Source: Candidatus Parcubacteria bacterium (lineage in GTDB: Bacteria > Patescibacteriota > Patescibacteriia > Patescibacteriales > UBA12075). Taken from it: 64,000 nt of DNA. Numbering within the stretch: the stretch's first letter is position 1; every line of letters begins with the position of its first letter. Below are positions 1 through 64,000 of this stretch, piece after piece. The notes under the pieces were generated by a model that was given only the letters and a program-made list of their open reading frames with translations, was not told where the DNA came from and did not search any database. The position numbers were made by a program, and so were the translations under genes. The stretch is from contig PKTK01000006.1 in the NCBI GenBank assembly GCA_002869165.1, positions 2,127-66,126 of the forward strand, in the 5' to 3' direction.

Positions 1-194
1 AATATTTTTATATAGTCAGTGCAAACCCTTATTTTTAAATTACTTTTGGCAAAATCTTTTTGCTTTTCTTGCATTTCCTTGTAAATCTTATCCCAACCAA
101 AATCCCAAGTTTTAAATTCTGACTTATGTTTACTATCAGTTTTTACTGTCTTGCTATATTCGTCTGGATGTTTATGCCTAATTTCGTAATACAT
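1..194 (-). CDS. hypothetical protein, truncated by the left window edge
   Basis: An open minus-strand frame starts at the ATG at 192-194 (MYYEIRHKHPDEYSK...) and runs off the edge. The ATG sits 1 nt after the TGA stop (196-198) of the upstream gene. It is not in the supplied track and has no recognisable motif. Confidence 0.3.
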   Translation of the reverse strand, partial: MYYEIRHKHPDEYSKTVKTDSKHKSEFKTWDFGWDKIYKEMQEKQKDFAKSNLKIRVCTDYIKI

Positions 195-195
195 A

Positions 196-780
196 TCAAC
201 TAACAATAACTTCTACCAACTCTGGCAACTCTTCTTTCCCCATGTCACCCATCGTATAATGCCCATGACCATCAAGGTTAATTATTTCACCACCAAGTGC
301 ATCATGAAATATTTTTAAACTTACCTTACCCCCCTCTTCCTCATCATTTGCTGTAAACATAAACACCTCATCAACTCTTTCCTTAATAGTGCGGTCAATA
401 TCATAGGCATAAAACTTTTCTTTGTATTTGTTCTTTATCCCGTGTCTATCAAATGTTTTCCAAGGAGCCACTAAAACAAGTTTATGTATTTTCTTTTTGC
501 TTTCTCCAAGCCAACGAACAAGAAAAGCACAACCACAACTATGCCCTACCAAGATTGTGTTCTCATCTACTTCCAGCTTCTCAAATTCTTCTTTGAATTT
601 TTCATAATCTGGTTGCCACGGCTCTGGCATTGTTGGTGTTTCAGTTATTATACCCTGTTTCTCAAGTTCTGTTTTTGTTGATGGTATCCAGTGTTTATCA
701 TAAGTTCTAGTTTCAGGGTCCATTGCCTTTTCTGCGTTAGAAGGGCAACCATGAATTATTATACATTTTTTATTTGCCAT
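196..780 (-). CDS. alpha/beta-fold serine hydrolase, YdeN/RBBP9-like
   Basis: 194 aa with IIIHG near the N-terminus and a nucleophile elbow G-H-S-C-G (LVGHSCGC). There are late D/H candidates (NLDGHGHY). Size and layout match my memory of the small Ser_hydrolase family. Confidence 0.7.
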   Translation of the reverse strand: MANKKCIIIHGCPSNAEKAMDPETRTYDKHWIPSTKTELEKQGIITETPTMPEPWQPDYEKFKEEFEKLEVDENTILVGHSCGCAFLVRWLGESKKKIHKLVLVAPWKTFDRHGIKNKYKEKFYAYDIDRTIKERVDEVFMFTANDEEEGGKVSLKIFHDALGGEIINLDGHGHYTMGDMGKEELPELVEVIVS

Positions 781-806
781 ATTTTTATTTTCAAATATTA
801 GTATTA

Positions 807-1319
807 TTATTGCAAACCACCGACAGCATAAACTAGCATAACAGCATAAATTAAATCAAACCAAAAAAATCTCAATTTATTTGCAGTCCAAAGCAACCAA
901 TAAAAAGGGTAAGCAAGATAATGGATAACTGTTCCCCCGTTTTTTATTGACTCCTTGCTTTTAGAAACAATGTGTTTTCCATCATGGTCACTCGGAAATG
1001 CATGCATCCCCGAAGAAATAGCAATCCACAAAAACAACCAATATAGAGTGCTATCAAAATATGTCTGGCTTGCAAAATAGCCAAACAAAAAAGTCATTGT
1101 TGTGTTAAGTATCAATGGTCCTGTTGAAATATAGAATGTTTGTTTATATGTCGCTGGCTCTTCATGTAGCACATAACCAGCAGGATTACCAAAGCGAAAA
1201 TATACAACCTTGCTTACCTTAACTCCCATCCAATCACAAAATTTCTTGTGTGACCATTCGTGAATTATTACTCCTGGAAATGTTAACATTGATATTAACC
1301 AACCTGGTATAAAAAACAT
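807..1319 (-). CDS. polytopic membrane protein with HExxH motif (DUF3267-like putative metallopeptidase)
   Basis: 170 aa with several hydrophobic helices. HEWSH follows directly after the first helix. Confidence 0.5.
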   Translation of the reverse strand: MFFIPGWLISMLTFPGVIIHEWSHKKFCDWMGVKVSKVVYFRFGNPAGYVLHEEPATYKQTFYISTGPLILNTTMTFLFGYFASQTYFDSTLYWLFLWIAISSGMHAFPSDHDGKHIVSKSKESIKNGGTVIHYLAYPFYWLLWTANKLRFFWFDLIYAVMLVYAVGGLQ

Positions 1320-1337
1320 ATAGTTTTATTTAAATAA

Positions 1338-1805
1338 TTATTGTTCTTTTAAAAAGTCGCTTACCATTTTGCAATACCTATCCTGATATTTTTTTGGAAT
1401 TAACTCCTCGCTCAATTTCTCAATTTTTCTATTTTTTATTATCAAGTCACACCTACCGAAATAAAATCCTTTCAGCGAAGCGATAAACAAATACGAAGGG
1501 TTCCAGCGTTTATTCTGTTCCTTGGCAATCTTCAAAAGATTATTACTTGTCTCGGGATGTTTCCTGAACTTCACCTCTACTATCATAATATTTTCATCTT
1601 TCTCATCCTTTGGCACAAGCACGAAATCTGGAGCTGACCTGATTGGTTTCAAAATATTGTTACTGCTATAATCCAACAGTCCAGGCAACACCCTTTCATA
1701 GCCAAGCGGTAGTATGGTATATTGTTTTGCCTCGGCAAACATCTGCTGAAAAATCAACTCGGCAATCTTCCCTTTTATAAGTTGTTTTTGAAAATTATTT
1801 TTCAT
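1338..1805 (-). CDS. PD-(D/E)xK-fold nuclease-like protein
   Basis: 155 aa. APDFVLV ... VEVKFR gives a D...E-x-K arrangement after an N-terminal helix (GKIAELIFQQMF). Confidence 0.4.
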   Translation of the reverse strand: MKNNFQKQLIKGKIAELIFQQMFAEAKQYTILPLGYERVLPGLLDYSSNNILKPIRSAPDFVLVPKDEKDENIMIVEVKFRKHPETSNNLLKIAKEQNKRWNPSYLFIASLKGFYFGRCDLIIKNRKIEKLSEELIPKKYQDRYCKMVSDFLKEQ

Positions 1806-1810
1806 AAGCT

Positions 1811-2560
1811 TTATTTATAAATTTGAGCTCTTCCGAGAGACCATCTTCCTAGCTTCTCATTTGCTTCAACACTATAAAATATCACGCTTGTTTTTCCACC
1901 TTTTTGCCATTTCTCACCAAAAGATTGCAAAAAGAAATTTTTGTCATCTCTTGTTGCAACCATCCATGCTTGTTGTGGAACATACAAGTATAACAGCTCG
2001 TCTTCTACCCCTGTAATCTCCGATTTAACAACAAACCCTTCTTTTTTCATTTTTATAATCAAATCATCAACTTGTGCCAACCATAGAACCTCTTCTAATT
2101 TATCCTCATCAGTTTTAACATCTTGCTTCTTCGTATTATTAGTTTGCTGTGTTGTAGTCGTATCAGCAAATGCAGATACAAACATGGAAAAAATAAAAAT
2201 AACAAGAAAAATAGTTAACAATGGATGTTTTTTTATCCACTCATTGCTATTTTTTTTCTTTTCCAATTTTTCTTCTTCTTTAGTGACAAACTTTTCATAA
2301 GTAACTATTACTTTTTTCTTTTTGGAAACCCTGTTAGCTTCTCCCCACCCGTCCTCTTTCAATTTTAAAACTTTTTTATCCATCTCTTTTTGTCCTTTTT
2401 CAGAAATTTTAAATTCTAAAGTTTTGCTCAATCTCTTTTTGCCTTTTGTGTCTTCTTCTTTTTTCTCTTCACTCAACATTGAACCACAATGCTTACACTT
2501 AATCGCCTCAATGTTTATTTCCTCTGCACAAAAGGGACATTTTTTTAAATTTTCTGGCAT
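1811..2560 (-). CDS. zinc-ribbon, single-pass membrane protein
   Basis: It has an N-terminal CPFC...CKHC ribbon, a K/E-rich linker, one TM helix (LLTIFLVIFIFSMFVSAF) and a C-terminal domain of about 110 aa. Confidence 0.5.
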   Translation of the reverse strand: MPENLKKCPFCAEEINIEAIKCKHCGSMLSEEKKEEDTKGKKRLSKTLEFKISEKGQKEMDKKVLKLKEDGWGEANRVSKKKKVIVTYEKFVTKEEEKLEKKKNSNEWIKKHPLLTIFLVIFIFSMFVSAFADTTTTQQTNNTKKQDVKTDEDKLEEVLWLAQVDDLIIKMKKEGFVVKSEITGVEDELLYLYVPQQAWMVATRDDKNFFLQSFGEKWQKGGKTSVIFYSVEANEKLGRWSLGRAQIYK

Positions 2561-2599
2561 ATTTGTATTTTAATTGTTAAAATATCATAATTTTGTAGT

Positions 2600-2896
2600 T
2601 TACAACATCTTCTCAATCAATGAGGCTATTAAAATAAATACTGAAAAAATTAACATTCCCAATAACAATATTAAAAAAAATATTGCGTCAAATTTCCTTG
2701 AGGTCACATTTGGCATTTTAACACCAAGTGTCTTGAGCAAAAGACTGCCGATGCTACTGCTTTCTCTTTCTTCTATCATTCTAGCCCAAATGTTTTTTAG
2801 GGAATAGTAGTTGCGATTTTTATAACCTTCATACGCCACATATAAAAGACCAAGAAAGCATAAAAAAATAGCAACATAAAAAATATATTCAATCAT
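2600..2896 (-). CDS. small membrane protein
   Basis: 98 aa with two hydrophobic helices, co-oriented and tightly packed with its neighbours. Confidence 0.4.
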   Translation of the reverse strand: MIEYIFYVAIFLCFLGLLYVAYEGYKNRNYYSLKNIWARMIEERESSSIGSLLLKTLGVKMPNVTSRKFDAIFFLILLLGMLIFSVFILIASLIEKML

Positions 2897-2962
2897 ATTA
2901 TTAATTTCCTAACTCCTGTAATTAGAGTTATGGGAGATAGGAGGACAAATAAAAAGGTTTTA

Positions 2963-3586
2963 TCATTTTTTGTCTTGGTATAAAACTAAAAATAAATCTA
3001 AAGTTTTCACCCTTAAGTATCCCCAAAAACGATTAGCTCTATTTAAAAACACGAATAAAAGAAAAATAAAAAACAATGTCAATAAAAAATTGTTTTGGCT
3101 AAACTGCCAAAATAACACCAACAGCATAAATACAACTTGAACGAAGGAAGTAAAATAAAGCCCTCTATACAATCCGTAATTTGAATTGAAGACTTGAATT
3201 TGACCTGTCGTGTCTCTTAACAGAACAAATAGGTTGCAAATACTCCAAACCTTGCTCTCATCGCAATGCTCTTGTATTTCGTCATCAATAATCAAACTTC
3301 TAGCTTTTTTTAAAACTGCTTTTTCGTAACTATTAAAGTCTTTTTTGTTTTCCTTGAAAAAAAACTTTAATATTGGAATTTTTCCAGCTAGATTGACTGA
3401 ACCTTGGATAACATGCCCCAAGATATAAGAAATAATAAAATATACTATCAATACTGAAATATCAAAAGGCAGGCTAATACTTAAAATATAAACTACATTT
3501 AAATACACCACTAAAATGGCATACGCTCCAACCACCAAATAGCCAATTTGGTCGTATAAATTAAATTTTGAAAAATTATACTGCAT
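2963..3586 (-). CDS. membrane protein, unknown function
   Basis: 207 aa with hydrophobic helices at both ends and a soluble middle. It lies 3 nt downstream of the MBL-fold gene. Confidence 0.5.
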   Translation of the reverse strand: MQYNFSKFNLYDQIGYLVVGAYAILVVYLNVVYILSISLPFDISVLIVYFIISYILGHVIQGSVNLAGKIPILKFFFKENKKDFNSYEKAVLKKARSLIIDDEIQEHCDESKVWSICNLFVLLRDTTGQIQVFNSNYGLYRGLYFTSFVQVVFMLLVLFWQFSQNNFLLTLFFIFLLFVFLNRANRFWGYLRVKTLDLFLVLYQDKK

Positions 3587-3589
3587 ATT

Positions 3590-4360
3590 TTAAATTACTG
3601 TCATAGAATTTTCTGAATTTATTTTTGCAACAACAGTTCCGTTACGAGTTGTATGAACGCCTCTTCTCGCTTGATTTCTGTATCTTGAGTCTGCATCATG
3701 GTCAGTTTTTGAACCTGCTGATATCACAACAAAAGCTAAATTCATTTTTTTAATTTTCTCTAGGTTATAACCACTTTTATTGCCATGATGTGAAGCAAGA
3801 AGCAGGGATGTTCCAGATATTTCACTGTCAGATATCCAATCCCAACCGTCATCCTCAATATCACCTTGTATCAAAATCTTATGTCCACGACATGTAATTC
3901 TTAAAAGTAAGCTGTTATTATTTACTTCATCAGAAAACTCTTTTAGCATGATGTCATTAGGTGATAAATAATCAATTCGGGTATCACCAATTTTGCTATT
4001 CCATCCTTTTTTAACTTCAAATACTTTTTCACAATGTTCACCTAATCTCATATCCTCATAAGTATCCCAATCAAGAGTAACAGGGTCAGGGGTAAAATTA
4101 ACTGGAGAATGAATAAAAGTAGTAATTTTAAATTTATCAACAAAATCACACAATCCACCAATATGGTCTTGATGGGGATGCGTAATTATTAACCTATCTA
4201 TTGTTCTAATATTTGCTTCTTCCAAAATTGATACAATATTATCATATCCATCCTCTTTGCAAACCTTTAAGTCAATAATAGCATTTGAGTTATTGGGAAA
4301 TTCTACATAAGAGCAATGACCATTCCCAACTTTGAAAAAAAATATTTTAAAATCTCTCAT
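3590..4360 (-). CDS. metallo-beta-lactamase-fold hydrolase
   Basis: 256 aa with the HxHxDH motif (ITHPHQDHIGG) and a later ASHHG. Confidence 0.75.
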   Translation of the reverse strand: MRDFKIFFFKVGNGHCSYVEFPNNSNAIIDLKVCKEDGYDNIVSILEEANIRTIDRLIITHPHQDHIGGLCDFVDKFKITTFIHSPVNFTPDPVTLDWDTYEDMRLGEHCEKVFEVKKGWNSKIGDTRIDYLSPNDIMLKEFSDEVNNNSLLLRITCRGHKILIQGDIEDDGWDWISDSEISGTSLLLASHHGNKSGYNLEKIKKMNLAFVVISAGSKTDHDADSRYRNQARRGVHTTRNGTVVAKINSENSMTVI

Positions 4361-4428
4361 ATGGCAAAATTTACTAATCTTGCTATCAATTTACCATTTT
4401 AGAGCATAAAAATCAAGTAAACTCTAGA

Positions 4429-5325
4429 TTAAAAGCTAACTTCTTCAAATGCCTTATAGTAGCGTGGGAGGTCTTGTTTTAGCTTAATCCCGTCATTGTA
4501 GACCTGAAGCATCTCAAGGCTACGATGGCGGGTATAGCGTGCCACCTCAAGCAAGTCACCTTTATAGTTCTTGATTAGCTTGGTGGTGAAATAATGCCTA
4601 AAACCATGAACACTACGCTCAATCTCAAGCTCACGCAAGACATCAGTGACAATTTGTCGCAAACCCCTGGTTGTTATTTGATTGTTAAGGTTCTTATTGC
4701 TTCTGCTAGGAAACAGAAAACCGTATGATATTTTGTTTGTTTTTAAATATAGCTCAATATTTTTGATGGTCACTGGATGTAAATTGATTATTTCCTTGTC
4801 ATCCTGCCCCTTACCCTGAATAAATGCTGTTTTGCTTACCAAATCAACATCAGAAACCTTCAATCTTGTTATCTCTACCTGCCGTAATCCCTGATAAATA
4901 AGAAAGCTAAAAATTGCCTTTAGCCTTGTATTGCTTCTATCATCAGTAAGCTCGTGAAGGTAGTTTGTTAATTTCCTGATTTCATCCTCGTTTACCCCTT
5001 CCTTTTTATGTTTCTTGAATTGAGAGAAGGCTTTGATGTTGTGCGTGATGTCAACTGGAAGTATTCCCTGGCGATGAAGCTCTTTCAGAAATATTCTGGT
5101 AGTTGCTAGATATTTGTTTTTAGTGCTAACGGAATAATCAACTCTGCTTTTCAAGTAACGCTTAAACTCTAAAAAACTGTTTTTATTGATGCCCTGCTTT
5201 TTGGTGAACCAAAGAAAAAGACAAATCCGTTGCTTATACTCATAGCGTGTAGTATCTGAAACATCCAGAAAATCAAAAACTGTTTTAGCCACATTACCGA
5301 CTTGTTTTAGTTCTATTATCTCCAT
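4429..5325 (-). CDS. tyrosine recombinase/integrase
   Basis: The C-terminal catalytic pattern is HGFRHYF ... RHRSLEMLQVY. I moved the start to the ATG at 5323-5325 (MEIIELK), which abuts the TAG stop (5327-5329) of the upstream small ORF. Confidence 0.8.
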   Translation of the reverse strand: MEIIELKQVGNVAKTVFDFLDVSDTTRYEYKQRICLFLWFTKKQGINKNSFLEFKRYLKSRVDYSVSTKNKYLATTRIFLKELHRQGILPVDITHNIKAFSQFKKHKKEGVNEDEIRKLTNYLHELTDDRSNTRLKAIFSFLIYQGLRQVEITRLKVSDVDLVSKTAFIQGKGQDDKEIINLHPVTIKNIELYLKTNKISYGFLFPSRSNKNLNNQITTRGLRQIVTDVLRELEIERSVHGFRHYFTTKLIKNYKGDLLEVARYTRHRSLEMLQVYNDGIKLKQDLPRYYKAFEEVSF

Positions 5326-5326
5326 A

Positions 5327-5626
5327 CTACAATTTAATTTTTCCAAACTTACCCAATGCCTGAAATAATTCATTTACATAGTGGCGAACTTCTGGATTAT
5401 CGCTTTTTCTGACCAACTTTATCATCTGCCTCTTTACATCGTCCAAGCTACTGCTTAACTCATAACAATCCTCTTCAAGTTTTGCTTTGCGTAATTTGTC
5501 CCAAACAAAAACACCACAATTATGATATATTTCATTTATCTGCTTAATCGCCTCTTTTTTATTTTTCCTACGACTAAAGTAAAAAAACTTCAGGTGTCGC
5601 AAGTGGTTTTTGATTTTGAACCGCAT
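5327..5626 (-). CDS. small hypothetical protein (start uncertain)
   Basis: This is the tail of track ORF 5327..5698. The first internal ATG (MRFKIK) still overlaps the terminase 3' end. The only support is stop/start abutment with the downstream integrase. Confidence 0.25.
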   Translation of the reverse strand: MRFKIKNHLRHLKFFYFSRRKNKKEAIKQINEIYHNCGVFVWDKLRKAKLEEDCYELSSSLDDVKRQMIKLVRKSDNPEVRHYVNELFQALGKFGKIKL

Positions 5627-6992
5627 ACAAACTTGCAAGTCCAAGACTGATAACAAAATCATCGTGCTTACCGCTCTTGTGGTCAATGCGATAGCCATAA
5701 GTAGTTTGAATAGCCTGGACTGTTTTTAGTTCTTTTATTAATTCTTTGTGATTATATATTTTAAGTCTTCTGTTATGTATTATGAAAAATAAATTTTGGG
5801 CTAACCTGTTTATATTCTGACCTGAAAAAGAAAACTCTTCTACTGGTAAACACTTTGCTTTCAGATTTTGTATCAACTGCATTGCTTGCCAAGGGTCAAC
5901 GATAATATTTCTAAAAAAGTATCTACTATGAGCATCTAGCAAATAATCCTGGATTGTCTGTAAGTCAACTGGATTGTTTTTAGTCCCCTGCCAACTAGCC
6001 ACCTCATCCAATACTACTGCGTTCAATTTATAATCATAGTGACATACAGTTGCTACTGTTTTATCATTTTTAAGTCCGATATCAAGACCTACAAAATAAA
6101 GAAAAGAAGAGTCCCTTTTCTGACTTGGCAATAAGTCTTCATCAACACATCTATCCACTTCAGTGCTATCTAAAAACTGATTATGCGAGTCAACCCATCG
6201 GCATTCGTGCATTCTGATATACTCTGAAGGGTGTAAAACGGCTTTCTGGTCGTCTAAATAGCTTTGCTTGACCCAAGATGCTGGATTTTCAGTAGCGTGA
6301 TAAAAAAACATTCTCTTGTTGCTCTCTGTCTTGCCCATTTTATAAAGCCTGTAAAGAACACTGTCCTTGTCATAGCCTGCATAACTTATAACCAACTGTA
6401 ATCCATTCTTTTTTGTTGGTCCAAGTGTCATGGCACTAAACAAGTCCTCTGACTTTGCATTCCACAACTCATCAAAAATCACCAAAGTCGGATTTACTCC
6501 GTGAGCAGTGGGAGCATCGGCTGACATCGCCCTTAAAAATCCCTTTCCATCCTTTCTTTCAATAAAATCATTTTTTATGTTTACCAAATTGAACAATGCT
6601 TGATTTCGCCTGATAGCATTTGTTACCATCCTGAAAATAATTCGTGACTGGTCAAGGTCTCCTGAACATATATAGACCTCGGGATAATCATCGTCAAATA
6701 ATAATGCCCAAATCCCTATCCCTGAAGCAAGAGTGCTTTTCCCATTCTTCTTTGGTATCATCACCAAGGCAAGTCTGTTCTGCCTAACATCTGGATGCCC
6801 TCTCATCTTCTTCATAAATACGCTTCGGAGTATTTTCTTCTGCCAAGGTTCAAGTTTAATATTCTTGTTATCTTCCAGAATATATTCACCTTCAAAAAAA
6901 TCAATAATGTTGTTCCTATATTTCTCAACAAGCTCATCTCCTATCACTCTTTCACTCGCATCATCAAATATTTTGTATGGTTTTTGTGGCAT
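5574..6992 (-). CDS. terL: phage terminase large subunit (Terminase_1/COG4626-like)
   Basis: 472 aa with LEPWQKKIL, Walker A IPKKNGKST and Walker B LVIFDELW. The downstream nuclease-half pattern is as I recall for this family. Confidence 0.8.
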   Translation of the reverse strand: MPQKPYKIFDDASERVIGDELVEKYRNNIIDFFEGEYILEDNKNIKLEPWQKKILRSVFMKKMRGHPDVRQNRLALVMIPKKNGKSTLASGIGIWALLFDDDYPEVYICSGDLDQSRIIFRMVTNAIRRNQALFNLVNIKNDFIERKDGKGFLRAMSADAPTAHGVNPTLVIFDELWNAKSEDLFSAMTLGPTKKNGLQLVISYAGYDKDSVLYRLYKMGKTESNKRMFFYHATENPASWVKQSYLDDQKAVLHPSEYIRMHECRWVDSHNQFLDSTEVDRCVDEDLLPSQKRDSSFLYFVGLDIGLKNDKTVATVCHYDYKLNAVVLDEVASWQGTKNNPVDLQTIQDYLLDAHSRYFFRNIIVDPWQAMQLIQNLKAKCLPVEEFSFSGQNINRLAQNLFFIIHNRRLKIYNHKELIKELKTVQAIQTTYGYRIDHKSGKHDDFVISLGLASLYAVQNQKPLATPEVFLL

Positions 6993-7148
6993 GTTTTTCA
7001 GTTTTATTTTTCAAAGGAAGGCAAAAACCAATATTTACAACTTCTTTTTGTAACTTTTTACTTTAGATTAGTCATATTGTTTTATATTACTTAAATTATT
7101 TAGTGGCAAATAATAAAGTTTAAGCTACATAATATCCTATTTTTCATG

Positions 7149-8042
7149 CTAAATATCATTCAAGGGATGCTTAATCATCTGCTTTCTCAAATGTTCCGCT
7201 GATGCTTGCAAATAGATTGAAGTGGTTTCCAGCTTCTCGTGTCCCATCATTTTGGAAAGACTAAAAAGGTCGCATCCTCCTTCCAGCATCAAAGTAGCAA
7301 AAGTGTGCCTCAACTTATGGATAGTAAAAACAATATCTGTTTCCTTTCTAAACTTTTCCACCAAACGCTTCATGCAAGTATCAGTAATGCCCATGTTCCT
7401 GTTGAGTGAACAGAAAAATTCTGGAGCAGTTTTACCTAGTCTACTCCTTTCTTCTAAATATTTTTTCAGAATTGCTGTTAAGCGATAGTTAATCGGAATT
7501 ATCCTGTCCTTCGCTCCTTTGCCCTGCCTCACGAACAAAGTTAGGTTTTCAATATCAATATCAGTTAGCTTTAAGTTAATCAATTCCCTCTTTCTTATGC
7601 CCGCAAACAAGAAAACTGCGAAAATCGCATGATTGCGATAGCGTAAATACGGATATTTGTAGGGATAGTTAAAAACTATTTCTAAAAGCCTCATCGCATC
7701 TTGCTTTGTAAGTTTTGGTGGTATCCTTTTTTCAAGTTTAGGACATTCTAGACTTTCTGCTGGATTACTATCAATATAGCCTTCTTCTATACACCAACGA
7801 AAAAACACTACCAGGCTCTTATGATATGTAATAAAAGTATTTGTTTTCCATTTCCTTTTTGTTCTTCCGTCATAAAAAAGTTTTTTTACATTATCATCAG
7901 TAACATCGGTAACATCTGTAATCCCTGTAAAACTAACAAACATGTTTATTATATTGCGATACCTTTTTATGGTCTCAACTGAATATCCCCTGATATACAA
8001 TGAGTGGTCATAAAATTTTTGAGCTATAATTTTTATTTCCAT
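7149..8042 (-). CDS. tyrosine integrase, tRNA-adjacent (paralog of 28039..28932)
   Basis: Catalytic pattern HKLRHTFATLMLEGG...GHEKLETTSIYL. It aligns end to end with the 28039..28932 protein, with most positions identical by eye. I set the start at ATG 8040-8042 (MEIKII) by homology, because the track start is a TTG. Confidence 0.85.
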   Translation of the reverse strand: MEIKIIAQKFYDHSLYIRGYSVETIKRYRNIINMFVSFTGITDVTDVTDDNVKKLFYDGRTKRKWKTNTFITYHKSLVVFFRWCIEEGYIDSNPAESLECPKLEKRIPPKLTKQDAMRLLEIVFNYPYKYPYLRYRNHAIFAVFLFAGIRKRELINLKLTDIDIENLTLFVRQGKGAKDRIIPINYRLTAILKKYLEERSRLGKTAPEFFCSLNRNMGITDTCMKRLVEKFRKETDIVFTIHKLRHTFATLMLEGGCDLFSLSKMMGHEKLETTSIYLQASAEHLRKQMIKHPLNDI

Positions 8043-8068
8043 AAAAAAACACCGCAATTATAGTTGCG
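8043..8068 (-). terminator. hairpin plus T-tract between the tRNA 3' half and the integrase ATG
   Basis: The minus strand reads CGCAAC-TATA-ATTGCG followed by GTGTTTTTTT, running straight into the ATG at 8042. Confidence 0.45.
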
Positions 8069-8082
8069 ATATTTTTTTCTTG

Positions 8083-8124
8083 AGCCGATGTCGGGATTTG
8101 AACCCGATACCCCTACCTTACCAT
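8083..8124 (-). tRNA. 3' half of a split tRNA-Thr(GGU), copy B (anticodon loop to discriminator)
   Basis: The minus strand reads ATGGTAA-GGTAG-GGGTA-TCGGG-TTCAAAT-CCCGA-CATCGGC-T. It pairs perfectly with the 5' half at 29382..29419. No upstream 5' half is adjacent. Confidence 0.8.
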
Positions 8125-8322
8125 CAATTTGGCTTGTAAAATTGTGCCGAATTTAATTCAATGTTAGGAGATTTCTTCCCGATAAAGGGAGGAAAAAGGG
8201 GCGGTAGCTTGGACCACTTTTAGCGCTACCAAACGACTAAATAAAAATCCTAATTAAAGGATTTCTGTGGGATAATAATGCTATTAATAGTAAGCTATAT
8301 TACATAAAAAACTATATCATAA

Positions 8323-9267
8323 CTATAAAAAATTATCAAGAGAAAGCTTCTCGACATCCCCCCGCATAGCCTTTGTTGGCAAACAACGTAAATAAGTGGC
8401 TGTCATCCGGATATCCAAGTGCCCCATCAACTGCTTAAGCTTGGCCACATCTGTGCCACTATTAAGTAAATTGACAGCATAGGTATGGCGTAAGATATGG
8501 ATATGAAAATTAAAATCCAATTCCTCCCTGATCTTATCGATCGTATGTTTAAAGCCGTTCACAGTGAATGCTGTGTCTTTATTTCCGGACACAAACAGAT
8601 TAGGTGTTTTATATCCTTTTTGTTTTCTAGCTTGTAAATAATCTTTCATGATCTCCATGATCTTTGTATTGAGCGGTACTACTCGCTGTCTTTTTGACTT
8701 GGAGGTTGATGCTCGCACTGTCAGTTCTCGCTTATCGGGATTAAAATCACTAACCATTAACCCAAGCAACTCCCCTCTCCGTAATCCGGTGTACAGTGGT
8801 AGAGTTACTAATAGATAATTTCTTTTCCGCACAAAACTATCCTGCCAATCGATTGAATGATTGACTGCAAGAATTAATTTTTCAAGCTTTGCTTTCGAAA
8901 TGTATTTTCGATCTTCGTAATTTACTTGCGGATAAGCCATCTTATCGAAAGGATTTTCCTGAATGTGGCCGTTCACTTTCAACCAATTAAAAAAACGATT
9001 GAACTTTGAGCGATAAGTCGCGACTGTACTGTTCTTTATTCCAAACCTAACTTTACCGCGCCCGACTACCCGCTTTCGTTCATCAAGCTTCTTGAAGAAT
9101 GTTGTCATCACCTCCGGACTCAAGCTATCTAGGCAGATGCCAGGGACTAACTCCAACAATGTGTTGAAGCAGCCCCGGCATCCCCTGATTGTCTCCTCGC
9201 TTAACCTGGAAGAGTAACGGCACTCATTTACATAATCTTCAAATAATTTTTTAATATCTTGATTCAT
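8323..9267 (-). CDS. tyrosine recombinase/integrase (second integrase of the inner element)
   Basis: 314 aa with LYTGLRRGELLGL, HILRHTYAVNLL and GHLDIRMTATYL. It lies about 200 nt from the element end. Confidence 0.85.
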   Translation of the reverse strand: MNQDIKKLFEDYVNECRYSSRLSEETIRGCRGCFNTLLELVPGICLDSLSPEVMTTFFKKLDERKRVVGRGKVRFGIKNSTVATYRSKFNRFFNWLKVNGHIQENPFDKMAYPQVNYEDRKYISKAKLEKLILAVNHSIDWQDSFVRKRNYLLVTLPLYTGLRRGELLGLMVSDFNPDKRELTVRASTSKSKRQRVVPLNTKIMEIMKDYLQARKQKGYKTPNLFVSGNKDTAFTVNGFKHTIDKIREELDFNFHIHILRHTYAVNLLNSGTDVAKLKQLMGHLDIRMTATYLRCLPTKAMRGDVEKLSLDNFL

Positions 9268-9270
9268 AAA

Positions 9271-10923
9271 TTAAAATTGTATCTCGTCAACATTTATTTC
9301 ATCGGTTACAAATTCTTTTTCATTGTCAAATTCATAATAACTATTTCTAATTTCTTCATTGATAAAATCGGCATCCATCCAGCCGTCCTTAACCAACAAT
9401 GAACCACCGGTGAAAGAATTTATGTCAACCTTCGCCCTAGTCTTGTCGGCGATATTGACCCATCTCTTACCTCCTTGCTTATAATGGCTTACGCTTATTC
9501 CTAGTTTTTCTAGATTAGGAATAATTTCTTCCATCTTTCTTACCAACCAACTTGAATTCTTCGGCCAATACTTGTCTCGCATATAATCAAGGTCGTATTG
9601 CTTTGCGTTGCTAATCAGCTTTTTGTATATATACTCAGGTGATCCTGTAATTTCGCCAACTTTATCTGACTTAATTAAATTCATAACAGCTACAGCCACC
9701 GGATTTACTTCGACCGCTTTTTCGTTTTGAGTTAATATATTATTTTCATATGCTTGTAAAAAGGCTTCGCCCCCTGTTTTAATTACTTCATTAATTGCAA
9801 AACCCCATTGTGCAAAATCTGCCATGCGTGGATATTTTTTTAATTTTATGCTTGGCTCTATTTTTATTGCCTCAGATGCAATATCAAAACATTCTCCCAG
9901 TATATACGGCTTCATTTTTTCAAACGTACTTTCGATTTCTTTTTCTGTTTTACGTAAACTCTCTGGAATTCTAGAAAGCTTTATGATCACTGACCTGTCT
10001 AACAAATCTGGTTTATTGGCTACACAGTTAACTCCATTTAATCCTAATATGTTCTTGAAGTTAAAGACAACTTCTTCCTTGTCTGTATATAGTTTGCGTT
10101 GTCCCACTCCCTCTCCTGTGCTGGATCTACATAGCTGGTCTGACTGTTCGACAGTTAGATTCGTAATGTTGTCGTAGAACATCGCCCAATTGCTAGCCAT
10201 AGCGATAGTAAAATCCTGCTGTTTCCCTGCTATTGATCTTGTCTTTAGAGTTGATGGATCAATTATTTCTTTTAAAAATCTTGAGGTTGTGGATTTAGAA
10301 GAGCCTTGCTGACCATGCAACACAAGTATCGGATGAGGAAAATCAGGTATAAAGGCACTGACAATAAAAGTCTTTAATAAAATTTCATCATCCCTTGAAC
10401 TAAGATTTATTAGTCTGATAAAATCATCCAGCCCCTTGCCTTGCAATGGTTCTACTTGCGGCTTCTGTGTGTTAAATCGCCTAAATAAAACTGGAGCATC
10501 TTTGATCGCCCATCCATTTTTATCATAGCGTACTGCCTTCCTGCCAAGGTCATACCAAAACACACCCGAACCTTCTTCAGCAACACGCACATAGAGCTTC
10601 TTTGTGTTCTTTGTTTTTAGCCTTGTTTTGGTATCAATTATTTTTACTGCTTTTATTATTGACTCGGTCCCAGGTGGCTTCTTGTCATGTTCATAACACT
10701 GATATAAAACCCAATTCTTAAATGTGTCTGAGTCTAACTCAACAATTTTTCCAGTACTTTGGTCCAGCAATACTTGTAGGGTATTGTTTTCATCTAAAAA
10801 AATATCTAAATTCGCACTCTCAATAATAGTAATAACCTTCCACACCCCCGTTGCATTGTCTTCTTCGTTGAGGATTTCTTCCTCTTCGTAATCACTAGTA
10901 TTTTTATTAATTTCTTTTTCCAT
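9271..10923 (-). CDS. SF3-helicase-like replication ATPase (D5/P4-alpha C-terminal type)
   Basis: 550 aa with Walker A HGQQGSSKST and Walker B-like AMFYDN. A motif-C-like stretch is LNGVNCVANKPDLLDRSVIIKL. Confidence 0.5.
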   Translation of the reverse strand: MEKEINKNTSDYEEEEILNEEDNATGVWKVITIIESANLDIFLDENNTLQVLLDQSTGKIVELDSDTFKNWVLYQCYEHDKKPPGTESIIKAVKIIDTKTRLKTKNTKKLYVRVAEEGSGVFWYDLGRKAVRYDKNGWAIKDAPVLFRRFNTQKPQVEPLQGKGLDDFIRLINLSSRDDEILLKTFIVSAFIPDFPHPILVLHGQQGSSKSTTSRFLKEIIDPSTLKTRSIAGKQQDFTIAMASNWAMFYDNITNLTVEQSDQLCRSSTGEGVGQRKLYTDKEEVVFNFKNILGLNGVNCVANKPDLLDRSVIIKLSRIPESLRKTEKEIESTFEKMKPYILGECFDIASEAIKIEPSIKLKKYPRMADFAQWGFAINEVIKTGGEAFLQAYENNILTQNEKAVEVNPVAVAVMNLIKSDKVGEITGSPEYIYKKLISNAKQYDLDYMRDKYWPKNSSWLVRKMEEIIPNLEKLGISVSHYKQGGKRWVNIADKTRAKVDINSFTGGSLLVKDGWMDADFINEEIRNSYYEFDNEKEFVTDEINVDEIQF

Positions 10924-10929
10924 GTTTTT

Positions 10930-11451
10930 TTATCGAGTAACCATTGTTAAATTATGCACTGACAATAAATGTCCGATACTTAAAGCATCAACATCTTCAG
11001 CTTCACACCTGAGACAATATTCCAACTGAGCTATCCATTTTACTGAATGAGCAAAACAATCGTAACATATGTCAGAACTGTTTTGATTAAACTCTTCAAG
11101 TAAATTATCTAGGTTTTCTAACAAAGCGCCGTCCATATAGTCCATGTTCCAGTCTAAACCATATATCATTTGACCTTCATTGTTTGATTTTTTTCTTACG
11201 TACAAGAAATTATATCCTTTAGAAAAAAGGAAGGCGGCGAAGGCCATGTCCTCAGTTTCAAAATACGTGTCTTGATTTTTTTCTTTTGTCATTTTTTTAA
11301 ATTTAATACTTACCTTTTCATTGTAGTTGTTTATTGCAAGGCTGTCTGTTCTCGCTTCTATATCAGCATGTAAAAAAATAACTGTATTAATATTAGTCCA
11401 AGGATCGCAGTTATTAACAGCGACCAAAAAGCGATATAGTACCACTACCAA
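10930..11451 (-). CDS. hypothetical protein, DUF5659-like core
   Basis: 173 aa. DTYFETEDMAFAAFLFSKGYNFLYV resembles the DUF5659 pattern as I remember it. The true start may be the internal MTKEKNQ. Confidence 0.4.
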   Translation of the reverse strand: MVVVLYRFLVAVNNCDPWTNINTVIFLHADIEARTDSLAINNYNEKVSIKFKKMTKEKNQDTYFETEDMAFAAFLFSKGYNFLYVRKKSNNEGQMIYGLDWNMDYMDGALLENLDNLLEEFNQNSSDICYDCFAHSVKWIAQLEYCLRCEAEDVDALSIGHLLSVHNLTMVTR

Positions 11452-12287
11452 GATTCCACAAATTTATAACGATTTCGTTTGGCTTTATTATTCAAGTTCT
11501 CACTTTTCTTAATAATAATTTCAAACCTTGAATTGTTAATTATTCCCTGAACTTGATCATTTAACCAATCAACATCCCTCCTAAGCTGATCACTACTGAC
11601 CCTCGTAAATCGAGGGTATTTTGATATATACAAATTTACATCATGATAATCATAGTCCTCACTATCTGCTCTATGTTTGTAAAGGAAGTAATAAATTAGC
11701 GCCTTTCTTCCTGTAATGATCAATGGCTTGAAACTCTTGATTGTTAGTATTCCTTCTGTCTTGCTTTCATTAAACCTATACACAATCGCTTCGTCCGATC
11801 CCGGTTCTGTAATATCCATAATCTGTCCTTGGATAATATTTTTACTTAAGTCTGATAAATTACTAAGTAGCCCTGTATCTATGACGCTGAATCTATTCAA
11901 GCTTGTTATTATTGGTTGTACAATATTTTTTACACTTATATTTCTACAGCCAGCCAAAAGTTTAACTAATTCCTCTTTAAAATCAACTGATATTTTTTTT
12001 AAATCATACAAGGTTTTGACTAGATATTCATTTGTCTGCCCACGTTGAAGTAATAAAACGCCCTTGCGAGAGTCAACCAACATCTTTTCTATTACTTGTA
12101 TAGAATTAATCATTAGTGCTCTGTGCTTATTGCTTTTAATGATCCCCATTTTACTGGAATAAAAAGCGTACTGGTTGGTTTCGAAGTCAGACTCCAGATC
12201 ACAAATCAATTTCCAGAGTATATTAAAAACTTCCCGGCTAGTATAAAGCTTACTGTCCGATTCCTCAGTAATGATATATATCCTCAT
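11445..12287 (-). CDS. hypothetical protein
   Basis: 280 aa ORF, co-oriented, with a 7-nt overlap onto the next gene. No motif recognised. Confidence 0.5.
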   Translation of the reverse strand: MRIYIITEESDSKLYTSREVFNILWKLICDLESDFETNQYAFYSSKMGIIKSNKHRALMINSIQVIEKMLVDSRKGVLLLQRGQTNEYLVKTLYDLKKISVDFKEELVKLLAGCRNISVKNIVQPIITSLNRFSVIDTGLLSNLSDLSKNIIQGQIMDITEPGSDEAIVYRFNESKTEGILTIKSFKPLIITGRKALIYYFLYKHRADSEDYDYHDVNLYISKYPRFTRVSSDQLRRDVDWLNDQVQGIINNSRFEIIIKKSENLNNKAKRNRYKFVESW

Positions 12288-12293
12288 ATTTTG

Positions 12294-12641
12294 TTACTTA
12301 GCTTTTATAAGCGCTTTTTTTATTGCTGACTTTGATATATACAAAGTACCAGGATATTTTCCATGAAATCCATTAATTATCTGAGGCAAGGCTTTTCGGG
12401 CAAACTCTGCTTGAGTTGTAGCAAAGACATTAATGTCAGCTGATTCAGCCAGATAGGCTTCACTCCTCCCATGGTTATGTTTGTCCCACCATTCAAGTTT
12501 ATTTTTACAACAATCACGGCATAAAAAACTCAACCCATTTGGAATTAATCTTGGTCGGTAAGACCTTGTTACTGTAGATCCTGGCGCATATGCCACAGCA
12601 ATAGCTTTTTCAATTTTGTTACCACAATCACATAAAATCAT
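12294..12641 (-). CDS. hypothetical Cys-rich protein
   Basis: 115 aa with C-x-C near the N-terminus and CRDCC. Confidence 0.4.
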   Translation of the reverse strand: MILCDCGNKIEKAIAVAYAPGSTVTRSYRPRLIPNGLSFLCRDCCKNKLEWWDKHNHGRSEAYLAESADINVFATTQAEFARKALPQIINGFHGKYPGTLYISKSAIKKALIKAK

Positions 12642-12673
12642 AATTTTATTTTTTACATTAATTAACTTTTTAC

Positions 12674-12790
12674 TTAAACCTTTCGCTCTTTTAGCAATTT
12701 AATTGCCGCGTCAAGGTCCTTAGTAAAACCAGGCAAGTTTCTAGCTGGCTTTTTCACTAGCGGTTTCTTTGGTTTTTTCTCTTGTTTCAT
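12674..12790 (-). CDS. possible 38-aa basic peptide
   Basis: My hand translation gives MKQEKKPKKPLVKKPARNLPGFTKDLDAAIKLLKERKV. It is below the track cutoff and has no other support. Confidence 0.2.
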   Translation of the reverse strand: MKQEKKPKKPLVKKPARNLPGFTKDLDAAIKLLKERKV

Positions 12791-13087
12791 AGTTATTTTT
12801 ATTAATTAATAAACGCAAAAAAACACAGCCCAAAAAAATGGGTGTGTCTGTACTGTACTAAAATAGTATTTAATTTTACTGCACTTAAATCAATATTCAT
12901 GACGAGAATTTACTTGCTAGCTGAACTATTAATAGCTTATTTTAGTTCACATCTGCTTTTTCGATTCTCTTTTTTGAATATTCAAATTTAAGTATAAAGG
13001 CACTTTAAACTATATTAAAAAATATGTCAATAAACTTATTCAAATAAAAAAACACAAGCATATTCAGCTCATGATTTTTTGCTATAA

Positions 13088-14173
13088 TTATTTTTTAGCT
13101 ATTAACTTTGCCAAATCATCTTCCTTCTCATATCCCCGCAATTCACCGAATAACATACCAAGGCGGTAACTAACCCCGGAAGACATTAAGCGCCAGTTGG
13201 TGGTTTCAAGTGTCTTCTTGATAGCTTTTTCCAGTTGCTTTTTGCTGTCATATTCTTCTCGGCCTGACTTTGCATCTCTGATATTAAACGGTGCTATAAC
13301 ATGACGACCTTGCTCGGGCGTCTTCAGTTCCAATTTGATATACCCCTGTTCTTCCAGCTTGGATACAAGCAGATTCTCTAGCTCAACAATGGATAACTTT
13401 TTTATCGAAGCCACTTTATCGTACAGCTCTTGATTCGCCTCCCTATCTTCAATCTTCCTTAAAACTTTTTGCAACTGATCTGTTCTTATTTTGAAACTTA
13501 AATATTCCTGCCCAGCTTCATCTGATATACAGAACCGATCTCTATCTGTTTCATAATTCGAATCTACTTCTTCGGGCTTGCTTTCCATATCATACTCATA
13601 AGTTTTAATTACTCCATGCTCAGGACATTTGTAATAAGTAGTTATTTTTTCTTCTTCACGTTTATGTGTTTTATCCAAAACTTTACCGCACTTGTCGCAA
13701 TGCTCCGGCGTAGCTTTAAACTCTTCACCGGTATGAAAAAAGCCTCGACCTTTTCGACAACTACCACATCTAAAAATAAATAAAACCTTATCTTCAGTAT
13801 TCAAATTCCCGATATGCAGTGTCTTTGTCTCAACTGACATTTCCTTGTTACATGCTAAACAAAAAATGCCAACCGGAGTTTTGGCACTTTCCATGAGCTC
13901 ATCTCGCTTCTTGTCTTCGTCCATCCATTGACGAATTGTTTCGCTTTTTTCCAAATACCTTTCCCCAGTTTCAAAATATAAACCCAGGTCCTTAAACAAT
14001 CCGTTGGTGGCACGTTTAAATTCATCCTCATTCTTATTACCGGTAATTTTGGTATCACAATCCAAAAAGAACTTTTCCTTTATCCGCATTAAATCAACAG
14101 TCATCCGATCATACCTGTCAATATAATATTGTTCTGACTTTAAATGCTTCTCCATACTATTACTAGTCTTCAA
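13088..14173 (-). CDS. multi-zinc-ribbon protein, unknown function
   Basis: 361 aa with several CxxC pairs (CLACNK, CGSCRK, CDKCGK, KCPEHG). Its start overlaps the FtsK-like gene's stop by 11 nt. Confidence 0.55.
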   Translation of the reverse strand: MKTSNSMEKHLKSEQYYIDRYDRMTVDLMRIKEKFFLDCDTKITGNKNEDEFKRATNGLFKDLGLYFETGERYLEKSETIRQWMDEDKKRDELMESAKTPVGIFCLACNKEMSVETKTLHIGNLNTEDKVLFIFRCGSCRKGRGFFHTGEEFKATPEHCDKCGKVLDKTHKREEEKITTYYKCPEHGVIKTYEYDMESKPEEVDSNYETDRDRFCISDEAGQEYLSFKIRTDQLQKVLRKIEDREANQELYDKVASIKKLSIVELENLLVSKLEEQGYIKLELKTPEQGRHVIAPFNIRDAKSGREEYDSKKQLEKAIKKTLETTNWRLMSSGVSYRLGMLFGELRGYEKEDDLAKLIAKK

Positions 14174-15749
14174 TATTAAACCCAGTAACTCCGTCTTGTT
14201 TTTGAATAATGTTAACTAATTTTTCTGCTTCTGAATATGTAATATTGATTCTTCTTTGTACTGCACTTGGCGAATAACACCTTTCTTCGTACAAAATCTT
14301 TTTAACAATCGCCAGCTTTTCTTCGTCGGTTATATTATCCGGTAGTTTTTTAGCTTTACAGCTATGAGTATAATCAATAATTCCCATGTTCAAAAGATAA
14401 TCAATCAAACGGCAAGCGGTTACGTGATCTATACTAAGCTTGTCATTCAAATCAGCCGCTCGAAGTTCTCTATTCTTCTTGGCTAATACCTCCGCTTTAT
14501 CAAATAAATCCTTGTTAACTTCAGATAATTCTTTTCTGTCGATATAATTGCCAGCTTTAACCGCTTCAATTATTTTTTCTATTTCATTTTCACTTATAAA
14601 AAATCCTTGAAAGCGCCAAGGGGTATTCTCAATTTTCTCAATCTTAACCTTATCACCGGCAACAATCTTTTTCCCCTTTGGTAATTTGATATCAATCTCG
14701 CTTTGTTTACAAAGCATGTCACCTTGACCTAATAGTTTTTCTCCTCCGCTCTCACCTAGAATTGTTATTGAATCTTGTTCTGAAGCTGTACTAAATGAAA
14801 TCTGAACCAAAAATTCAGCTACCATTTCTTTGGGCATTATCTGTTTCGGATCTGGCCTTGATGTACCAAGTATAATATTAAAACCAACCGCTCCTCCCAT
14901 ACTAGCAATCCTAGTTATCTGTTTAAGAAAATAATCATGATCAGCTACCATCAAATCAGAAAATTCATCAATCATTATTATATAGCAGGGCCACTTCTCC
15001 TCGGCAAATAAATTATAATTAGCAATATTACTAATTCCTTTTGCTTGAAGTATATCAAAGCGCCTGTCTATCTCCTCCATGCACCAATCAAACGCTTTCC
15101 TAGCTTCCTCAGCATTAACCATAACTGGAAATTTTAAATGCTGTAGTCCTTTATAAGTATATAATTCAACCCTCTTAGGATCAATCAGAATCAAACCAAG
15201 TTCTTCGGGCTTGCACTGGAATAATAAACTGGCAATTACTGTATGGAAAAAATTAGATTTACCTGAATTCGTAGCACCGCCAATTATTATGTTCCCCCTC
15301 TGTCTTATATCGACCACATCGTTAGACATATTATCATCTCGGCCAATTGGCAATCCCACCTTACCTGTCAGTTCATCAAACACGCAATCTTCTAAAGCGT
15401 CCTTCAGTCCTACTAATGCTTTCTTCTTATTGGGAATTTCTATCACTATGTATTTTTCTAGTCCAGAAAACAAGCTAACTCTTACCGGATAACTCTTCAG
15501 GGCTAAGCTTAGATTGTTCGTAAAATCTTTTTGTTTATAGTTTTCGTAGTTCTCAAATATAATATACTTAAAAACCGATACTCTCGGCGCAACATCAAAG
15601 CTAGTATAGATAACTCCGACACCAGCGGATTCAAACTCTTTCTCGATTATCTTTTTAGATTCTTCAAAATCAACACCAACCGGCTTCTCCTTATAATCTC
15701 GCAATAAATCTAGGGGTAATAAAAAATTACTAGGTTCTTTTTGTATCAT
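14163..15749 (-). CDS. FtsK/SpoIIIE-family DNA translocase-like ATPase (no TM segment)
   Basis: 528 aa with Walker A GGATNSGKSNF and Walker B YIIMIDEFSDL. The C-terminal helical segments resemble winged-helix DNA-binding repeats. Confidence 0.75.
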   Translation of the reverse strand: MIQKEPSNFLLPLDLLRDYKEKPVGVDFEESKKIIEKEFESAGVGVIYTSFDVAPRVSVFKYIIFENYENYKQKDFTNNLSLALKSYPVRVSLFSGLEKYIVIEIPNKKKALVGLKDALEDCVFDELTGKVGLPIGRDDNMSNDVVDIRQRGNIIIGGATNSGKSNFFHTVIASLLFQCKPEELGLILIDPKRVELYTYKGLQHLKFPVMVNAEEARKAFDWCMEEIDRRFDILQAKGISNIANYNLFAEEKWPCYIIMIDEFSDLMVADHDYFLKQITRIASMGGAVGFNIILGTSRPDPKQIMPKEMVAEFLVQISFSTASEQDSITILGESGGEKLLGQGDMLCKQSEIDIKLPKGKKIVAGDKVKIEKIENTPWRFQGFFISENEIEKIIEAVKAGNYIDRKELSEVNKDLFDKAEVLAKKNRELRAADLNDKLSIDHVTACRLIDYLLNMGIIDYTHSCKAKKLPDNITDEEKLAIVKKILYEERCYSPSAVQRRINITYSEAEKLVNIIQKQDGVTGFNIED

Positions 15750-16138
15750 ATAATATTCATTATTTGTTTTAACTTATCTGGTTCTGATTTTAGATTGATT
15801 AAAATAATTTTTTCTTTGGCATTATTCTCAGCTAGAACATTCGATTCTGCTTGCATAACATAGTCATCCAGCCAACGAAAGTCCTGACTAAAATCTATCG
15901 CTTCAGTTTTAAGTGTTTGCCAGTTAGTAGATTTGATCTTATCCAAACAAGGCAATACCTCATCTGGCAACTTGTCCTGTAAATACTGAGCTGTTACTTG
16001 TGCATTACCTCGACAGTGGGTAGTAAGCCAATATACATTATGTTTATCAGTAATATATTTTAAAAATTCAGAAACATAATCTGCTGGCTTCGAATCTTTT
16101 TTAATTAAAACTTGATCTATATCCAGATAAATATTCAT
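15746..16138 (-). CDS. HAD-like small phosphatase/nucleotidase-like protein
   Basis: 130 aa with an N-terminal DxDxV motif (LDIDQVL) and a late WLDD. Confidence 0.4.
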   Translation of the reverse strand: MNIYLDIDQVLIKKDSKPADYVSEFLKYITDKHNVYWLTTHCRGNAQVTAQYLQDKLPDEVLPCLDKIKSTNWQTLKTEAIDFSQDFRWLDDYVMQAESNVLAENNAKEKIILINLKSEPDKLKQIMNII

Positions 16139-16154
16139 AAAAATATATTAGTTT

Positions 16155-16499
16155 CTACAATTCATTTTCTTCAATAGCATCTTCGACCCATCTACTTACA
16201 TCGCTAATTTCATATACTTTGTCAGGATAAACAGCAACAATTTTATAATTATTATGTAGTTCACATTCGCTCCAAACTTTCTTACACAACTTACATTTTT
16301 TATTACTGTCTAAAGGTTCAACATAACCAACATAAACTTGGTAATCCATTTCTTCATGTGGTCCATGAATTTTCCAGGTTTCATCCAAACATGGAGACAG
16401 GTTTAGTTCAGGTAATTTTTTTCTAATTTTATGAAAATGATATTCATTTCCTTCTTCGTTTAATTTTATATCACCCATATCTTTTATTTTTATGGCCAA
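16155..16499 (-). CDS. hypothetical protein
   Basis: 114 aa ORF in the operon-like run, containing CKLCKK. No family recognised. Confidence 0.4.
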   Translation of the reverse strand: MAIKIKDMGDIKLNEEGNEYHFHKIRKKLPELNLSPCLDETWKIHGPHEEMDYQVYVGYVEPLDSNKKCKLCKKVWSECELHNNYKIVAVYPDKVYEISDVSRWVEDAIEENEL

Positions 16500-16705
16500 A
16501 ACTGCGCTGCAATATTGGCTGCTTTTTTAGTTGAATATTCCCACTGTTCTCCGGCGCATGTCCCCATGTCCCAGCGAATATGTCGTTCAAATATACACCC
16601 GGTTAGAAAATACCATGGAAAAAAAATGAGGCGTAACGCAAGAAATATTAATATACATAATACAACCCCTCCCCAAAAAACTTTTTCCTTCTTAGTTATG
16701 TACAT
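16490..16705 (-). CDS. small membrane protein (71 aa)
   Basis: The internal ATG (MYITKKEKVFWGGVVLCILIFLAL...) at 16703-16705 lies 1 nt after the stop of the 787-aa gene. It has one or two hydrophobic helices. Confidence 0.4.
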   Translation of the reverse strand: MYITKKEKVFWGGVVLCILIFLALRLIFFPWYFLTGCIFERHIRWDMGTCAGEQWEYSTKKAANIAAQFWP

Positions 16706-16706
16706 A

Positions 16707-19070
16707 TTATTTCTTTTTTTTCTTATCATTTTCTTTTTTCTCAATTTTCTCTGATATCGGACTACTTGCATCAAACATATTCCACATTTCAAATGTAAAC
16801 CAATCAATATCTGTAATTTCAACTCTTTCGATTAACCAATGTTCTGCTCTTTTTAAAATATCGGCCTCTCGCCTATTTTTATAAAATTCATCACGCAATT
16901 GCATTACCTCAACTCTAACAAGCTCTTTCTTAGGCGAAGTCGGCTCCACCCCTTCCGGTAAATTTGAAAAATAATACTCTTCAAATTTTTGTTGAAATAC
17001 TTTTAGATTCACTTTCAAATTCTCGACTATGTCTTTCTTTTTATTTTTCAATGCAAGAATACCAATGTAACATGCTCGTTCCATAATCCTTGGTTCAGTA
17101 TAACCATATTTAGAATCAGACTCTTTCTCAAACATATCCATGGCTAATTTAAATAAAATTTCAATAGCATCTTCAGCTAACTTATCTTGATTGACATCAA
17201 AAGATATTATCACAATAACCGAAACTGCTTCTACTAATTTATCAAAATGTAAATTGGATTCAATTTTTTTTACTTCATGTGTGAACCAGGACGGCTGATG
17301 CAAATACCAACCAAGAATCCTTATCAGCTCTTCTTTTTGTTTATTCCATTTTTCATCCTTAATACAATTAACCATTAGACAAGAAATATCAATAATAGTT
17401 TTGGCAAAAGTTTCAACTAAAGCATGGTCTGCTGTTTTAATTTTTTCCGATATCTCACGAAGACAACGACGATATTCCTCAATTAGACGGACAAAAGTCA
17501 ACTGCGTATTATCTCTTTTATCATTTTTTTCTTTTTGTGCAATCTGATATAGAACATTTGCTAAATGAGAAACCCTATAAAATATTGAGTCCAACTCGAC
17601 GGAGGCATAAATATCTTGTATGCTTTTTGTTCTTATATTTAAAAATACAAAAAGAGTTATAGAACTAATATGATCAAAGTAATTTCTCAAATAAAGCCTC
17701 CTATCTGTAATGCTCTTCAGAACTAAAGCTTGCAATATAATATCGTAAACTTTAATCACTTCCTTCCAAACAACATCAAGTCGATTTGAAATACAATGAA
17801 AAGCGATTTTATCTAAAATATTATAAACAGAATATAAGTCTTGTTCACAACCGTTAGCAATCATCACTGGGATTATTTCTTGATATGCTCGCACTCCTTG
17901 AAACATTGCTTCCATATTATTATTTTTCACCGCACTAACCAATAATGAATCTAGGTATCCCCTGCATTGTGAAAAAATTGGATTGCTTCTTTGTCTGGGA
18001 CCAACATATTTAATATTTTGAGCATTTATAGCTAGGCTTTTCAATATGTTTATTATATGAGTTACGCCTACGCTATCATTTTTATTAATATAAAACTCTC
18101 CCCTAGAAACAAAGTTCTCTAAGTTGGGCGTAAGGAAACTCTGTGAATCGCTCACGCCAACCCAAATAACATCAGCTGAGGGAACCACCAATGACGACTC
18201 ACTCCTTAAGCTAAAATACTTTAATATAATTTTATAAGCAGTTGTTAATGAATTTCTCGCCATTTTCTTTTCTTGAGAATTATAAAGCTTGTCGTGGAAA
18301 TCAAAAAGATAATCTAGTCTATTGTTAATATCTGAAAAATAAGATTGAAATCCCCTGTAGGCGGTCGCCTCTGCTAAACTCTTATCAATAGGCTCACCTG
18401 ATTCACTAGGTTTTGAAGAATACAAGACTGCAACCTCGCTAGCTAACTTCTTTATTTTATTTAAATATTCATAACTACTACTTTCTATAATTTTTAAATT
18501 ATTATTAGGTTTTATTTTTTCTCTTATTCTTCTAAACAAAAAATATAGCAACCAAAAAACAAGACCAACAACAATCAACGAACCTTGAGCGAGAAAGTTT
18601 AAAGTTTCTTTACTAAAAATATTCGAAGAAGATGTAAAGATTATTGCTAGTGAAAAAAATGCAAAAATAAAAAACGTAATCACCCAATATATTGCAGATT
18701 GAAACTTGTCTTTAGCTACTAAATCAAAAAACCCAGCAGATGATCGCTGGGCCGCATTTTGAATTAATAATATAGTTAAGGAGAAAACTATTGCTAATGC
18801 GCTTCCAAACATTGCGCCACTAGCGGTAAAAAATCTAATACCTCCTTCTGAAAGAATGGAGCCATTAGCTAGCTTTAAAATATAAAATGATATTATTATA
18901 ATCAAAGTAAAATATACTATAGATAGAACTGCGAAAGAATAACGATGTATGTATTTATTATACAAGTGCAAAAACAAAGTCTTTATTTTAAACTTTAAAA
19001 ATAAATAATAATAGACAATGATTTTTTTTACTTTACCAAACGCATTAGTAATATTCTTTAATATATTCAT
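16707..19070 (-). CDS. 787-aa membrane protein, unknown function, coupled to hsdR
   Basis: The N-terminal 180 aa or so carry several TM helices, followed by a helical soluble region of about 600 aa and a K-rich tail. The ATG at 19068-19070 overlaps the hsdR 3' end by 26 nt. Confidence 0.6.
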   Translation of the reverse strand: MNILKNITNAFGKVKKIIVYYYLFLKFKIKTLFLHLYNKYIHRYSFAVLSIVYFTLIIIISFYILKLANGSILSEGGIRFFTASGAMFGSALAIVFSLTILLIQNAAQRSSAGFFDLVAKDKFQSAIYWVITFFIFAFFSLAIIFTSSSNIFSKETLNFLAQGSLIVVGLVFWLLYFLFRRIREKIKPNNNLKIIESSSYEYLNKIKKLASEVAVLYSSKPSESGEPIDKSLAEATAYRGFQSYFSDINNRLDYLFDFHDKLYNSQEKKMARNSLTTAYKIILKYFSLRSESSLVVPSADVIWVGVSDSQSFLTPNLENFVSRGEFYINKNDSVGVTHIINILKSLAINAQNIKYVGPRQRSNPIFSQCRGYLDSLLVSAVKNNNMEAMFQGVRAYQEIIPVMIANGCEQDLYSVYNILDKIAFHCISNRLDVVWKEVIKVYDIILQALVLKSITDRRLYLRNYFDHISSITLFVFLNIRTKSIQDIYASVELDSIFYRVSHLANVLYQIAQKEKNDKRDNTQLTFVRLIEEYRRCLREISEKIKTADHALVETFAKTIIDISCLMVNCIKDEKWNKQKEELIRILGWYLHQPSWFTHEVKKIESNLHFDKLVEAVSVIVIISFDVNQDKLAEDAIEILFKLAMDMFEKESDSKYGYTEPRIMERACYIGILALKNKKKDIVENLKVNLKVFQQKFEEYYFSNLPEGVEPTSPKKELVRVEVMQLRDEFYKNRREADILKRAEHWLIERVEITDIDWFTFEMWNMFDASSPISEKIEKKENDKKKKK

Positions 19071-22011
19071 AACTTTTATTAAATAGTTCCGCTTCCTTAT
19101 GTAACTTGTATCGCAATAAGGTTTTTCTTAAAGCTTTTTGGACTTCACGCTCTCCTGCGTTTGTGGTTTGCCACCCCGGAAACCTTACTATTTTCACTAT
19201 CTCATCTATATCATTAACGATTTTTTCAACAATGGCAGGAGTGGCATCAGTTTTTGATTCAAGAAATAATTCGGTTAGTGCTGTCTTCGCGTTTTTGCGC
19301 TCATCCTCTGTTTGGACATCTTTCTCTGCAACCACCACATCACGCGCCAAAGACACTAATTGTTTTAGGAAATCTACACTATTGATAAGTCCTTTCATAG
19401 CCTGATCTCGTAACTTCTCAAGGCGCTCAGACAAGGCAACAAATTGTGGATTATTCTTGTGTTTTTTTAACCGACGTATTAATTCCTTCTCAATCTCTTT
19501 CCCCTTCTCATCTGTATTTCCTTCAGTTAGTGTCTCAATCATGTTCGAATCAAGAATGATTTTATCAAGATCGTCATTCACTACGCCCACTTTCATGTGA
19601 TCATGCATTAATTTTGTAGTCTGAGCACCTAACGCGTGCCAAAGCAAACGCCCGGTATCATCAGATGCGGGCTTAATAGATTGGTAGACTTGCGATAACC
19701 AACGATAGTCTTTTTCATATCGATTAAGGACTGGGTCTGGTGAAACTGACTCCCATATTTTCGACAAAAACACATAGTCTGCAGCAAAAGAATCTTTCTT
19801 CTTATCAGTATTAACACAATCTTGGGCTAACTGAAGACCTTCAAATCCCTCTATACCACGATCTACGCCAGGAAAATGCTTTAGACATTTATCAGTTGCC
19901 TCTGGCAAGATCATTCTTAACTCACTAATATTTGTTACTATAGACTTAACTCGCTCATCATCAAATTCTAACGACTTAGCAACATCATCAAACACTCCAT
20001 AATAATCAACTATTAATCCATGGCTCTTGTCCTTATAAACTCTGTTTGTGCGACAAATTGCTTGAAGCAAACCATGGTCTTTCATTGACTTATCAAGGTA
20101 CATGCACTGCAATATAGGAGCATCAAACCCAGTCAGAAGCTTTGCTGTTACAATTAAAAATTTTAAAGAACTTGAAGGGTCTCGATATGTTTCCAACAAT
20201 CGCTCTTCTTGATCTTTTGATAACTCATACTTGCGCCTAAATTCCAGTTCATCGCTTGCTGAAGTTGATATCACTACTGCAGACGCATCTTCAGGAAACA
20301 ACTTATCAAGTTCTTTTTTATAAATATCACAAGCATACCTATCAGGTGTAACTATCATAGCTTTTAATCCCTGGGGTTCTACTTTAAGTTTATAATGCGA
20401 TGCAATATCCTGGGCAATCATACTAACTCGTTTAGGTGACTTTAAAAAAGCGGACATCTTAGCAGCATGATCAATCAATTGCTTTCTCTCTTTGTCAGAC
20501 AGATGTTGTGTTAATTCAATAAAAGATTTATCTACTCCTACTTTATCAAAATGTATATCAAGTAAACGCGGTTCAAAATGCAACTTCAATGTAGCTCCGT
20601 CATCAACTGATTCTTGAAACGAATATAAAGACATATATCCTCCACTATCTTCAGGGGAACCAAAAGCATAAAATGTATTTCGATCGGCTTTGTTTATTGG
20701 AGTACCTGTTAAACCAAATAAGAAAGCGTTTGGAATAGCAGACCTCATTTTTCTTCCCAAATCTCCTTCCTGAGTTCTGTGTGCCTCATCAACTAGCACG
20801 ATAATATTCTCTCGTTCATTTAATGGTCCGTCCACTTCACGGAATTTATGCATCATAGTAATTATAATTTTCCTTGTATCTTGTTTTAATTTTTCCATTA
20901 GATCTTTTATCGAATCAGCCGGAACAACGTTGGGTATTTCTGTCACACTAAAATTGTTTGACATCTGGCTATCTAAATCTTGCCGATCAATAACCACAAG
21001 CACAGTAGGACTTTTTAATTCTGGATCCTTTCTAAGTTTTTGAGCAGCGAACACAATTAAGTATGATTTTCCAGACCCCTGAAAGTGCCATATGAGACCC
21101 TGCTTCGTCTTGCCCTCTTTAACCCTGTCTACTATCTTGTTAGCTCCTTCGTATTGTTGGTAACGGCTTATTACTTTTATTCTTCGATTCTTTTTATCCG
21201 TTGCATAAAGTGTAAAATTTTGAATAAGATCTAATAAAACCTCCGGTCTAAATTGATCTTTGATAGCCGCATCTATTTCCTTTAGCTCGGTGTGTTTCCT
21301 TTTCACCTCTTCAGTTTTCCAGGGACCCCACAGTTCCAAAGGCATTCGCACAGAACCATAACGATAAGTCTTTCCTTCTGTGGCAAAAGAAAAAAGATTT
21401 GGAACAAAAAGTTGTGGAATAGTATTCTCATAATCATCATGAATATCGACAGCTCCGTCCAACCAGGATATAGCTGGTCGTACAGGAGTTTTTAACTCTC
21501 CGACTACTATCGGGATGCCATTGACTAAGAACACAATATCAGGTCGCTTCTCGGTTTTCCCGATAACTGTATATTGGTTAGTAACTATAAAAGAATTGTT
21601 ATTTATATTTTCAAAATCTATTAAGTATATTGGAACATGTTGATTATTCTCTCCAAAAGGCATAGTTTTTTCTCCTGTCAACCACTTCGAAAACTCTTCA
21701 TTTGCTTTTACTAAACCAACAGAATCAACTGACAGTAAAATAGTTTTTAATTTATATAACACTTCTTCAGCTAATTCGGGCCGTTTCGTTATATCGGGAT
21801 TAATCTTTACCAACGCCTCTCTTAACTCAAGCTCCGCTAAAACATCTTCTGGATCTCTTTTTAAATCATTTGCCGCTCTATATTTCCAAAGATAATCGCC
21901 ATATACCGAAGATAGTTCGACTGTTTCTGTACTTTCTGAAGTGTCTATTTTTACTCCAGAAATTCTATAAATCAAATATGATTCAATTGTATTTAATTCA
22001 TTGAAAGCCAT
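19045..22011 (-). CDS. hsdR: type I restriction enzyme R subunit
   Basis: 988 aa with helicase motif I HFQGSGKS and a DEAH box (VLVDEAHRTQ). Its position after hsdM/hsdS fits. Confidence 0.9.
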   Translation of the reverse strand: MAFNELNTIESYLIYRISGVKIDTSESTETVELSSVYGDYLWKYRAANDLKRDPEDVLAELELREALVKINPDITKRPELAEEVLYKLKTILLSVDSVGLVKANEEFSKWLTGEKTMPFGENNQHVPIYLIDFENINNNSFIVTNQYTVIGKTEKRPDIVFLVNGIPIVVGELKTPVRPAISWLDGAVDIHDDYENTIPQLFVPNLFSFATEGKTYRYGSVRMPLELWGPWKTEEVKRKHTELKEIDAAIKDQFRPEVLLDLIQNFTLYATDKKNRRIKVISRYQQYEGANKIVDRVKEGKTKQGLIWHFQGSGKSYLIVFAAQKLRKDPELKSPTVLVVIDRQDLDSQMSNNFSVTEIPNVVPADSIKDLMEKLKQDTRKIIITMMHKFREVDGPLNERENIIVLVDEAHRTQEGDLGRKMRSAIPNAFLFGLTGTPINKADRNTFYAFGSPEDSGGYMSLYSFQESVDDGATLKLHFEPRLLDIHFDKVGVDKSFIELTQHLSDKERKQLIDHAAKMSAFLKSPKRVSMIAQDIASHYKLKVEPQGLKAMIVTPDRYACDIYKKELDKLFPEDASAVVISTSASDELEFRRKYELSKDQEERLLETYRDPSSSLKFLIVTAKLLTGFDAPILQCMYLDKSMKDHGLLQAICRTNRVYKDKSHGLIVDYYGVFDDVAKSLEFDDERVKSIVTNISELRMILPEATDKCLKHFPGVDRGIEGFEGLQLAQDCVNTDKKKDSFAADYVFLSKIWESVSPDPVLNRYEKDYRWLSQVYQSIKPASDDTGRLLWHALGAQTTKLMHDHMKVGVVNDDLDKIILDSNMIETLTEGNTDEKGKEIEKELIRRLKKHKNNPQFVALSERLEKLRDQAMKGLINSVDFLKQLVSLARDVVVAEKDVQTEDERKNAKTALTELFLESKTDATPAIVEKIVNDIDEIVKIVRFPGWQTTNAGEREVQKALRKTLLRYKLHKEAELFNKSYEYIKEYY

Positions 22012-22012
22012 A

Positions 22013-23197
22013 TTAAAATATTGAATTAATTATATTAGTATTTATTTTTTTCACATCACTATAATAATCAATTAAATTTATAATTTTACTATCAATATCA
22101 TTGATAAAGTCAGTAATTCTTTCTTGTTCCTTTATTGGTGGCATTAAAAGGGGAAATTTTTTAATACTTTTTTCCTTAATTGCAGTAATACCAGTGGTTC
22201 CTACAGTATATTTTTTAATCAAATATTTATATTCCATTGAATTAAACTTGTGAAAAAGAAAATTTGTATTTACATCTTTATCTTTATTTCTAATAACCAA
22301 AACAAAGCTATCAGCGAAGTAACCATTATCAATATTGAACAAACAAGTTCTGCCCAAAGTTCCTTGTCCACCTGTATTAAATAGAATATCGCCATTTTGA
22401 AGCATTTTTTCTTTAACATTATTAAAATCAATATTTATCTTAGCTATCCTTTCCGCTTTTACACCTTCTGGAAATACCGCTCCCGATGGGATCAACTTAT
22501 ATTTTCCGTTTGAACTCTTTTCCGCGTTCACTCCTTTAAACCATTTAATTTCAAATGAACCCAGAACCCCTGTTTTCCAATTTGATGGAGTATTATTTGT
22601 ATACTTACCCTTCGCTAGATTATCATAACCAATCAATAATAATTTCTGTGAAACAACGTCTTTATATGTCTTTAAGCTGTTAATGCAATTTAAAGTGTTT
22701 TCTCGCAAATCGTCTACAGATTTTATTAATTCTAAAAAATCTTTTTGCTGCTTTATGGGTGGCAATAAAAAATTTTGTTTTGAAAGAATGTTCCATTTTA
22801 TGGTTGGTGACAATGACCCCTCCGAAATATCAATTGCTCTATGCATAAAACTATCAGAGTGTAAAAAAAATGGAAATAATTCTGGTAAGATAACATTTGA
22901 CTTTGCTCGTAAAACCATAGAATGTGCAGAACAAATACCATTAAAAGTTGCTATTGCGGCTTTCCTTTGATATGCTCTTCGTTTGCCAAAAATAACATCT
23001 CCTTTATAAATTTTCAACTTCGTCCCAATGACATCAGAAGGATGCCCGTGCCTCTTAATGTGGATTGAATTAGAATCTAAATGTTCAAGCCCAACATAAA
23101 TCTCTGATTCACTTTCGATCGGTTCTACTCTTTCAGAAATATTCTCTGAAATATCATTAAATCTATATTTGTTCCAATTCTGTTTATTTATTTTCAT
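22013..23197 (-). CDS. hsdS: type I R-M specificity subunit
   Basis: 394 aa with two half-repeats, each ending in the conserved spacer helix (LLPPIKQQKDF... and LLMPPIKEQERI...). Confidence 0.85.
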   Translation of the reverse strand: MKINKQNWNKYRFNDISENISERVEPIESESEIYVGLEHLDSNSIHIKRHGHPSDVIGTKLKIYKGDVIFGKRRAYQRKAAIATFNGICSAHSMVLRAKSNVILPELFPFFLHSDSFMHRAIDISEGSLSPTIKWNILSKQNFLLPPIKQQKDFLELIKSVDDLRENTLNCINSLKTYKDVVSQKLLLIGYDNLAKGKYTNNTPSNWKTGVLGSFEIKWFKGVNAEKSSNGKYKLIPSGAVFPEGVKAERIAKINIDFNNVKEKMLQNGDILFNTGGQGTLGRTCLFNIDNGYFADSFVLVIRNKDKDVNTNFLFHKFNSMEYKYLIKKYTVGTTGITAIKEKSIKKFPLLMPPIKEQERITDFINDIDSKIINLIDYYSDVKKINTNIINSIF

Positions 23198-24641
23198 AAT
23201 TAAATATATTATTAATTTCAGATTTAATACTGTTTGATTTTTTTTTCCATTCTTTAATAAATTTTTTTATGTCAATTTCTTTGCTATAGTTTTTATAATT
23301 TCCAACGTTTGAGATATATAACGATATTGTAAGATTTGAATCGAACTTTAAAATTTCATCGATACTTACAATCTTCGCAAATCCTTCAATGTCCATATAA
23401 TTTTTATATGCTTTATATATTTTTGAAATATTTATATCTGTTAGGTAGCTAAGTCCATTAAAATTTTCTACATCGTTTATAGCATTAATGAAAAAAATAT
23501 TGTTTTTTTGCTTTTTTATTTTGTTATTTTTACAAATAAGCAAACAAGCTTCCATAGGAGAGTTGTAAAACAAATTTGGACCTAAACCTATTACAGCTTC
23601 AATCAAGTCAGCCTCAATTAATTTTCTTCTGATTTCTTTTTCTTGATCTCTAAATAATATTCCGTGAGGCCAAAGCACTACTGACCGACCATATTTTTTA
23701 TCCGAACTCTTTAATATATGCTGTTGAAAAGCATAGTCTGCGCACCCCTGAGGTGGAGTACCAAACATATTTCTACCATAAGGATCATGCTCAAAAGAAT
23801 TTCTATCCCAACGCTTAATCGAGTAAGGTGGATTAGCAAGTATTACATTAAACTTTTTAAGTTCATCGTTTTCTATAAAAGCTGGGTTTTTAAGTGTATC
23901 CCCTCTATCAATTTGAAAATCTTCAATCCCATGCATAAACATATTCATCCTAGCTATTGAAGATGTTATTAGATTTATTTCTTGACCATATAGTTTTAAC
24001 GAACGAAATTCTTTACCCTGTCTTTTTAACTCAAGAGCACAATTCAAAAGCATACCTCCTGAACCACAGGTTGGATCATAAACACTTTCTCCAGGTTTTG
24101 GATCCATTAATTTTGTCATTAATTGCACTACTGTTCTGTTTGTATAAAATTCAGCAGCTGTGTGACCGCTGTCATCTGCGAATTTCTTAATTAAAAATTC
24201 ATATCCATCGCCCAGTTTGTCATCAGGTACATTTTGAATTGTTAACTTTTTTTGAGAAAAATGTTCTATCAGATCAATTAATATTTCATCAGATAGCCTT
24301 TGCTTATTAGTCCATGCGGCATCACCAAAAATGCCATACAACACATCCTTGTTTGTCTTTTCAATAGTCTCCATGGCTTTCTGTATCGCCATTCCTATAT
24401 TTTTACTTATCCGTCTGATGTCTTTCCAGTGAGATCCTTCAGGTATTTTAAATCGATGATATTCAGCATAATCATTTCCAGTCTCTTTTTCAGATAACTC
24501 TTTTTCTTCGTCAAAGACATCGCATATACGTTTGTAAAAAAGTAACGGGAATATATACTGTTTATAATCACCAGGATCAATTACTCCTCGCAAAAGAGTT
24601 GCCGCGCCCCATAAATAATTTTCTAATTCATTTTGTTTCAT
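23184..24641 (-). CDS. hsdM: type I R-M methyltransferase subunit, paralog 2
   Basis: 485 aa with an HsdM N-terminal pattern (YIFPLLFYKRI), motif I DPTCGSGGML and motif IV NPPYS. It has EFYTNR where the paralog has EFYTPR. Confidence 0.9.
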   Translation of the reverse strand: MKQNELENYLWGAATLLRGVIDPGDYKQYIFPLLFYKRICDVFDEEKELSEKETGNDYAEYHRFKIPEGSHWKDIRRISKNIGMAIQKAMETIEKTNKDVLYGIFGDAAWTNKQRLSDEILIDLIEHFSQKKLTIQNVPDDKLGDGYEFLIKKFADDSGHTAAEFYTNRTVVQLMTKLMDPKPGESVYDPTCGSGGMLLNCALELKRQGKEFRSLKLYGQEINLITSSIARMNMFMHGIEDFQIDRGDTLKNPAFIENDELKKFNVILANPPYSIKRWDRNSFEHDPYGRNMFGTPPQGCADYAFQQHILKSSDKKYGRSVVLWPHGILFRDQEKEIRRKLIEADLIEAVIGLGPNLFYNSPMEACLLICKNNKIKKQKNNIFFINAINDVENFNGLSYLTDINISKIYKAYKNYMDIEGFAKIVSIDEILKFDSNLTISLYISNVGNYKNYSKEIDIKKFIKEWKKKSNSIKSEINNIFNYENK

Positions 24642-26131
24642 AGTAGGTCAAACTTTTTTAATTGTTTTTTAAAATATTTTTCAGAATCCCACATCTTTTG
24701 TATTGTTATATTTGCCTGCTTTTTTACATCGTCTATTTTAGGTAAAAAATCTTCGATTTCTTTTTCTATATATAATGGAATGCTCAAACTATAATCGTTA
24801 TCCTTGACTTCTTTTAGGCTGGCAATATGTACATAATTTTTTACTTCCGCATATTTATCGTACCATTTATAAATTTGTATAATATGTTTTTTTTCTAAAA
24901 AATTTTGTGCTCGTCCAGTTTTCATTTGCTCACTAGCATCAATAAAGATTATTTTATTAATTTTATTTCTCACTTTCTGTTTTCTTAAAACAATAATACA
25001 TGGAGCAAGGGTAGTACCATAAAATATATTAGACCCTAAACCAATCACTGCTTCAATTAAATCATTCTGAATAATTGATTTGCGTATTTTACCCTCCTTC
25101 CCTTCTCTAGTAAGGGCTCCCTGAGGAAGAACCACTGCCATTCTGCCTACGATTGATTCCATGGAACTAATCATATGTTGTACCCAGGCATAATCCCCGT
25201 TCGAATCATTGGGAACTCCAAATAAATTCCTTCCAAATGGATCGGGCTCCCACTTTTTTGAACCCCACTTCTTCAATGAAAAAGGTGGATTAGCAACGAC
25301 ACAATTAAACTTTGCTAATTTGTCACCATCAAAAAAAGCTGGGTCTCTTAAAGTATCTCCTCGTATAATATTAAAATCTTCAATCCCATGCAAAAACATA
25401 TTCATCCTCACAATGGTTGAAGTAGTCAAGTTCTTTTCCTGACCATAAAGCTTTAAGGTCCTTGCGTCTTTACCAGATTCTTTAATGTGATGACTAGCCT
25501 CTAAAAGCATGCCGCCAGTACCACAAGCAGGATCATAAACCTTATCCCCCTCCTTGGGATCAAGAATGTTTATCATCAAACTAACCACATTTCTTGGTGT
25601 ATAAAACTCTCCTGCTTTTTTGTTTGTTAAATCTGCGAAATGTTTTATCAAATATTCATATGCCTGGCCCAACATATCAGGCTCTACATTTTGATTTGTT
25701 AATTCATATTTAGAAAAATGCTCGATCAAATCAATCAATAATTCGTCTGATAATTTTTCCTTATTACTCCATTGAGTATCACCAAAAATACCATATAAAA
25801 ATTCCTGATTCGTTTTTTCGATTTCTCTAAAAGCATATTGAAGCTTCTGTCCAACATTTATAGTTGTTTCCCTGACATCACGCCAATGACATCCTTCGGG
25901 AATCGTAAATCTATGAAATTCTGGTAATGTTGCATATTCCTCATCTCCGCCTGACTCCTTTAAAGCTTGCTTATATTCTTCTTCGTATACATCTGATATA
26001 CGTTTATAAAATAAAAGTGGAAATATATATGCCTTAAAATCAGCAGCATCTACTGGTCCTTTTAAAATCCAAGCAGCCTTAGCTAAGTACTGTTCAAGTT
26101 GTGATAAAGATATTTGTGTATCCTTAGGCAT
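24638..26131 (-). CDS. hsdM: type I R-M methyltransferase subunit, paralog 1
   Basis: 497 aa with YIFPLLFYKRI, GEFYTPR, DPACGTGGML and NPPFS. It overlaps paralog 2 by 4 nt. Confidence 0.9.
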   Translation of the reverse strand: MPKDTQISLSQLEQYLAKAAWILKGPVDAADFKAYIFPLLFYKRISDVYEEEYKQALKESGGDEEYATLPEFHRFTIPEGCHWRDVRETTINVGQKLQYAFREIEKTNQEFLYGIFGDTQWSNKEKLSDELLIDLIEHFSKYELTNQNVEPDMLGQAYEYLIKHFADLTNKKAGEFYTPRNVVSLMINILDPKEGDKVYDPACGTGGMLLEASHHIKESGKDARTLKLYGQEKNLTTSTIVRMNMFLHGIEDFNIIRGDTLRDPAFFDGDKLAKFNCVVANPPFSLKKWGSKKWEPDPFGRNLFGVPNDSNGDYAWVQHMISSMESIVGRMAVVLPQGALTREGKEGKIRKSIIQNDLIEAVIGLGSNIFYGTTLAPCIIVLRKQKVRNKINKIIFIDASEQMKTGRAQNFLEKKHIIQIYKWYDKYAEVKNYVHIASLKEVKDNDYSLSIPLYIEKEIEDFLPKIDDVKKQANITIQKMWDSEKYFKKQLKKFDLL

Positions 26132-26311
26132 AATTTAATATATAAAAAATAAATAAAAAAAGAATTGAATTGATTTAATTCTCTTTTAATTTACCACTTT
26201 TTAATACCTTAAGTCAAGGTCAAAATCGCTAATTCTCGCTGAAAACTAGGGTGTTTTGTCAAGTGTTAGGTATAATTTACCGTGTAGATTGATATAAATT
26301 ATACGACAACA

Positions 26312-26349
26312 ACAAAAAAGCCGAGGAATTCATATTGAATACCCCGGCT
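26312..26349 (-). terminator. rho-independent terminator-like hairpin
   Basis: The minus strand reads GCCGGGG-(15 nt)-CCTCGGC followed by TTTTTTGTTG, 9 nt after the stop of the 26358..26696 gene. Confidence 0.55.
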
Positions 26350-26357
26350 TTAATGAT

Positions 26358-26696
26358 TTATGCCTGCTTTGTATACCTACAATTCGGATAAGACTTACAT
26401 CCATAGAAGAATCCATTGCGCCCGCTTCTCTGGACAAGCTTGTTCCCGCACTCAGGACAAGTGCTAGACTCATCTTCCTCATCTGGGAATAAATCATTAG
26501 CTGTAATTCTTTTCGGTTCCGGTTCTGCGCCAATGCTAGCCTGACTATCCATATGGTTCTTTAATTGACTAAAAAGCTGAATAGCTTCGGCGACATCGTC
26601 TGTCCTGATATTAAGAAGTGTACTACGCTCAAGAATGTTTCCAAGCGCATCTGTTTTGACTGACCCATTGATTTGGATTTTGTTAATTGTTTCCAT
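26358..26696 (-). CDS. protein with C-terminal topoisomerase-type C4 zinc finger
   Basis: 112 aa. CPECGNKLVQRSGRNGFFYGCKSYPNCRY matches the Topo C4 finger pattern. Confidence 0.65.
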   Translation of the reverse strand: METINKIQINGSVKTDALGNILERSTLLNIRTDDVAEAIQLFSQLKNHMDSQASIGAEPEPKRITANDLFPDEEDESSTCPECGNKLVQRSGRNGFFYGCKSYPNCRYTKQA

Positions 26697-26700
26697 AATT

Positions 26701-26862
26701 TTAATCCGTCTTTAGACCGCACCGACGACAAACCGAGAAGTAATAAACTTCATCGTTCTCATAATCGAAAGCCGGAACTGTAAGAAACTTATGATTACAG
26801 TTTCTTTGTTTAACTTTTTCAACTTTGATTACAGCAGTGTCGATACTTAATTGTTTAGACAT
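26701..26862 (-). CDS. possible 53-aa zinc-ribbon-like peptide
   Basis: My hand translation gives MSKQLSIDTAVIKVEKVKQRNCNHKF...VCRRCGLKTD. The stop lies 4 nt before the next gene's ATG. It is below the track cutoff. Confidence 0.3.
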   Translation of the reverse strand: MSKQLSIDTAVIKVEKVKQRNCNHKFLTVPAFDYENDEVYYFSVCRRCGLKTD

Positions 26863-26949
26863 TGTATTATTAAATTAATTATAAAGTGAAGGAAAGCTAG
26901 AATAAGTAATACCCTAGCTAACCACTCACCAATTTCCCTAGCGCCCACG

Positions 26950-27210
26950 CTAAACTTTAGTTACCTGACTGGAAACGAAATCCATTCCATCCAGAAAGTA
27001 ATTAAATACTGAGGATCTATTAGCCTCGTCTTTAGTCATGAGTTCTCCTTGTCCCGATAACACGTAGTCATCAAACAAGCCGGGAACGTTGCGATTAAAT
27101 CGCGTTCGTAGGTCGCAGTCGGAAGCAATCCGGGCAACCACGCTTTTTATATCCATTAGTTTTACTTTATGAATTATAAAACCGCCCTGTGTTAGAGCGG
27201 TTATTAGCAC
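26950..27210 (-). CDS. hypothetical protein
   Basis: 86 aa ORF starting 9 nt after the upstream stop. An alternative start is MDIKSVV. Confidence 0.4.
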   Translation of the reverse strand: MLITALTQGGFIIHKVKLMDIKSVVARIASDCDLRTRFNRNVPGLFDDYVLSGQGELMTKDEANRSSVFNYFLDGMDFVSSQVTKV

Positions 27211-27219
27211 GACAAGACT

Positions 27220-27510
27220 TTAAGTCTCAATCTTTGATACCTGTTTATGATAAAAAAGATTTACGACTCTTGGATAACGGGTTACGACGTTGCCATTATC
27301 ATCCGTCTTCTCAACAATTGTAGTTGACTTGAGAGCTTTCTCTCCTTTATTAACCTTGTAACCGGCTTTGGCCCAGCTACGAAAAGTTAATGCATTAGAA
27401 TAGGGGTCGTAATTAGCTACTTCCTCCTCGCCCCATCTGTCTGCAATTTGTGCTGCTACTCGACGATAGGTCTCTTGTGAGCCGCGATAAGTTGATCTTG
27501 GTTTTTCCAT
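27220..27510 (-). CDS. ArdC N-terminal-domain-like (ssDNA-binding, antirestriction-type) protein
   Basis: 96 aa. ALTFRSWAKAGYKVNKGEKALKSTTIV resembles the W..G..V.KGEK core of the ArdC_N domain. The protein is short, so this is domain-level only. Confidence 0.45.
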   Translation of the reverse strand: MEKPRSTYRGSQETYRRVAAQIADRWGEEEVANYDPYSNALTFRSWAKAGYKVNKGEKALKSTTIVEKTDDNGNVVTRYPRVVNLFYHKQVSKIET

Positions 27511-27685
27511 ACGATTGTTAACTTAATAATTAGTAACGCCCCCAAATTTGTCGACCTTTAAAAAAATAATTAAGGGGTCAATACTATATGCCCATCCGCT
27601 TCCGATACCGTTGGAACAGATATTGTTTATATTAAATAAAAAAAAGACCATCAGTATAAAACTAATGATCATATTGTGTGGTTGT

Positions 27686-27714
27686 GGACACCAAAGACGC
27701 CATGGACGCCATCC
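27686..27714 (+). repeat. tandem GGACRCC-type short repeats (cluster 1)
   Basis: GGACACCAAA-GACGCCAT-GGACGCCAT in the 528-nt non-coding gap downstream of the integrase. Confidence 0.5.
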
Positions 27715-28017
27715 TAGCTACAAAAAAGGGCCTCCCCCCGAGGTCTAAAAGAGTAGATACCAGGAAGTCTGGGTATATTCAAGCCTATTTTTTTTATAAC
27801 ACCAAAAACACGAACATGCGTTCGTATTTAAATCATAAAAAGTGTGTAAAAAGTATAGCAAACTTATAGCATTTCTTATGCAAAGTTATATTGGCTATTA
27901 AATAACTAATATTAAATAAAACAATAGCAAATTTATTCTTATAGCCGGCTTTAACGTGGTAACAAGCTTGTGGGAATAAACAAAACACCCCTTCTCCCCC
28001 TAGAATCTAGTCATGAA

Positions 28018-28035
28018 AGACGTGAAGGACGTGAA
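28018..28035 (+). repeat. tandem (A/G)GACGTGAA repeats (cluster 2)
   Basis: AGACGTGAA-GGACGTGAA, ending 3 nt before the integrase stop codon. Confidence 0.5.
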
Positions 28036-28038
28036 AAA

Positions 28039-28932
28039 CTACATATTATTTAGTGGATGCTTGATGATTTGACCTCTTAAATGCTCTGCGCTTGCTGATA
28101 AATAGATGGTTGTTGTCTTAATATCAGAGTGCCCCATCATTCTAGACAAGGAATAGATATCACATCCCCCTTCAAGCATAAGTGTGGCAAAGGTATGTCT
28201 AAGCTTATGACTAGAGAACTTTATACCAGAAGCTTCCTTTATCTTCTCAATCAAACGTTTTAAACCTATCTTTGTAAAACCCATATCCCTGTTTAAAGAA
28301 GTAAAAAACTCCGGACAGGTCTTTTTAAGTCTCGTTCTTTCACGCAAGTATGTTTTTAGTATTTCCGCCAAGCGGTAGTTCATAGGAATAATTCTATCTT
28401 TACTCCCTTTTCCTTGTCTTACAAATATTGTTAAGTTTTCCAGATCAACATCAGCAAACTTTAAATTCAATAGTTCTTGTCGCCTCAGCCCGGCGAAAAT
28501 AAAGGTGGCAAATATTGCATGGTTTCTATATCTAAGAAATGTATAGGGGTAAGGATAATTATAAGCTACCTCCAAGAGCCGAATCGCATCCTGTTTGGTT
28601 AGCTTGGGTGGTAAAGATTTTGTTAGCTTAGGAACTTCTATGTCCTCTATCGGGTTGAAAGATATATGCTTTTCCTTGATACACCAAGTAAAGAAAACAT
28701 TAAGAGTGTTATGGTAGCTAATAAAGGTAGCGGGTTTCCATTTGTATTTTGTTCTCCCGGTAACGAAGAAAGCCTTAACTCTAGAATCATCTAGCTGAGA
28801 CATGCGCCTAATTTTTGTACGGTTACAAAAAATCTGTACCACTTGGTTATAGCGATATGTAGTATCCGGAGACAAACCCCGAATATATTTAGCATGATCA
28901 CAGAACTGTTGAACTAATATTTTTATATCCAT
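28039..28932 (-). CDS. tyrosine integrase, tRNA-adjacent (paralog of 7149..8042)
   Basis: 297 aa with HKLRHTFATLMLEGG...GHSDIKTTTIYL. It lies immediately downstream of the tRNA-Thr copy C terminator. Confidence 0.9.
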   Translation of the reverse strand: MDIKILVQQFCDHAKYIRGLSPDTTYRYNQVVQIFCNRTKIRRMSQLDDSRVKAFFVTGRTKYKWKPATFISYHNTLNVFFTWCIKEKHISFNPIEDIEVPKLTKSLPPKLTKQDAIRLLEVAYNYPYPYTFLRYRNHAIFATFIFAGLRRQELLNLKFADVDLENLTIFVRQGKGSKDRIIPMNYRLAEILKTYLRERTRLKKTCPEFFTSLNRDMGFTKIGLKRLIEKIKEASGIKFSSHKLRHTFATLMLEGGCDIYSLSRMMGHSDIKTTTIYLSASAEHLRGQIIKHPLNNM

Positions 28933-28960
28933 ACAAAAAAGCCTGCAGTATTATCCGCAG
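28933..28960 (-). terminator. hairpin plus T-tract between tRNA-Thr copy C and the integrase ATG
   Basis: The minus strand reads CTGCGG-ATAATA-CTGCAG (one G-U pair) followed by GCTTTTTTGT and then the ATG at 28932. The architecture matches 8043..8068. Confidence 0.45.
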
Positions 28961-28972
28961 ACTTTTTCTTTG

Positions 28973-29251
28973 AGCCGAAACCGGGACTTGAACCCGGGAC
29001 CCCTTCCTTCGTTTACACCCTATTTTATATAACACATATATAGGGGCTAGACTGTATCTCAGACATATCCCTTCTTATCGGGACTTAGTCTCTCTTGTCA
29101 GTCGTTCGGGCGTATTGTTAATTGACGCCACGGTCTTAACCTTGTGTCAGGTCTTTAACCGTTATTCGAGATTCGATATCAGGTTTCCCTGATAAAGGGC
29201 AAGAGACAAACGTCTCACCATGGAAGTGCTCTACCACTGAGCTATTTCGGC
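28973..29251 (-). tRNA. tRNA-Thr(GGU), copy C, interrupted by a 207-nt intron
   Basis: Exon 1 (29251->29217) is GCCGAAA-TA-GCTC-AGTGGTA-GAGC-A-CTTCC-ATGGT. Exon 2 (29009->28973) is AA-GGAAG-GGGTC-CCGGG-TTCAAGT-CCCGG-TTTCGGC-T. All stems are Watson-Crick and no CCA is encoded. Confidence 0.8.
29010..29216 (-). ncRNA. group I-like self-splicing intron in the anticodon loop (between nt 36 and 37)
   Basis: The 5' exon ends in U and the intron ends in G. A P1-like hairpin forms as GGT|GAGAC-GTTT-GTCTC-TT-GCC, placing a U-G pair at the splice site. A P2-like hairpin is TATCAGG-GAAA-CCTGATA. GTCAATT and AGAGACTAAGTC resemble conserved group I core segments. Its size is similar to known bacterial tRNA introns of about 200 nt. 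Confidence 0.6.
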
Positions 29252-29271
29252 ATGTTTTAATTGTACAAAAT

Positions 29272-29296
29272 GATGTCCTTGATGTCCATGACGTCC
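29272..29296 (-). repeat. tandem GGACRTC-type repeats (cluster 3)
   Basis: The minus strand reads GGACGTCAT-GGACATCAA-GGACATC, between att junction B and tRNA copy C. Confidence 0.5.
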
Positions 29297-29381
29297 AGAG
29301 CCCGCGACCACTTTTGACATGGAGATGGTCACTACCTATACTTTCTTAGCTAGCCTTAGCTCAAACCACTAGACCACTTCT

Positions 29382-29419
29382 TTACCATGGTAGTGCTCTA
29401 CCAAGTGAGCTACATCGGC
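29382..29419 (-). tRNA. 5' half of the split tRNA-Thr(GGU), copy B
   Basis: The minus strand reads GCCGATG-TA-GCTC-ACTTGGTA-GAGC-A-CTACC-ATGGTAA, then non-tRNA sequence (AGAAGTGGTCTAGTGG...). Confidence 0.8.
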
Positions 29420-29535
29420 AAAAATATATAAATTTTACTAACTTTTTTATAATAGCCGATGACCCGTTCTTGTAGTGAACGAGTGCTATCTCCCATTTTG
29501 ACAGTAATGCTAGCTAAAACCACTAGACCTGTTTA

Positions 29536-29572
29536 TTACCATGGAAGTGCTCTACCACTGAGCTATATCGGC
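29536..29572 (-). tRNA. tRNA-Thr(GGU) 5' portion, copy A, with no matching 3' half in the window
   Basis: The minus strand reads GCCGATA-TA-GCTC-AGTGGTA-GAGC-A-CTTCC-ATGGTAA, then TAAACAGGTCTAGTGGTTT..., which is not a tRNA 3' half. Confidence 0.65.
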
Positions 29573-29585
29573 AATTTTTTTAAAG

Positions 29586-29640
29586 CAAAATGCAAAAATT
29601 AAAATCAAAATAATTTTTTGATTTTAATTTTTGCATTTTG
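29586..29640. repeat. perfect 25-bp inverted repeat with a 5-nt loop
   Basis: CAAAATGCAAAAATTAAAATCAAAA-taatt-TTTTGATTTTAATTTTTGCATTTTG, between the TPR gene stop and tRNA portion A. Confidence 0.8.
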
Positions 29641-29647
29641 ATATTTT

Positions 29648-30478
29648 CTATATTTCCTTTATTTTTTTATCAAATACCTCCAATTTCTTGTTTTCTGGAT
29701 TTACTTTTTTAAGGTTATCGAATGCATCTAAGGCGGTTGCTTTGTCTTTGTTTATTATACTTATTTCCAATTTCATGTCAAGGTATCTTGGGTTATTAGG
29801 CTCAGTTTTGGTGGCTGATTTAATATACTCCATTGCCTTGGAATATTCTTCATTGTCCTTGCTAATCTCAGCTAATTCAAAATTAATCGAAGAAAGAAAA
29901 TGAGGATCATTAGCTTGATCGTTGTTTTTTAATTTATTATCCTCAATCTCTGACTCATCTCTTTCGATCAGACGCAAAATATGTTCAAAAGTCTGCTTGG
30001 CTTCTCTGTATTGTTTTTTTTGTGCATACAATCTACCCAAACCTTTGAAAGCTTCTAGGTTTTGACTATCTTTACTGATTAGATCAATATATACTTTCTC
30101 TGCTTCTTCAAATTTCTCGTCCTTTACTAATTCCTCAGCTTGTTCGGTCATAGACAAAACTTTTTCCTCGCTAAGTTCGGTTTCTTCGGCTTCCTTATTA
30201 TAATTATCTTTGAATTCAAGTAATTTCTTGTATAATAAAGTAAAAAATGAACCAATATTCAAAATGACAGGCTTCATGTTATTTACAAATTTTGAATTGT
30301 AACGTATTACATTTCTTTTCAATCTATTGCTAATGATTTGCTCCTTGAATCTGGCTTCTTTTTCGGCTTGAATGGTCTCAACATCAAGTGAGGCTAAAAC
30401 TGAAAATTTCCTAACTACAATAATCATGATAGTCATCAGACTAGCTAAGATTATTAATAAAGGGATGATATTATACAT
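29648..30478 (-). CDS. membrane-anchored TPR-repeat protein
   Basis: 276 aa with an N-terminal TM helix and TPR-like helical pairs (e.g. LGRLYAQKKQYREAKQTFEHIL). Confidence 0.6.
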   Translation of the reverse strand: MYNIIPLLIILASLMTIMIIVVRKFSVLASLDVETIQAEKEARFKEQIISNRLKRNVIRYNSKFVNNMKPVILNIGSFFTLLYKKLLEFKDNYNKEAEETELSEEKVLSMTEQAEELVKDEKFEEAEKVYIDLISKDSQNLEAFKGLGRLYAQKKQYREAKQTFEHILRLIERDESEIEDNKLKNNDQANDPHFLSSINFELAEISKDNEEYSKAMEYIKSATKTEPNNPRYLDMKLEISIINKDKATALDAFDNLKKVNPENKKLEVFDKKIKEI

Positions 30479-30501
30479 AAATTTTTTTTATCCTCGCTTG
30501 T

Positions 30502-31377
30502 TTATGTCTTTATATTAGCTAATTTTACTTTGTCAGCACTACCAAGTATTTTCATATGCTCAATTGCCTTATTCTTCACGGCTTCAATACCAGGTCCAAG
30601 TAGGTGCCTAGGATCAGTATCTTTGGGATTATCTTTGCAATATTTCTTTACTGCATCAGTAAAACTTATTTTTATGTCAGAACAAATATTGATAATATTA
30701 ACTCCATTTTTAATTGATTCTTCAATCTTATTAACTTTCACACCAGAGCCTCCATGTAAAACAAAAGGAATTTTAGTGGCTGTTTTAATGCTTTTGAGTA
30801 AATCTATTAATATATCTTCATTGTCATACACCCCGTGAGCTGTCCCAACTGCAGCTGCGATAGTATCAACTCCGGTTTCTTTGACGAATTTAATTACCTC
30901 ATCCAATTCAGCTATAGGAATATCTTCGATCTTCCCACCGTTATCACCATGCCCTCCCATGATAGCCCCAACCTCCCCTTGCACCCACACATCTTTGTTG
31001 TGAGCTATTTCTACTACTTGTTTTGTTAAGGCAATATTCTCATCAAGTGGCAAATGTGAAGCATCAATATGAACTGATGAAAAACCAGCATTGATACAAC
31101 CAAGCACATAATCAAGCTTCTTGCCATGATCAAGATGTAGAGCAATCGGTACTTGAGTTGCTACATTTTTAGCTACAGTTGAAACTAAATGAGTTACTGG
31201 CTTTAGTCCCATATAGTCTATAGCTCCTTCACTCACCTGAATAATAGCTGGTGATTTGGCTTCTACCGCAGCTTGAGCAACTCCAAGAATTGACTCAAGA
31301 CCATGAACATTGAAAGCACCAACTGCATAACCTTGTTTTTCTGCCTCCTTAACAATATTTTTAATGTGATCTAACAT
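30502..31377 (-). CDS. fba: class II fructose-bisphosphate aldolase family
   Basis: 291 aa with GAFNV, IIQVSEGA, LHLDHG, HIDAS and HGGSG. Confidence 0.85.
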   Translation of the reverse strand: MLDHIKNIVKEAEKQGYAVGAFNVHGLESILGVAQAAVEAKSPAIIQVSEGAIDYMGLKPVTHLVSTVAKNVATQVPIALHLDHGKKLDYVLGCINAGFSSVHIDASHLPLDENIALTKQVVEIAHNKDVWVQGEVGAIMGGHGDNGGKIEDIPIAELDEVIKFVKETGVDTIAAAVGTAHGVYDNEDILIDLLKSIKTATKIPFVLHGGSGVKVNKIEESIKNGVNIINICSDIKISFTDAVKKYCKDNPKDTDPRHLLGPGIEAVKNKAIEHMKILGSADKVKLANIKT

Positions 31378-31394
31378 AAATCAATTTATATCTA

Positions 31395-32162
31395 CTATTT
31401 ATTAAACGATTTAATTACTTTGGCAAATTCCTCTGCGTTCAAACTAGCTCCACCCACCAACATACCATCGATATTTTCTAGGCCCAAGAATCCAACTACA
31501 TTACTGGAATTAATACTACCTCCATAGATTATTTGAAAATTTTCGTCTACTACATCTTTGCCAAACATATCATTTAGAGTTAAACGAATCACTTTGTGAG
31601 CATACTCAGCTTCAGCTGGCTCGATCGCAGTTCCTGATCCAATTGCCCAAATAGGCTCATAGGCAACAATTATTCTATCTCCTTGGCCGAATTTAAGCCC
31701 GCCCAAAGCCTGTTGCAACTGATCAAATAAAACAAAGTCTCTTCTGTCTGTTTTTCGCTCATCCCAATTTTCACCTATACAAACAACTGGTGTTACACCT
31801 TCTGTTTCTAAAACTAACTTGGTCTTTTTGTGAATCATTTCATAGTTCTCCATCATAAATTTTCGTCTCTCAGAATGACCAATAATAATGAATTCACAAC
31901 CCGCTTCCTTAAGCAACTGCGGTGAAATTTCTCCAGTATAGGCTCCTTGCTGTTCCCAAAAAGCATCCTGGCTACAAATTTTCAAACTAGTATCTTTTAA
32001 AATATCAGCTACATCACAAACAGATAAAAAATTTGGTGCCACAGCAATCTCAATCCCCTTTATTTCTTTCAAAGGATCAATTAAATCCTGAGCAAGTTGC
32101 TTTGACTCACTCAAACTTATTTTCATCTTCCAATTAGCTATGATTATTTTTTCTTTAGACAT
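31395..32162 (-). CDS. tpiA: triosephosphate isomerase
   Basis: 255 aa with IIANWKM, GHSERR, AYEPIWAIGSG and GGASL. Confidence 0.9.
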   Translation of the reverse strand: MSKEKIIIANWKMKISLSESKQLAQDLIDPLKEIKGIEIAVAPNFLSVCDVADILKDTSLKICSQDAFWEQQGAYTGEISPQLLKEAGCEFIIIGHSERRKFMMENYEMIHKKTKLVLETEGVTPVVCIGENWDERKTDRRDFVLFDQLQQALGGLKFGQGDRIIVAYEPIWAIGSGTAIEPAEAEYAHKVIRLTLNDMFGKDVVDENFQIIYGGSINSSNVVGFLGLENIDGMLVGGASLNAEEFAKVIKSFNK

Positions 32163-32333
32163 AGTTTTATACTAATAAAGTAAGACACAAATTAAAAAGA
32201 TACAAGCAACAACAAATTCTAATATTCAAATCAAAAAATTTATTCTACTTTTTTTATTATTACTAAAATATATTTATCAACTCTTTATTTTCTTGTTTTT
32301 TAGATTTATTTGTTTCTTGGATAATATTCTAAA

Positions 32334-33368
32334 TCACCATTTCCATTCATAATTCGCATAAACCCAATTAATCAAATGTTTAGTGTCTTCAAATCTATCA
32401 GCATGACCATGGCTCCCTAGAACTACTGTTATAACTCTTTTGTTTTGCAAATTTTCAAACATTGAAACAAAACAATATCCAGCGGCTCCCGTAAAACCAG
32501 TCTTGCCTCCCAATATTCTTATATCACCTTCCTCGAAATCATCAAGTAAAATGTCTGTACTTTTTACTGTTTTACTTTTTCCGCTCTTGGTAGTAAAAAC
32601 ATAAGACTCTCGGGAAACGCAATCTCTGATAGTTGGATTTCGCAACGCCTCACTAAGAAGAACTGATACTTCATAAGCTGTAGAAGTATTCCAAGAACTT
32701 AGACCGATCGGATCAACAAAGCTGGTTTTCTCCAAATCTAAAAAATCTGCTTTTTGATTCATTAGATCAACAAACTCTTCTTGAGTAAAACCACTAGCAC
32801 TGACTAGAGCTTGTGTAGCAGTATTTGCTGAAGCTACCAAACTAGCATATAAAAGATCTTTAAGTTTTACAACTTCACCTTGGTAAACATAAATTCTTCC
32901 TCCACTGATATGATCACTTGCTTGTATCTCATATTCACTATTCCAGTCAAGCCCAAGATCCATTAATACAAGCGCTGTGGCCAACTTAGTGATACTGGCT
33001 ATAGATCTCTCTTTGTCCTCAGCATAGGAATAAAGCACTTTCCCACTATTAACATCCAAAGCTAGAATACTGCCTGCTCCATGCGACAACTTGGATGTTT
33101 CCTCCTTTTTTTCTGGGGCAAAATTACTTTTATCTACTACTGGAAGGACATTATCTAATTCACTGATCTTTAAATAACTTTTTATTCGTTTTTCCTCATC
33201 CACTTCCTCACCAACTTCTTCAGAAACACCCAAGACTTTACCGTTTTCTTCTTCTAAAACTATTAATTTTGATTCATCTATTTCACTTCCAGGTATAAAA
33301 TGAATGATTGTCATGGCAGACACGACAAAAATAACTATTACTAGAATTAAATTTCTAATTATTTGCAT
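32334..33368 (-). CDS. D-alanyl-D-alanine carboxypeptidase (S11, PBP5-like)
   Basis: 344 aa with an N-terminal TM helix and the motifs SxxK (SITK), SxN (SAN) and KTG (GGKTGFT). Confidence 0.85.
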   Translation of the reverse strand: MQIIRNLILVIVIFVVSAMTIIHFIPGSEIDESKLIVLEEENGKVLGVSEEVGEEVDEEKRIKSYLKISELDNVLPVVDKSNFAPEKKEETSKLSHGAGSILALDVNSGKVLYSYAEDKERSIASITKLATALVLMDLGLDWNSEYEIQASDHISGGRIYVYQGEVVKLKDLLYASLVASANTATQALVSASGFTQEEFVDLMNQKADFLDLEKTSFVDPIGLSSWNTSTAYEVSVLLSEALRNPTIRDCVSRESYVFTTKSGKSKTVKSTDILLDDFEEGDIRILGGKTGFTGAAGYCFVSMFENLQNKRVITVVLGSHGHADRFEDTKHLINWVYANYEWKW

Positions 33369-33500
33369 GGGGATTTAAATAATTTTTAATTTTTTTAATT
33401 TTTTAATTTTTAAACAATTTCCAATTTTTTATTTTTCTAATTTCTAAACACCTTTCTCATCCCCTCCATTGTTATATTCCTTCTCATCTTCGCTCTCTTC

Positions 33501-34184
33501 CTAGTCATCATCATACTCTTCATTATCCTCATCATATTCTTCATTTTTTTCTTCTGCTTCTAAGTCTTCCTGAAGATCAACTTTTTTGATTTTAATATCT
33601 TTTTTTTCTTCTGTATTCTTTTCCTGTTTTTCTTCCTTCTTATTAACATTCTCATCTTCTAACATTCTATCAATGGAATCATCTTGCGATAATTTTTCAA
33701 AGTCAGGTAGTTCACTTACATCTGATATACCCAAAAATCTAACAAAATCCATGGTTACATTATAATAAGATTCATCTTTTTGTTTATCAACTTTCACCTC
33801 AACCAAACCTCTAAGCAAAAGATTACGCAAGATCAAAGAACAATTAACGCCTCTAATTCTGTCTAAATCTAATTTTGAAATCGGGCCTCGATAGGCAATG
33901 ATAGTCAAAGTCTCTAGGCTAGGCCTCGAAAGCTCACCGCTGGTTTCGTCTTGCAAGAATTCCTGAATCAGCTTGGCATTATCAGCTGAACTTACCATTT
34001 GAAACTTACTAGCATTCTTGATAATCTGAATTCCTTTTTTGGCTTCCTGATACTCTTTGACTAGATCCTCGCAAGCCTTCTTAACCTCCTCGTCATTTTT
34101 CTTTACAAACCCTGCCAATGCCTTCACGCTCATTGGTTTAGCGGAAATAAATAGCAGAGACTCGATTTTGGATTTTATACTCAT
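33501..34184 (-). CDS. scpB: segregation and condensation protein B
   Basis: 227 aa. IESLLFISAKPMSVKAL is a typical ScpB N-terminus. It lies downstream of scpA and has an acidic tail. Confidence 0.8.
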   Translation of the reverse strand: MSIKSKIESLLFISAKPMSVKALAGFVKKNDEEVKKACEDLVKEYQEAKKGIQIIKNASKFQMVSSADNAKLIQEFLQDETSGELSRPSLETLTIIAYRGPISKLDLDRIRGVNCSLILRNLLLRGLVEVKVDKQKDESYYNVTMDFVRFLGISDVSELPDFEKLSQDDSIDRMLEDENVNKKEEKQEKNTEEKKDIKIKKVDLQEDLEAEEKNEEYDEDNEEYDDD

Positions 34185-34198
34185 TATTTTAATCTTTT

Positions 34199-34295
34199 TG
34201 TCATTCCCGGCCGGAGCGAAGCAAAAGGGAAGGGAATCTCGTCAATTTATACTTCATGAGATCCCCTTCCCTCTCTTCGATCGCCGGGGATGACA
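34199..34295. repeat. 97-nt imperfect palindromic element with TGTCATyCC termini
   Basis: TGTCATTCCCGGCCGG...GGGAAGGGAATCTC / GAGATCCCCTTCCC...GCCGGGGATGACA fills the scpA-scpB gap. Confidence 0.75.
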
Positions 34296-34304
34296 AATAT
34301 TATT

Positions 34305-35009
34305 TTACCATCTCTCAAGGGTTATCTCTCCAAACAGTGCATCTTGCTCTAACTTTACTTCTCTCTGGCGCATCATTTCCAGCGCTGCCAAGAATGATAC
34401 TATTATTTCAGTTTTATTACTGGCGTTTTTAATTATTTTATTAAAGGAAAATTTTATTCGTTTAACTATCATTTCCTTGATGGAAAATATCTTGTCATCA
34501 ATATTTATCTTTTCATCTTCCATAGTCTTCTCCTCTAGTCTTTCTACAGGACGTAAACGAACCAAGAGACTTTCAAAAACTGCTTTCATATCATCAGCTT
34601 GGAGTTTTTTTGGCGGAGCAAAGGAATTCGTATTAGCCATTATAGCCTTGCGGTTGAACTCGCGTTCAAACATAAACTTTTTCTTGCCTATCATCTTCTC
34701 TACTTTTTTGGTGGCCTCAATGAATTCTTTGTACATCTTAAGCTGTTTTTCTAACTCTTCTAAATCCTCTTCTTCTTCAGGATAAAGATATGGAAGTAAA
34801 GCCTTGGACTTGGCAAGTAATAATTTTGCAGCAATAACCAAAAAATCAGCCATCTCTTCTGGATTGATGGTTTCGGCGCTTCTAATATACTCAACGTACT
34901 GGTCCGCGATCTTAGCCAAACTGATCTGCGTAATGTCCATTTCTTCCTTTTCAATTAATTTAAGCATTAGAGACAAAGGTCCCTCGAATTTTTCTAACTT
35001 TATATTCAT
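34305..35009 (-). CDS. scpA: segregation and condensation protein A
   Basis: 234 aa with FEGPLSLMLKLIEKEEMDITQISLAKIADQY. Confidence 0.85.
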   Translation of the reverse strand: MNIKLEKFEGPLSLMLKLIEKEEMDITQISLAKIADQYVEYIRSAETINPEEMADFLVIAAKLLLAKSKALLPYLYPEEEEDLEELEKQLKMYKEFIEATKKVEKMIGKKKFMFEREFNRKAIMANTNSFAPPKKLQADDMKAVFESLLVRLRPVERLEEKTMEDEKINIDDKIFSIKEMIVKRIKFSFNKIIKNASNKTEIIVSFLAALEMMRQREVKLEQDALFGEITLERW

Positions 35010-35212
35010 TTTATTTTTATTTCTCTCAAAAATGGTAACCGAAGATTTTAAGTGTTATGTTTTACTGTTTACATCTTTAACTCTCCTGTCTGCCGAACAG
35101 GCAGGCCTCCCCGCTTTCACGGTGCTCTTAGAAGGGGAGAATTTTTATGGATAATTTTAAAAATTGGGGATTTTACACGGGGATGTGAGTAATCCACATA
35201 CTATAAATTATA

Positions 35213-36109
35213 CTATATTTTGGATTTTTTTACCAATGCTATTTTAGCCCCTAAATCAAAGTACTTACTAAAAACATAAAACTCAAAAGCTAAAATAATA
35301 CCTAAAATTACAAGCAAAACTACATCTCTATAAAGTCCAGCCCAAAATAAGCCAAATATAGAGAATAAATGCAAAAAATACCTAATATTAAACAAGCCAA
35401 AACTTTTGTTTTCTTGTTGATTTTTATTTATCCTAAAATTATAAACACCTAATATTAGGAAAATAAGAAAAATTATTATACTTAAATAATACTGTCCTAC
35501 TAGTGACAAGGCTAAAATATATTTTAACTTGTACAAAGACCACATTATGGCTAAAAATAGCAAAAATGACACTATCGGCACGAATATATACAAAATTCTG
35601 GCTAATGAGCTTCGAATTCGCTCTTTTTGTACTAAATATAATCTATCCCAAACAAATATAAATGAAAAAGGTAAAATCAGCCAGCCTAAATAATTAGAAG
35701 CCGGCACACCATAAAACCCTTCACCATTCTCAAAACCTATCCAAGTCCAAAGATTCATTTTGACTGCAACCACATCCATTATAATATCTAGCACCAAAAC
35801 ATAGATTGGTGTTAGAAACAGTAACTGCCTTTTGGAATCAGTTACTTTCTTTATGATATTGTAAGCAGAATAAACAATACAAGTCCAGAACAAAATAATA
35901 AACAAAGGTGTTTCAAACAAAAAAACATAAAATCCTTGATTATAAAAATATCCGCCTTCTTGTCCGGCAAACATAACAATGCTCAGATTCTCAACCAATG
36001 AAACAAATAAAAATAGCAAAAACAGGAATCCTAAATTAGAATTCCTGTAAGCATGAGATAAATAATATGCAAAAATTACCAATGATGATAGCTCTAAAAA
36101 TACAAACAT
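35213..36109 (-). CDS. polytopic membrane protein, unknown function
   Basis: 298 aa with about 8 hydrophobic helices. It starts 4 nt after the giant gene's stop. Confidence 0.6.
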   Translation of the reverse strand: MFVFLELSSLVIFAYYLSHAYRNSNLGFLFLLFLFVSLVENLSIVMFAGQEGGYFYNQGFYVFLFETPLFIILFWTCIVYSAYNIIKKVTDSKRQLLFLTPIYVLVLDIIMDVVAVKMNLWTWIGFENGEGFYGVPASNYLGWLILPFSFIFVWDRLYLVQKERIRSSLARILYIFVPIVSFLLFLAIMWSLYKLKYILALSLVGQYYLSIIIFLIFLILGVYNFRINKNQQENKSFGLFNIRYFLHLFSIFGLFWAGLYRDVVLLVILGIILAFEFYVFSKYFDLGAKIALVKKSKI

Positions 36110-36113
36110 ATGT

Positions 36114-39100
36114 TTACTGAGTTACTATATGCACACTAGCTGATGGGTTGCCACTCAAATCTATACTATATTCACTGTCATTACCTAAAGCACCTGTGAC
36201 GCTATTTAAATCAATGGACATAGTGTCACCTGCAAATGTAAAACCAGTCTCTAGTTGGACCAAACCTTCTAGCTCAACATCACCTTCTATTGTAATACGT
36301 GATAATTGTTCACCTCCCCCACTTAAATTAACTAAATTAGAGGCATCTAACTTAACAATAAAATCAGTGGCTGTAGTGGTAGCAATTTCATACAGACTTG
36401 GCGAAACAAAGGTGATAACTCCGGTTGAGTCTAATATATAAACTGTACCAGTAGCAATTGGATTTGAATCAATCTCAGCGTCTCCATCTATATCCAAATA
36501 CAACCACGCACCACTTATATCCGAAGTAAATACACCACTAATACCAGTTAGTGTCAAAGTTGTTGTAGCTAGACTTATCTTCTCTCCTTCTCCAATCAAA
36601 GAATAAGCATAGTGGACAGCAGATACAAAGGTTTCTCCCCCTGACCATTTATTACTTATTACTCCCTGACTATGGTTAGAAGCTGTAAGTATTCCATGAA
36701 TAATTATTGATTTATCATCAGAATCAACTGGACTTCCATCTACCCCTCCATCAATATGAAGTGATAAATTACTAGTGCTTGCTGCCTTGATAAAATCAGC
36801 AAAGGAAAGTCCAGATATTGTGATAACATCATCTTTTACAAAATCTGACGTAACATCTATAACTAAAACTGAACCTCCACCATCATAACTTACTGTAGTG
36901 CTGACCTTAGATGATTGGGCTCCGCCGATCGTAGCAGTAAGATCAGTGGTATCCCACAACATACCAGCTACAGAAGTAGCAATAGCGATCCGAATATCAT
37001 TGCCTGCTGTAATAGAAGAGCCCAAACGATCTTCAATGGTTATTGTAGATATCGTGGTGGTGGCTTGGCCTACTTCAAATACCTGATCAGATGCACTTAG
37101 AATAAATACACCCTTGGCATGAAGAGTGGAGCTGGCATCTCCTGTATAACTAATAGGACTGTAAGAAGATGTTAATCCCGTACCACTTACACTAGCAAAG
37201 TCTATTGCCATTCTGTCACCATCCTCAATATTTGAAGCTGTAAGGTCTAAATAAATATTTGTTGGAGTGTCATAAATATAACTATTTGAAGTTGCTAGAG
37301 TAATAGTTCCACTAGTACCAGAGATAGATACTTGACCATTAGAGACAATTTCTGGACCATTATATTTTCTGATCATCCAATCATGGTCAGCGTTGGTGGA
37401 GCTGTAATATTCTCCTGCTACATAAATATGATTATATGAATCAATAACCATAGCGTGAGCATAGTCGTCATTATTATTAGAAACTGTCAAAGTGCCTGTA
37501 TAAGAATCACCCCAAGAAGTATCAATATCACCATTAGAATCATATTTATGAATCATCCAATCATCATCAACGTTAGCTGAGCTGAAATAAACACCAGCTA
37601 CATAGATTGAATAAAATACATCCATACTAATAGTGTACGCGTAATCAGCGCCACCATTATTAGAAACTGCAACTATTCCAGAATTAGAGTCACCCCAGGT
37701 GGTATCGAGATCGCCGTTTGCGTCGTATTTACGGATCATCCAATCATTATCAGCATTAACAGAACTATAATAATCACCAGCTACATAAATAGCATTAACA
37801 GAGTCCGTGGTAATAGCGCGGATAGAATCATTACCAGTATTAGAAATAGTAATAATACCTGTATCAGAGTCACCCCAGGTAGTGTCGAGATCACCGTTTG
37901 CGTCGTATTTACGGATCATCCAATTGTAGTCACCATCAATTAGATCATAATACTCGCCCGCTACATAGATAGCCTTATCTGAATCAACTGTTATTGCGTA
38001 AGCAGAGTCATTATTAATATCACTAGAAACCGTAATAATACCTGAATCAGAGCTACCCCAGGTTGTGTCGAGATCGCCGCCCGAATCGTACTTACGGATC
38101 ATCCAATCATTATCAGAGTTAGTAGAATTATAGTAATCACCTGTTACGTAGATGGCGTTATCTGAGTCTATAGCAATAGCTCGTGCATAATCAGAGCCAT
38201 TATTATTAGAAACTGTTATAATGCCAGAATTAGAATCACCCCAGGTGGTATCGAGATCGCCGTTTGCGTCGTATTTACGGATCATCCAATCCTGGTCGGT
38301 ATTAGTGAGATCATAATAATCACCAGCTACATAGATAGCGTTATTTGAATCTATACTCATGGCACGAGCATAATCATTTCCATTGTTGTTAGAAACTGTG
38401 ATAATACCAGAGTCAGAGCTACCCCAAGTGGTGTCGAGATCGCCAGATGAATTATATTTTCTAATCATCCAGTCATTGTCAGTATTAGTAGAATCATAAT
38501 AATCACCAGCTACATAGATAGCGTTACTTAAGTCAACACTCATAGCTCGAGCATAATCATAGCCGTCATTACTGGAAACTGAAATAATGCCGGTATCTGT
38601 GTCTCCCCAACCACTAGAAACGCTAACTCCATCAGCTATGGAGTTGCCATTGTAATCAATATACAATTGAACATCCGTAATATCACTAGTCTCTACTCCA
38701 ACTATATCGCTTAGATTAAATGTAGTATTTCCAAGGTTTACTACCTCTCCTTCGGTAACTAGAGAATATGAATAATGAACTGTGGAGGTAGAGGTTTCCC
38801 CTGGCCATTTATTGCTAATCGAACCACCTGAAGCATTTCCCAAGTTGATAGCACCGTAAACCGTAATGGTCTTTTCATCTGTATCAACTGGATTAGAATC
38901 AACGCCTCCGTCTATATGGAGTTCGAGCATGCCAGTAGATGTAGCTACTTCTGTAAAATCAACAAATGAGAGACCAGAAATAGTAAATGAATCCAGTGTT
39001 TCAAAATCTGAAGTGACATCTATGACTAGCACCGATCCAGCGCCATCATATGATACAGTAGTGCTTACCTTACTTGCTTGACCTCCTCCAATAATTGCAG

Positions 39101-42100
39101 TGGTGTCAGTTGTATCCCAAAGCATTCCCACTGCACTAGTAGCTATAGCTATGCGAATATCATTAGAGCTAGTAATAATTCCAGCATAATCTGCGATAGT
39201 GATAGCAGAAATAGAGGTAGTAGCCTGCCCAACTGCAAATACCTGATCAGAGGCGCTAGAAATAGTTGTTCCTTTGGCATGAGTAGTAGAGCTAGCATCA
39301 CCGGTTAAAGTAATAGGATACATCGATGCTACTCCAGTGACTTCAGTGCTCAGAAAATCTATAATCATTTTATCACCATTATCTATATTAGAAGCGGTAA
39401 AAGTAAGGTAAATATCAGTAGAGGTAGCATAAAGATTGTAGGTCGTAGAGGTAGCAAAGCTAATAGTTCCACTAGAACCAGTAATTGATACTTCTCCTTC
39501 AATATCCTCCTGTTCGGTTACAACATTATAGGCACGAATCATCCAGTCACTGTCTTCATTGGTGGTGTTATAGTATGAACCACCTACATATATTACATCA
39601 TTTGAACCTATTGCGATATCCCCAGGGGAGCTTCCAGCACTAACTATAATATATCCTGTATTTGAACCTCCCCAGGTGGTGTCAAGATCACCGCTCGAGT
39701 CGTATTTACTGATCATCCAATCACCTGAATAGTTACCAACTGCAAACATATTATTATCTGAATCTAAAGCTAAATCATAACAATTAACATTACTACTGTC
39801 ATTAGAAACTGTAGTTGATCCTGTATCAGAGTCACCCCAGGTGGTGTCAAAGTCACCGTTTGCATCGTATTTTTTTATCATCCATTCCCAATGACCAATA
39901 GCACTATTATATGCATTACCTCCAACATAGATAGCATTGCTAGAATCAACTTTTACGGAATAAAGTGTATTGGAACCAAAAACATTAACAACAATGATAC
40001 CAGAATCAGAGTCACCCCAGGTGGTGTCGAGATCGCCGTCTGAATTATATTTTATAATCATCCAACGACTATAAAGATTCACCGAATCCCAAAGCTTACC
40101 ACCTACATAAATAGCATTGCTTGAATCTATTGTTATATCATTTAGATAATCTGAGCCATCAGTACTCGTATATGTGATAATGCCTGTATTTGAATCTCCC
40201 CAAGTAGTGTCGAGATCGCCGTTTGCGTCGTATTTACGAATTCTCCAATTATAATAAGAACTTGACGAAAGATAACTATAACCTGCTACGTAGATAGCAT
40301 TACTTGAATCTTTAGCTATGCCTTGGATGGTGTCATTACCATCATTATTAGAAACTGTAATAATGCCTGAATCGGAGTCGCCCCAGGTGGTGTCGAGATC
40401 GCCATTCGCGTCGTATTTGCGGATCATCCAGTCAAAATCAGTATTAACCGAGCTATAATAATTTCCTGCTACATAAATAGCATTACTTGAATCTATGGCA
40501 ATAGCTTGAACATTATCAGTTCCGTCATTGGAAACTGTAATGATACCTGTATCAGAGTCGCCCCAGGTGGTGTCGAGATCTCCGTTTGCATCGTACTTGC
40601 GAATCATCCAATCATTATCAGAATATGTTGTGCTATAATAATTTCCTACGGCGTAGATAGCATTACTTGAATCTATGGCTATGTCATTAACTACATCACC
40701 ACCATCATCACTTTCGATTATCACGGCACCGGTGTCTGAATCTCCCCACTCAGGATATAGCCAAAAAGGATTAAATTCGCCATCACCATCACGGTCAACA
40801 AACATGGTAACATCACTAACATCACCAGTCACAACCCCATTTATACCACTCAAATTAAATACAGTTTCCCCTAAGGTTATGTCCTCTCCTTCTGCTAACA
40901 ATGAATATGAATAATGAATAGTAGTAGTTGAAGTTTCCCCCGGCCATTTATTTGAGGTAACACCGGTAGACGCATTAGCCATAGTTAGCAAACCATAAAC
41001 TGTAATATGTTTATTATCTGTGCTAACAGGACTTGAGTCTACTCCTCCATCTATATGAAGTTCTAGTAGTCCCGTGGAACTAGCAGCTTCAGTAAAATCA
41101 ACAAATGAGAGACCAGAAATAGTAATAGTATCTCCGCTAGTAAAATTAGAAGTAACATCTACAACCATAACTGAACCACTACCGTCATAAGTGACACTAG
41201 TATCAACCTTGCTAGACTGATTACCACTAATAGTAGCGGTAGTATCAGTAGTATTCCACAACATCCCCACTGCACTAGTAGCTATAGCTATACGGATATC
41301 ATTACTAGCGGTAATACTACCAACATAATCTGTGATAGTGATGGCAGAAATACTAGTGGTGGCTTGATTGTATTCAAAAGTCTGATTCGCCGCCGAAGAA
41401 ATAGATATACCCTTAGCATGCGTGGTAGAACTAGCATCGCCAGTAATAGCAATAGGATAAGCAGAAATAGTTCCTGCGGCCACAATACTAGAAAAATCAA
41501 TAGTCATCTTGTCACCGTTTGCAATATTGGCTGCATCTAATTGGAGAATAAAGTTAGTGGTAGTAGCTAAAATATAATAAATGCTTGAAGTAGCAAAAGT
41601 AATAGTGCCTGTATCTGAAGAAATTACAACATTTGCTTCTTGAGTCACTTGATATTCAAAATCATACCTATAAACTTCTCCGCCGGCAGTTTTCTGAGTT
41701 CCTGCATACAAAGTATTATTTACATTAGCCATGCAGATAATATCATCAACTTCATTTGTAACACCAGAACTAATAATACCAGGGGTTGATGATGAAACTA
41801 AGGTCCAAGTAGTATCGCCGTCATAGCGATACACTTCGGCTCCGCCTGTAGTCCCTATATATAATGTATTGTTAACACTGATCATGCTGCCAATAGAGCT
41901 AATAGAATTAGTGCCGCCCAAACTTATAGTGCCAGGGGTTGATGATGAAACTAAGGTCCAAGTAGTATCGCCTTCATAGCGGTACACTTCAGCAAAATTT
42001 ACCTTAGCGGTTCCAATATATAAAATACCATTTACATTAGCCATACTTTCAATAGTATTGATAGAACTACTTCCATCAGAACTAATTGTACCGGCGATTT

Positions 42101-45100
42101 CCTGTGAAACTTTGGACCAGGTAGTGCCACCGTCATAGCGATATACCTCTGCGTCAGCTAATTTACTTGTCCCTATATACAAAGTACCATCTATACTAAT
42201 CATGCTACCAATATAATCAATATCACTGGTACCACCAGAAGTAATGACCCCTGGAATAGATGATGAAACTAAAGTCCAGTTTGTGTCACCATCATAGCGG
42301 TACACCTCAGCAGCACCTGATTCATAGGTTCCTATATACAGGACATCGTCCACATTAGCCATACTCCAAACAGAATCAATTCCACTTGTACCACCAAGAC
42401 TAATGGTACCAGCGGTTTCCTGTGAAATCTTGGTCCAACTCTTGCCGCCGTCATAACGATATACTTCAGCCTCATCTGGATTAAAAGTTCCTATATATAA
42501 GGTATTATTTATATTGGCCATACTAGTAATTCTATGAATTAGTGCTGTACCGGGCCAAGTGACAATACCAGCCGAATAAGAAATTCTGGTCCAATCAGTT
42601 GTATTAGTATTTCTTTTTCCGTCATCATAAGTATCAATATACAATTGTACATTTGTGATATCATCAGTTACCACCCCGCGAACCTCACTCAAACTAAATA
42701 CTGTCTCACCAAGTGTCATGCTCTCGCCCTCAGAAACCAATGAATAACTATAATGAACAGTCGTCGTAGAAGTCTCACCTAGCCATTTATTTTCTACTGG
42801 TCCCAAAACATGATTTTCCAAATCTAGAGTTCCATATACAGTAATAAGCTTGTCATCAGTATCAACCATTAACCCACCAACGTACAGCTCAAGTATTCCA
42901 GTAGAACTGGCAACTTTTGTAAAATCTATAAACGACAAACCAGATATAGTAATAGTGTCACCTACTTCAAAATTTGAAGTCACATCTACAACCAAAACTG
43001 AACCACTTCCATCATAGGTAACACTTGTACTCACTTTACTTGACTGATTACCACTAATAGTAGCGGTAGTATCAGCAGTATTCCACAACATCCCCACCGC
43101 ACTAGTAGCGATAGCTATACGGATATCATTACTAGCGGTAATACTACCAACATAATCTGTAATAGTAATAGCTGATATACTAGTAGTAGCCTGTCCTACC
43201 TCAAAGGTCTGATCAGCCGCACTGGAGATAGTCACACCCTTAGCGTGAGTAGTAGAACTAGCGTCTCCTGTATAACTAATAGTATAGTTTGAATCTTGAC
43301 CAATAGCCTCTACACTTGTTAAATCAATGATCATTTTGTCACCATCAGCAATATTAGAAACTGCAAAATCTAAATAAAAATCTTCGGAGGTAGAATTAAT
43401 ATCAAAATCTACAGGATTAGAAAATGTAATGCTACCACTACTTCCATTAATAGAAACTTCACCTCCGTCTATAATTAATTCTGGAATATATTTACGAATC
43501 ATCCAGTCAGTATCAGAATTAGTTGAATTTTCATATTCACCAGCTACATAGATGGCATTACTTGAATCTATGGTAATGGCATTAAGCTCGTCATCACCAT
43601 CATTATTAGAAATTGCAACAATACCAGAATTATAATCGCCCCAGGTGGTGTCGAGGTCGCCGTTTGCATCGTATTTGCGAATCATCCAGTCTAGATCGTT
43701 ATTATTTGTATTTTTATAATGACCAGTTACGTAGATGGCATTACTTGAGTCTATTGTGATATCATTAGCTTCATCATAATTGAGATCATCATGAAAAACT
43801 TTAATTATACCCGTGTCGGAATCGCCCCAAGTGGTGTCGAGGTCGCCGTTTGCATCGTATTTGCGGATCATCCAACCCGGTGGAGTTGAAATAGGACTAT
43901 AGCCACCAGCTACATAGATGGCATTACTTGAATCTATAGCAATGGCATTAACCTGATCCCAGGCAATATCATTAGAAACTGTAATAATACCAGTGTCGGA
44001 ATCGCCCCAAGTGGTGTCGAGGTCGCCGTTTGCATCGTATTTGCGGATCATCCAGTCAGTTGCGGTATTTGTTAAACTATAATAATCACCAGCTACAAAG
44101 ATGGCATTACTTGAGTCTATAGTGATAGCATAGATCGCTTCATTACCATCGCCATTATTAACCATAACAATACCCGTGTCGGAATCGCCCCAGGTGGTGT
44201 CGAGGTCGCCGTTTGCATCGTATTTGCGGATCATCCAATCCCTGCTACTATTACTTGAATTATAATATTCACCAGCTACATAGATGGCATTACTTGAATC
44301 TATAGCAATGGCATGTGCCATATCAATTCCACTACCATTAACTGTAATAATACCAGTATCAGAGTCGCCCCAGGTGGTGTCGAGATCACCGTTTGCGTCG
44401 TACTTACGGATCATCCAGTCTAAAGTTGAATCATTAAAATAACCAGCCACATAGATAGCGTTACTAGAATCTATGGTTATAGCATATGCATGATCATCAC
44501 CAGTATCACTGGAAATCACAATAATACCAGAGTCGGAGTCGCCCCAGGTGGTGTCGAGGTCGCCGTTTGCGTCGTATTTGCGGATCATCCAGTCAGTATC
44601 AGAATTAGTTGAATTTTCATATTCACCGGCTACGTAGATGGCATTATTTGAGTCTATGGTTATAGCATTAGAAAAGTCATCACCATCATTATTAGAAATT
44701 GCGACAATGCCAGAATTAGAGTCGCCCCAAGAAGCAGGAATACCATTATTAAGTCTATTATTATCATTATAATCAACAAATACCATAGCATCCGTAATAT
44801 CATCAGCAACCACCCCTCTGATATCAGACAAACTAAACACAGTTTCTCCCAGAGTCATAATCTCTCCTTCAGCTACTAGAGAATATGAATAATGAATAGT
44901 ATCAACTGAAGTCTCACCTGGCCATTGATTTAGAATAGGACCATCTGAATGATTAGCCAAGACAAGCGATCCATGGATAGTAACAACCTTGTCATCAGTA
45001 TCAACCGGGCTAGAATCTACTCCCCCATCAATATGAAGCTGTAGTACGTCAGTGCTGGTAGCGACCTCTGTAAAATCAGCAAAAGAAAGTCCAGAAATAA

Positions 45101-48100
45101 TAATATTGTCACCAATTGCAAAATCAGAAGTAACGTCTATAACTAATACTTCTCCATTCATCTCATATGACACAGTTGCACTGACCTTGCTTGACTGGTC
45201 TCCGCTAATAGTGGCAGTGGTATCAGTCGTATCCCAAAGCATTGGCACAGACGTAGTAGCAATAGCTATCCGAATATCATTACTAGCCGTAATAGACCCA
45301 CCAAGATAATCGGCAACCGTAATAGCAGAAATAGTAGTAGTAGCTTGATATATTGCAAAAGCCTGATCACTAGCACTAGAAATAGTCACGCCTTTAGCAT
45401 GAGTAGTAGAGCTAGCGTCACCAGTGAGAGTAATGGGATAGCCAGATAAAAGACCAGTAGCTTCAGCGCTACCAAAATCTATAGTCATCCTGTCGCCATT
45501 GTCGATATTGGAAGCTGTTAAATTTAATATAAAATTTGTTGAATTTGAGGAATAATTACCATAACTTGTAGATGTTGCAAAGGTGATGGTGCCACTATTG
45601 CCAGATATATCCACTTGACCATCTATGGCTAATTCTTGGTTATACTTTCGTATCATCCAGTCTTGGTCGTCGTTACTTGAATTATAGTAACTTCCTGCAA
45701 TGTATAAACTACCTGAATTCAAAGCTAAATCATAAGCCCAATCAATACCCCCGCTATCGAAAGAAACCATGCCCGAATTAGAATCGCCCCAGGTGGTATC
45801 GAGATTGCCACTCGAGTCATATTTAAAGATTGCTATGTCCTGAGAATAAAAACCAGCGACATAAATAGAACCATCAGGATCCAAATTTAAAGCATAATTA
45901 TAAAATAGACCACTTTCAGATGTAACAATACCAGAATCTGAATCACCCCAAGTAGTGTAAAGATCTCCACTCGAGTTGTATTTTCTTATCATGTTATAAG
46001 AAGATGGTGACGAAAAATAATAACCAGCAGCATAAATATCATTGCTTGAGTCTATAGTTATAGAATAAATGGAATCCGTACGATTAGTATTAACGTTTTC
46101 AACTGTTATAATACCTGTATCGGAGTCGCCCCAGGTGGTGTCGAGATCGCCATTCACATCATATTTGCGGATCATCCAGTCATCACTAAGATTATCTGAA
46201 TTGTAATAAGCGCCCGCAACATAAATAGCATTACTAGAATCTATAGTAATGTCTTGAGCATAGTTAGTATCATAGCCACCACCTTCAGATGTAACAATAC
46301 CAGAATCTGAATCACCCCAGGTGGTGTCGAGGTCACCATTGGCGTCATACTTACGAACCATCCAACAATAGCCGGAACCACAATCGTAGTTACCAGCAGC
46401 ATAAATAGCATTATCTGAATCTATAGCAATAGCATAAGGGTCATCAACCCCACTATTAATAAAACTAATAATTCCGCTATCACTATCACCCCAAGTAGTA
46501 TCGAGGTCACCATTTGAGTCATACTTACGAATCATCCAATCACGACTAACGCCAGGAGAAATTTGACCAAATACATAAATATTATTACTTGAATCTATAA
46601 CCATAGATCGAGCATAACCTGCACTAGATGCTGTGATAATTCCTGAATCATCATCTCCCCAGCCAATATCAAGGTCACCGTATGTATTGAACTTTCTTAT
46701 CACCCAGTTATAACCAGAATAACCAGCCACATAAACAGAACCCTTTGAATCTAGTACTACAGCACGAGCAGCATCATCGCCAGCGTCATTAGAGTATGTG
46801 ATAACTCCTGAATCAGAATCACCCCAATCTTGACTTAGAAGAGATCCTTCTATTTCACCATTATTATTATAATCAATATATAGCTGAGCAACAGTTACAT
46901 CACTTGTCACTACTCCGCTTACACCACTCAAATTAAAAATAGTTTCTCCAAAATTTACAGGCTCTGCTTCTGCGACTGTTGAATATGAGTAATGAATAGT
47001 GGAAGTAGAAGTTTCACCTGGCCATTTATTGGTAATCGGACCAGCTGAATTATTTTGAAGAGTGAGAGCGCCATATAATGTAATAACTTTATCATCTGTA
47101 CTAGCAGGACTTGAGTCTACTCCTCCATCTATGTGGAGTTCAAGTAATCCCGTGGAACTAGCAGCTTCAGTAAAACTGGTAAATGAAAGTCCAGAAATAG
47201 TAATAGTATCTTCCATTTCAAAATCAGAACTTACATTTATAAGCAAAACCGATCCACCACCGTCATAAGTGACACTGGTACTTACTTTACTCGACTGATC
47301 TCCTGAAATAGTAGCTGTGTCCTGGGTAGTATCCCAAAGCATACCAACCGTATCAGTAGCAATAGCTATACGAATATCATTACTAACTGTAATAGCCCCA
47401 GCATAATCTGTAATCGTAATAGCTGACATACTAGTAGTAGCCTGCCCCACCTCAAAAACCTGATTACTAGCACTAGAAATAGTTGTGCCCTTAGCATGAG
47501 TAGTAGAACTAGCATCGCCGGTGAGAGTGATGGGGTAAGCAGATACTGCTCCAGTTGCTTCTACGCTAGTAAAGTCAATGGTCATCCTGACACCATCTGC
47601 AATGTTGGAAGCGGTTAGCTCGAGATAAAAATCTGTAGAAGTGGCGTACATGTAATAATTGGAAGATGTGGCAAGATTGATAGTTCCACTGTCGTTACTG
47701 ATAGAAACTGCTCCGTTTGCAACTAACTCTGAAGAGTATTTACGGATCATCCAGTCTTGATTAGCATTGCTTGAGTCATAATAATAACCAGCTACATAAA
47801 TAGTATTGTTTGAATCTATGACAATAGCCTGGATGGAGTCATCACCAGCAGCGCTAGAAACTGTAACAATACCAGTATCAGATTCGCCCCAGGTAGTGTC
47901 GAGGTCGCCGTTTGCGTCGTATTTGCGGATCATCCAGTCTTTATCAGCATTGCTTGAGTCATAATAATAACCAGCTACATAAATAGCATTACTTGAATCT
48001 ATGGTGATGTCATAAGCATAGTCGTGACCAGCGGTACTAGAGGCTATAATGATACCAGTGTCGGAATCGCCCCAGGTAGTGTCGAGGTCGCCGCTCGAGT

Positions 48101-51100
48101 CGTATTTGCGGATCATCCAATCATAATCAGCATTGGTTGCACTGTAATAATAACCAGCAGTATAGATAGCATTATTTGAATCTATGGTAATGCCATAAAT
48201 CTCATCCCCACCGGCATCGCTAGAAACTGTAACGATGCCAGTGTCGGAATCGCCCCAGGTAATGTCGAGGTCGCCACTCGAGTCGTATTTGCGGATCATC
48301 CAGTCTCGATCAGTATTAGTTAAATTATAATACCCACCAGCTACATAAATGGCATTATTTGAATCAATAGTAATGGCCGAAGCTAAATCCACACCATCAT
48401 TATTAACAACCGAAATAACACCAGTGTCTGAGTCGCCCCAGGTGGTGTCAAGGTCGCCGTTTGCGTCGTATTTGCGGATCATCCAGTCCATAGTTGAATT
48501 AGATTTATAGCCAACCACATAAATGGCATTATTTGAATCAGAAGTAATGTCATAAATTTCACCAAGAGTGTCATATATAATAACGCCTGAATCGGAGTCG
48601 CCCCAGGTGGTGTCAAGGTCGCCGTTTGCGTCGTATTTGCGGATCATCCAGTCACTATTTGAAACATAGTAACCACCAGCTACATAAATGGCATTATTTG
48701 AATCCGTTGTAATAGCATAGGCTTTATCAGCACCATTATTATTAGAAACAGTTATAATGCCTGAATCAGAGTTGCCCCAGGTGGTGTCAAGGTCGCCGCT
48801 CGAGTCGTATTTACGAATCATCCAGTCATTATCAGCATTGCTTGAGTCATAATAATAACCAGCTACATAAATGGCATTATTTGAATCTACGATAATAGCA
48901 TTAGCAGAATCATCACTGGCGCTACTAGAAGCCGTAATAATACCAGAGTCAGAGTCACCCCAATTAGAATCTAAAATTGTATAATCAAGTAACCCGTCCT
49001 TATTATAATCAACATATAATTTAACATCACTAATATCACTAGTTACTACTCCATTAACATTACTTAAATTAAACACAGTCTCTCCGAGAGACATTGTCTC
49101 TCCCTCTGCAAGCAATGAATATGAATAATGAATAGTAGAAGTCGAAGTCTCGCCTGGCCATTTGTTTGGAGTGACGCCAGTAGAGGCGTTTTGAAGAGTA
49201 AGAGCGCCGTAGACAGTAAGAAGCTTATCGTCAGTACTAGCAGAACTTGAGTCTACTCCGCCATCTATGTGGAGTTCTAATAAACCAGTGGAGCTAGCAG
49301 CTTCGGTAAAACCAACAAAGGAAAGCCCGGAAATGGTAATAGCATCAAAAGCATCAAAGTCAGAAGTGACGTTTATAACCAGAACCGAGCCATCTCCATC
49401 ATAAGTAACACTAGAACTAACCTTGGCTAACTGATCCCCACTAATAGTAGCAGTCGTGTCAGTAGTATCCCACAGCATACCCACTGCACTAGTAGCGATA
49501 GCTATACGAATATCATTACTAGCAGTAATATTACCACCAACAAAATCAGTGATAGTAATAGCAGAAATAGAAGTAGTAGCCTGCCCAACTGCAAATACCT
49601 GATCAGAGGCACTGGAAATAGTTGTTCCTTTAGCATGGGTTGTGGAGCTGGCATCACCAACATAACTGATAGCGTAATCAGACACTGTCCCTGTAGCTAC
49701 TATACTACCAAGATCAATCGTCATTGTGTCACCGTTTTCAATATTGGAAACCGTAAGATCAACATAGTAATCGCCAGAGGTAGTGCCTATAACATGACTC
49801 GCATCAGAGAAAATGATAGTACCGCTGGTATCGTTTATACTAACTACTCCAGTTGAAATTGTTTCTGGAGTATATTTCCTTATCATCCAATCATCAGTGG
49901 ATGAAACATAGTAATAACCAGCTAAGTAAATAGCTTTATTTGAGTCTATAGTAATAGCAAGAGCAGAATCATCACCGGCATTATTAGAAACACTAACAAT
50001 ACCTGAATTAGAATCACCCCAAGAAGTATCAATATCACCACTAGAATCATATTTACGAATCATCCAGTCATCATCACTAGATGAAACATAATAATAACCA
50101 GCTACATAAATAGCATTACTAGAGTCTATAGTAATGGCTTTATTGAGATCTGTACCACTATTAGAAACTGTAATTGTACCAGAATCAGAGTCACCCCAAG
50201 TGGTATCGAGGTCGCCATTTGCATCGTATTTATTAATTATCCAATCAGCATTATTTTCAGCTATATAAATAGAATTACTTGAATCTATGGTTATTGCATA
50301 ACAAGAAACTGAAACAATGCCAGTATCAGAGTCGCCCCAGGTGGTATCAAGGTCACCATTTGCATCGTATTTTCTTGTTAGTCCAACACCATATCCTGTT
50401 ACATATATAGCATTACTAGAGTCTATGGTAATACCATAAACAACTTCATTATTTGTAATTATGCCTTCATCATTGACAACTACGATAATACCCGAGTCGG
50501 AATCGCCCCAGGTGGTATCGAGGTCACCATTTGCATTATATTTACGGATCATCCAGTCATAATCAGCATTACCTGAATCATAATAACCACCTGCTATATA
50601 GATAGAATTACTTGAGTCTATGGTTATTGTATATGCAAAGTCACTGCCATCGTTACTAGAAACAGTAACAATACCAGAATCTGAGTCGCCCCAGGTGGTA
50701 TCAAGGTCGCCATTTGCATCGTATTTACGGATCATCCAATCAAGGTCAGCATTACTTGCATTATAATAATTACCGGCTACATAAATAGCATTACTTGAGT
50801 CTAAGGTGATAGCAAAAGCACCATCACTGCCGTTATCATTAGAAACAATAATAATGCCTGTGTCGGAGTCGCCCCAGGTGGTATCAAGGTCGCCATTTGC
50901 ATCGTATTTACGGATCATCCAATCAGTATCAGCATTGGTTGTATTATAGTAATAACCAGCTACGTAAATATTGTTATCTGAATCCATGGTAATAGCTTGG
51001 GCATAATCATCACCAGCACTATTAGAAACTGTTATAATACCAGACTCTGAATCTCCCCAAGAATCCAAAATACCGTCACTAAACTCTCCATTCTCATCAG

Positions 51101-54100
51101 TATCAAAAAATAATATGGCATCAGTAATATCACTACTTACTATACCACTTACACTACTTAAATTAAAAATAGTCTCCCCAAGAGATATTGTTTCTCCCTC
51201 GGCTAGCAATGAATAACTGTAATGAACAGTGGAAGTAGAAGTCTCTCCTGGCCATTTATTTAGAGTTACTCCCTGACTACTGTTTGCCAAAGTCAAAGTT
51301 CCATATATAGCCACAGTCTTATCATCTATACTAGCCGGACTTGAATCCACTCCCCCATCAATATGAAGCTCTAGGGCGCTAGTTGCGCTAACTGCTTCTG
51401 TAAAATTAACAAATGATACACCAGAAATAGTGATACTGTCATTGATTGCAAAATCAGAAGTAATATCTATGACCAAAACCGAAGCATTGTCCTCATATGA
51501 GACTATAGCACTTGCCTTGCTTGATTGCGCGCCACTAATATTCGCCACTGTATCAGTAGTATCCCACAGCATGCTCACTGCCGTAGTAGCTATGGCTATA
51601 CGAATATCATTACTAGCAGTAATTGCTCCTGAAAAATCCGTAATAGTAATAGCAGAAACAGAAGTAGTCGCCTGTCCAAAGGCGAATGACTGGTTTGATG
51701 CACTAGACATACCAGCGCCTTTAGCGTGCGTAGTATAGCTAGCATTACCCGTAAGATTGATAGCATACTCTGATGTCAAACCAGTAATCGAATCGATACC
51801 ATCAAAATCAATAGTCATCCTATCACCGTCAGCAATACCAGAAACTGACATATCCAAAAGGAAACTTGTCTCAGATGTTGTTGACATGAGATAATATGGA
51901 TCAAAGGTGATGGTGCCTGAATTACCTGTGATGTCTACTTCGCCAGTAGAAACTTTTGCGTTTCCCAAAAAACTACATAAATAAGATGTTTGAGCTAAAT
52001 ATAAAAGTCCATATCGATCAATTGTAAAACCAAGATTATAATAACCTGGTGACACAGTGTTTCCACACGCAGTATAACCGTTCGTACCCCAGGTAGTGTC
52101 TAAATCTCCATTTTTATCATATTTTCTTATCATTGATTTAGTGCCACTAAGATAATAGTATCCACTAACATAAATCGAGCCATCATCATTTACAATAATG
52201 GAAGTCGGCCATTCTGTATATATAGTATTTTCATGAATATAACCACCCGTACTTGTTCCCCAAGATGTGTCTAAGCTTCCACTAGAATCATACTTTCTTA
52301 TCATCCAATCACTATCATCATCCAACACAAAATAAAGTTCACTTGAAGAACTAATAGTTGCATCTGGAAAATTATATAATAGATTGATAACTGAAGGAGT
52401 ATAAGTAACTGCCCCACTAGAACCCCAAGTAGTGACTATGTCACCATTTGAATCATACTTTTCAACCCTAACATCAGAAGAGTCATAATATCCAGTAACA
52501 TAGAGTGAGCCAGAAGAATCAATATCTAAATCATAAAGATTTTCGATATAATTCGTACCAGTTAAAATTCTACCGCTATCAGAGTCCCCCCAAGTAGTAT
52601 CAAGATCGCCATTTGCATCATATTTTAAAATCATCCAATCACCATCACTATCATTAAGCAAACAATGTCCTCCAACATATATGCCACCGTTGGCATCAAT
52701 TGTTAGAGCGTAAGCATATTCTGCTGCTCCTGAATCATAAGTTACAATGCCATTGTTGCCCCAAGTAGTATCAAGATCACCATTTGCATCATATTTTTTA
52801 ACAACAAAATCTTCCGTACTATGATAATTTACAAAAAATGAACCATCAGAATCAAACACTATTTTACTAAAACTATTACCACCAACATTAACAGATCCAC
52901 TATTTCCCCAAGTCTCATCTAGTGCGAAATTTCTATCTCTTTTATAAACATAATTTATTAATGTATAATTATAATCTCCAAACATAGCTACATCATAATA
53001 ATCACCAGAATACAAATCAAAAAGTCCTCCTTCTGAATCTTTTTGCCCATCACCATCCAAATCATAATAAATAGCTGCATCGGTAATATCAGAAGCTGTT
53101 ACTCCGCTAATAGCGCTAAGTGAGAATGTACTGTTTCCGAGAAGCATACTTTCATCTCCCTCCGTAACCAAGGAATATGAATAATGAATAGTAGTAGTTG
53201 AGGTCTCACTTGCCCACTTATTGGTAATGGGGCCTAAAGGGTGATTTTCTAGAGTAAGAGTGCCATAGATAGTTACATTAGCTGTGTCTGTATAGTTAGC
53301 TACGCTATCACTACTTCCATCAAGATAGGTAGAAAAAGCTGGAGTGGCTAAATTAGCTGCGCTAAAGTCCTTGAGTGTGAGACCACTGACTGTGATCCTA
53401 TCTTCCGTACTAAAGTCACTAGTCACATCTATGACCAAGATATAATCACTTTCATAAGATACAGTAGCACTAACCAAACTAGAAGCGTTACCACCGATTA
53501 TAGCTGTGTAGTCAGTTGTGTCCCATTTCATGTCTACACTATCTGAATCTATAACTATGCGTATATCATTATTTGCAGTAATTTCACTATCATTAACAGC
53601 GGTAATAACCATAGTATTAATCATAGTATTAGCCTGACCAGATTCGTATACCATGTCACTTGATGAATAGAACGGTGGAATGAATTTAACACTTGGATAA
53701 TATACGTAGCTTGTTAAATCTGAGCCACTAGAGTTAATTGCACGTAAACAATAGGTAGTGTCCGCAGACATAGATTCATTTAGCAGAGAAAAGTCCCAAA
53801 GGCCAATTTTAGAATTATCTAGAGAATATTTATCATTAGAAAAATTATTAGCTTCTTCGTATGTTTGCATCATTACAGTATCAGAACCATACGTCGGATC
53901 AGTAGAGCTAGCTGTTATACTAGTAGTTCCATCAGATACTGAGCTATTGTTATAAAACGAAATAGGTGTAGCCGTAGTAATATCTGTGTAACTTGAGTCA
54001 GCACAAGAGCCTGACAAGGGAGCGTATTGTAATTTCATTGCCACCGTAGAAGTTTCTGCATAACCTCCATAGTTTCCAAGTAACATTCTCAAACGAAATT

Positions 54101-54866
54101 CCTGATCTGTGGCAGTGACTGTAGAAGTTGCATTCGAGTCAGCCAAAACTGGACCAGTAGTAGTTGCGTCTGCGTTTTCATACCACCTGTAGCCAACCTG
54201 ATAAAAATCAGGGGCTACACTTATACTGATCTTGGAGGAAGTAGCGTAGTAGCCATCAACACCTGTATAGAGAAAACTGTCAGCAGAGTCCATAAGAGTA
54301 GTATCCGTGGTTATGAGATACATAAGACCTTCTAAATATGTTGATGTAACTCCACCTTGACCAACATTTACCGTACCTGATCTACTGATACGCACATTGG
54401 ATGTATCGCTCCAAGCAACCGAGCAAGTTGCAGAAACATCATCACTGTCATTGTCATAAAAACCACAAGTGCCTAAAGTAGGACTGGCGCCTGCCCAATA
54501 CGACGAACCCTTAACATAAAAATGTTCCCAATATTCATCACTTGAATCATAAACTAGAGTAGTTTTACTGCCCGTACCATCATATACTACTGACTGAACA
54601 CGATAGGTTTGACCCTGGTTAATATCTCCTGAACTACAAACATCTGTTTCACTGTTTACATTTGATAAAGTAGCCGAGCAGATCAAGGTACCATCATCCC
54701 AAGATAAAGTCGCATCGTCTGTGGTAGTAGCCCCTGCCCAAATCTCAAAACTATCAGTAGTCGCCCAACTAGGTTCAGGCAGAGATGCAGCCATAGCCAA
54801 ATCAGCCGTGAAAAATATACCGACTAAGAGAAATAATATATAGATTGTATGTTTGGTGGAAAACAT
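36114..54866 (-). CDS. giant secreted repeat protein (6250 aa) with stacked beta-propeller-like arrays
   Basis: A single uninterrupted ORF with a signal-peptide-like N-terminus (hydrophobic core, then LAMA-AS). About nine copies of an NDIRIAIA...WDTTD...ISGLSF module are present. Many 55-60-aa repeats (WMIRKYDANGDLDTTWGDSDSGI...AIYVAGYY) resemble the delta-60 repeat. Confidence 0.85.
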   Translation of the reverse strand: MFSTKHTIYILFLLVGIFFTADLAMAASLPEPSWATTDSFEIWAGATTTDDATLSWDDGTLICSATLSNVNSETDVCSSGDINQGQTYRVQSVVYDGTGSKTTLVYDSSDEYWEHFYVKGSSYWAGASPTLGTCGFYDNDSDDVSATCSVAWSDTSNVRISRSGTVNVGQGGVTSTYLEGLMYLITTDTTLMDSADSFLYTGVDGYYATSSKISISVAPDFYQVGYRWYENADATTTGPVLADSNATSTVTATDQEFRLRMLLGNYGGYAETSTVAMKLQYAPLSGSCADSSYTDITTATPISFYNNSSVSDGTTSITASSTDPTYGSDTVMMQTYEEANNFSNDKYSLDNSKIGLWDFSLLNESMSADTTYCLRAINSSGSDLTSYVYYPSVKFIPPFYSSSDMVYESGQANTMINTMVITAVNDSEITANNDIRIVIDSDSVDMKWDTTDYTAIIGGNASSLVSATVSYESDYILVIDVTSDFSTEDRITVSGLTLKDFSAANLATPAFSTYLDGSSDSVANYTDTANVTIYGTLTLENHPLGPITNKWASETSTTTIHYSYSLVTEGDESMLLGNSTFSLSAISGVTASDITDAAIYYDLDGDGQKDSEGGLFDLYSGDYYDVAMFGDYNYTLINYVYKRDRNFALDETWGNSGSVNVGGNSFSKIVFDSDGSFFVNYHSTEDFVVKKYDANGDLDTTWGNNGIVTYDSGAAEYAYALTIDANGGIYVGGHCLLNDSDGDWMILKYDANGDLDTTWGDSDSGRILTGTNYIENLYDLDIDSSGSLYVTGYYDSSDVRVEKYDSNGDIVTTWGSSGAVTYTPSVINLLYNFPDATISSSSELYFVLDDDSDWMIRKYDSSGSLDTSWGTSTGGYIHENTIYTEWPTSIIVNDDGSIYVSGYYYLSGTKSMIRKYDKNGDLDTTWGTNGYTACGNTVSPGYYNLGFTIDRYGLLYLAQTSYLCSFLGNAKVSTGEVDITGNSGTITFDPYYLMSTTSETSFLLDMSVSGIADGDRMTIDFDGIDSITGLTSEYAINLTGNASYTTHAKGAGMSSASNQSFAFGQATTSVSAITITDFSGAITASNDIRIAIATTAVSMLWDTTDTVANISGAQSSKASAIVSYEDNASVLVIDITSDFAINDSITISGVSFVNFTEAVSATSALELHIDGGVDSSPASIDDKTVAIYGTLTLANSSQGVTLNKWPGETSTSTVHYSYSLLAEGETISLGETIFNLSSVSGIVSSDITDAILFFDTDENGEFSDGILDSWGDSESGIITVSNSAGDDYAQAITMDSDNNIYVAGYYYNTTNADTDWMIRKYDANGDLDTTWGDSDTGIIIVSNDNGSDGAFAITLDSSNAIYVAGNYYNASNADLDWMIRKYDANGDLDTTWGDSDSGIVTVSSNDGSDFAYTITIDSSNSIYIAGGYYDSGNADYDWMIRKYNANGDLDTTWGDSDSGIIVVVNDEGIITNNEVVYGITIDSSNAIYVTGYGVGLTRKYDANGDLDTTWGDSDTGIVSVSCYAITIDSSNSIYIAENNADWIINKYDANGDLDTTWGDSDSGTITVSNSGTDLNKAITIDSSNAIYVAGYYYVSSSDDDWMIRKYDSSGDIDTSWGDSNSGIVSVSNNAGDDSALAITIDSNKAIYLAGYYYVSSTDDWMIRKYTPETISTGVVSINDTSGTIIFSDASHVIGTTSGDYYVDLTVSNIENGDTMTIDLGSIVATGTVSDYAISYVGDASSTTHAKGTTISSASDQVFAVGQATTSISAITITDFVGGNITASNDIRIAIATSAVGMLWDTTDTTATISGDQLAKVSSSVTYDGDGSVLVINVTSDFDAFDAITISGLSFVGFTEAASSTGLLELHIDGGVDSSSASTDDKLLTVYGALTLQNASTGVTPNKWPGETSTSTIHYSYSLLAEGETMSLGETVFNLSNVNGVVTSDISDVKLYVDYNKDGLLDYTILDSNWGDSDSGIITASSSASDDSANAIIVDSNNAIYVAGYYYDSSNADNDWMIRKYDSSGDLDTTWGNSDSGIITVSNNNGADKAYAITTDSNNAIYVAGGYYVSNSDWMIRKYDANGDLDTTWGDSDSGVIIYDTLGEIYDITSDSNNAIYVVGYKSNSTMDWMIRKYDANGDLDTTWGDSDTGVISVVNNDGVDLASAITIDSNNAIYVAGGYYNLTNTDRDWMIRKYDSSGDLDITWGDSDTGIVTVSSDAGGDEIYGITIDSNNAIYTAGYYYSATNADYDWMIRKYDSSGDLDTTWGDSDTGIIIASSTAGHDYAYDITIDSSNAIYVAGYYYDSSNADKDWMIRKYDANGDLDTTWGESDTGIVTVSSAAGDDSIQAIVIDSNNTIYVAGYYYDSSNANQDWMIRKYSSELVANGAVSISNDSGTINLATSSNYYMYATSTDFYLELTASNIADGVRMTIDFTSVEATGAVSAYPITLTGDASSTTHAKGTTISSASNQVFEVGQATTSMSAITITDYAGAITVSNDIRIAIATDTVGMLWDTTQDTATISGDQSSKVSTSVTYDGGGSVLLINVSSDFEMEDTITISGLSFTSFTEAASSTGLLELHIDGGVDSSPASTDDKVITLYGALTLQNNSAGPITNKWPGETSTSTIHYSYSTVAEAEPVNFGETIFNLSGVSGVVTSDVTVAQLYIDYNNNGEIEGSLLSQDWGDSDSGVITYSNDAGDDAARAVVLDSKGSVYVAGYSGYNWVIRKFNTYGDLDIGWGDDDSGIITASSAGYARSMVIDSSNNIYVFGQISPGVSRDWMIRKYDSNGDLDTTWGDSDSGIISFINSGVDDPYAIAIDSDNAIYAAGNYDCGSGYCWMVRKYDANGDLDTTWGDSDSGIVTSEGGGYDTNYAQDITIDSSNAIYVAGAYYNSDNLSDDWMIRKYDVNGDLDTTWGDSDTGIITVENVNTNRTDSIYSITIDSSNDIYAAGYYFSSPSSYNMIRKYNSSGDLYTTWGDSDSGIVTSESGLFYNYALNLDPDGSIYVAGFYSQDIAIFKYDSSGNLDTTWGDSNSGMVSFDSGGIDWAYDLALNSGSLYIAGSYYNSSNDDQDWMIRKYNQELAIDGQVDISGNSGTITFATSTSYGNYSSNSTNFILNLTASNIDNGDRMTIDFGSAEATGLLSGYPITLTGDASSTTHAKGVTISSASDQAFAIYQATTTISAITVADYLGGSITASNDIRIAIATTSVPMLWDTTDTTATISGDQSSKVSATVSYEMNGEVLVIDVTSDFAIGDNIIISGLSFADFTEVATSTDVLQLHIDGGVDSSPVDTDDKVVTIHGSLVLANHSDGPILNQWPGETSVDTIHYSYSLVAEGEIMTLGETVFSLSDIRGVVADDITDAMVFVDYNDNNRLNNGIPASWGDSNSGIVAISNNDGDDFSNAITIDSNNAIYVAGEYENSTNSDTDWMIRKYDANGDLDTTWGDSDSGIIVISSDTGDDHAYAITIDSSNAIYVAGYFNDSTLDWMIRKYDANGDLDTTWGDSDTGIITVNGSGIDMAHAIAIDSSNAIYVAGEYYNSSNSSRDWMIRKYDANGDLDTTWGDSDTGIVMVNNGDGNEAIYAITIDSSNAIFVAGDYYSLTNTATDWMIRKYDANGDLDTTWGDSDTGIITVSNDIAWDQVNAIAIDSSNAIYVAGGYSPISTPPGWMIRKYDANGDLDTTWGDSDTGIIKVFHDDLNYDEANDITIDSSNAIYVTGHYKNTNNNDLDWMIRKYDANGDLDTTWGDYNSGIVAISNNDGDDELNAITIDSSNAIYVAGEYENSTNSDTDWMIRKYIPELIIDGGEVSINGSSGSITFSNPVDFDINSTSEDFYLDFAVSNIADGDKMIIDLTSVEAIGQDSNYTISYTGDASSTTHAKGVTISSAADQTFEVGQATTSISAITITDYVGSITASNDIRIAIATSAVGMLWNTADTTATISGNQSSKVSTSVTYDGSGSVLVVDVTSNFEVGDTITISGLSFIDFTKVASSTGILELYVGGLMVDTDDKLITVYGTLDLENHVLGPVENKWLGETSTTTVHYSYSLVSEGESMTLGETVFSLSEVRGVVTDDITNVQLYIDTYDDGKRNTNTTDWTRISYSAGIVTWPGTALIHRITSMANINNTLYIGTFNPDEAEVYRYDGGKSWTKISQETAGTISLGGTSGIDSVWSMANVDDVLYIGTYESGAAEVYRYDGDTNWTLVSSSIPGVITSGGTSDIDYIGSMISIDGTLYIGTSKLADAEVYRYDGGTTWSKVSQEIAGTISSDGSSSINTIESMANVNGILYIGTAKVNFAEVYRYEGDTTWTLVSSSTPGTISLGGTNSISSIGSMISVNNTLYIGTTGGAEVYRYDGDTTWTLVSSSTPGIISSGVTNEVDDIICMANVNNTLYAGTQKTAGGEVYRYDFEYQVTQEANVVISSDTGTITFATSSIYYILATTTNFILQLDAANIANGDKMTIDFSSIVAAGTISAYPIAITGDASSTTHAKGISISSAANQTFEYNQATTSISAITITDYVGSITASNDIRIAIATSAVGMLWNTTDTTATISGNQSSKVDTSVTYDGSGSVMVVDVTSNFTSGDTITISGLSFVDFTEAASSTGLLELHIDGGVDSSPVSTDNKHITVYGLLTMANASTGVTSNKWPGETSTTTIHYSYSLLAEGEDITLGETVFNLSGINGVVTGDVSDVTMFVDRDGDGEFNPFWLYPEWGDSDTGAVIIESDDGGDVVNDIAIDSSNAIYAVGNYYSTTYSDNDWMIRKYDANGDLDTTWGDSDTGIITVSNDGTDNVQAIAIDSSNAIYVAGNYYSSVNTDFDWMIRKYDANGDLDTTWGDSDSGIITVSNNDGNDTIQGIAKDSSNAIYVAGYSYLSSSSYYNWRIRKYDANGDLDTTWGDSNTGIITYTSTDGSDYLNDITIDSSNAIYVGGKLWDSVNLYSRWMIIKYNSDGDLDTTWGDSDSGIIVVNVFGSNTLYSVKVDSSNAIYVGGNAYNSAIGHWEWMIKKYDANGDFDTTWGDSDTGSTTVSNDSSNVNCYDLALDSDNNMFAVGNYSGDWMISKYDSSGDLDTTWGGSNTGYIIVSAGSSPGDIAIGSNDVIYVGGSYYNTTNEDSDWMIRAYNVVTEQEDIEGEVSITGSSGTISFATSTTYNLYATSTDIYLTFTASNIDNGDKMIIDFLSTEVTGVASMYPITLTGDASSTTHAKGTTISSASDQVFAVGQATTSISAITIADYAGIITSSNDIRIAIATSAVGMLWDTTDTTAIIGGGQASKVSTTVSYDGAGSVLVIDVTSDFETLDSFTISGLSFVDFTEVATSTGMLELHIDGGVDSNPVDTDEKTITVYGAINLGNASGGSISNKWPGETSTSTVHYSYSLVTEGEVVNLGNTTFNLSDIVGVETSDITDVQLYIDYNGNSIADGVSVSSGWGDTDTGIISVSSNDGYDYARAMSVDLSNAIYVAGDYYDSTNTDNDWMIRKYNSSGDLDTTWGSSDSGIITVSNNNGNDYARAMSIDSNNAIYVAGDYYDLTNTDQDWMIRKYDANGDLDTTWGDSNSGIITVSNNNGSDYARAIAIDSDNAIYVTGDYYNSTNSDNDWMIRKYDSGGDLDTTWGSSDSGIITVSSDINNDSAYAITVDSDKAIYVAGEYYDLIDGDYNWMIRKYDANGDLDTTWGDSDTGIITISNTGNDSIRAITTDSVNAIYVAGDYYSSVNADNDWMIRKYDANGDLDTTWGDSNSGIVAVSNNGGADYAYTISMDVFYSIYVAGVYFSSANVDDDWMIHKYDSNGDIDTSWGDSYTGTLTVSNNNDDYAHAMVIDSYNHIYVAGEYYSSTNADHDWMIRKYNGPEIVSNGQVSISGTSGTITLATSNSYIYDTPTNIYLDLTASNIEDGDRMAIDFASVSGTGLTSSYSPISYTGDASSTLHAKGVFILSASDQVFEVGQATTTISTITIEDRLGSSITAGNDIRIAIATSVAGMLWDTTDLTATIGGAQSSKVSTTVSYDGGGSVLVIDVTSDFVKDDVITISGLSFADFIKAASTSNLSLHIDGGVDGSPVDSDDKSIIIHGILTASNHSQGVISNKWSGGETFVSAVHYAYSLIGEGEKISLATTTLTLTGISGVFTSDISGAWLYLDIDGDAEIDSNPIATGTVYILDSTGVITFVSPSLYEIATTTATDFIVKLDASNLVNLSGGGEQLSRITIEGDVELEGLVQLETGFTFAGDTMSIDLNSVTGALGNDSEYSIDLSGNPSASVHIVTQ
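37350..52950 (-). repeat. hierarchical coding repeats (supermodules of about 2.1 kb, each with about seven sub-repeats of about 170 nt)
   Basis: The landmark HAKG codons recur at about 51723, 49632, 47494, 45396, 43242, 41415, 39276 and 37116. The string GTCGCCGTTTGCGTCGTATTTGCGGATCATCCA recurs near-verbatim many times. Confidence 0.85.
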
Positions 54867-55018
54867 GTGAAAATTTTGGAATTTTGGAATTTACAATTCT
54901 GGAAACAATTTTAAAATTTTGAAATTAAAATTTAAAAAATCAGCTGCTATCTTGAATAATTTGTTATTAAAACATCATTTTTTATTCTCATTATTTTGTC
55001 ATCCTGCATTCCTGTTTT

Positions 55019-55417
55019 TGTAATTCCTGCGAAGGCAGGAATCCAGAAAAAAATATAATTAAATCATATATTCGAAATAATCTTCCCAATTAGGATTTAT
55101 CTCTTCTATCAATCTAAGCTTCCAATCTCTTTTCCATTTTTTTATTTGTTTCTCTCTTTTAATAGCGTTGTTAACATATTCATGTTTCTCATAATAAACT
55201 AATTTATTTATATTATATTTTGCTGTAAAACTATTTTTATCTTCTTCTAATTTGTGCTGAAATATTCTACTAAACAAACTATTAGTAACTCCCGTATATA
55301 ATGTCCCGTTTTTCTCACTGGCTAATATGTAAACAAAAAACTCATACTCTTTTTTGGGTTTTAGTTCATTGACACGGTTCATATATTTTCTAGATTCCTG
55401 CCTTCGCAGGAATGACA
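55019..55417. mobile_element. GIY-YIG gene cassette bracketed by 25-bp inverted repeats
   Basis: TGTAATTCCTGCGAAGGCAGGAATC (55019-55043) compares with the reverse complement of 55393-55417, TGTCATTCCTGCGAAGGCAGGAATC, for 24/25 identity. Confidence 0.45.
55059..55382 (-). CDS. GIY-YIG nuclease family protein (COG2827-like)
   Basis: The core is EYEFFVYILASEKNGTLYTGVTNSLFSRIFQHK. I set the start at the internal MNRVNEL, because the track's N-terminal extension reads through the inverted repeat (FLRRQESR). Confidence 0.75.
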   Translation of the reverse strand: MNRVNELKPKKEYEFFVYILASEKNGTLYTGVTNSLFSRIFQHKLEEDKNSFTAKYNINKLVYYEKHEYVNNAIKREKQIKKWKRDWKLRLIEEINPNWEDYFEYMI

Positions 55418-55564
55418 ATGGAATAACAAATAGCAAGATAACCCCAGAAAAAAGTGGATCGCAAAGCAAGACAGGGTGTATCACGAATGAGAGATAGTCC
55501 TCTGGAGAAGAAACTACCCTGAGATATGACAAAGAAAAATTTCCATTTTTAAATTTTAAATTTA

Positions 55565-57034
55565 TTAAATTGCAAACATTGCTTCATATCCAAGCACTTC
55601 TTTTGTTGCGCTTAAGAATCCATCTAATCTTTCTGAAGATAAACGGTCTAAGGGATTTTTATCGTCAGTGATCAATACTGCTTGATCAGTGGAAATGGAT
55701 ATTTCTTTGTGCCTAAAGGAAAAATCAGGAACGAAATCGTCATTGTCGGTTGCGTAGGCTAATATATTAGCAAAGCCGTCTTGGGTGGAACTAAAATAAA
55801 TATTTTTAAAAACCGAATTCATGGTCATAGCTAGAGACTGAAGCAAGGCGCTATCTTTTTCACCCAAAATATTACAAAAAACCAAAGCATTATCATTTAA
55901 TCTTGTCTTTAAAAGCTCTAAAGCCTCTTTGGTATGCGTATGATACGGAATCACGCTTGAATGATACAAATCAATATAGACAACATCATATTTTTTGTCT
56001 GTCTGGCGCAAAAATTGCCTAGCATCAGCAATATACATCTCATCATTATCATCCAAATTATAATCAAAATAATCCTTGCTCAGTTCTATCATCTTGGGGT
56101 CAAGCTCAACATAATCTATGGCAAACTTCTCGGAAAACACTTCCCCTACCATGCCTACACCATAACCAAGCACCAATATTTTGGCATCATCTGACATATC
56201 AACAAGTTGTTTATTGATCTGTAGAGCTTCATAGGCAAAACTCTGGTTTTCCAATCTAGAAAAAACTGACTGAGCCGAACCGTCCATTAGCAACATATCC
56301 ACATTCTGCATCTGAGCAACTTTCAAATCAGCGTAAAAACTAGGTTCAGAATGGATAATGGTGACTTTATTTTCACTATTTATGTTAAATATTGGCAAAA
56401 AATACACTAGTAACAAAGCTAAAGCAAAAAAAACGAGTAAAGACCATTTTGTTTTTTCTAATATTAGACCAATAATAGCCAAAATTCCCAATATTAAATT
56501 ACTTACCAAAAGTACTAATGCTAGCGAATAATTTGGAATTAACATAAAACCAGCAAGTAAAGCTCCAAAAAGTGAACCTAGAGTAGAAATAGCAAAAATA
56601 TTACCTGAAATTGATCCAGATTTATCGATTTTTAATGAAAAAAGTCTTATGAGTATTGGCCCGCTCATGCTATAAAAGACCAAAGGTAAGGCAAATATTA
56701 ATATTGAAGCCACTAAAGGACCCCATTTGAAACCGAAATTATCAGAAAAAACAAGCAAATACCGATTAATTTTCAATAAAAATATGGCTAATGTTGAAGC
56801 AGAGGCAATAATTCCGTACCAAAGCTGAAAACTCTTATACTTATCCCCAACTACTCCACCAAAATAATATCCAAGAGTTAAAAAGCCTAAAGTTACAGTA
56901 ATAAGGGATGACCAAACATAGATTGTAGAACCAAAAAAAGGAGCCAAAAGTCTAGCTCCTCCTATTTCCATAATTAGAACCACCGCACCAACCAAAAAAA
57001 GAGTTAAATATTGATAAAATTTCTCAAATTTCAT
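55565..57034 (-). CDS. membrane-fused spermidine-synthase-like (PABS-fold) protein
   Basis: The N-terminal 220 aa or so are polytopic. The C-terminal region has VLGYGVGM and YVELDP...YDVVYIDLY. The start is probably MKFEKF. Confidence 0.65.
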   Translation of the reverse strand: MKFEKFYQYLTLFLVGAVVLIMEIGGARLLAPFFGSTIYVWSSLITVTLGFLTLGYYFGGVVGDKYKSFQLWYGIIASASTLAIFLLKINRYLLVFSDNFGFKWGPLVASILIFALPLVFYSMSGPILIRLFSLKIDKSGSISGNIFAISTLGSLFGALLAGFMLIPNYSLALVLLVSNLILGILAIIGLILEKTKWSLLVFFALALLLVYFLPIFNINSENKVTIIHSEPSFYADLKVAQMQNVDMLLMDGSAQSVFSRLENQSFAYEALQINKQLVDMSDDAKILVLGYGVGMVGEVFSEKFAIDYVELDPKMIELSKDYFDYNLDDNDEMYIADARQFLRQTDKKYDVVYIDLYHSSVIPYHTHTKEALELLKTRLNDNALVFCNILGEKDSALLQSLAMTMNSVFKNIYFSSTQDGFANILAYATDNDDFVPDFSFRHKEISISTDQAVLITDDKNPLDRLSSERLDGFLSATKEVLGYEAMFAI

Positions 57035-57056
57035 GTGTATCACCATTCTTAAATGC

Positions 57057-57443
57057 TTATTTCCTAGTTCCTACACATTTTCTATTTTCACATTTTATTT
57101 CGCTAGCCTTAAGGGCTCCACTACACTGTTCCTCACAAGTATCTCCACAAGACTCCACAAACCTAGCCTCAAGCTGCACCAAAGCTGTCATATCAGCGTT
57201 TTTATTTATTAAATTATTACAGCCATAAACACAAGAATTAAGTAACACACAATCATTAGCGGTTTTGCAGTACCTCAGATCCTCAATCTCTGAATTAATT
57301 TCCGCCCTAATCTCCTCACAAGAAACAAGCTCAGAAAAATCTTCATTCTTATTATCTCTTAAAATAAAGAAATAAAATATAAATATTAGTAAAAAAACTA
57401 ATAAAAAAACCAAAATAATAATGTTTTTGTTACTTTTAAACAT
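57057..57443 (-). CDS. small secreted/anchored Cys-rich protein
   Basis: 128 aa with an N-terminal hydrophobic helix and about 11 Cys in the C-terminal 90 aa. Confidence 0.5.
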   Translation of the reverse strand: MFKSNKNIIILVFLLVFLLIFIFYFFILRDNKNEDFSELVSCEEIRAEINSEIEDLRYCKTANDCVLLNSCVYGCNNLINKNADMTALVQLEARFVESCGDTCEEQCSGALKASEIKCENRKCVGTRK

Positions 57444-58110
57444 TGTGTTAAATTTAATTATAATCTTAATGTTATTATAACACTTTTAGGTATTTTTTAA
57501 CAAGGATTTTTTTGTGAATAACATAGCTAATAAATTCTACATAAAAATTTGATTTCTTTTGGAATTATATAAATTAAAAAATTAGAAAATTATTTCTAGT
57601 AATAAAAAACTCCCTTATAGAGAGATTTTTTATTCCCTTCTCGAGAAGAGTGGATGCGGAACGGAGTGAAGCAGACGGGGTGTGTTTTGTTTCCAACGTC
57701 TTTTACACCCCTTCTTATTCTCATCGGATACTACTTAATAATTTCAAAGGCCAGACCTCTAGTATTAGAGGCCTGGCCTCTGAAATTGTGGTTACCCAAG
57801 CATAATGAAATAGCGCCTGTTAGGAGCCTGACCTCAACACCCCAAGGGTCAGGCTCCTTTTACAGATCGCTTATTTCTATTTTTGTTTTTTGTAAATTTT
57901 TGCTGTGATTTTCACAGCTTCTAGATAATTTTTTTAAATTATCTAGAAGCTGGGAAAATTGTCCTTTTTTATTAAGAAAAGCGCCAAAAGATTATGCTGC
58001 ACTTCTTGTTAATGATCTTTGATATTCTTCACTTCTTCCACTCTATTTAGACCTCTGACGTCCCCAGGACGTCTGAGGTCTCTCGTTCGTAAAATCCTAT
58101 GCTTTTCTTC

Positions 58111-58170
58111 GTGTCATCCTGAACGCTAGTGAAGGATCTCGGGATCCTTCGCCTGCGCTCAGGATGACAC
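58111..58170. repeat. 60-nt palindromic element with GTGTCATCCTGA termini
   Basis: GTGTCATCCTGAACGCTAGTGAAGGATCTC / GGGATCCTTCGCCTGCGCTCAGGATGACAC, 15 nt downstream of the stop at 58185. Confidence 0.75.
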
Positions 58171-58184
58171 TTTATGTTTAACTA

Positions 58185-58478
58185 CTATCTAGCACATCTA
58201 AATCCAACTGTAGAAGTGGCTATGGTTGGTGATTGTGAGATATCAAGGTCATACAATGCTGATTCACCTCTAATGAAAGCATGTAATACTGTTGGCTCTG
58301 TACCAGTCTTGACTCGTCCGATACCATTATCACTTCCATAATAATATGGAGGTGCGATATTATATCCTTTATAGTCTGCAATCATATAATACTCTTGCCA
58401 GTCATTAGATTGTGGCTCAAAGACTGAAGCATCTGTTACAACCTGGTCAGTCCATTCAGCTACACCGCCGACAATATT
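58185..58478 (-). CDS. in-frame continuation of the 58479..63869 ORF (second half of an FGE-sulfatase/C-type-lectin-like domain)
   Basis: Directly after the TAA at 58479-58481, the same frame reads NIVGGVAEWTDQV...RGESA...VGFRCAR. These are the C-terminal motifs of that domain, while the N-terminal motifs lie upstream of the stop. Confidence 0.6.
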   Translation of the reverse strand, partial: NIVGGVAEWTDQVVTDASVFEPQSNDWQEYYMIADYKGYNIAPPYYYGSDNGIGRVKTGTEPTVLHAFIRGESALYDLDISQSPTIATSTVGFRCAR

Positions 58479-61400
58479 TTATAAAATCGAACCATTGCTA
58501 AAGTATAGATAGTTTGACGAGGTTGCTTCACTTGAACTAGCAATAGCAAGTTGTAAACCATCCAAATCTCTATCAATATCATTTTCAATTACTCTAATAG
58601 CATTTTCAGCAATAGTTAGCCATTCATTTTCAGTCAAAAGATGATAATCTGACCCGAGTTCCTGACAAGCTAGACTTGCTTCACCTTGGTTGATGTTCAC
58701 CCAAGCATCGTTCTCTTCAGCAAATTCTATAGAAGCTTCATCGATCTGAACACAGAAGCCTGGCATGGTTCCGTATTTACTTGATCCTGGGGCCCAAGTA
58801 AAACCGTCATCACAATATGACTCAAAAGCTCCTGCCACAACTTTGCCTTCAACTCCCATATCACCCATGCTTTCGTCAACCGCATTATCAAGAGCTGAAC
58901 CACAAGCACCACCAGAACAGATCATAATCCTACCATCGACCATCATTTCACCAACTACGGATACCTTACCGGTTTCAGCGATACTTACAACTGAAACTCC
59001 ATCAGCTTGGAAGTCAGCAATATCAGCGCTACCTTCTTGGTTAACTACGAAAGCTGTCTTTAAGCTAGTAGTAGCAGAAACTATTTCAACTACAGCTACA
59101 TCAGAGCTAGTTGATGTTCTAGTTCTCTTGATATCGCCCATTCTCACTCCACCATCGTCAGTTACCTCAATAGAGGCACTAAGGACAGTTGTACTTGATA
59201 CTGAAGGCATGCTGAAACTAGCTAGTTCTGCCTCCACAGAAGCTAAGCCTGTTTCTAAAGTATTGATATTTGAATTAATAGAATCTACACTTGTTTCTAG
59301 ACTTACAAGTCTACCCAAAACATCATCCATACTTGAACTAAGAGTTAATAATTGATTATCAACTTCATTAAACTCAACATCAAGTCTTGAATCTAGGCCC
59401 TGATTAAATAGAGCTAATTCCTCGTTAATAATTGGAGTAATCTCATCATCTAGTGATAGAGAATCAACGGCATTAGCAATCAATATTTCAACCTCATCTT
59501 CAATTTCCATATCAGCGATTCTCTCGGTAATTTTATTCTCTACCATATCTACGGTTAAGCTCTTGTTGCGACGTGAAATCAAAACATTGATAGTACCACC
59601 ATGAATAGCGATGCTTTCTGTATTGTTAATTGTTTCTACCTGTGTCTCAGTTGATTCTGGAGTAGTGGAACTAGCCACATCAGTAGAAGTAGATATTTCT
59701 ACAGCTGAGCTAGCTGTATCAGCTGAAATAGCGACTTCAGTAATTACTTCTTCAGATATTGTTATGTCATAACTACCAATTTCAACTCCTTCATCAAAAG
59801 ACTCAAGAGCAACACCAACTGTTGGGTCTCCTGGAAGAGCTCTCATTAAATAACCTGGATTAGAAGCAGCGGATGTCAAAGAGTCACCTGGTCGAATAAT
59901 ACCATTTTCCGTAGAAACTCGAGCTGGAACCTGACCAAGCATACCGATGACTTTGTAATTTTCATTGTCTTCATAGCTTGACTTAGCATTACCAATGATC
60001 GATGGTCTGGTTGAAACTATGCCCATTACATTAGTATCAGCTCCATCCATACATCTCTCAACCGCGTTGTTCTCAGTAATATCCACACAAACTACTTCCC
60101 CAGCTTCAAGGTCAGTATCACGAGTATAGAAATACTCAGCATAGTCAGCCCCACTTCCCGAGAAACTACCTTCAGCATAAACATTACCAGCACCAGTTAC
60201 TCTAAATACAGAATTATCTGTTGATGACGAAACCTTGAATACATCCGAACTAGAAGTATGATTGATTGTTAAATCTGACAAAACTGGAGTTACGGTATCA
60301 TCACTAGTAGAAAAGGCGACTTGATATTGAATCCATTTGTCTCCATCATGAACTGAATTGATATTAACACCTGTAGATGTGGTATAGTAATCACCTGTTC
60401 CAGTTGGTCCATACCAAGTAGCGCCAGATAGGCCACCTTCAGTTGAAGCAGATCTTAGCTTGATTTGAATATCAGTATTCGTTGGCAATGTTTCAGTCCA
60501 TTCAAGTATTCCATATTGAAGATCATAAACATCAACATTAAAAGTCTGAGAAATAAATACACCTGATTCCTCATATTTAACATCATTTCTGTAATATTTT
60601 AACAATGCAGCTGCATCATAACCAAATATAACATCTAGGTCTCCGTCAGCATCCATATCAGCAGAGGTTAGAGCACCATTGGCTCCAACATCAGCAATCC
60701 AAGTGTCTGTAATATAAGACCATGAAGGAGATGAAGTTGAGCCAATATTTTTATAATAATAACTTTTTCCGTCATCAGCCCCTAGAAGCAAGTCATAATC
60801 TCCGTCACCGTCAAAATCAGCAGCCTCTGGGAAAACTCTTATTCCAAAATCATTTGACAACCAATTAGAGCTTACAAGAGACCAAGAGGCCGAGGTGGCT
60901 GAACCAACATTTTCATAATAAGCAACTTTTCCATCATTAGCATCTGAAATTAAATCATAATCTCCATCAGCATCCATGTCAGCAAAACTGTATGATCCAG
61001 TTATAGAAAAAACGCTTGATGACCAATCAGAAGAGGTAGCAGAACCAATATTCTCATAGAAATATGAAGTAGAGCCATCAAGAAAAAAGTCATAATCACC
61101 ATCATCGTCAATATCAACAAACTCTGGCCTTGAATAACTTCCTACATCTATACTCAACCAAGTATGAGTTACTGTAGTCCATGAAGGAGATGTGCTTGAA
61201 CCATCATTTCTATAAAAACTAAGTTCACCATCACTATAACCAGCTATAATATCATAGTCGCCATCGCCATCAATATCAACTACACTAGGAGCGGCAGTGC
61301 TTCCCGCAGGAGCATCATTGACATACGTACTAGAAGCATAAGTCCAATTAACTCCATCTTCAATTAATTGAACATCACCAGCTGTGCCACTATTAACAAC

Positions 61401-63869
61401 TGTAGTAGATGAATGAGTTCCACTATCAAAGTCTGAACTAGTAGTATCTAATACATATGAATTAGAAACTGTATTTAATACTATATCAACATTTCCCGCC
61501 ACCGTTAAAGTTGAGCTGGTAGTAGAAGTGCCAATACCTACTTTTCCGCTACCATCGATCACAAAATTAGAATTTGAAGTCAGAGTATTAGAGTCTGACC
61601 AATAGGCAATCTGATTGGCTGTACCTGATCCATCAATACCAGTAGCAGCATCAGCCCAAGATGTTTGACCATTTGCATCTACCTGCAAATACTGACCAGC
61701 GCTTCCAGCTGTTACTGGTAGATACCAGCTTAGATTGGAAGCTAGAGATGAGCTAGCTTTCCAACTAGCACTGTTTCCACTAACATTGAATAAACTCAAA
61801 GTAGCTCCATTGTCTGATAATATAGACTGATTATTCATGTAGAAAGTATTACCAGAGGTATAGATATCATCAGCGTATAGAGATCCTCCAATAGTTACGG
61901 TAGCAGATCCCATTGGAGATGTTGTGCCAATGCCAATACGACCATTTGAAAGAATTGTCAAAACGGTAGATGAACCAATTGTATCTGATGTACCAAGCAC
62001 AAATGCGCCTAATGAATTATCAATACCCATTGACATATCCATAACATATCCGTCAAAAACCAACCCTGAGTCAACAGGTAAGCCAGAACCAATAGTAATT
62101 GCTGATTGTGTGCTGGTAGCTGCCTGAATAATAAGCTTTCCAACATCATCAACCGTAAAACTTGTATAATGACTATCATCATAAGCTAAGGTCAACTGAC
62201 TACCTGTGCTCTTTACTGTGAGGGCTGAAACTGGGCTTGTTGTACCGATTCCCAATCTATTATTTATATCATCCCAGAATAAGTTTGAACTGTCTTGAGT
62301 TACACCAGAAGCTGAGGTGAATAGAATAGAACCAGCAGTATAAGAACTAGGTGTATCTGACAAGCTCAAGAAATCAGAAGCTGAACTACCAGAAAGACTG
62401 GTTGATGAAATATAGTCATACCCGCCTGAAGCATTGCCAATCAACATATAACCAGCCATAGGCGTGGTAGAGGTTCCCGTACCTCCATTTGCAACAGAAA
62501 GTGGAGCATTGTCTAAGTCAAAATAATTTGCACTTGCATGATCTCCCCAGCCATAAGCCTCTGCCCACTCAGTAGTTGAAGCAGTTAATGGAATATTATA
62601 ATCACTATCCAAAGAGAATTCACCAGTAGTATCATTATAGACTAAACCAGTTGCAGTTGAACTTAGGTCAGTTAAAGCGATACCTGAACCACTAGGAGTA
62701 CCCCAAACAAAATTACCAGCAGCATCTAAAATAAGCGCCTCTCCTTCTGATCCTTGGCTTGTAGGCAATGCCCAACTCAAATCGCTAGCCAAGGCTGTAC
62801 TAGCTACCAAAGATGCACTATATCCATCCTGATTATATAAACTCAATGTTCCACCACCACCAGAAATTATTGGCTTGCCATTCATATAAAAAGTGCTGCC
62901 AGAAGTATAAATATCATCAGCGTATAGTGACCCACCCACAGTTACTCTGTAGGCTGAGCTAGTTGTACTGATACTGATATTGCAGCTGGCATCAATTGTA
63001 AATGTTGAGGTAGATGTTAGAGTATCAACGTCTGACCAATATGTTATTTGATTGGTTGCGCCTGAGCCGTCAACAGTACCAGCTGAGCTGAAACTGGTCC
63101 ATGTACCATTAGCATCTCTGTATTGCATGGTACCAGCATTATCTCGGATACCATAACCTGCTTCAGCAACTGAAGTAGTAGCACCGAAATTAATGTATCT
63201 AGATGCGCCTTCTAGGAAGATATTTCCGTCTACTGTTAGCTTGGATAATGGTGAGGTAGTGCCAATGCCTACCTTACCACCATCCGTAGCGCTAGATAAA
63301 TATATATAACCTCCTCCTCCGTTGCCTAAGACGACACCTGCAGAAGTACTATTTTGAGCACCAATAAAAACATTGTTACCGCTATCATATATAGCTCCCC
63401 TATTTCCAAAATAATATCTACCTGCATTCTTAAACAAAAGATAATTATCTGTACTCATATTAATGCTGCCATTATGCCCATCTGCAGAAACTAATTCTAT
63501 TTTACCTCCATTATCAATTGTCAAAGCTTCACTTGGAGTAGTTGTTCCAATACCAACCTTACCATCACTTGAAACAAATATAGTACTGGTTGCTTCTGGA
63601 TTAGCACTACCGTTACCAACATATACATATCCTTGAGCAAGGGTCATATCTGACAAACTTCCCCATTTGGCATCCCAGACTGATTCTTTTGAATTTACTG
63701 TATTATAGGCTGTGTTCCAGTTTGAGGTACTTGCTATTAGAGGGATATTGTAGTTTCCATCTAGGGTAATTTCGTTACTTGCCAGTGAGAATGGACTTGG
63801 TACTGATGTTATTCTATATAAATAGCCTTGATTCCAATAGGTTGAACTAGCTATGTATTCGTCATACAT
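58479..63869 (-). CDS. giant tail-fibre-like surface protein (segment between two in-frame TAA codons)
   Basis: 1796 aa with repeated (K/R)xGIGTTSPxxxLTV motifs and five FG-GAP-like DxDxDGDYD blades (about 60600-61330). An ADYAEYF...MGIVSTRPSIIGN segment is like Peptidase_G2/IMC regions. A coiled coil follows, then the first half of an FGE-sulfatase-like domain. Confidence 0.8.
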   Translation of the reverse strand: MYDEYIASSTYWNQGYLYRITSVPSPFSLASNEITLDGNYNIPLIASTSNWNTAYNTVNSKESVWDAKWGSLSDMTLAQGYVYVGNGSANPEATSTIFVSSDGKVGIGTTTPSEALTIDNGGKIELVSADGHNGSINMSTDNYLLFKNAGRYYFGNRGAIYDSGNNVFIGAQNSTSAGVVLGNGGGGYIYLSSATDGGKVGIGTTSPLSKLTVDGNIFLEGASRYINFGATTSVAEAGYGIRDNAGTMQYRDANGTWTSFSSAGTVDGSGATNQITYWSDVDTLTSTSTFTIDASCNISISTTSSAYRVTVGGSLYADDIYTSGSTFYMNGKPIISGGGGTLSLYNQDGYSASLVASTALASDLSWALPTSQGSEGEALILDAAGNFVWGTPSGSGIALTDLSSTATGLVYNDTTGEFSLDSDYNIPLTASTTEWAEAYGWGDHASANYFDLDNAPLSVANGGTGTSTTPMAGYMLIGNASGGYDYISSTSLSGSSASDFLSLSDTPSSYTAGSILFTSASGVTQDSSNLFWDDINNRLGIGTTSPVSALTVKSTGSQLTLAYDDSHYTSFTVDDVGKLIIQAATSTQSAITIGSGLPVDSGLVFDGYVMDMSMGIDNSLGAFVLGTSDTIGSSTVLTILSNGRIGIGTTSPMGSATVTIGGSLYADDIYTSGNTFYMNNQSILSDNGATLSLFNVSGNSASWKASSSLASNLSWYLPVTAGSAGQYLQVDANGQTSWADAATGIDGSGTANQIAYWSDSNTLTSNSNFVIDGSGKVGIGTSTTSSTLTVAGNVDIVLNTVSNSYVLDTTSSDFDSGTHSSTTVVNSGTAGDVQLIEDGVNWTYASSTYVNDAPAGSTAAPSVVDIDGDGDYDIIAGYSDGELSFYRNDGSSTSPSWTTVTHTWLSIDVGSYSRPEFVDIDDDGDYDFFLDGSTSYFYENIGSATSSDWSSSVFSITGSYSFADMDADGDYDLISDANDGKVAYYENVGSATSASWSLVSSNWLSNDFGIRVFPEAADFDGDGDYDLLLGADDGKSYYYKNIGSTSSPSWSYITDTWIADVGANGALTSADMDADGDLDVIFGYDAAALLKYYRNDVKYEESGVFISQTFNVDVYDLQYGILEWTETLPTNTDIQIKLRSASTEGGLSGATWYGPTGTGDYYTTSTGVNINSVHDGDKWIQYQVAFSTSDDTVTPVLSDLTINHTSSSDVFKVSSSTDNSVFRVTGAGNVYAEGSFSGSGADYAEYFYTRDTDLEAGEVVCVDITENNAVERCMDGADTNVMGIVSTRPSIIGNAKSSYEDNENYKVIGMLGQVPARVSTENGIIRPGDSLTSAASNPGYLMRALPGDPTVGVALESFDEGVEIGSYDITISEEVITEVAISADTASSAVEISTSTDVASSTTPESTETQVETINNTESIAIHGGTINVLISRRNKSLTVDMVENKITERIADMEIEDEVEILIANAVDSLSLDDEITPIINEELALFNQGLDSRLDVEFNEVDNQLLTLSSSMDDVLGRLVSLETSVDSINSNINTLETGLASVEAELASFSMPSVSSTTVLSASIEVTDDGGVRMGDIKRTRTSTSSDVAVVEIVSATTSLKTAFVVNQEGSADIADFQADGVSVVSIAETGKVSVVGEMMVDGRIMICSGGACGSALDNAVDESMGDMGVEGKVVAGAFESYCDDGFTWAPGSSKYGTMPGFCVQIDEASIEFAEENDAWVNINQGEASLACQELGSDYHLLTENEWLTIAENAIRVIENDIDRDLDGLQLAIASSSEATSSNYLYFSNGSIL

Positions 63870-63941
63870 TCCAGACCACTCTGTAGTAGAGGCTGTTAAA
63901 GGAATGCTATAACCTGATACTACTCCTAATTGATTATTTTA

Positions 63942-64000
63942 TATTTCTAGATTATCTGTGGCTGAAGTTATTCTATTTAGATAGACTGTATCCCAATATG
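63942..64000 (-). CDS. upstream in-frame segment of the same gene (runs off the right edge)
   Basis: The frame reads YWDTVYLNRITSATDNLEI, then TAA (63939-63941), then NNQLGVVSGYSIPLTASTTEWSG-M.... This parallels the next repeat, YWNQGYLYRITS...GNYNIPLIASTSNW. Confidence 0.55.

Follow-up and report, generated by a model that had tools for sequence, protein, structure and literature searches.

How did three 5' portions of a tRNA-Thr(GGU) gene come to lie in a row, with starts at 29572, 29419 and 29251, in a Candidatus Parcubacteria contig (PKTK01000006.1), of which a 64,000-nt stretch, hereafter the window, was analysed? The portions, termed copies A, B and C, are present as first described, and like the other tRNA-Thr features they are on the minus strand. 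The sequence-only reading of the window had proposed that an outer element inserted into copy A and brought copy B with it, after which an inner element inserted into copy B and brought copy C. This nested arrangement has since gained matching gene halves as well as relatives with no layer and with one, and the locus very probably consists of two site-specific integrative elements of one family, nested in a chromosomal tRNA-Thr(GGU) gene, each supplying a substitute for the tRNA gene that it interrupts (Table 1). Both elements follow a single plan, namely core, arm, whole tRNA-Thr gene, terminator, Xer-like recombinase gene, cargo, second recombinase gene, arm and core, and the module of tRNA 3' end, hairpin with T-tract and recombinase ATG is indeed present twice. 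By its coordinates the outer element spans 31,535 bp, including the 21,264 bp of the inner element, and it runs about 2 kb past the window's left edge to int5 and attR (the core with the copy A 3' half).

Table 1. Features of the two elements, listed from copy A towards the left edge of the window
Feature	Position	Strand	Details
Copy A orphan 5' half, chromosomal tRNA-Thr(GGU); attL of outer element	29536..29572	-	core ATGGTAA 29542->29536
P' arm of outer element	29420..29535	-	core-adjacent site TAAACAGGTC, second site AACGGGTC near copy B
Copy B 5' half, intron-less replacement tRNA-Thr(GGU) of outer element; attL of inner element	29382..29419	-	core 29388->29382
P' arm of inner element	29252..29381	-	RAAGTGGTC at 29380->29372, 29314->29306
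Copy C, replacement tRNA-Thr(GGU) of inner element	28972..29251	-	exons 29251->29217, 29009->28972
Predicted group I intron of copy C	29216->29010	-	207 nt, position 36/37
Terminator-like hairpin, copy C to int1	28933..28969	-	-17.8 kcal/mol, z = -6.9; A and T tracts at flanks
int1, left-end Xer-like tyrosine recombinase of inner element	28039..28932	-	297 aa; Pfam PF00589, PF13495
Inner cargo	9268..28038	-	ArdC-like fragment, Topo-type Zn ribbon, R-M, FtsK/SpoIIIE, ~10 ORFs without matches
Type I R-M system of inner element	19045-26131		two HsdM, HsdS, HsdR
FtsK/SpoIIIE translocase of inner element	14163-15749		
int3, right-end Xer-like tyrosine recombinase of inner element	8323..9267	-	314 aa
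P arm of inner element	8125..8322	-	third RAAGTGGTC (8220->8212); family-wide motif CCCTTTAT
Core and displaced copy B 3' half; attR of inner element	8082..8124	-	core ATGGTAA 8124->8118
Terminator-like hairpin, copy B 3' end to int2	8043..8081	-	-14.1 kcal/mol, z = -6.4
int2, left-end Xer-like recombinase of outer element	7149..8042	-	297 aa
Outer cargo, window part	1..7148	-	TerL, int4, Lactamase_B/tail-like ORF, others
TerL of outer element	5574-6992		
int4, third recombinase in outer cargo	4429-5373		unrelated
Lactamase_B/tail-like ORF of outer element	3590-4360		
int5, far-end recombinase of outer element	just outside window, left		

The displaced tRNA 3' fragments mark the distal ends of both elements. 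For copy A, a 3' half of the form ATGGTAA-GGAAG...TATCGGC had been predicted to lie leftwards, and the search located it, core included (ttgATGGTAAGGAAGGGGTCTCGAGTTCAAGTCTCGATATCGGCTCA), about 2 kb past the window's left edge (about window position -1993) at 12774-12817 of the near-identical 97-kb contig L001, whose overlap of 10,780 bases with the window contains 3 differences. Joining the copy A 5' half to L001 12781-12817 gives a gene identical at 74/74 positions to the uninterrupted tRNA-Thr(GGU) at the syntenic site of L166, and two further relatives, L168 and L169, carry an intact tRNA-Thr(GGU) directly downstream of a homologous TPR gene. The halves of copy B, 21.3 kb apart, are complementary in the acceptor stem (GCCGATG/CATCGGC) and in the anticodon stem (CTACC/GGTAG); when joined in a construct that kept six junction bases, they were called by ARAGORN as tRNA-Thr(GGU) with a 6-nt intron. 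The same syntenic site occurs with no layer (L166), one layer of the inner type (L003) and two layers (the window), so that the comparison of layers in relatives proposed with the sequence-only reading came out in favour of nesting. In L003 the inner-type element stands alone between syntenic chromosomal flanks, with 77% identity over 3.4 kb from the B junction, which argues for independent insertion of the inner-type element. The alternative that the tRNA gene was duplicated locally, or left pseudogene debris, to give copies A and B with no insertion involved has next to no probability. Three similar 5' portions inside 350 nt would fit it, but the corresponding 3' halves are found at distances of 21.3 kb and 31.5 kb, the empty site holds a single intact gene and a one-layer relative is present.

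It is also very improbable that the nesting is an assembly chimera of two populations with one element each. The sequences do come from metagenome assemblies, in which similar modules in both elements could mislead an assembler, but the JGI 97-kb and ENA 46-kb contigs both cover int3, the B 3' half, int2, the outer cargo and the A 3' half as one stretch. In addition, the B halves fit each other while differing from A and C, which would be unexpected in a chimera, and at 62-77% identity the repeated modules are too divergent for assembly collapse. A 67-kb NCBI MAG contig encodes an identical TPR protein, a match at the protein level only.

The junctions themselves bear on how insertion took place. 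At both A and B the loop ATGGTAA is followed by non-tRNA DNA, and the two junctions have in common a 13-nt block, GGTCTAGTGGTTT, 6 nt past the loop (29517-29529 and 29363-29375); both statements of the sequence-only reading are borne out, and the block occurs exactly twice in the 64-kb window, once per junction. In the outer P' arm, TAAACAGGTC overlaps the region of this block, and at many related loci the orphan halves show the same junction of CCATGGTAA with TAAACAGGTC. When the inferred attP and attB of either element are compared, the sequence that they share is exactly ATGGTAA. Each attP carries three copies of an element-specific arm-site motif, RAAGTGGTC in the inner element and AACAGGTC-like in the outer one; RAAGTGGTC occurs four times in the 64 kb, three of them in the arms of the inner element, all on the same strand, and the inner P' arm is kept in L003.

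Sublocation classes of crossover within tRNA genes were reportedly described by Williams in 2002. Canonical islands that target tRNA or tmRNA genes with a crossover in the anticodon loop are known (Islander; PMC4383910), and the present elements resemble them in the use of the symmetric anticodon stem-loop, the displaced 3' fragment at the far end, the integrase gene adjoining the tRNA end and the repeated insertions at one tRNA locus. In canonical islands, however, the gene is regenerated from the host 5' part and the island 3' part, whereas here arm DNA follows the core; successive canonical insertions leave tandem arrays of 3' fragments, whereas here one element sits inside the other and it is orphan 5' halves that accumulate, at one end. 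Classical tandem accretion of such tRNA-repairing islands, with A and B as regenerated genes that later decayed, is therefore contradicted by the junction sequences and highly unlikely, even though relatives of the same recombinase family follow the canonical design, with attP containing a tRNA-Lys 3' half in L055 and L058 and a tRNA-Thr 3' half in L032, and canonical islands also leave displaced 3' halves at their distal ends. Past ATGGTAA, A and B enter conserved arm DNA (TAAACAGGTC or AGAAGTGGTC) with no tRNA 3' half; ARAGORN called no tRNA at either junction, and the Rfam tRNA model scored 17 bits at A and 14 bits at B, under its cut-off of 29. The copy A 5' half is undecayed, matching the empty-site gene at 37/37 positions, and each junction is followed by a complete, separate tRNA gene.

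The two tRNA-adjacent integrases, int1 and int2, are 62% identical over 297 aa and are paralogues, as had been supposed, within a large family adjoining tRNA-Thr; int1 is 89% identical to its L003 homologue. At the equivalent position of the opposite end, int3 and int5 are 49% identical, and int3 and int1 are 30% identical. By profile, the recombinases are Xer-like in architecture (PF00589 with a SAM-like N domain) and not XerC, XerD or XerA equivalogs, as NCBIfam equivalog cut-offs were not reached (best XerA 184 bits against 220; XerC/XerD about 165 against about 330). Since the profile matches cover essentially the entire protein, a lambda-type arm-binding domain would have little room. In IMG/VR no close relative of the recombinase was found (at most 33% identity), and no PHROG structural or packaging match was found in the inner cargo. 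A consensus scan did not pick up the hairpin at 28933..28969.

The family was surveyed in 83 further loci, located through the tRNA-adjacent recombinase. About 45 of these have tRNA-Thr directly upstream of the recombinase gene, and roughly 25 of those tRNA-Thr-bearing loci retain an orphan 5' half; none of the 83 has two orphan halves, so that two layers occur in this window only and nesting is rare in the family. Members also include Thr(UGU) elements with the core TTTGTAA. An un-split attP, in the order recombinase R, P arm, core, P' arm, tRNA, recombinase L, is present in four contigs (L031, L081, L072, L028); similar modules also stand in two very large contigs, L005 at 343 kb and L021 at 678 kb, and are unexplained by a simple excised-circle picture.

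Copy C differs from the others in being interrupted. A default ARAGORN run called no tRNA anywhere in the window because the 207-nt insert splits this copy, which is called as tRNA-Thr(GGU) both by ARAGORN -i and by ARAGORN on the spliced sequence; once spliced, it differs from the native tRNA of L168 by 1 nt. The insert follows nt 36 and thus falls within the 7-bp core (ATGGT/AA). By its structure the insert is a group I intron, predicted to be self-splicing: 48 pairs form 10 helices in the order expected of such introns, with the core helices P3-P9 and the P3/P7 pseudoknot arrangement (the helix names are our own assignment). In P1 the exon GGU, with U at -1, pairs with GCC of the intron's internal guide sequence; the resulting U.G wobble is invariant in 16/16 introns, all of which end in a terminal (omega) G followed by AAGG. 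Pairing holds in 96.4% of the cells of the intron alignment and falls to 28-49% once partners are slid, and 25 pairs show compensatory changes, the observed values being reached by 0/500 shuffles. The Rfam model RF00028 (Intron_gpI) gave no match at E <= 10 on 661 nt, nor any at the gathering threshold among 17 loci, and a miss by this model is also on record for the class (PMC13011429).

Taken together, these data suggest the following order of events. The outer element, which bears TerL and has about 10.3 kb of DNA apart from the inner one, would have inserted into the chromosomal gene, copy A, and provided copy B; the 21.3-kb inner element, with its type I R-M system and FtsK-like translocase, would then have entered copy B and supplied copy C, likely leaving copy C as the sole intact copy and making self-splicing of its intron a necessity. 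In each case the attP would recombine with an intron-less tRNA-Thr(GGU) gene at its anticodon loop, ATGGTAA being the presumed overlap region. In the circular form attP lies between the genes of the two Xer-like tyrosine recombinases, and one or both of these enzymes would catalyse the reaction. Because attP and attB have only this 7-bp sequence in common, the tRNA would not be rebuilt and the host 5' half would end up joined to arm DNA. Loss of a presumably essential tRNA would be offset by the complete tRNA-Thr(GGU) gene that the element bears about 110-125 bp in from its left end. This gene immediately precedes the left recombinase gene and has a terminator and promoter-like site of its own; just upstream of copy C, such a site is TGGACA-17-TACAAT at 29288->29260. 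The proposal that each element's tRNA becomes the next target holds for copy B, which contains the inner element, but probably fails for copy C, where the intron splits the 7-bp core.

The sequence-only reading had taken this replacement strategy to be undescribed, but it has already been published as tRNA-dependent lysogeny in the actinobacteriophages Fionnbharth/K4 and cluster L (Guerrero-Bustamante and Hatfull 2024, PMC10865867), where the same logic was demonstrated experimentally in mycobacteriophages. That article names the Lactobacillus johnsonii prophage Lj965 as a probable case, and its authors speculated, for plasmids there, that an element-borne tRNA may act as a second attB. In both systems a tyrosine recombinase (here by presumed catalysis) targets the anticodon-loop region of a tRNA gene. 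Only a short core is shared, about 10 bp in the phages and 7 bp in the present elements, so that the tRNA is left unrebuilt, and the element carries the matching tRNA; here B and C are both tRNA-Thr(GGU), and the approximately 45 related loci likewise carry a matching tRNA. Both also have close relatives with similar integrases and a long, tRNA-rebuilding core, Boilgate there and L032, L055 and L058 here. The systems differ in host (Patescibacteria rather than Actinobacteria) and target (tRNA-Thr rather than tRNA-Lys); here the recombinases are short, Xer-like and form a conserved pair flanking attP, with the tRNA gene placed directly between attP and a recombinase gene. Phage genes are not recognisable in the inner element; the outer one has TerL and a tail-like ORF. 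What is new in relation to the published strategy is the natural nesting by way of an element-borne tRNA, the CPR host, the paired recombinases, the inner cargo without recognisable phage genes and a 207-nt group I intron that falls precisely within the 7-bp core of copy C.

"Divergent group I introns" at position 36/37 of tRNA-Thr(GGU) are themselves known from Patescibacteria (Williams 2020, tFind preprint; Nakagawa et al. 2026, PMC13011429), and the intron of copy C shares with them the tRNA, the insertion site, the phylum, the RF00028 miss and the mislabelling by ARAGORN as Arg(GCG). Those papers do not deal with integrases or mobile elements ("integrase" occurs 0 times), whereas here 17/17 introns, in a sample biased by having been found entirely through the recombinase search, lie in an attP-tRNA-recombinase module and interrupt that module's own 7-bp target core.

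Whether the replacement tRNA genes are built to escape targeting, by an intron or by a changed base pair 29:41, is a further question, and the idea is held tentatively, at a little under an even chance. Two devices appear to be in use: a self-splicing group I intron exactly in the 7-bp crossover core and, in intron-less copies, an altered pair 29:41 beside the loop (YCC...GGR to RCC...GGY), which suggests protection against re-targeting. Set against this, the copy C intron may be a selfish passenger and the base-29 differences neutral lineage markers with targeting unaffected, a reading given about an even chance. Known 36/37 introns of Patescibacteria tRNA-Thr(GGU) lack homing endonucleases (PMC13011429), and riding on elements would explain their spread; the native tRNA at the syntenic site of L169 already has the CCACC stem; and the target was T29 for the L003 relative of int1 and A29 for int1, so this integrase does not discriminate at position 29. 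Against the passenger reading, however, the intron is inside the 7-bp core in 16/16 cases, and intron-bearing copies keep the host-like YCC stem in 17/17 (from our reading of the table), while position 29 is a purine in 12/17 intron-less copies. Altogether 14-15 of the 17 intron-less copies deviate in one way or another from the target form, YCC plus ATGGTAA (Fisher p ~1e-6, a value uncorrected for relatedness), the recombinase tree shows the two types intermingled, and three loci (L011, L047, L039) change only base 29 in the 5' strand of the stem.

If the replacement genes are indeed protected, copy B, with A29 and no intron, would be a case in which the second device was overcome by an element with divergent arm sites (RAAGTGGTC). 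The hypothesis that disrupted tRNA genes (introns, split genes) guard against mobile-element integration was put forward by Randau and Soll (2008), as cited in PMC4390854, and the present case resembles it in that an anticodon-loop intron destroys the DNA target of an integrase acting on that loop and leaves the mature tRNA unchanged. Their proposal, as set out there, concerned protein-spliced introns and split genes of archaea in host defence, whereas here a bacterial, presumably self-splicing group I intron sits in the tRNA gene of the element. Should protection be its role, this would be genomic evidence of a direct kind for a long-standing idea, namely that introns shield tRNA genes from integrases, and the tRNA-Thr introns of Patescibacteria would gain a function.

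The nested arrangement, in which an outer element entered the chromosomal tRNA-Thr(GGU) gene (copy A) bringing copy B as its replacement, and a 21-kb inner element then entered copy B bringing copy C, is very well supported. The 3′ half of copy A is absent from window positions 1-7148. Extension of the contig through the ORF at the window's left edge led to a near-identical contig, L001 (3 mismatches in 10,780 overlapping bases), and there ttgATGGTAAGGAAGGGGTCTCGAGTTCAAGTCTCGATATCGGCTCA is exactly the 3′ half that the sequence-only reading had predicted beyond that edge. The comparison of relatives that it had also proposed recovered zero, one and two layers. L166, a locus reached through homologues of the TPR protein, has the same upstream gene order and an uninterrupted tRNA-Thr(GGU) identical at 74/74 positions to the joined 5′ and 3′ parts of copy A, and two further loci (L168 and L169) hold an intact tRNA-Thr(GGU) at the same site. 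L003, from a Patescibacteria MAG with syntenic flanks, has an inner-type element only, sitting directly in the chromosomal tRNA gene, whose orphan 5′ half is starting to decay; it is 77% identical to the window over 3.4 kb in an alignment that begins precisely at the B junction, and its recombinase is 89% identical. The window itself has two layers. For both elements, the identity between inferred attP and attB is exactly the anticodon loop ATGGTAA, with none on either side. Synteny is limited to the upstream side, since the 342-aa ORF that follows the A 3′ half shows no homology to CofD, the gene next after the empty site of L166.

Within the window, the three tRNA-Thr(GGU) 5′ portions of the earlier reading were recovered on the minus strand, and in copies A and B the tRNA ends after ATGGTAA with other DNA beyond. 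The identical block of 13 nt reported at both junctions, GGTCTAGTGGTTT, does lie 6 nt past the loop in each, these being its only two exact copies in the 64 kb. ARAGORN finds no tRNA at either junction, and the Rfam tRNA model scores 17 and 14 bits there against a cut-off of 29. That A and B might be tRNAs with inserts of ~40 nt was suspected from downstream GGGAG and GGTAG sequences able to close the anticodon stem, and was dropped when the true 3′ halves turned up at distances of 21 and 31 kb. The inner of these matches copy B (GCCGATG, CTACC), not A or C, and the joined B halves are called tRNA-Thr(GGU) by ARAGORN, which reports the 6 junction bases kept in the construct as a 6-nt intron. 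The module of tRNA 3′ end, hairpin/T-tract and recombinase is present twice, as had been read, with strong hairpins (z-scores -6.9 and -6.4) and 62% identity between the left recombinases int1 and int2. Standard tRNA finders report zero tRNA-Thr(GGU) at the locus, an absence that could pass for gene loss in annotation.

A decayed, 3′-half-like relic, ~130 nt past the chromosomal tRNA-Thr on its downstream side, was considered as an older layer of the series and rejected as evidence, because L166 and L168, whose sites are empty, also have it; it therefore predates both elements. This conserved relic is made up of TGA(T/G)GG.GTG, a hairpin showing compensatory changes, CTTCAAGTC and, resembling an acceptor 3′ end, GGCTCA. 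The L168 copy lies within a ~190-nt tandem repeat that takes in the tRNA 3′ end and terminator. Directly after the terminator of tRNA A, just outside the window's left edge and also in L166, is an inverted partial copy of its T-arm and acceptor (GATATCGTGCTTGAACTCGAG).

All window genes are on the minus strand, and those right of 29572 are housekeeping genes (TPR protein, class II aldolase, TIM, D-Ala-D-Ala carboxypeptidase, ScpB, ScpA). The two cores of the inner element, separated by 21,264 bp, enclose copy C, int1, an ArdC-like fragment, a Topo-type zinc ribbon, type I R-M, an FtsK/SpoIIIE translocase and unmatched ORFs; FtsK is the sole PHROGs match in this cargo. The outer element measures 31,535 bp with the inner one counted in, and left of int2 it holds TerL, int4 and a tail-like ORF. 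As the outer element also has an attR 3′ half, preceded on L001 by a right recombinase (int5, 49% identical to int3), one plan holds for both: core, P′ arm (110-125 nt), whole tRNA-Thr, terminator, left recombinase, cargo, right recombinase, P arm (~200 nt), core. The third recombinase, int4, lies in the outer element directly after TerL and is unrelated to the others, with no more than 21-25% identity to them; its start differs between the JGI and ENA gene calls. The source samples are JGI 3300007102 and ENA ERZ794999. Two giant ORFs, of a kind common in CPR genomes, flank a GIY-YIG nuclease ORF elsewhere in the window.

Features of the nested locus and related loci, with predicted excision products
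Feature	Sequence	Position	Strand	Remarks
Copy A, 5′ portion	window	start 29572	-	
Copy B, 5′ portion	window	start 29419	-	
Copy C, 5′ portion	window	start 29251	-	
int1	window	28932->28039	-	297 aa
int3	window	8323-9267	-	tyrosine recombinase, far end of inner element
Copy B, 3′ half	window	8124->8082	-	ATGGTAA-GGTAG...CATCGGC
int2	window	8042->7149	-	297 aa
int4	window	4429-5373	-	314 aa, tyrosine recombinase
Giant ORF	window	36114-54866	-	6250 aa
GIY-YIG nuclease ORF	window	55059-55532	-	
Giant ORF	window	58479-63869	-	1796 aa
Copy A, 3′ half	L001	12774-12817		
Inverted T-arm/acceptor copy	L001	12855-12880		
Relic	L001	~12950-12995		
Relic	L166	~5110-5155		
Relic	L168	~5105-5165		repeats to 5400
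Un-split module	L005	4645-6891		343-kb contig
Intron-core pattern copies	L196	6384-6400, 6852-6868, 7666-7682		identical spacing in L210
Inner attP (predicted)				...CAAGCCAAATTGATGGTAAAGAAGTGGTCTAGTGG...
Restored copy B (predicted)				...GCACTACCATGGTAAGGTAGGGGTATCGGG...
Outer attP (predicted)				...GGGTTGTTGATGGTAATAAACAGGTCTAGTGG...

Copy C is itself split, after nt 36 (ATGGT/...G/AAGGAAG), by a 207-nt insert. Three Rfam searches returned no Intron_gpI match for it, and 16 homologous inserts (182-230 nt) were therefore aligned and their structure tested by covariation. The conserved helices are ordered as in a group I intron. In P1, intron GCC pairs with exon GGU and the splice site has a U.G that never varies; a GAAA loop caps P2, P3 and P7 are arranged as a pseudoknot, P4-P6, P8 and P9 are present, and the last base is G in 16/16. 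Paired cells amount to 96.4% against 28-49% in slid controls, compensatory changes occur at 25 pairs, and none of 500 shuffles attains these values. The "divergent group I introns" at 36/37 of Patescibacteria tRNA-Thr(GGU) are a known class, missed by RF00028 and labelled Arg(GCG) in error by ARAGORN, and were not connected with integrases in either source (PMC13011429; Williams 2020); the same detection behaviour is seen among the related loci here. Copy C has a promoter-like TGGACA-17-TACAAT whose end lies 9 nt ahead of it, and its predicted spliced product matches the native tRNA of L168 at all positions but one. The likeness of the inner P arm (CCCTTTATCGGGAAG) to the intron 5′ end (GCCCTTTATCAGGGAA) was judged coincidental, since (A/C)CCTTTATTT is a P-arm motif of the whole family, intron-less elements included.

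A 17-nt intron-core pattern gave 44 matches in viral contigs, about the number estimated by chance; the exceptions are L196 (IMGVR_UViG_3300020570_000137) and L210, with three copies each. Their RNA core is nearly identical to that of the tRNA-Thr intron (AATCCCGAATAyCGGTTAAA...AGACCG...CGAACGACTGACAAGGG...GATACAGTC), lies apparently within coding sequence and is not called by RF00028, which suggests that this divergent intron class also resides in phage genes.

Searching with the recombinase alignment yielded 83 loci of 58-89% identity, 3 from genomes and 80 from metagenomes. In ~45 of them a tRNA-Thr stands immediately upstream of the recombinase gene, and in ~25 of those a single orphan 5′ half lies another 150-180 nt upstream, typically with CCATGGTAA running directly into TAAACAGGTC at the junction; a second orphan half is found in none of the 83, which makes nesting rare. 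The un-split form is seen in several contigs, where right recombinase, P arm, core, P′ arm, tRNA and left recombinase follow one another, with core ATGGTAA in L031 and L081; L072 and L028 pair core TTTGTAA with a carried tRNA-Thr(UGU), and core and cargo tRNA thus change together. The P arm, the core-adjacent position and the P′ arm each contain a short motif, AAACAGGTC, for which the inner element has the variant RAAGTGGTC at all three positions; these make up 3/4 of the variant's occurrences in the 64 kb. The 13-nt block overlaps the core-adjacent site, beginning with the last GGTC of TAAACAGGTC or AGAAGTGGTC. A right-end recombinase always accompanies the left one, across attP or convergent with it, and all are Xer-like, two-domain proteins scoring under the Xer equivalog cut-offs. 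Viral contigs searched with the recombinase contain no close relative, and those searched for the two junction sequences contain neither.

Canonical attP sites occur in the same family, with a tRNA-Lys 3′ half in L055, L058, L022 and L074 and a tRNA-Thr(GGU) 3′ half in L032; both designs are thus found among close relatives. A large sister group in this family (L029, L030, L033, L043, L050, L051 and others) targets tRNA-Lys(UUU/CUU) in the canonical way, with the 3′ half in attP and a full tRNA that precedes the recombinase gene by ~190 nt; it would be a natural comparison set for the origin of the replacement design. Un-split modules with degenerate cores also lie inside two very large contigs, L005 and L021 (678 kb), as right recombinase, arm, tRNA-Thr(UGU or CGU) and left recombinase, with no orphan halves in the 12.9-kb locus of L005 or in the 1.5 kb upstream of the L021 recombinase gene. 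The simple excised-circle picture does not explain these modules, which may be fossil, domesticated, or elements anchored by another route.

Stem counts, read by hand from the table of related loci, differ between targets and replacements. Anticodon-stem bases 29-31 are YCC in 24/25 orphan 5′ halves and in 17/17 intron-bearing replacement tRNAs, 9/11 of which share the stem of the adjoining orphan half. Intron-less replacements have a purine at 29 in 12/17, deviate somehow from YCC plus ATGGTAA in 14-15/17, and share the adjoining stem in 0/11; in L011, L047 and L039, base 29 is the sole difference in that stem strand. The two types are interleaved on a rough neighbour-joining recombinase tree. 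Among orphan halves a purine at 29 occurs in copy B (CTACC) alone, and the element that struck it has divergent arm sites. Tentatively, an element's own tRNA might be kept from being a substrate either by an altered 29:41 pair or by an intron that interrupts the core. Against such protection, the native tRNA of L169 has CCACC and the L003 relative of int1 used a T29 target, and the link of intron and base 29 to targeting is a correlation only, among loci that are not independent. The protection idea matches the Randau-Soll hypothesis on archaeal tRNA gene disruption in the form in which PMC4390854 cites it, and the stem/intron pattern may be new. In the intron-bearing L053, L085, L044, L049 and L080, orphan 5′ half and replacement 5′ exon are identical or 1 base apart, down to unusual acceptor stems (GCTGCTG; GCCC[A/G]CT), and in L053 the 3′ exon pairs through G.U wobble, as if the 5′ exon alone had been converted; gene conversion between the two neighbouring copies, or co-divergence specific to the host, may account for this.

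The suggestion that replacing rather than repairing the tRNA was undescribed did not hold, as tRNA-dependent lysogeny was reported by Guerrero-Bustamante & Hatfull in 2024 (PMC10865867). There, a tRNA gene is the target of a tyrosine integrase with a ~10-bp core, the tRNA is not rebuilt, lysogeny needs a phage-encoded tRNA of matching isotype, and close phage relatives have a 43-bp core and do rebuild the tRNA; prophage Lj965 is cited as a probable case outside Actinobacteria, and it was speculated that a plasmid-borne tRNA may take a second plasmid's integration (PMC10865867). The window is a natural instance of that speculated re-targeting, in another phylum and with differently built recombinases. 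The new features are the nesting and the CPR host, together with cargo lacking recognisable phage genes, the pairing of Xer-like recombinases and an intron placed within the core.

Disruption and replacement of tRNA genes, hitherto a matter of actinobacteriophages, is thus widespread in CPR/Patescibacteria, whose mobile elements are poorly known, and extends to elements in which no phage genes can be recognised. Here the element-borne tRNA was turned into the next landing site, so that a type I R-M island is nested within a phage-like element. The intron/base-29 link makes tRNA disruption as protection, a long-standing speculation, testable by recombination with defined substrates, and the protection reading, if confirmed, would raise the importance of the locus. 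If the tRNA is single-copy, the host's sole working tRNA-Thr(GGU) belongs to the innermost element and relies on intron splicing, a dependence that would act as addiction-like retention of the element.

Follow-up and report, generated by a model that had tools for sequence, protein, structure and literature searches.

The question raised by this locus is whether a tRNA gene split by mobile DNA has simply been lost or has been replaced. The locus lies downstream of a conserved TPR gene in a Candidatus Parcubacteria chromosome and was analysed within a stretch of 64,000 nt (hereafter, the window). A previous, sequence-only reading of this DNA proposed that some 21.3 kb of mobile DNA interrupt the anticodon loop of one tRNA-Thr(GGU) gene, here designated B, and leave the gene broken. 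Our analysis upholds the interruption and offers another view of its outcome: the locus is very probably a stack of two islands of the same family, each of which entered the anticodon loop of a tRNA-Thr(GGU) gene by site-specific recombination of the tyrosine-recombinase type and brought a replacement gene.

The interrupted tRNA-Thr(GGU) gene

Both pieces of B were recovered at the ends of an island that we named E1, which measures 21,257 bp between the two halves:

29382..29419, minus strand: orphan 5' half of tRNA-Thr(GGU) B, read 29419..29382 as GCCGATGTAGCTCACTTGGTAGAGCACTACC-ATGGTAA and followed by non-tRNA sequence; attL of E1, core ATGGTAA at 29388..29382; B is the replacement tRNA of an older island, E2
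8083..8124, minus strand: attR of E1, made up of the core ATGGTAA (8124..8118) and the 3' half displaced from tRNA-B (GGTAG..CATCGGC T), read 8124..8083 as ATGGTAA-GGTAG-GGGTA-TCGGG-TTCAAAT-CCCGA-CATCGGC-T

Joined in silico (29419..29382 with 8117..8083), the pieces are recognised by ARAGORN as a tRNA-Thr(ggt) of 74 nt, and only the 7-nt loop ATGGTAA is common to both B junctions, as had been proposed. The claimed specificity of the pairing is borne out by a 3 x 3 cross-join with the halves of the two other tRNA-Thr(GGU) genes of the locus, A and C: all Watson-Crick pairs of the acceptor (7/7) and anticodon (5/5) stems form in A/A, B/B and C/C only, and each non-cognate join is 1–3 pairs short.

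The absence of repair by an element-borne 3' segment was likewise confirmed, as the 5' half of B followed by the element arm reaches 14 bits against the Rfam tRNA threshold of 29 and is not reported by ARAGORN. In both islands, the crossover core is the 7-bp ATGGTAA, which comprises the whole anticodon loop. In attB, the two strands of the anticodon stem form a natural inverted repeat around it; in attP, its right-hand neighbour is a decayed version of the tRNA 3' half (AGAAGTGGTC.. or TAAACAGGTC..). The split gene is not rebuilt because this decayed copy no longer pairs with the host 5' half. Neither ARAGORN nor Rfam detected a tRNA gene in the 64-kb window. Two viral-contig scans gave no empty site (an intact B before the left recombinase gene of E2) or circular E1 junction, and a single metagenome scan for them was swamped by generic tRNA-Thr genes.

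Both B halves are intact and the 5' half retains its upstream context, as might be expected of a functional split tRNA whose halves are transcribed apart and joined in trans, as in Nanoarchaeum, the gene thus not being inactivated. We regard this as extremely improbable. Complementary leaders are missing, since the sequence after the 5' half (AGAAGTGGTCTAGTGG..) has no reverse complement before the 3' half (..ACAAGCCAAATTG); conserved att arms and recombinase genes make up the flanks, and a complete cognate gene is supplied nearby. We know of no bacterial precedent for a trans-joined split tRNA.

Element-borne tRNA genes and nested islands

The features of E1 are, from its left to its right end:

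29252..29381, minus strand: left arm of E1, 130 nt, with AAGTGGTC at +3 (29379..29372) and +69 (29313..29306)
29288..29260, minus strand: promoter-like TGGACA-17-TACAAT, ending 9 nt upstream of tRNA-C
29217..29251, minus strand: exon 1 of the element-borne tRNA-Thr(GGU) C (GCCGAAA..CTTCC ATGGT)
29010..29216, minus strand: group I intron, 207 nt, between anticodon base 36 and base 37, splitting the core into ATGGT and AA
28972..29009, minus strand: exon 2 of tRNA-C (AA GGAAG GGGTC CCGGG TTCAAGT CCCGG TTTCGGC TC), then a hairpin and T-run
28039..28932, minus strand: IntL, Xer-like tyrosine recombinase of 297 aa, directly downstream of tRNA-C (Pfam Phage_integrase, 1.7e-30)
19045..26131, minus strand: type I restriction-modification system (two HsdM, HsdS, HsdR)
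14163..15749, minus strand: FtsK/SpoIIIE-type DNA translocase, gamma domain
8323..9267, minus strand: IntR, the other Xer-like tyrosine recombinase of E1 (314 aa), encoded at its right end some 200 nt ahead of attR
8125..8254, minus strand: right arm of E1, with AAGTGGTC at -95 (8219..8212), ending ..CCAAATTG beside the core

No family could be assigned to the ORFs around the FtsK/SpoIIIE-type gene, and no recognisable excisionase was found in E1. Homologues of the left arm occur in three related loci (L001, L198 and L166).

The sequence-only reading had taken C (GCCGAAA/TTTCGGC) for a neighbouring intact copy. In fact, the gene carries an intervening sequence of 207 nt (29216..29010) and is recognised only when this is allowed for or removed (ARAGORN -i: tRNA-Thr(ggt) i(36,207)); spliced in silico, C is a tRNA-Thr(ggt). 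Moreover, it is located inside E1, 130 nt from attL and behind a promoter-like site of its own, and the integrase gene follows directly. C is thus E1's own replacement tRNA-Thr(GGU) and is probably spliced and functional. The same layout recurs in 16 related Thr(GGU) loci, mostly of Patescibacteria, in which a complete tRNA and IntL come immediately after an orphan 5' half. Given the position of C inside the element, its promoter-like site and this recurrence, function therefore appears to be restored by replacement of the whole gene. Of the earlier claim that the target is left broken, the unrebuilt junction stands, but the implied picture, in which the cell keeps a broken gene next to an unrelated paralogue, does not.

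A third 5' half, at 29572..29536, had escaped the previous reading, as had the role of the split B as replacement gene of an older element. The corresponding features are:

29536..29572, minus strand: orphan 5' half of tRNA-Thr(GGU) A (GCCGATA..CTTCC), attL of E2, with the loop/core ATGGTAA at 29542..29536
29420..29535, minus strand: left arm of E2, 116 nt, beginning TAAACAGGTC and with AACGGGTC at about +67
7149..8042, minus strand: IntL of E2, 297 aa counted from ATG, behind a hairpin and T-run (8068..8053)
1..7148, minus strand: rest of E2 within the window (terminase, third recombinase, metallo-beta-lactamase-fold protein, unknowns)
5574..6992, minus strand: lone large terminase, inside this remainder
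4429..5373, minus strand: third recombinase, inside this remainder

The remaining part of E2, roughly 2 kb with its IntR and the 3' half of A, lies outside the window, past position 1. This half (ATGGTAA GGAAG ..TATCGGC; L005 12774-12814) is found on the same contig, about 1,993 nt past window position 1, behind the second IntR and exactly where nesting predicts, and pairs with the 5' half of A at 7/7 and 5/5 positions. The third 5' half, together with its partner past the window start, makes the locus a nested one, A(B(C)), E2 being about 10.3 kb and E1 21,257 bp long. As the split gene came with an earlier island of this type, the insertions at the locus are stacked. E2, with its lone terminase, looks degraded. 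The start of its arm, TAAACAGGTC, is a decayed image of tRNA positions 39-48; the 5' half of A plus this arm gives a weak Rfam tRNA match (17.1 bits, threshold 29). The arm start TAAACAGG[TC]C also follows orphan halves in L011, L014, L015, L017, L008 and L024, and L013 has the variant TAAACAGAGC.

The unrebuilt junction and the undecayed halves could also be expected of plain insertional inactivation, as previously suggested, in which one of several tRNA-Thr(GGU) paralogues was broken and C is an unrelated chromosomal paralogue nearby. This is very unlikely, as C lies between attL and attR and hence inside the element, the arm, tRNA and IntL module also occupies the left end of independent elements, B stands in the same relation to the older E2, and the 64-kb window holds no other tRNA.

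Under the favoured reading of serial integration, E2 would first have split the chromosomal tRNA-A and supplied tRNA-B; E1 would then have integrated at the intact loop of tRNA-B, its attB, and brought in tRNA-C. Instead of rebuilding the target, each island carries a complete tRNA-Thr(GGU) gene with its own promoter; in full, the left arm is followed by the tRNA, a terminator, IntL, the cargo (in many cases defence genes), IntR and the right arm. Two independent elements, L021 (about 7 kb, with CBASS as cargo) and L029 (6.3 kb, from Saccharibacteria), show the same order of parts: 5' half, ATGGTAA, arm, complete tRNA, IntL, IntR, ATGGTAA and cognate 3' half. In L007, L026 and L030, a right arm, the core, a left arm and the tRNA follow one another in a junction resembling attP. 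The distance from the core to the replacement gene is about 115–130 bp in E1/E2 and 130–170 bp in L001 and L002.

As the source is a metagenome contig, the tandem 5' and distant 3' halves might be misjoined strain variants of one tRNA-Thr-integrase locus, and a second assembly (ENA ERZ794999 NODE_264) does show, at its far end, a variant join in the repeat beyond the 3' half of A. Still, we consider such an artefact highly improbable. The half order is perfectly nested, and many unrelated MAGs have the same architecture; the isolate genome of Niastella populi (L026) has only the intron-bearing tRNA adjoining IntL, behind its attP-like junction. A chimeric contig is unlikely because both E1 junctions were reproduced in the second assembly at 22x coverage, possibly from the same reads, with 3894/3894 identical positions in the attL region and one mismatch in 6894 in the attR region.

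Recombinases, putative binding sites and the core-splitting intron

Repeated 8-mers are positioned at about -95, +3 and +69 of the core in each island. In E1, AAGTGGTC at these positions accounts for three of its only four occurrences in 64 kb; in E2, AACAGGTT, AACAGGTC and AACGGGTC take the equivalent places, and L021 and L029 have a similar arrangement. These 8-mers are putative binding sites of the recombinase IntL.

IntL of E1 resembles XerA/C/D in NCBIfam with scores under the cut-offs, and is 62% identical to IntL of E2. We found 2394 relatives, and identity of 55–69% is retained over Patescibacteria, Bacteroidota, Ignavibacteria and Myxococcota. Such unusual conservation could mean an additional resident, non-mobile role. 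In turn, IntR of E1 shares 49% identity with the recombinase preceding the 3' half of A (IntR of E2), and IntR equivalents are located close to attR in L021 and L029. Integration is probably catalysed by IntL, perhaps with IntR as a Xer-like pair. We consider it rather unlikely that the architecture is the same but the enzymology differs, IntL being a conserved resident recombinase of the tRNA-Thr locus (e.g., for array maintenance or resolution) and IntR alone the integrase of the islands. The conservation of IntL across these groups would be unusual for an island integrase, and IntR is more divergent and, in the circular form, is some 200 nt away from the core. Against this, each nested element brought its own IntL copy, IntL of this family immediately follows the tRNA at other tRNAs too, like classical island integrases, and IntR is inverted or fragmented in some elements.

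The group I intron of C, placed inside the 7-bp core, was also overlooked by the sequence-only reading. Its alignment with ten homologues supports a fold with P1 containing the invariant U.G, P2-P9 including the P3 pseudoknot, and omega-G at the end; 96.9% of cells are paired, 28 pairs show double changes and 0/500 shuffles were equal. The intron has no match in Rfam, in line with what PMC13011429 reports for its class. It occurs in Bacteroidota as well (Niastella, L026), and L198 is an E1-like element with an intronless allele of the same tRNA. All intron-bearing Thr genes with clear context are immediately upstream of an IntL gene except in L007, where an IntR precedes the intron-bearing copy and a reverse-strand ORF comes next. 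The predicted self-splicing would restore the loop in the RNA, and the intron may protect C, or the element itself, against further recombination at that loop.

Comparison with known systems

The intron family is already known. Divergent group I introns at position 36/37 of Patescibacteria tRNA-Thr(GGU) were described by Nakagawa et al. (2026, PMC13011429) and with tFind (Williams, 2020, bioRxiv 10.1101/2020.01.27.920355). These introns agree with ours in the tRNA, the insertion site and the similar length, are missed by Rfam RF00028 and are mis-registered by ARAGORN as Arg(GCG) or His; the searched parts of both contain no link of the intron-bearing gene to an adjacent integrase, integrative element or att core.

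As for the recombinases, IntL and IntR resemble XerC/XerD pairs in being small, Xer-like and without an arm-binding domain (best NCBIfam matches XerA, XerC and XerD), in the 7-bp central region and in the use of two different recombinases, encoded here on either side of the site. Yet, all scores are under the equivalog cut-offs, the genes are element-borne and duplicated per element, and the target is a tRNA loop, not dif.

Classical tRNA-gene islands and prophages with anticodon-loop crossover (Islander/TIGER framework; PMC4383910) share with E1 and E2 an integrase gene adjoining the tRNA, a displaced tRNA fragment marking the far end, crossover in the symmetric anticodon stem-loop and tandem arrays at one tDNA. 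In those islands, however, the tRNA 3' segment in attP regenerates the target, whereas here it has decayed into an arm that does not pair, and the islands carry an entire gene instead; the displaced left piece is a 5' half, never reused.

The closest known mechanism is tRNA-dependent lysogeny of the actinobacteriophages Fionnbharth, LeBron, Gaia and others (Guerrero-Bustamante and Hatfull, 2024, PMC10865867). Both systems combine a tyrosine integrase targeting a tRNA gene, junctions without a rebuilt functional tRNA, a compensating element-encoded cognate tRNA of the same anticodon, and near relatives in the same integrase family that use the classical rebuilding mode. In contrast to those phages, the present elements cannot be shown to be phages (restriction-modification and FtsK-like genes in E1, CBASS in L021, and a lone terminase in E2 only), their hosts belong to the Patescibacteria, related recombinases being present in other phyla as well, and the core is exactly the anticodon loop. 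Furthermore, the replacement gene lies near the core and becomes the next target, which leads to nested arrays, attP is flanked by two Xer-like recombinases, and the replacement gene often has a group I intron inside the core. The new features of this locus are that the replacement gene adjoins the attachment site, that the islands are stacked serially, that the recombinases are paired and that the intron splits the core.

A split tRNA-Thr(GGU) gene and its probable replacement copy

We found that the minus strand of the window carries three tandem 5' halves of tRNA-Thr(GGU) genes, at 29572, 29419 and 29251 (genes A, B and C), as well as two 3' halves, near 8100 and 28990. The 5' half of tRNA-B (29419..29382, minus strand) consists of GCCGATGTAGCTCACTTGGTAGAGCACTACC-ATGGTAA and continues into non-tRNA sequence, and the 3' half of B (8124..8083, minus strand) reads ATGGTAA-GGTAG-GGGTA-TCGGG-TTCAAAT-CCCGA-CATCGGC-T. 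The sequence-only reading had taken these two pieces for one tRNA, and their in-silico join was indeed called by ARAGORN as a 74-nt tRNA-Thr(GGU). When all 5' halves were cross-joined with all 3' halves, including a third 3' half from beyond the window, 7/7 acceptor and 5/5 anticodon-stem pairs were obtained in cognate joins only; thus, the match is specific to this pair, as had been proposed. ATGGTAA, the entire anticodon loop, is the only sequence common to the two ends in every case, in agreement with the earlier remark that the 7-nt loop alone is duplicated at the junctions. As for a chimeric contig, a second assembly (ENA ERZ794999 NODE_264) has the two junctions in identical form. A look-up of contigs carrying the IntL genes of islands E2 and E1 (Xer-like tyrosine recombinases encoded just after each island's tRNA) returned no other arrangement, only that of the window again, in two assemblies. 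The splitting of a tRNA gene in its loop with a short core is real.

Island E1 occupies the loop of tRNA-B from 29381 to 8125 (21,257 bp), with core copies at 29388..29382 and 8124..8118 and the displaced 3' half of B at 8117..8083; IntL (28039..28932) and IntR, the second recombinase, at the right end of the island (8323..9267), flank its att sites. Neither E1 junction is a tRNA: the E1 arm (island DNA flanking the core) offers AGAAG, which pairs with the stem strand CTACC at 3/5 positions only, and the 5' half of B plus arm gave no tRNA in ARAGORN and 14.3 bits in Rfam, against a threshold of 29. A split tRNA joined in trans, of the Nanoarchaeum type, was also considered and rejected, as complementary leaders are absent between 29381..29252 and 8254..8125, the 8-mers common to the two segments being direct and not inverted.

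The claim that the gene is split by mobile DNA with a short core stands, but the view that the locus is simply left broken does not, as E1 brings its own tRNA-Thr(GGU), tRNA-C. The latter had been described as a neighbouring intact copy; a tRNA-Thr(GGU) copy is located there, yet it is not a plain gene but one interrupted by a 207-nt insert. With the intron option of ARAGORN off, or with Rfam, no tRNA was detected anywhere in the 64-kb window; with introns allowed, ARAGORN reported tRNA-C as tRNA-Thr(ggt) i(36,207). No other tRNA-Thr(GGU) was found in the 64-kb window or in the 10 kb beyond.

Parts of tRNA-C (ARAGORN, introns allowed)
29251..29217, minus strand: exon 1
29216..29010, minus strand: 207-nt insert after anticodon base 36, i(36,207)
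29009..28972, minus strand: exon 2
Predicted ligated exons: ..CCAUGGUAAGGAAG..

Since no Rfam group I match was obtained for the window, a 900-nt region, the intron alone (E<=10) or seven related loci (gathering threshold), the intron fold was set up by alignment and covariation, using 10 sequences, i.e., the window's copy and nine homologous inserts from related loci. The U.G pair of P1, with U at -1, is invariant at the 5' splice site in 10/10 (columns 10/29), and all ten introns end in G (omega-G) before the AA of exon 2. The fold further comprises P2, with a GAAA cap in the majority of the copies, then P3 to P6, P7 (GACUG/CAGUC), P8 and P9, and covariation in the alignment backs a P3-P9 core with the P3/P7 pseudoknot arrangement. 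It contains 53 pairs with 96.9% of cells paired and compensatory changes in 28 of them; none of 500 shuffles reached the observed values and slid controls remained at <=46% paired. P3 of the window's intron is a compensatory CUC/GAG, as opposed to CCC/GGG in the other copies. These data support a complete group I architecture of the insert, and tRNA-C would presumably be spliced. Introns at position 36/37 of tRNA-Thr(GGU) are already on record from three Patescibacteria genomes and, as that article states, are missed by RF00028 and detected by tFind (Nakagawa et al., 2026; PMC13011429); the window's intron shares with the class described there the lack of an Rfam Intron_gpI match.

Nested islands, their gene content and attachment sites

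The repeated order of tRNA 3' part, terminator and IntL, together with the three tandem 5' halves, raised the suspicion of nesting, and therefore the same contig (Ga0102541_1282597, 97 kb, annotated as Candidatus Parcubacteria) was examined past the window start. The 3' half of A, absent from the window, was found about 1,993 nt past window position 1 (12774-12814 of L005, the extended contig) and reads ATGGTAA-GGAAG-GGGTC-TCGAG-TTCAAGT-CTCGA-TATCGGC. It is directly preceded by a 318-aa recombinase, 49% identical to IntR of E1. As the predicted 3' half thus lies past a second recombinase, the order is nested, 5'A [5'B [tRNA-C] 3'B] 3'A, or in full 5'A [arm 5'B [arm tRNA-C IntL ... IntR arm] 3'B IntL ... 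IntR arm] 3'A. E2, the older island, is about 10.3 kb long excluding E1, sits in the loop of tRNA-A and carries tRNA-B at its left end; tRNA-B would be its replacement gene, in the same role as tRNA-C for E1. Another ATGGTAA, which follows the recombinase at 4429..5373 and lies near 4395, was dismissed as the partner of A: no tRNA sequence follows it, and it is probably a chance occurrence.

Past the 3' half of A and its terminator, at a distance of about 130 nt and some 2.2 kb from window position 1, we noticed a decayed fourth tRNA 3' remnant (..GGGGGTGCCCTTCTCAGGGCTTCAAGTCTAGGGTTTCGGC; L005 12940-12990), in a region where the ENA assembly has a variant join. Its acceptor strand TTTCGGC would pair with GCCGAAA, and no partner 5' half was found upstream of A; it is probably a relic of a still older event. 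Past this remnant, tRNA-Tyr and then type IV pilus genes mark ordinary chromosome.

Genes and other features of E1 and E2 (all listed genes on the minus strand)
Directly after tRNA-C and before IntL of E1, minus strand: hairpin with T-run
28039..28932, minus strand: IntL of E1, 297-aa tyrosine recombinase
After IntL of E1, minus strand: small ORFs, one ArdC-like, one with a topoisomerase zinc ribbon
19045..26131, minus strand: type I restriction-modification genes of E1, two HsdM, one HsdS and one HsdR
14163..15749, minus strand: FtsK/SpoIIIE-type translocase of E1, with ORFs of no known family on both sides
8323..9267, minus strand: IntR of E1, tyrosine recombinase, ~200 nt before the 3' half of B
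Immediately past 3'B, minus strand: second hairpin with T-run
7149..8042, minus strand: IntL of E2, 62% identical to IntL of E1
Within 4429-6992, minus strand: large terminase of E2, 472 aa (PHROG 9, 4e-58)
4429..5373, minus strand: third recombinase of E2, divergent tyrosine recombinase, 314 aa

Neither Pfam nor PHROGs revealed phage structural or lysis genes in E1, and among its ORFs without family nothing phage-like or conjugative was detected with them except the FtsK-like protein. In E2, the large terminase is the sole recognisable phage gene, and the genes after it include ORFs without family; candidate identities of E2 are degraded prophage, satellite and composite. A homologue of its third recombinase comes right after IntL in one related locus (L011). 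The tandem HsdM genes (497 and 485 aa, window 23184-26131, minus strand) share a 192-nt repeat (24174-24365 and 25631-25822; 74% identity), which suggests a duplicated or two-specificity type I system. Outside the islands, in the stretch that separates the TPR gene from the 5' half of A, lies a near-perfect 20-bp AT-rich hairpin (29590-29636) with a bidirectional-terminator score and spurious microRNA matches in Rfam.

Predicted attachment-site junctions
attB-B: ..GCACTACC-ATGGTAA-GGTAGGGG..
attP-E1: ..CCAAATTG-ATGGTAA-AGAAGTGG..
attB-A: ..GCACTTCC-ATGGTAA-GGAAGGGGTCTCGAG..
attP-E2: ..GGGTTGTTG-ATGGTAA-TAAACAGG..

To the right of the core, the element sequences of E1 (AGAAGTGGTC) and E2 (TAAACAGGTC) resemble tRNA positions 39-48 (GGAAGGGGTC), with pairing to the 5' strand of the anticodon stem lost; because of this resemblance, 5' halves plus arm receive weak tRNA-like scores of 14-17 bits in Rfam. 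Such a decayed tRNA-like arm suggests descent from a classical attP that may once have held a real 3' half. The window contains four copies of the sequence AAGTGGTC, including one each at -95, +3 and +69 of the E1 core, these three on the same strand. At the same positions E2 has AACAGGTT, AACAGGTC and AACGGGTC, and L021 and L029, the two related loci with both element ends visible, are similar; we regard these repeats as candidate recombinase-binding sites. A promoter-like TGGACA-17-TACAAT, kept in the arm of the related locus L001, is positioned at the end of the E1 arm, 9 nt before tRNA-C.

Exact-match scans of viral contigs yielded 0 matches each for intact tRNA-B and the E1 attP junction. 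A single degenerate scan of metagenome contigs for attB, attP, attL and attR, whose pattern also fitted the very common CTTCC/GGAAG stem so that the matches listed were largely ordinary tRNA-Thr genes, gave two further attL sites (L166 and L198) and no empty B site among the matches listed. No circular junction was recovered in the viral-contig and IntL-contig searches or among the metagenome matches listed. We infer the mobility of the islands, the recombinase acting on them and the essentiality of tRNA-C. The anticodon arm of tRNA-Thr(GGU), GCACTTCC-ATGGTAA-GGAAGGGGTC, was met unchanged across a very broad set of metagenome contigs (loci L087-L206). The element family therefore has a nearly universal attB, and this may account for the spread of IntL across phyla.

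Related loci and the intron in the target loop

At E<1e-20, IntL has 2394 relatives; over 100 are 62-69% identical and mostly from Patescibacteria, and relatives at 55-68% identity are encoded by Bacteroidota (Niastella, Mucilaginibacter), Ignavibacteria and Myxococcota (one genome per species). In most loci with an upstream tRNA called by ARAGORN, the tRNA ends 40-120 nt before IntL; Thr(GGU) is the commonest type, and Lys, Met, Thr(UGU), Val, Ile and Pro also occur. In 16 Thr(GGU) loci, the window among them, a complete tRNA is immediately preceded by an orphan 5' half, ATGGTAA (TTGGTAA in L024) and an arm, and the terminal gene contains the intron in 8/16 and lacks it in 8/16. Only in L021 and L029 are both element ends visible within the fetched 20 kb. 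The former element is about 7 kb long, with CBASS cargo and IntR near its right end; the latter, from Saccharibacteria, is 6.3 kb long, and a compensatory change distinguishes its outer halves (GCTGCCT/AGGCAGC) from the inner gene (GCTGCTT). L001, syntenic with the window (TIM, aldolase, TPR gene), possesses a single orphan half, an arm like that of E1 and a tRNA lacking the intron. LOOT RNA (Rfam RF03000, 70-90 bits) is present, at a few kb downstream from IntL, in L002 (15030-15153), L021 (12568-12698) and L047 (15073-15204), and none was found in the window.

Upstream of family members beside other tRNAs (Lys, Met, Thr-UGU, Val, Ile, Pro) no orphan 5' halves were found, and thus the mode in which a whole gene is supplied seems confined, in this sample, to the Thr(GGU) clade, of which it looks like a derived state. 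In other phyla, a junction of IntR, tRNA 3' half and IntL is common, which is either the classical target-regenerating form or a tandem junction. Six loci from Bacteroidota, Myxococcota and Ignavibacteria (L010, L019, L035, L037, L045 and L028, at about 9600-10000) have a gap of ~380 nt between IntR and IntL with just a tRNA 3' part and AACAGGTC-like repeats, the gap of L035 and L045 holding the Lys(UUU) loop plus 3' half. Here the same two recombinases stand in the classical arrangement, which regenerates the target.

The loop is uninterrupted and followed by the arm in all 17 orphan 5' halves of the first locus set and in the later L008 and L024, and every disrupted gene was therefore intronless. 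The data suggest that the intron may protect the attachment site; as a tentative reading, which we hold at low confidence, the intron in element-borne tRNA-Thr would be a DNA-level mask of the att site. The split ATGGT|AA would remove the sole sequence that the recombinase needs, and self-splicing would restore the loop in RNA. If so, the next island would be blocked from displacing the resident one, and the element's recombinase from joining attP with a perfect attB ~170 bp away in its own tRNA.

On a 1.9-kb metagenome contig (L198, 1650-1876), an orphan 5' half with the sequence of exon 1 of tRNA-C is followed by an E1-like arm and an intronless tRNA identical to spliced tRNA-C as far as the contig reaches; this element lineage thus exists with and without the intron. 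Among chromosomal contigs, those of Bacteroidota-type MAGs and of the isolate Niastella populi showed attP-like junctions (L007 6260-6581 and 9740-9967; L026 9560-9963; L030 1220-1422) consisting of right-arm-like sequence, ATGGTAA or TTGGTAA, left arm and complete tRNA-Thr, with no 5' half in front. The first L007 junction, which follows an IntR, and that of L026 precede an intron-bearing gene, and that of L030 precedes an intronless one. Insertion at an attL core and integration of the element by other means are candidate origins. In L072 (6296-6572), the order is IntR, directly thereafter the 3' two-thirds of the intron (P4 onwards), exon 2 and IntL; here the break in an intron-bearing tRNA-Thr seems to have fallen within the intron and not in the loop. 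These single cases fit the loop being lost as a target, with insertions beside or within the intron; deletion or integration elsewhere would be alternative histories of these loci. The intronless origin of the orphan halves, the intronless allele in L198, the apparent insertions next to the loop in L007 and L026 and the break within the intron in L072 would fit an arms race of introns and integrases at one tRNA loop. They would, besides, describe a two-recombinase family of defence islands, widespread and unnamed, that Patescibacteria share with other phyla.

Meaning and comparison with known systems

The arrangement accounts for a tRNA gene that looks broken and for a window in which standard tools detect no tRNA, in genomes whose completeness is judged by tRNA counts. 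Every new island supplies the target for the following one, which turns one tRNA locus into a self-renewing landing pad that grows as a nested array. The islands carry restriction-modification, CBASS and other defence cargo, and those of this family can be delimited through orphan tRNA-Thr 5' halves and their cognate 3' halves. The locus also links two separately reported things, the divergent group I intron of Patescibacteria tRNA-Thr and the integrase family. Our literature search on Patescibacteria islands, integrases and tRNA-Thr gave nothing relevant that links these elements.

IntL and IntR differ from the housekeeping recombinases XerC, XerD and XerA, as both fall under the NCBIfam equivalog cut-offs: IntL scores 184 against 220 for XerA, 164 against 335 for XerC and 163 against 330 for XerD, and the scores of IntR are lower still. 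Like classical target-regenerating tRNA islands, E1 has an integrase gene adjoining the att site, a core repeat and a displaced tRNA fragment, but its arm rebuilds no functional tRNA at the junction.

The closest likeness is to tRNA-dependent lysogeny, characterized by a short core, no reconstruction and a cognate element-borne tRNA, which was demonstrated genetically in mycobacteriophages and whose relatives with the same integrase family use either mode, rebuilding or tRNA-dependent (Guerrero-Bustamante and Hatfull, 2024; PMC10865867). E1 likewise has a 7-bp core with neither junction a tRNA, and encodes the same isotype and anticodon, tRNA-C being Thr(GGU) after intron removal. Compensation by an element tRNA has been shown experimentally only for actinobacteriophages; the same logic is met here in non-phage islands of ultra-small bacteria. 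In contrast to tRNA-dependent lysogeny, E1, L021 and L029 are islands without phage genes and E2 has the large terminase only, the core is exactly the anticodon loop, two Xer-like recombinases flank attP, and half of the replacement genes have a group I intron cutting the core. Furthermore, the replacement gene adjoins attP and is the next target, hence the nested arrays. The locus is tRNA-dependent integration, of a known kind, with an already described intron; the nested two-recombinase island family is previously undescribed.

What the first reader, a model, noticed from the sequence alone, without database searches (positions are those of the whole stretch)
29010..29216. A group-I-like intron sits exactly inside the 7-nt recombination core of the only intact tRNA-Thr
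Copy C is interrupted between anticodon nt 36 and nt 37 (ATGGT^AA) by 207 nt with group I hallmarks.
- The exon ends in U and the intron ends in G.
- A P1 hairpin presents a U-G pair at the splice site.
- A GAAA-capped P2 hairpin is present, along with GTCAATT and AGAGACTAAGTC core-like segments.

Bacterial group I introns are known in the anticodon loops of a few tRNAs (Leu, fMet, Ile, Arg). I do not recall one in tRNA-Thr, nor one carried on an integrative element.

At the DNA level the intron separates the two halves of the stem-loop (CTTCC-ATGGTAA-GGAAG). That stem-loop was used as the attachment site in copies A and B. The intron could therefore make the innermost element's tRNA immune to further integration while the spliced tRNA stays functional. 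This would be a selective role for a tRNA intron.
Basis: partly seen in the sequence, partly recalled or inferred. Interest (0 to 1): 0.8.

Follow-up and report, generated by a model that had tools for sequence, protein, structure and literature searches.

The report
Island-borne tRNA-Thr with group I intron
The 207-base insert is a genuine but already described kind of self-splicing intron in a threonine tRNA gene; what is new is that the gene rides on a mobile island that destroys the host's own copy, and the intron splits the very site such islands attack.

Summary
Window 29251..28973 (- strand) is a tRNA-Thr(GGU) gene with a 207-nt insert (29216..29010) between nt 36 and 37.

The insert is a group I intron.
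- 107 distinct homologues share P1-P9, including the P3/P7 pseudoknot. 97% of cells pair and 29 of 45 pairs show compensatory changes.
- The splice-site U•G and the terminal G never vary.
- L2 and P8 co-vary as tetraloop and receptor.

Rfam RF00028 misses the intron. This is the known "divergent" Patescibacteria tRNA-Thr(GGU) 36/37 class (Williams 2020; Nakagawa 2026), so the intron itself is not new.

The context is new.
- The gene is cargo of a ~21-kb island (integrase 28932..28039) inserted in the anticodon loop of an earlier island's intron-less tRNA-Thr (halves at 29419..29382 and 8124..8083). That earlier island had replaced the chromosomal copy (29572..29536).
- These islands do not rebuild the target. 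They bring a replacement, like phage "tRNA-dependent lysogeny".
- About half of related islands carry the intron.
- Intron-bearing cargo keeps the target's anticodon stem (11/13). Intron-less cargo has it changed (0/4 same).

The parts
28973..29251 (-). Complete tRNA-Thr(GGU) gene 'C', with intron. It is cargo of island 2.
   Evidence: ARAGORN with introns allowed, and the cloverleaf of the joined exons.
29217..29251 (-). 5' exon (nt 1-36), ending ..CUUCC-AUGGU.
29010..29216 (-). Group I intron, 207 nt (intron position i = window coordinate 29217-i). The terminal G is at 29010.
28973..29009 (-). 3' exon (nt 37-76), starting AA-GGAAG.
29198..29219 (-). P1: exon G-G-U plus intron G1-A2 paired with intron U15-U16-G17-C18-C19. 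U36•G17 is the splice-site wobble.
   Evidence: Columns 3-7 with 75-79 of A2. The U•G pair is present in 107/107 and the two inner pairs covary.
29177..29194 (-). P2 hairpin with GAAA (GNRA) tetraloop L2 (intron 23-40).
   Evidence: All 8 pairs covary. L2 is GNRA in 105/107.
29168..29170 (-). P3 5' strand (C47 U48 C49). It forms a pseudoknot with 29092..29094.
   Evidence: All 3 pairs show compensatory changes and 99% of cells pair. The U48-A124 pair is C-G in L004.
29130..29162 (-). P4-J4/5-P5-J5/4-P4' domain (intron 55-87).
   Evidence: P5 covaries. P4 was held fixed by the search pattern.
29109..29129 (-). P6 hairpin (intron 88-108).
   Evidence: The outer pairs covary: GC 89, AU 15, CG 3.
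29099..29105 (-). P7 5' strand: A112, bulged C113, G114-G118. This is the presumed guanosine-binding helix.
   Evidence: It has the same build as G(A)GACUA/UAGUCC in curated seeds. The A112-U168 pair is G-C in 2 sequences.
29092..29094 (-). P3 3' strand (G123 A124 G125).
29061..29091 (-). P8 (intron 126-156) with a CUAAG/UAUG 11-nt-type tetraloop receptor.
   Evidence: All 4 outer pairs covary. The receptor-like motif goes with L2 = GAAA: 47/55 against 2/52, p = 2.5e-19.
29049..29060 (-). J8/7 (GAGAUA) and the P7 3' strand (CAGUCU), intron 157-168.
29018..29045 (-). P9 hairpin (intron 172-199).
   Evidence: All 5 pairs covary.
29536..29572 (-). Fragment A: the displaced 5' half plus anticodon loop of the chromosomal tRNA-Thr(GGU). 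This is attL of island 1.
29382..29419 (-). Fragment B: 5' half plus anticodon loop of island 1's intron-less tRNA-Thr. This is attL of island 2.
8083..8124 (-). B': anticodon loop plus 3' half that completes B (GGTAG pairs with CTACC; CATCGGC pairs with GCCGATG). This is attR of island 2.
8125..29381 (-). Island 2 (~21.3 kb): a 130-nt arm, tRNA C, integrase, ArdC-like and Zn-ribbon genes, and type I restriction-modification genes.
   Evidence: It is bounded by the matching halves B and B'.
28039..28932 (-). Tyrosine integrase of island 2 (297 aa).
   Evidence: Pfam PF00589 at 1.7e-30. There are 2261 homologues at E<1e-40.
7149..8057 (-). Tyrosine integrase of island 1 (302 aa), 62% identical to the island 2 integrase. 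It follows B' just as the island 2 integrase follows C.
28935..28960 (-). Terminator-like hairpin plus U-run after tRNA C.
   Evidence: Sequence. It aligns to terminator-type Rfam models.

Best explanation
The 207-nt insert is a self-splicing group I intron. It belongs to the divergent class that sits between nt 36 and 37 of tRNA-Thr(GGU) in Patescibacteria.

Inferred splicing route: the pre-tRNA folds into P1-P9. A free guanosine bound in P7 attacks after U36, which is held in a U•G wobble with intron G17. The terminal G207 then takes the same site and the exons are joined, giving a normal tRNA-Thr(GGU).

Shown by sequence: the gene is not the chromosome's own.
- It is cargo of a ~21-kb integrative island whose tyrosine integrase recombines within the 7-nt anticodon loop ATGGTAA of tRNA-Thr(GGU).
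- These islands do not rebuild the target. They leave a dead 5' half at one end and a dead 3' half at the other, and they supply a whole replacement gene ~130 nt inside the left end.
- Here this happened twice. Island 1 split the chromosomal gene (A) and brought the intron-less B. Island 2 then split B and brought C.

Inferred, about 45% likely: in DNA the intron separates CTTCC-ATGGT from AA-GGAAG by 207 bp. C therefore no longer offers the inverted-arm/7-bp-overlap site the integrase needs. This protects the replacement gene (and intron-bearing resident genes) from further integration and from recombination with the island's own att sites. Intron-less islands reach the same end by changing the anticodon stem.
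For: Group I identity:
- At least 120 metagenomic homologues were found, 118/124 of them in tRNA-Thr(GGU) at 36/37, always with U-1 and a terminal G.
- On 107 distinct sequences 97.0% of cells pair and 29/45 pairs have double changes. The covariation score is 0.473, against 0.148 for shuffles and about 0.1 for slid partners, and 0/500 shuffles reach it. The P3 pseudoknot covaries.
- P7 with its bulge and J8/7 match the curated seeds.
- L2 and the P8 receptor co-vary, p = 2.5e-19.
- The family HMM hits the seeds Pgr210 and Mba143 at E about 5e-4.
- A CM built only from curated bacterial group I cores scores relatives up to 32.2 bits (E = 1.4e-6). The window copy scores 13.0 bits (E = 5e-4 within the gene), with a full-length alignment that places every helix where covariation does.
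- In viral contig L008 the same intron interrupts a major head protein gene. Removing it at GGT|...G| restores a 344-aa ORF that matches phrog_1357 end to end.
- The literature describes the same class, missed by RF00028.

Island structure:
- B and B' form a perfect tRNA and enclose C plus the island 2 integrase.
- The two integrases are 62% identical.
- L059 has matching host halves 11.5 kb apart, with cargo exons 100% identical to them.
- 10 of the 11 metagenomic intron-tRNA loci followed by this integrase family have an upstream 5' half by the pattern search, and none of the loci without one does. A BLAST check adds one weak candidate, L128, whose contig ends before an integrase could be seen.

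Masking idea:
- In an intron-blind, integrase-based sample, 6 of 11 island-borne Thr(GGU) genes have the intron. This compares with 3 of 95 complete Patescibacteria genomes, p = 2e-5.
- Cargo and target share the anticodon stem in 11/13 intron-bearing islands and 0/4 intron-less ones, p = 0.006.
- In L131 the cargo equals the target through the acceptor and D arms, but 3 of 5 anticodon-stem pairs are changed.
Against: - There is no Rfam group I hit at any threshold.
- The window copy scores only 13 bits with the seed-derived CM. Window-wide that is chance level: E = 0.12, and an unrelated site scores 13.4.
- P3 is only 3 bp.
- No splicing data exist for this class. PMC13011429 tested Asn and Asp introns, not Thr.

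Against the masking role:
- Most intron-bearing tRNA-Thr genes found are not on islands.
- Half of the islands manage without the intron.
- In this very window the cargo C and its actual target B differ in the anticodon stem anyway (CTTCC against CTACC).
- The counts are small, the loci are related to one another, and the 3/95 base rate comes from a different sample.
- All 18 displaced halves seen are intron-less, but with a low base rate that has no statistical weight.
Confidence: 0.8

Rival explanations
1. Neutral passenger. The intron is real and splices, but it has no role in recombination. The islands simply picked up local tRNA-Thr(GGU) genes from lineages where this intron is common, and the intron's position in the att core is a coincidence of both using the anticodon loop.
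For: - The intron is widespread in ordinary chromosomal tRNA-Thr(GGU) genes. At least 70 of 82 loci have no integrase, and all but possibly one (L128) have no displaced half.
- 5 of 11 islands carry intron-less genes.
- Group I introns favour anticodon loops in general.
- Cargo exons identical to the host's (L059) fit local capture.
Against: - The intron is enriched on islands: 6/11 against 3/95.
- Intron-less cargo always has a changed anticodon stem, while intron-bearing cargo usually keeps the target's. In L131 the change is confined to that stem. Neutral capture does not predict this.
Confidence: 0.4
2. Islands as vehicles. The main beneficiary is the intron. It has no homing endonuclease, and it spreads between genomes because the islands destroy the resident intron-less gene and leave the intron-bearing copy as the only tRNA-Thr(GGU). 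This is not exclusive of masking.
For: - The intron is 169-235 nt with no ORF.
- Twelve or more independent island loci replace an intron-less resident gene with an intron-bearing one.
- Intron status is scattered across integrases of 54-89% identity.
- PMC13011429 regards horizontal spread of such introns as limited for lack of endonucleases.
Against: Non-island copies show no relic 5' halves upstream, except possibly L128. There is therefore no direct sign that they descend from decayed islands.
Confidence: 0.3
3. Dead gene. The insert is a decayed intron or other insertion, C is a pseudogene, and tRNA-Thr(GGU) function is supplied elsewhere in the genome.
For: The window copy has the lowest score among the relatives tested with the seed-derived CM (13 bits). 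No expression data exist.
Against: - The window copy has every invariant column of the 107-sequence alignment.
- Its one unusual P3 base (U48) is compensated by A124.
- It scores 145 bits against the family HMM, as high as any member.
- The exons give a perfect cloverleaf.
- Both earlier copies at the locus are split.
Confidence: 0.04
4. Not group I. The insert is a structured RNA of another class, or a miniature mobile DNA element that merely resembles a group I intron.
For: No Rfam group I hit. A profile HMM of Williams' curated seeds finds nothing.
Against: - The helix order is canonical, with a P3/P7 pseudoknot, an invariant U•G and terminal G, a bulged P7 and J8/7 AAGAUA.
- The L2-P8 docking pair co-varies.
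- The seed-derived CM gives up to 32 bits on relatives.
- There are no terminal repeats or target duplication.
- No other Rfam ribozyme matches.
Confidence: 0.03

Closest known systems
Divergent group I introns of Patescibacteria tRNA-Thr(GGU), position 36/37 ('Thr.5Ug' in Williams 2020, bioRxiv 10.1101/2020.01.27.920355; Nakagawa et al. 2026, mSystems, PMC13011429)
   Same: - Same tRNA, same insertion point, same U-1 and terminal G, and similar length.
- Same host phylum: the window's integrase is named 'Candidatus Parcubacteria bacterium' and the nearest locus is a Patescibacteria MAG.
- Same failure of RF00028.
- Same ARAGORN miscall as Arg(GCG) 34/35.
   Different: Nothing in the intron itself. 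Those papers report three cases in complete genomes and do not mention islands or integrases ('island' occurs 0 times in PMC13011429). I could not check whether their three cases are island-borne.
Classical bacterial tRNA group I introns (Azoarcus tRNA-Ile, Anabaena tRNA-Leu; subgroup IC3)
   Same: - About 200 nt with no ORF, located in the anticodon loop.
- P1-P9 core, and P7 of the form G(A)GACU/AGUC with a bulge.
- A GNRA L2 that co-varies with a receptor in P8. That L2 docks into P8 in Azoarcus is from my own knowledge.
   Different: - P3 is only 3 bp, against 5-7 bp.
- J3/4-P4 is GAAUA-ACGGU rather than AAAUU-CGGGG.
- The family HMM matches only the Pgr210 and Mba143 type seeds, not the IC3 seeds.
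- PMC13011429 groups them with IA-type Patescibacteria introns.
tRNA-dependent lysogeny of actinobacteriophages (Guerrero-Bustamante & Hatfull 2024, mBio, PMC10865867)
   Same: - A tyrosine integrase, with attB inside a tRNA gene.
- A common core too short to rebuild the tRNA.
[quoted passage not shown]
   Different: - The elements here look like genomic islands (type I restriction-modification, ArdC-like genes), not evident phages. The host is Patescibacteria.
- The replacement gene sits ~130 nt from the att site.
- In about half the cases the replacement gene is split by a group I intron.
- Dependence on the tRNA is inferred here, not shown.
Classical tRNA-targeting genomic islands with anticodon-loop crossover (Islander/TIGER framework, PMC4383910)
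   Same: The integrase gene lies next to the tRNA gene. The crossover is in the symmetric anticodon stem-loop. A displaced tRNA fragment marks the far end. Tandem or nested arrays form.
   Different: Classical islands restore the gene with a matching 3' part at the junction. Here the arm next to the core is only a decayed likeness of a 3' half (Rfam tRNA 14-17 bits in the window; 29.4 bits in L004). A separate complete gene does the job.

Membership tests
Group I intron | 5' splice site after a U held in a U•G wobble in P1 | tested here: met
   Window U36•G17. The pair is U•G in 107/107 sequences and the adjacent P1 pairs covary.
Group I intron | Intron ends in G (omega G) | tested here: met
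   G at 29010. It is G in 118/118 mapped homologues.
Group I intron | Conserved core P3-P9 in the canonical order, with a P3/P7 pseudoknot | tested here: met
   9 helices, 97% of cells paired, and 29/45 pairs with compensatory change. The three P3 pairs all covary. Controls are far lower.
Group I intron | P7 guanosine-binding helix with a bulged nucleotide after the first pair, and J8/7 of about 6 nt | tested here: met
   A(C)GACUG/CAGUCU compares with G(A)GACUA/UAGUCC in 26 curated seeds. J8/7 is GAGAUA against AAGAUA. Actual binding of G was not tested.
Group I intron | Match to the Rfam model RF00028 (Intron_gpI) | tested here: not met
   No hit at the gathering score, nor at E<=10 on 901 nt or 246 nt, nor in three relatives. 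The literature reports the same for this class.
Group I intron | Match to a covariance model built from curated bacterial tRNA/tmRNA group I introns | tested here: inconclusive
   Model R1 was built from the core columns of Williams' seeds. The window copy scores 13.0 bits, which is E = 0.12 window-wide and 5e-4 within the gene. Relatives score 14.6-32.2 bits, with E down to 1.4e-6. The original gpI_bact_tRNA.cm could not be run here.
Group I intron | Guanosine-dependent self-splicing | not testable with these tools
   Indirect only. Removing the homologous intron at U|...G| restores a full-length major head protein ORF in L008.
Patescibacteria tRNA-Thr(GGU) 36/37 divergent group I introns | Host gene tRNA-Thr(GGU), insertion between nt 36 and 37 | tested here: met
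Patescibacteria tRNA-Thr(GGU) 36/37 divergent group I introns | Patescibacteria host | tested here: met
   The window's integrase is identical to a protein of 'Candidatus Parcubacteria bacterium'. The nearest genome locus is a Patescibacteria MAG.
Patescibacteria tRNA-Thr(GGU) 36/37 divergent group I introns | Escapes RF00028; ARAGORN tends to miscall Arg(GCG) 34/35 | tested here: met
   Compare Table 1 of PMC13011429.
tRNA-dependent lysogeny-type integrative element | Tyrosine integrase recombining at an attB inside a tRNA gene | tested here: met
   Pfam PF00589. The split tRNA halves B and B' flank the element.
tRNA-dependent lysogeny-type integrative element | Common core too short to rebuild the tRNA at a junction | tested here: met
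   Identity between attL and attR is the 7-nt ATGGTAA. The A+arm and B+arm junctions score 17.1 and 14.3 bits as tRNA, against a threshold of 29.
tRNA-dependent lysogeny-type integrative element | [quoted passage not shown] | tested here: met
   C lies inside island 2 and B inside island 1. The same holds in 15 or more related loci.
tRNA-dependent lysogeny-type integrative element | The element's tRNA is required for survival of the recipient | not testable with these tools
   No other tRNA-Thr(GGU) is present in the 64-kb window. The rest of the genome was not seen.
tRNA-dependent lysogeny-type integrative element | The element is a temperate phage | tested here: inconclusive
   The ORFs scanned are an integrase, ArdC-like and Zn-ribbon proteins, and type I R-M genes, with no phage structural hits among the 10 tested. 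Most of island 2 and all of island 1 were not scanned.

The most novel reading that the evidence does not exclude
The intron works as an attB mask. Because it splits the anticodon stem-loop only at the DNA level, a tRNA-Thr(GGU) gene becomes invisible to a very large family of anticodon-loop integrases while the spliced tRNA is unchanged. Islands that destroy the resident gene use the intron to protect their own replacement copy. Hosts keep it to protect resident genes. The islands in turn carry an endonuclease-less intron from genome to genome. This would give a selective reason for the puzzling persistence of tRNA introns in the tiny genomes of Patescibacteria.
Probability: 0.35. Interest if true: 0.8.

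Novelty: new variant of a known kind. Interest (0 to 1): 0.6.

Why it matters
The intron alone is a further member of a described class and would not be news. Three things seen here are not in the papers I could read.

1. In Patescibacteria a very large integrase family (2261 close homologues) drives islands that break tRNA-Thr(GGU) in the anticodon loop and bring a whole replacement gene. This is the logic of phage tRNA-dependent lysogeny, now seen in a different phylum and a different kind of element.

2. About half of these replacement genes carry the group I intron exactly inside the recombination core. The ones that lack it have a changed anticodon stem instead.

3. The islands offer a route for horizontal spread of an intron that has no homing endonuclease.

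Together these turn 'why do reduced genomes keep tRNA introns?' into a question that recombination assays and a survey of public data can answer.

There is also a practical point. Standard tRNA and Rfam scans find no tRNA and no intron here. Such loci are read as missing tRNA-Thr and lower genome-completeness estimates.

Tried and rejected
1. My first P3 model paired AUCUCG (45-50) with UGAGAU (156-161). I rejected it because L004 breaks that pairing, while UCUC/GAGA becomes UCCC/GGGA in step.

2. I rejected this because AGAC/GUCU covaries as the P8 stem and GACUG/CAGUC is the invariant P7.

3. DNA patterns built on that wrong reading found nothing: GAGACTAAGTC..GAGATACAGTC in viral contigs, the same idea in metagenomes, and GACTGACAAGNGAGNCTAAG in viral contigs.

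4. blastn of the gene against 50,697 phage records matched the exons only.

5. A profile HMM of Williams' 26 seeds found no hit in the window or in the intron alone. hmmalign gave a meaningless alignment.

6. Four Rfam searches gave no group I hit.

7. I first assumed the islands carry only a 5' or 3' tRNA half. I dropped this once B' was found 21 kb away.

8. A viral-contig scan with the integrase alignment gave only 24-28% identical relatives, which were of no use.

9. I searched for relic 5' halves upstream of the non-island intron-tRNA genes. Only generic D-arm matches turned up, plus one possible case, L128.

10. A bulge-helix-bulge (archaeal-type) intron was considered. I set it aside because the position is 36/37, the host is bacterial, and the group I core is present.
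Full report
**1. What is in the sequence**

On the minus strand, 29251..29217 reads GCCGAAATAGCTCAGTGGTAGAGCACTTCCATGGT. This is a tRNA 5' part up to the third anticodon base. 29009..28973 reads AAGGAAGGGGTCCCGGGTTCAAGTCCCGGTTTCGGCT, which is the rest of the anticodon loop and the 3' part.

The joined exons fold into a normal cloverleaf. With default settings ARAGORN finds nothing, and Rfam at gathering thresholds finds nothing in 64 kb. The insert is strongly structured: minimum free energy -64.4 kcal/mol against -42.9 ± 4.0 for shuffles, z = -5.4.

**2.

Rfam's Intron_gpI gives no match at E <= 10 on 901 nt or on 246 nt around the insert, nor in three related loci. A profile HMM made from the 26 curated bacterial tRNA/tmRNA group I introns of Williams (2020; supplement read) also finds nothing.

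Nakagawa et al. (PMC13011429) state that tRNA-Thr introns of Patescibacteria at 36/37 "cannot be detected by either RF00028.cm or ARAGORN". In their table ARAGORN gives Arg(GCG) 34/35 for two of their three cases. I saw exactly this miscall in dozens of homologues.

**3. Homologues and structure**

An integrase-based scan of one genome per species found three loci. One is a Patescibacteria MAG (L004) whose integrase is 89% identical. It has the same tRNA gene with a 207-nt insert that differs from the window's at many positions.

AGAC/GUCU changes to AGGC/GCCU, so it is a stem (P8). UCUC/GAGA changes to UCCC/GGGA (P3). GACUG/CAGUC stays fixed, and an A-U pair beyond a bulge becomes G-C (P7).

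118 of 124 copies lie in tRNA-Thr(GGU) at 36/37. All follow GGU and all end in G.

On a MAFFT alignment of 107 distinct introns (A2), RNAalifold recovers P1, P2, P4, P5, P6, P7, P8 and P9. I added the P3 pseudoknot and the outer P7 pair and counted pairs:

| Measure | Result |
|---|---|
| Cells forming a standard pair | 97.0% |
| Pairs with compensatory changes | 29 of 45 |
| Covariation score | 0.473 |
| Same score, shuffled partners | 0.148 |
| Same score, slid partners | about 0.1 |
| Shuffles reaching the observed value | 0 of 500 |

All three P3 pairs covary. The splice-site U•G is present in 107 of 107. P4 and P7 never vary, but they were fixed by the search pattern and so say nothing either way.

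The layout is canonical for group I:
- J6/7 is 3 nt.
- P7 is A(C)GACUG/CAGUCU, against G(A)GACUA/UAGUCC in the curated seeds.
- J7/3 is ACAA.
- P3 is short, at 3 bp.
- P8 follows, then J8/7 GAGAUA (AAGAUA in the seeds), then P9 and the terminal G.

L2 is a GNRA tetraloop in 105 of 107. When L2 is GAAA, P8 carries a CUAAG/UAUG-type internal loop in 47 of 55 sequences. When L2 is another GNRA, only 2 of 52 do (p = 2.5e-19). That is the signature of an L2-P8 tetraloop-receptor contact. The window copy has the textbook form.

Two links tie the family to accepted group I introns.
- The family's own HMM hits two curated seeds, Pgr210 and Mba143, over P2 to P7' at E about 5e-4.
- A covariance model I built only from the core columns of the curated seeds scores relatives at 32.2, 23.5, 22.4, 21.1 and 19.3 bits, with E from 1.4e-6 to 2.6e-3. 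The window copy scores 13.0 bits. That is not significant window-wide (E = 0.12, with an unrelated site at 13.4 bits). It is significant within the gene (E = 5e-4), and the full-length alignment places each helix where covariation does.

In viral contig L008 the same intron interrupts a major head protein gene. Cutting at GGT|...CACACG| restores a 344-aa ORF that matches phrog_1357 over its whole length. I therefore take the group I assignment as secure (about 0.95). Splicing itself is not shown.

**4. The intron is not new**

Williams' seed alignment contains Thr.5Ug, meaning tRNA-Thr with the intron after loop position 5, a U before it and a terminal G. Nakagawa et al. list three Patescibacteria genomes with Thr(GGU) 36/37 introns, call them divergent group I introns, and place them near the IA-type tRNA introns of that phylum. 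The window's integrase is identical to a protein of 'Candidatus Parcubacteria bacterium'.

**5. The surroundings: nested islands that replace the tRNA**

Reading down the minus strand:
- triose-phosphate isomerase, fructose-bisphosphate aldolase and a TPR protein
- fragment A
- 116 nt
- fragment B
- 130 nt
- gene C with the intron
- a terminator-like hairpin
- an integrase (28932..28039)
- ArdC-like and Zn-ribbon genes
- a type I restriction-modification system

A and B are 5' halves that run through the whole anticodon loop ATGGTAA and then diverge. At 8124..8083 lies ATGGTAA-GGTAG-...-CATCGGCT. Its anticodon-stem and acceptor strands pair with B, not with A or C. It is followed by a terminator-like hairpin and a second integrase that is 62% identical to the first.

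So island 2 (8125..29381) is inserted in the anticodon loop of B, and C is inside island 2. B in turn belongs to island 1, which is inserted in the chromosomal gene A. A's 3' half is not in the window.

The junctions do not rebuild a tRNA: they score 17 and 14 bits against a threshold of 29. Each island instead carries a whole tRNA-Thr(GGU). This is how the 'tRNA-dependent lysogeny' of some actinobacteriophages works (PMC10865867). Here it occurs in what look like genomic islands of Patescibacteria.

**6. Is this arrangement recurrent?**

Among the metagenomic intron-bearing genes with more than 1.2 kb downstream, 11 of 82 are followed at once by an integrase of this family (48-89% identity in the aligned part). 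By the pattern search, 10 of those 11, and no others, have an upstream 5' half ending [A/T]TGGTAA. A BLAST check adds one weak candidate, L128.

In L059 both displaced halves are present, 11.5 kb apart. The cargo gene's exons are 100% identical to them, so the intron is the only difference between the cargo gene and the site that was used.

The integrase family is very large: 2261 proteins at E < 1e-40. I sampled ten homologues on long contigs without regard to introns and added the genome-scan loci and the two islands in the window. The result for integrases next to tRNA-Thr(GGU):

| Status | Loci | Count |
|---|---|---|
| Intron present | island 2, L004, L132, L134, L136, L141 | 6 |
| Intron absent | island 1, L005, L131, L139, L144 | 5 |

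Three further integrases sit next to other tRNAs: Lys-UUU, Thr-CGU and Thr-UGU.

**7. Does the intron protect the site?**

The mechanism is plausible from what is established for tyrosine recombinases. They need two inverted core-binding arms around a 6-8 bp overlap that matches the partner site. In C the arms CTTCC and GGAAG are 207 bp apart and the overlap reads ATGGTGA.

Comparative support comes from three observations.
- Six of 11 island-borne genes have the intron, against 3 of 95 complete Patescibacteria genomes (p = 2e-5).
- In intron-bearing islands the cargo gene has the same anticodon stem as the displaced target in 11 of 13 loci. In intron-less islands it is the same in 0 of 4 (p = 0.006). 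In the intron-blind subset the figures are 4/5 against 0/4 (p = 0.048).
- In L131 the cargo and target are identical through the acceptor and D arms, but three of five anticodon-stem pairs are replaced.

Island-borne copies thus look as if they must avoid being an attB, either by recoding the stem or by carrying the intron. In this window the intron-less B was hit by a second island.

Several cautions apply.
- The numbers are small and the loci are related to one another.
- The base rate comes from a different sample.
- Most intron-bearing genes are not on islands.
- In this window C differs from its actual target B in the stem anyway.
- All 18 displaced halves are intron-less, but that carries no weight if introns are rare among targets.

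I put the masking role at about 0.4-0.45. The neutral-passenger view is about as likely. A third reading, that islands spread an endonuclease-less intron, is compatible with either.

**8. Verdict**

The finding is real, and the 'group I' label is right although two named motifs were misassigned. The intron is a further member of a described class. The island context and the pattern linking intron presence to attB identity appear to be new and can be tested directly. Interest is moderate to good (0.6), not the 0.8 claimed, because the headline item, a group I intron in tRNA-Thr, is already known.

Noticed in passing
L008:8361-8521 (-) and L007:9475-9630 (-), IMG/VR contigs: The same intron family interrupts protein-coding genes of viruses, after an exon GGT. 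In L008 the gene is a major head protein (phrog_1357, E = 1.5e-32), and removing the intron restores a 344-aa ORF. The intron family is therefore shared between phage genes and tRNA-Thr of (probably) their hosts.
   Followed up: partly
window 29253-29381 and 29420-29535 (-); L004:2549-2680: The island arms just after the ATGGTAA core look like decayed tRNA 3' halves (AAAGAAGTGGTCTAGTGG.. against AAGGAAGGGGTCCCGGG..). In L004 the junction even reaches the Rfam tRNA threshold (29.4 bits). This suggests descent from islands that once rebuilt the tRNA.
   Followed up: partly
window 19045-26131 (-): Island 2 carries a type I restriction-modification set with two adjacent HsdM-like methylase genes (24638-26131 and 23184-24641), an HsdS (22013-23197) and a 988-aa ORF (19045-22011), plus ArdC-like and topoisomerase Zn-ribbon ORFs (27220-27510, 26358-26696).
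   Followed up: no
window 54195-54294 (+): The seed-derived group I core model gives 13.4 bits here (E = 0.089), slightly above the true intron. The alignment lacks P8 and most of J8/7 and looks like chance. The family HMM finds nothing there.
   Followed up: partly
L003 (Logan SRR5894289 contig), start of contig = window 29246: One public assembly of the same organism breaks exactly inside the 5' exon of gene C. The tandem 5' halves probably break assemblies, so such loci may be under-represented on contigs.
   Followed up: no
L138, L140, L006 (upstream of integrase homologues): Integrases 58-66% identical to the window's sit next to tRNA-Lys(UUU), tRNA-Thr(CGU) and tRNA-Thr(UGU). The family has therefore switched target tRNAs. 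No introns were seen in these.
   Followed up: no
L059:10494-11396 and L132/L136 downstream of the integrase: Several islands carry a second, distant tyrosine recombinase (29% identity in L059, at the far end next to the displaced 3' half; convergent recombinase genes in L132 and L136).
   Followed up: no
A2 columns 90-93 and 224-267 (window 29184-29187 and 29061-29091): The identity of the L2 tetraloop and the form of P8 switch together across the family: GAAA goes with an 11-nt-type receptor, and GUAA, GCAA or GCGA go with a plain helix. This is a clean natural example of tetraloop-receptor co-variation.
   Followed up: yes
L009-L128 (ARAGORN calls): ARAGORN assigns many of these tRNA-Thr(GGU) genes to Arg(GCG), His(GUG), Pro(GGG) or Leu(GAG) by shifting the intron boundary. 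Default scans miss them altogether, which would inflate 'missing tRNA' counts in Patescibacteria genomes.
   Followed up: partly

Follow-up and report, generated by a model that had tools for sequence, protein, structure and literature searches.

Two TAA codons that interrupt a giant surface-protein gene of Candidatus Parcubacteria bacterium are private to a single assembly and most likely represent a sequence-quality problem, not stop-codon read-through. Both were probably introduced by miscoding of the 8-oxoguanine type that became fixed into the consensus of that assembly. The stretch of DNA analysed, referred to here as the window, is 64,000 nt long and ends within the gene, the relevant features of which are as follows.

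58185..64000, minus strand: 3' part of the giant surface-protein gene, which continues past the window edge at 64000
58185-58187, minus strand: TAG, the true end of the gene
58479-58481 (plus-strand coordinates), minus strand: in-frame TAA, site 1, codon 1840 of the window part
63939-63941 (plus-strand coordinates), minus strand: in-frame TAA, site 2, codon 20 of the window part
58188..58958, minus strand: conserved 257-aa C-terminal module, Cys-rich then distantly FGE-sulfatase-like
61083..61277, minus strand: best-scoring FG-GAP-like repeat stretch (PF13517, E = 2.9e-14)

Translation of the minus strand from 63998 to 58185 yielded one frame of 1,938 codons with two internal stops, both TAA, and no other in-frame TAA was present across the whole window. 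The two stops lie within continuous coding sequence at the positions given in the preliminary description, all peptide strings quoted there were found in the translation, and site 2 does fall inside a repeat unit, of the form YW...IPLxASTxxW. Three FG-GAP-like stretches were identified in the protein in all, together with a coiled-coil-like stretch and long repeats rich in Ser, Thr and Gly.

Site 1 interrupts the C-terminal module, and a further 97 codons are open after the TAA. A search with the joined 257 aa returned 49 proteins, most of them from Patescibacteria/Parcubacteria metagenomes and many at 100% query coverage; the module is common to at least 48 Patescibacteria proteins. All 20 of the aligned Patescibacteria homologues span the 257 aa uninterrupted with a sense residue at site 1, where the alignment column is occupied chiefly by Y or N. 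Residues invariant past site 1 comprise W169, T170, W187, Y190, P203, Y205, N211, I213, G214, G219, R230, G231 and G252-F-R-C-A256. The 97 open codons, the uninterrupted homologues and these downstream invariant residues together indicate that the continuity of the frame across site 1 is not a product of chance. As judged from the alignment, termination at site 1 would cost the module its final 97 residues, the invariant GFRCA terminus among them. The interrupted region had been labelled an FGE-sulfatase/C-type-lectin-like domain; that site 1 interrupts a conserved domain was borne out, but the label was weakly supported, since PF03781 scored 18.5 bits against the joined module, below the gathering cut-off of 23.3 (E = 0.0017), and matched only with the two halves joined. 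Seven of 21 family members matched PF03781 at E ≤ 0.01 (best E = 3e-06), and a search of the PDB with the profile of the C-terminal family gave zero matches. The module may therefore be a distant relative of the FGE-sulfatase family at most.

An exact search for a 128-aa protein encoded next to the gene led to four public contigs carrying the same locus, namely ENA ERZ794999 NODE_712 (20-22x), JGI 3300007102 Ga0102541_1282597 (97 kb), Logan SRR5894289 and ENA ERZ794998 NODE_3267 (2.7-2.8x). The window-wide comparison also drew on the remainder of the JGI contig and on another contig of ERZ794999, and covered approximately 62.9 kb of the 64-kb window against one to four other assemblies, which may come from one study or site, their independence being not fully established. 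Exact cluster look-ups assigned the neighbouring proteins to a Candidatus Parcubacteria bacterium MAG (PLX27159 to PLX27177, locus tags C0583_046xx-047xx). Look-ups of the 493-aa/489-aa methyltransferase-like and 528-aa FtsK-like proteins of the window found no exact record, as a consequence of private missense changes in both. A 48-mer around site 1, with N at the variable base, and an invariant 39-mer gave zero matches in collections of genome, metagenome and viral contigs.

The giant gene was 99.87-99.92% identical to its counterparts in the four other assemblies. The alignment contained zero gaps, in agreement with the earlier observation that neither stop is accompanied by a frameshift. 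Site 1 was GAA (Glu) in four of four assemblies and site 2 was TCA (Ser) in both of the assemblies reaching that far. The changes private to the window were thus GAA>TAA, a coding-strand G>T at 58481, and TCA>TAA, a coding-strand C>A at 63940. The frames in the other assemblies ran for 1,092 to 3,086 codons of retrieved DNA with zero internal stops and closed with the identical ...GFRCAR-TAG; in ERZ794999 the product was called as at least 3,897 aa, unbroken. The preliminary description had named a sense codon at these sites, as revealed by read pile-ups, as the observation that would reduce the stops to assembly or consensus error. Sense codons were indeed present at both sites, as established through other assemblies and not through read pile-ups. 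Of the explanations it had offered, polymorphism or consensus error was upheld and a switch operated by read-through or suppression was contradicted.

Programmed read-through, a suppressor tRNA or reassignment of TAA would have both codons translated, with the stops acting as an expression switch. The frame does continue unshifted past both stops, site 1 lies inside a conserved domain and the local sequence TATAAAATA is common to both. Against this, the stops vary within the species and the homologues bear sense residues at site 1, so that a stop is kept at neither site in conspecific assemblies. The shared 9-mer TATAAAATA was rejected as a signal, since it arose from the two substitutions in AT-rich surroundings; the corresponding sequences of the other assemblies are TAGAAAATA and TATCAAATA. 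TAA was also the commonest terminator, closing 24 of 42 long minus-strand ORFs (TAG 13, TGA 5), which accords with its description as a normal stop of neighbouring genes such as 807..1319; the neighbouring 6,250-aa gene likewise ends in TAA. ARAGORN detected no tRNA, suppressor tRNAs included, in the window or among the loci retrieved from the same genome (approximately 73 kb), where related DNA extended past the window by some 5.7 kb on the low-coordinate side and 3.4 kb on the high-coordinate side, and Rfam gave zero matches at gathering thresholds. The likeness to programmed read-through or reassignment is one of surface appearance, namely a stop beyond which the reading frame stays open, whereas here the stop is unconserved, TAA is the main terminator, no suppressor tRNA was detected in the DNA covered and no conserved context accompanies the stop. 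Translation of the two TAAs by any of these routes is considered extremely improbable.

Across the ~62.9 kb compared, the window carried 22 private single-base differences and zero small indels, a rate of approximately 3.5 private changes per 10 kb (3.5e-4 per base). An assembly built from long reads only is made less likely by the absence of indels. On the coding strand the spectrum consisted of 12 C>A, 8 G>T, 1 C>T and 1 A>T, such that 20 of the 22 were G:C→T:A transversions (probability of 20 or more under uniform substitution, 7e-17). The base 8-oxoguanine pairs with A and leaves G:C→T:A as its miscoding signature, and the most easily oxidised guanine is the 5' G of GG. A 3' G followed the changed G in 10 of the 20 transversions, against a background of 19.8% (p = 0.0024), and a 3' purine in 19. 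Spectrum and GG context together point to 8-oxoguanine miscoding. At the changed sites no motif was found beyond the GG/G-purine context, methylation-linked base-calling error having been considered. G>T and C>A changes fell into 9 runs along the window against 10.6 expected, as counted by hand, a difference that is not significant and gives no sign of strand-coordinated damage. The consequences of the 22 changes were compared with the shares expected for random G:C→T:A changes on the window sequence:

Missense: 15/22 observed, 73.7% expected
Synonymous: 4/22 observed, 9.7% expected
Nonsense: 2/22 observed, 9.8% expected
Intergenic: 1/22 observed, 6.7% expected

These shares fit the neutral expectation and show no sign of purifying selection. 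Among 20 random G:C→T:A changes 1.96 nonsense changes would be expected and 2 were seen; the two TAAs are thus what some 20 unselected changes of this type would yield. The preliminary description had held that many other disrupted genes would indicate general decay. This was borne out in a specific form, as 20 further private substitutions, nearly all G:C→T:A, with zero further nonsense codons. As regards a nonsense pseudogene, frameshifts were absent, the gene was intact in four assemblies and the same class of change occurred in housekeeping genes elsewhere in the window. Among the private missense changes, FBA G232C affects a variable position of the motif, and is uninformative on hits to invariant residues.

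The second giant gene, in which both TAAs lie, makes up 9% of the length compared and received 6 of the 22 private changes (p = 0.013). Besides those that created the stops, they were as follows, with bases given for the coding strand.

58500, minus strand: G>T, Leu>Phe (TTG>TTT), on the coding strand 19 nt upstream of the site 1 TAA
59067, minus strand: C>T, synonymous
62145, minus strand: G>T, Glu>Asp
62984, minus strand: G>T, Gly>Cys

Every difference among the five versions of the locus was a singleton, with zero variants common to any two assemblies. The JGI contig had four definite and two probable private changes, all G:C→T:A. One of them, a G>T at window position 52163, converts GGA to TGA in the 6,250-aa giant gene. 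The window and ERZ794999 both carry this gene intact; in JGI the TGA splits it into gene calls of 901 aa and 5,392 aa. The remaining JGI differences were at 42501, 24649 and 24017, and probably also at 44894 and 6356. ERZ794998 (2.7-2.8x) differed privately at 7 positions in approximately 8 kb, 4 of them G:C→T:A, and ERZ794999 (20-22x) at 1 position in approximately 57 kb. Private changes were thus densest in the 2.7x assembly and sparsest in the 20x one.

A technical origin is favoured by the singletons, by the recurrence of the same change class in other assemblies and by the highest load at the lowest depth. It is favoured also by the character of natural divergence, since transitions made up 58-59% of the differences between hsdR of the window and its four relatives from other genomes, but numbered only 1 of 22 among the private changes. 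Artefacts of C>A/G>T arising from 8-oxoG formed during library shearing have been documented (Costello et al. 2013, PMC3616734). The window resembles that artefact in its near-exclusive G:C→T:A spectrum, in being private to one data set, in the lack of selection and in the oxidation-prone guanine contexts. It differs in that the documented artefact is of low allelic fraction in deep data (PMC3616734), whereas consensus changes are seen here, which would need very low depth or amplification from a small number of templates. The documented artefact is moreover defined by a read-orientation bias (G>T in read 1, C>A in read 2), while the changes described here are known from the consensus alone.

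Under this explanation, template guanines would have been oxidised at extraction, shearing or amplification, a polymerase would have copied oxidised guanine as T, and the miscoded bases would have reached the consensus because reads or template molecules from the organism were few. The damage would then have arisen in vitro and not in the cell, consensus error would be the source of both TAAs, and in the organism the giant gene would be intact and translated conventionally to its TAG, without read-through, suppression or recoding. The length of the gap-free 64-kb stretch counts against an artefact, being unlike the usual product of a very low-coverage assembly.

The same spectrum is equally a signature of GO-repair deficiency in vivo. 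The changes could accordingly be real and very recent 8-oxoG mutations of a subpopulation or clone, arising, for example, in a lineage without MutY/MutM-type repair or under oxidative stress, with the TAAs as nonsense alleles truncating a dispensable giant surface protein. The GG context reflects the chemistry of guanine oxidation and is silent on where the oxidation happened, and the window is a long, clean, indel-free contig. The modest enrichment of changes in the giant gene would also suit this reading, as would the distribution of nonsense changes: all three (two in the window, one in JGI) fell in giant genes, which hold 37.7% of possible nonsense sites (p = 0.054), and this confinement could hint at selection on real mutations. 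Opposed to it are the neutral proportions of nonsense and missense changes, with purifying selection not seen, and the rate of change, which if extrapolated to a genome of ~1 Mb would amount to unselected changes in the hundreds and nonsense codons in the tens. A collection of 153 billion gene positions contained none of the variant proteins of the window. A MutY/MutM (GO system) mutator would resemble the data in its G:C→T:A-dominated spectrum and in nonsense changes of the GAA>TAA and TCA>TAA type, but a clonal lineage is not evident here: no variant is held in common, and in the sister assemblies the load tracks low coverage, a pattern of errors and not of lineages. Recent mutation in the cell is on balance judged unlikely. 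It is more doubtful still that the changes represent standing variation left by unrepaired guanine oxidation in an organism lacking GO repair, with nonsense alleles tolerated or favoured in giant surface-protein genes; were this so, subpopulations would differ in the giant adhesin-like protein that they display. Whether the changes arose as artefact or in vivo, the giant gene of the population is intact and read-through has no part in either case.

In-frame stops in the giant genes of uncultivated bacteria invite ideas of recoding, and comparison with sister assemblies can reveal them as one-off substitutions. Fine-scale use of the window and JGI records, for instance in analyses of SNPs, dN/dS or pseudogene counts, would be misled, and a data-quality flag is warranted for the window record, with 15 private missense changes, and for the JGI contig, with at least 4 private changes. 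Outside that flag the finding itself is ordinary. If the changes were real, they would represent a spectrum dominated by oxidative mutation in a CPR bacterium.

Downstream of the giant gene lies a gene-free spacer of 742 nt that contains three strong palindromes.

58111..58170, no strand assigned: palindrome 1, 28-nt arms (86% complementary), GTGTCATCCTGA...TCAGGATGACAC, 15 nt after the TAG stop
57908-57959: palindrome 2, 24-nt arms (96% complementary)
57822-57858: palindrome 3, 12-nt arms (100% complementary)

The first of these is identical in the other assemblies and may be a terminator or a repeat element; its arm, GTCATCCTGA...GAAGGATC (58111-58170), looks like a dispersed repeat element. 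Between the giant genes are a small GIY-YIG-domain gene (55059-55532), for which the other assemblies have a 107-aa call, and, adjoining it, a spermidine-synthase-like methyltransferase gene (489/493 aa, 55565-57046). Within the giant gene at 36114-54866 the window is without one unit of a propeller-like tandem repeat (EVYRYDG...TLYIGT), at approximately 41764-41993, which measures 159 nt (53 aa) in JGI and 153 nt (51 aa) in ERZ794999. The difference is in frame and is due either to collapse of the repeat in assembly or to real variation in copy number.

A mobile-element-like block occupies approximately 4400-29000 of the window, within a bacterial chromosomal context of TIM, FBA and ScpA/B genes, and contains the following.

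4429-5373, 7149-8057, 8323-9267 and 28039-28932: four tyrosine-recombinase genes
5574-6992: TerL-like ATPase
14163-15749: FtsK/SpoIIIE-like protein
19045-26131: type I restriction system, with two HsdM, HsdS and HsdR

Close relatives of its hsdR were found in locus L011 at 19645-21206 (GCA_003934915.1, RRYU01000042.1) and in locus L013 at 15373-16595, and the relatives share more than 90% protein identity and 77-79% DNA identity with the gene of the window. Their contexts are unrelated: L012 has phage structural genes, and L011 has a bAvd gene paired with a reverse transcriptase, as is typical of diversity-generating retroelements. The occurrence of these relatives in unrelated contexts suggests that the restriction system is horizontally mobile.
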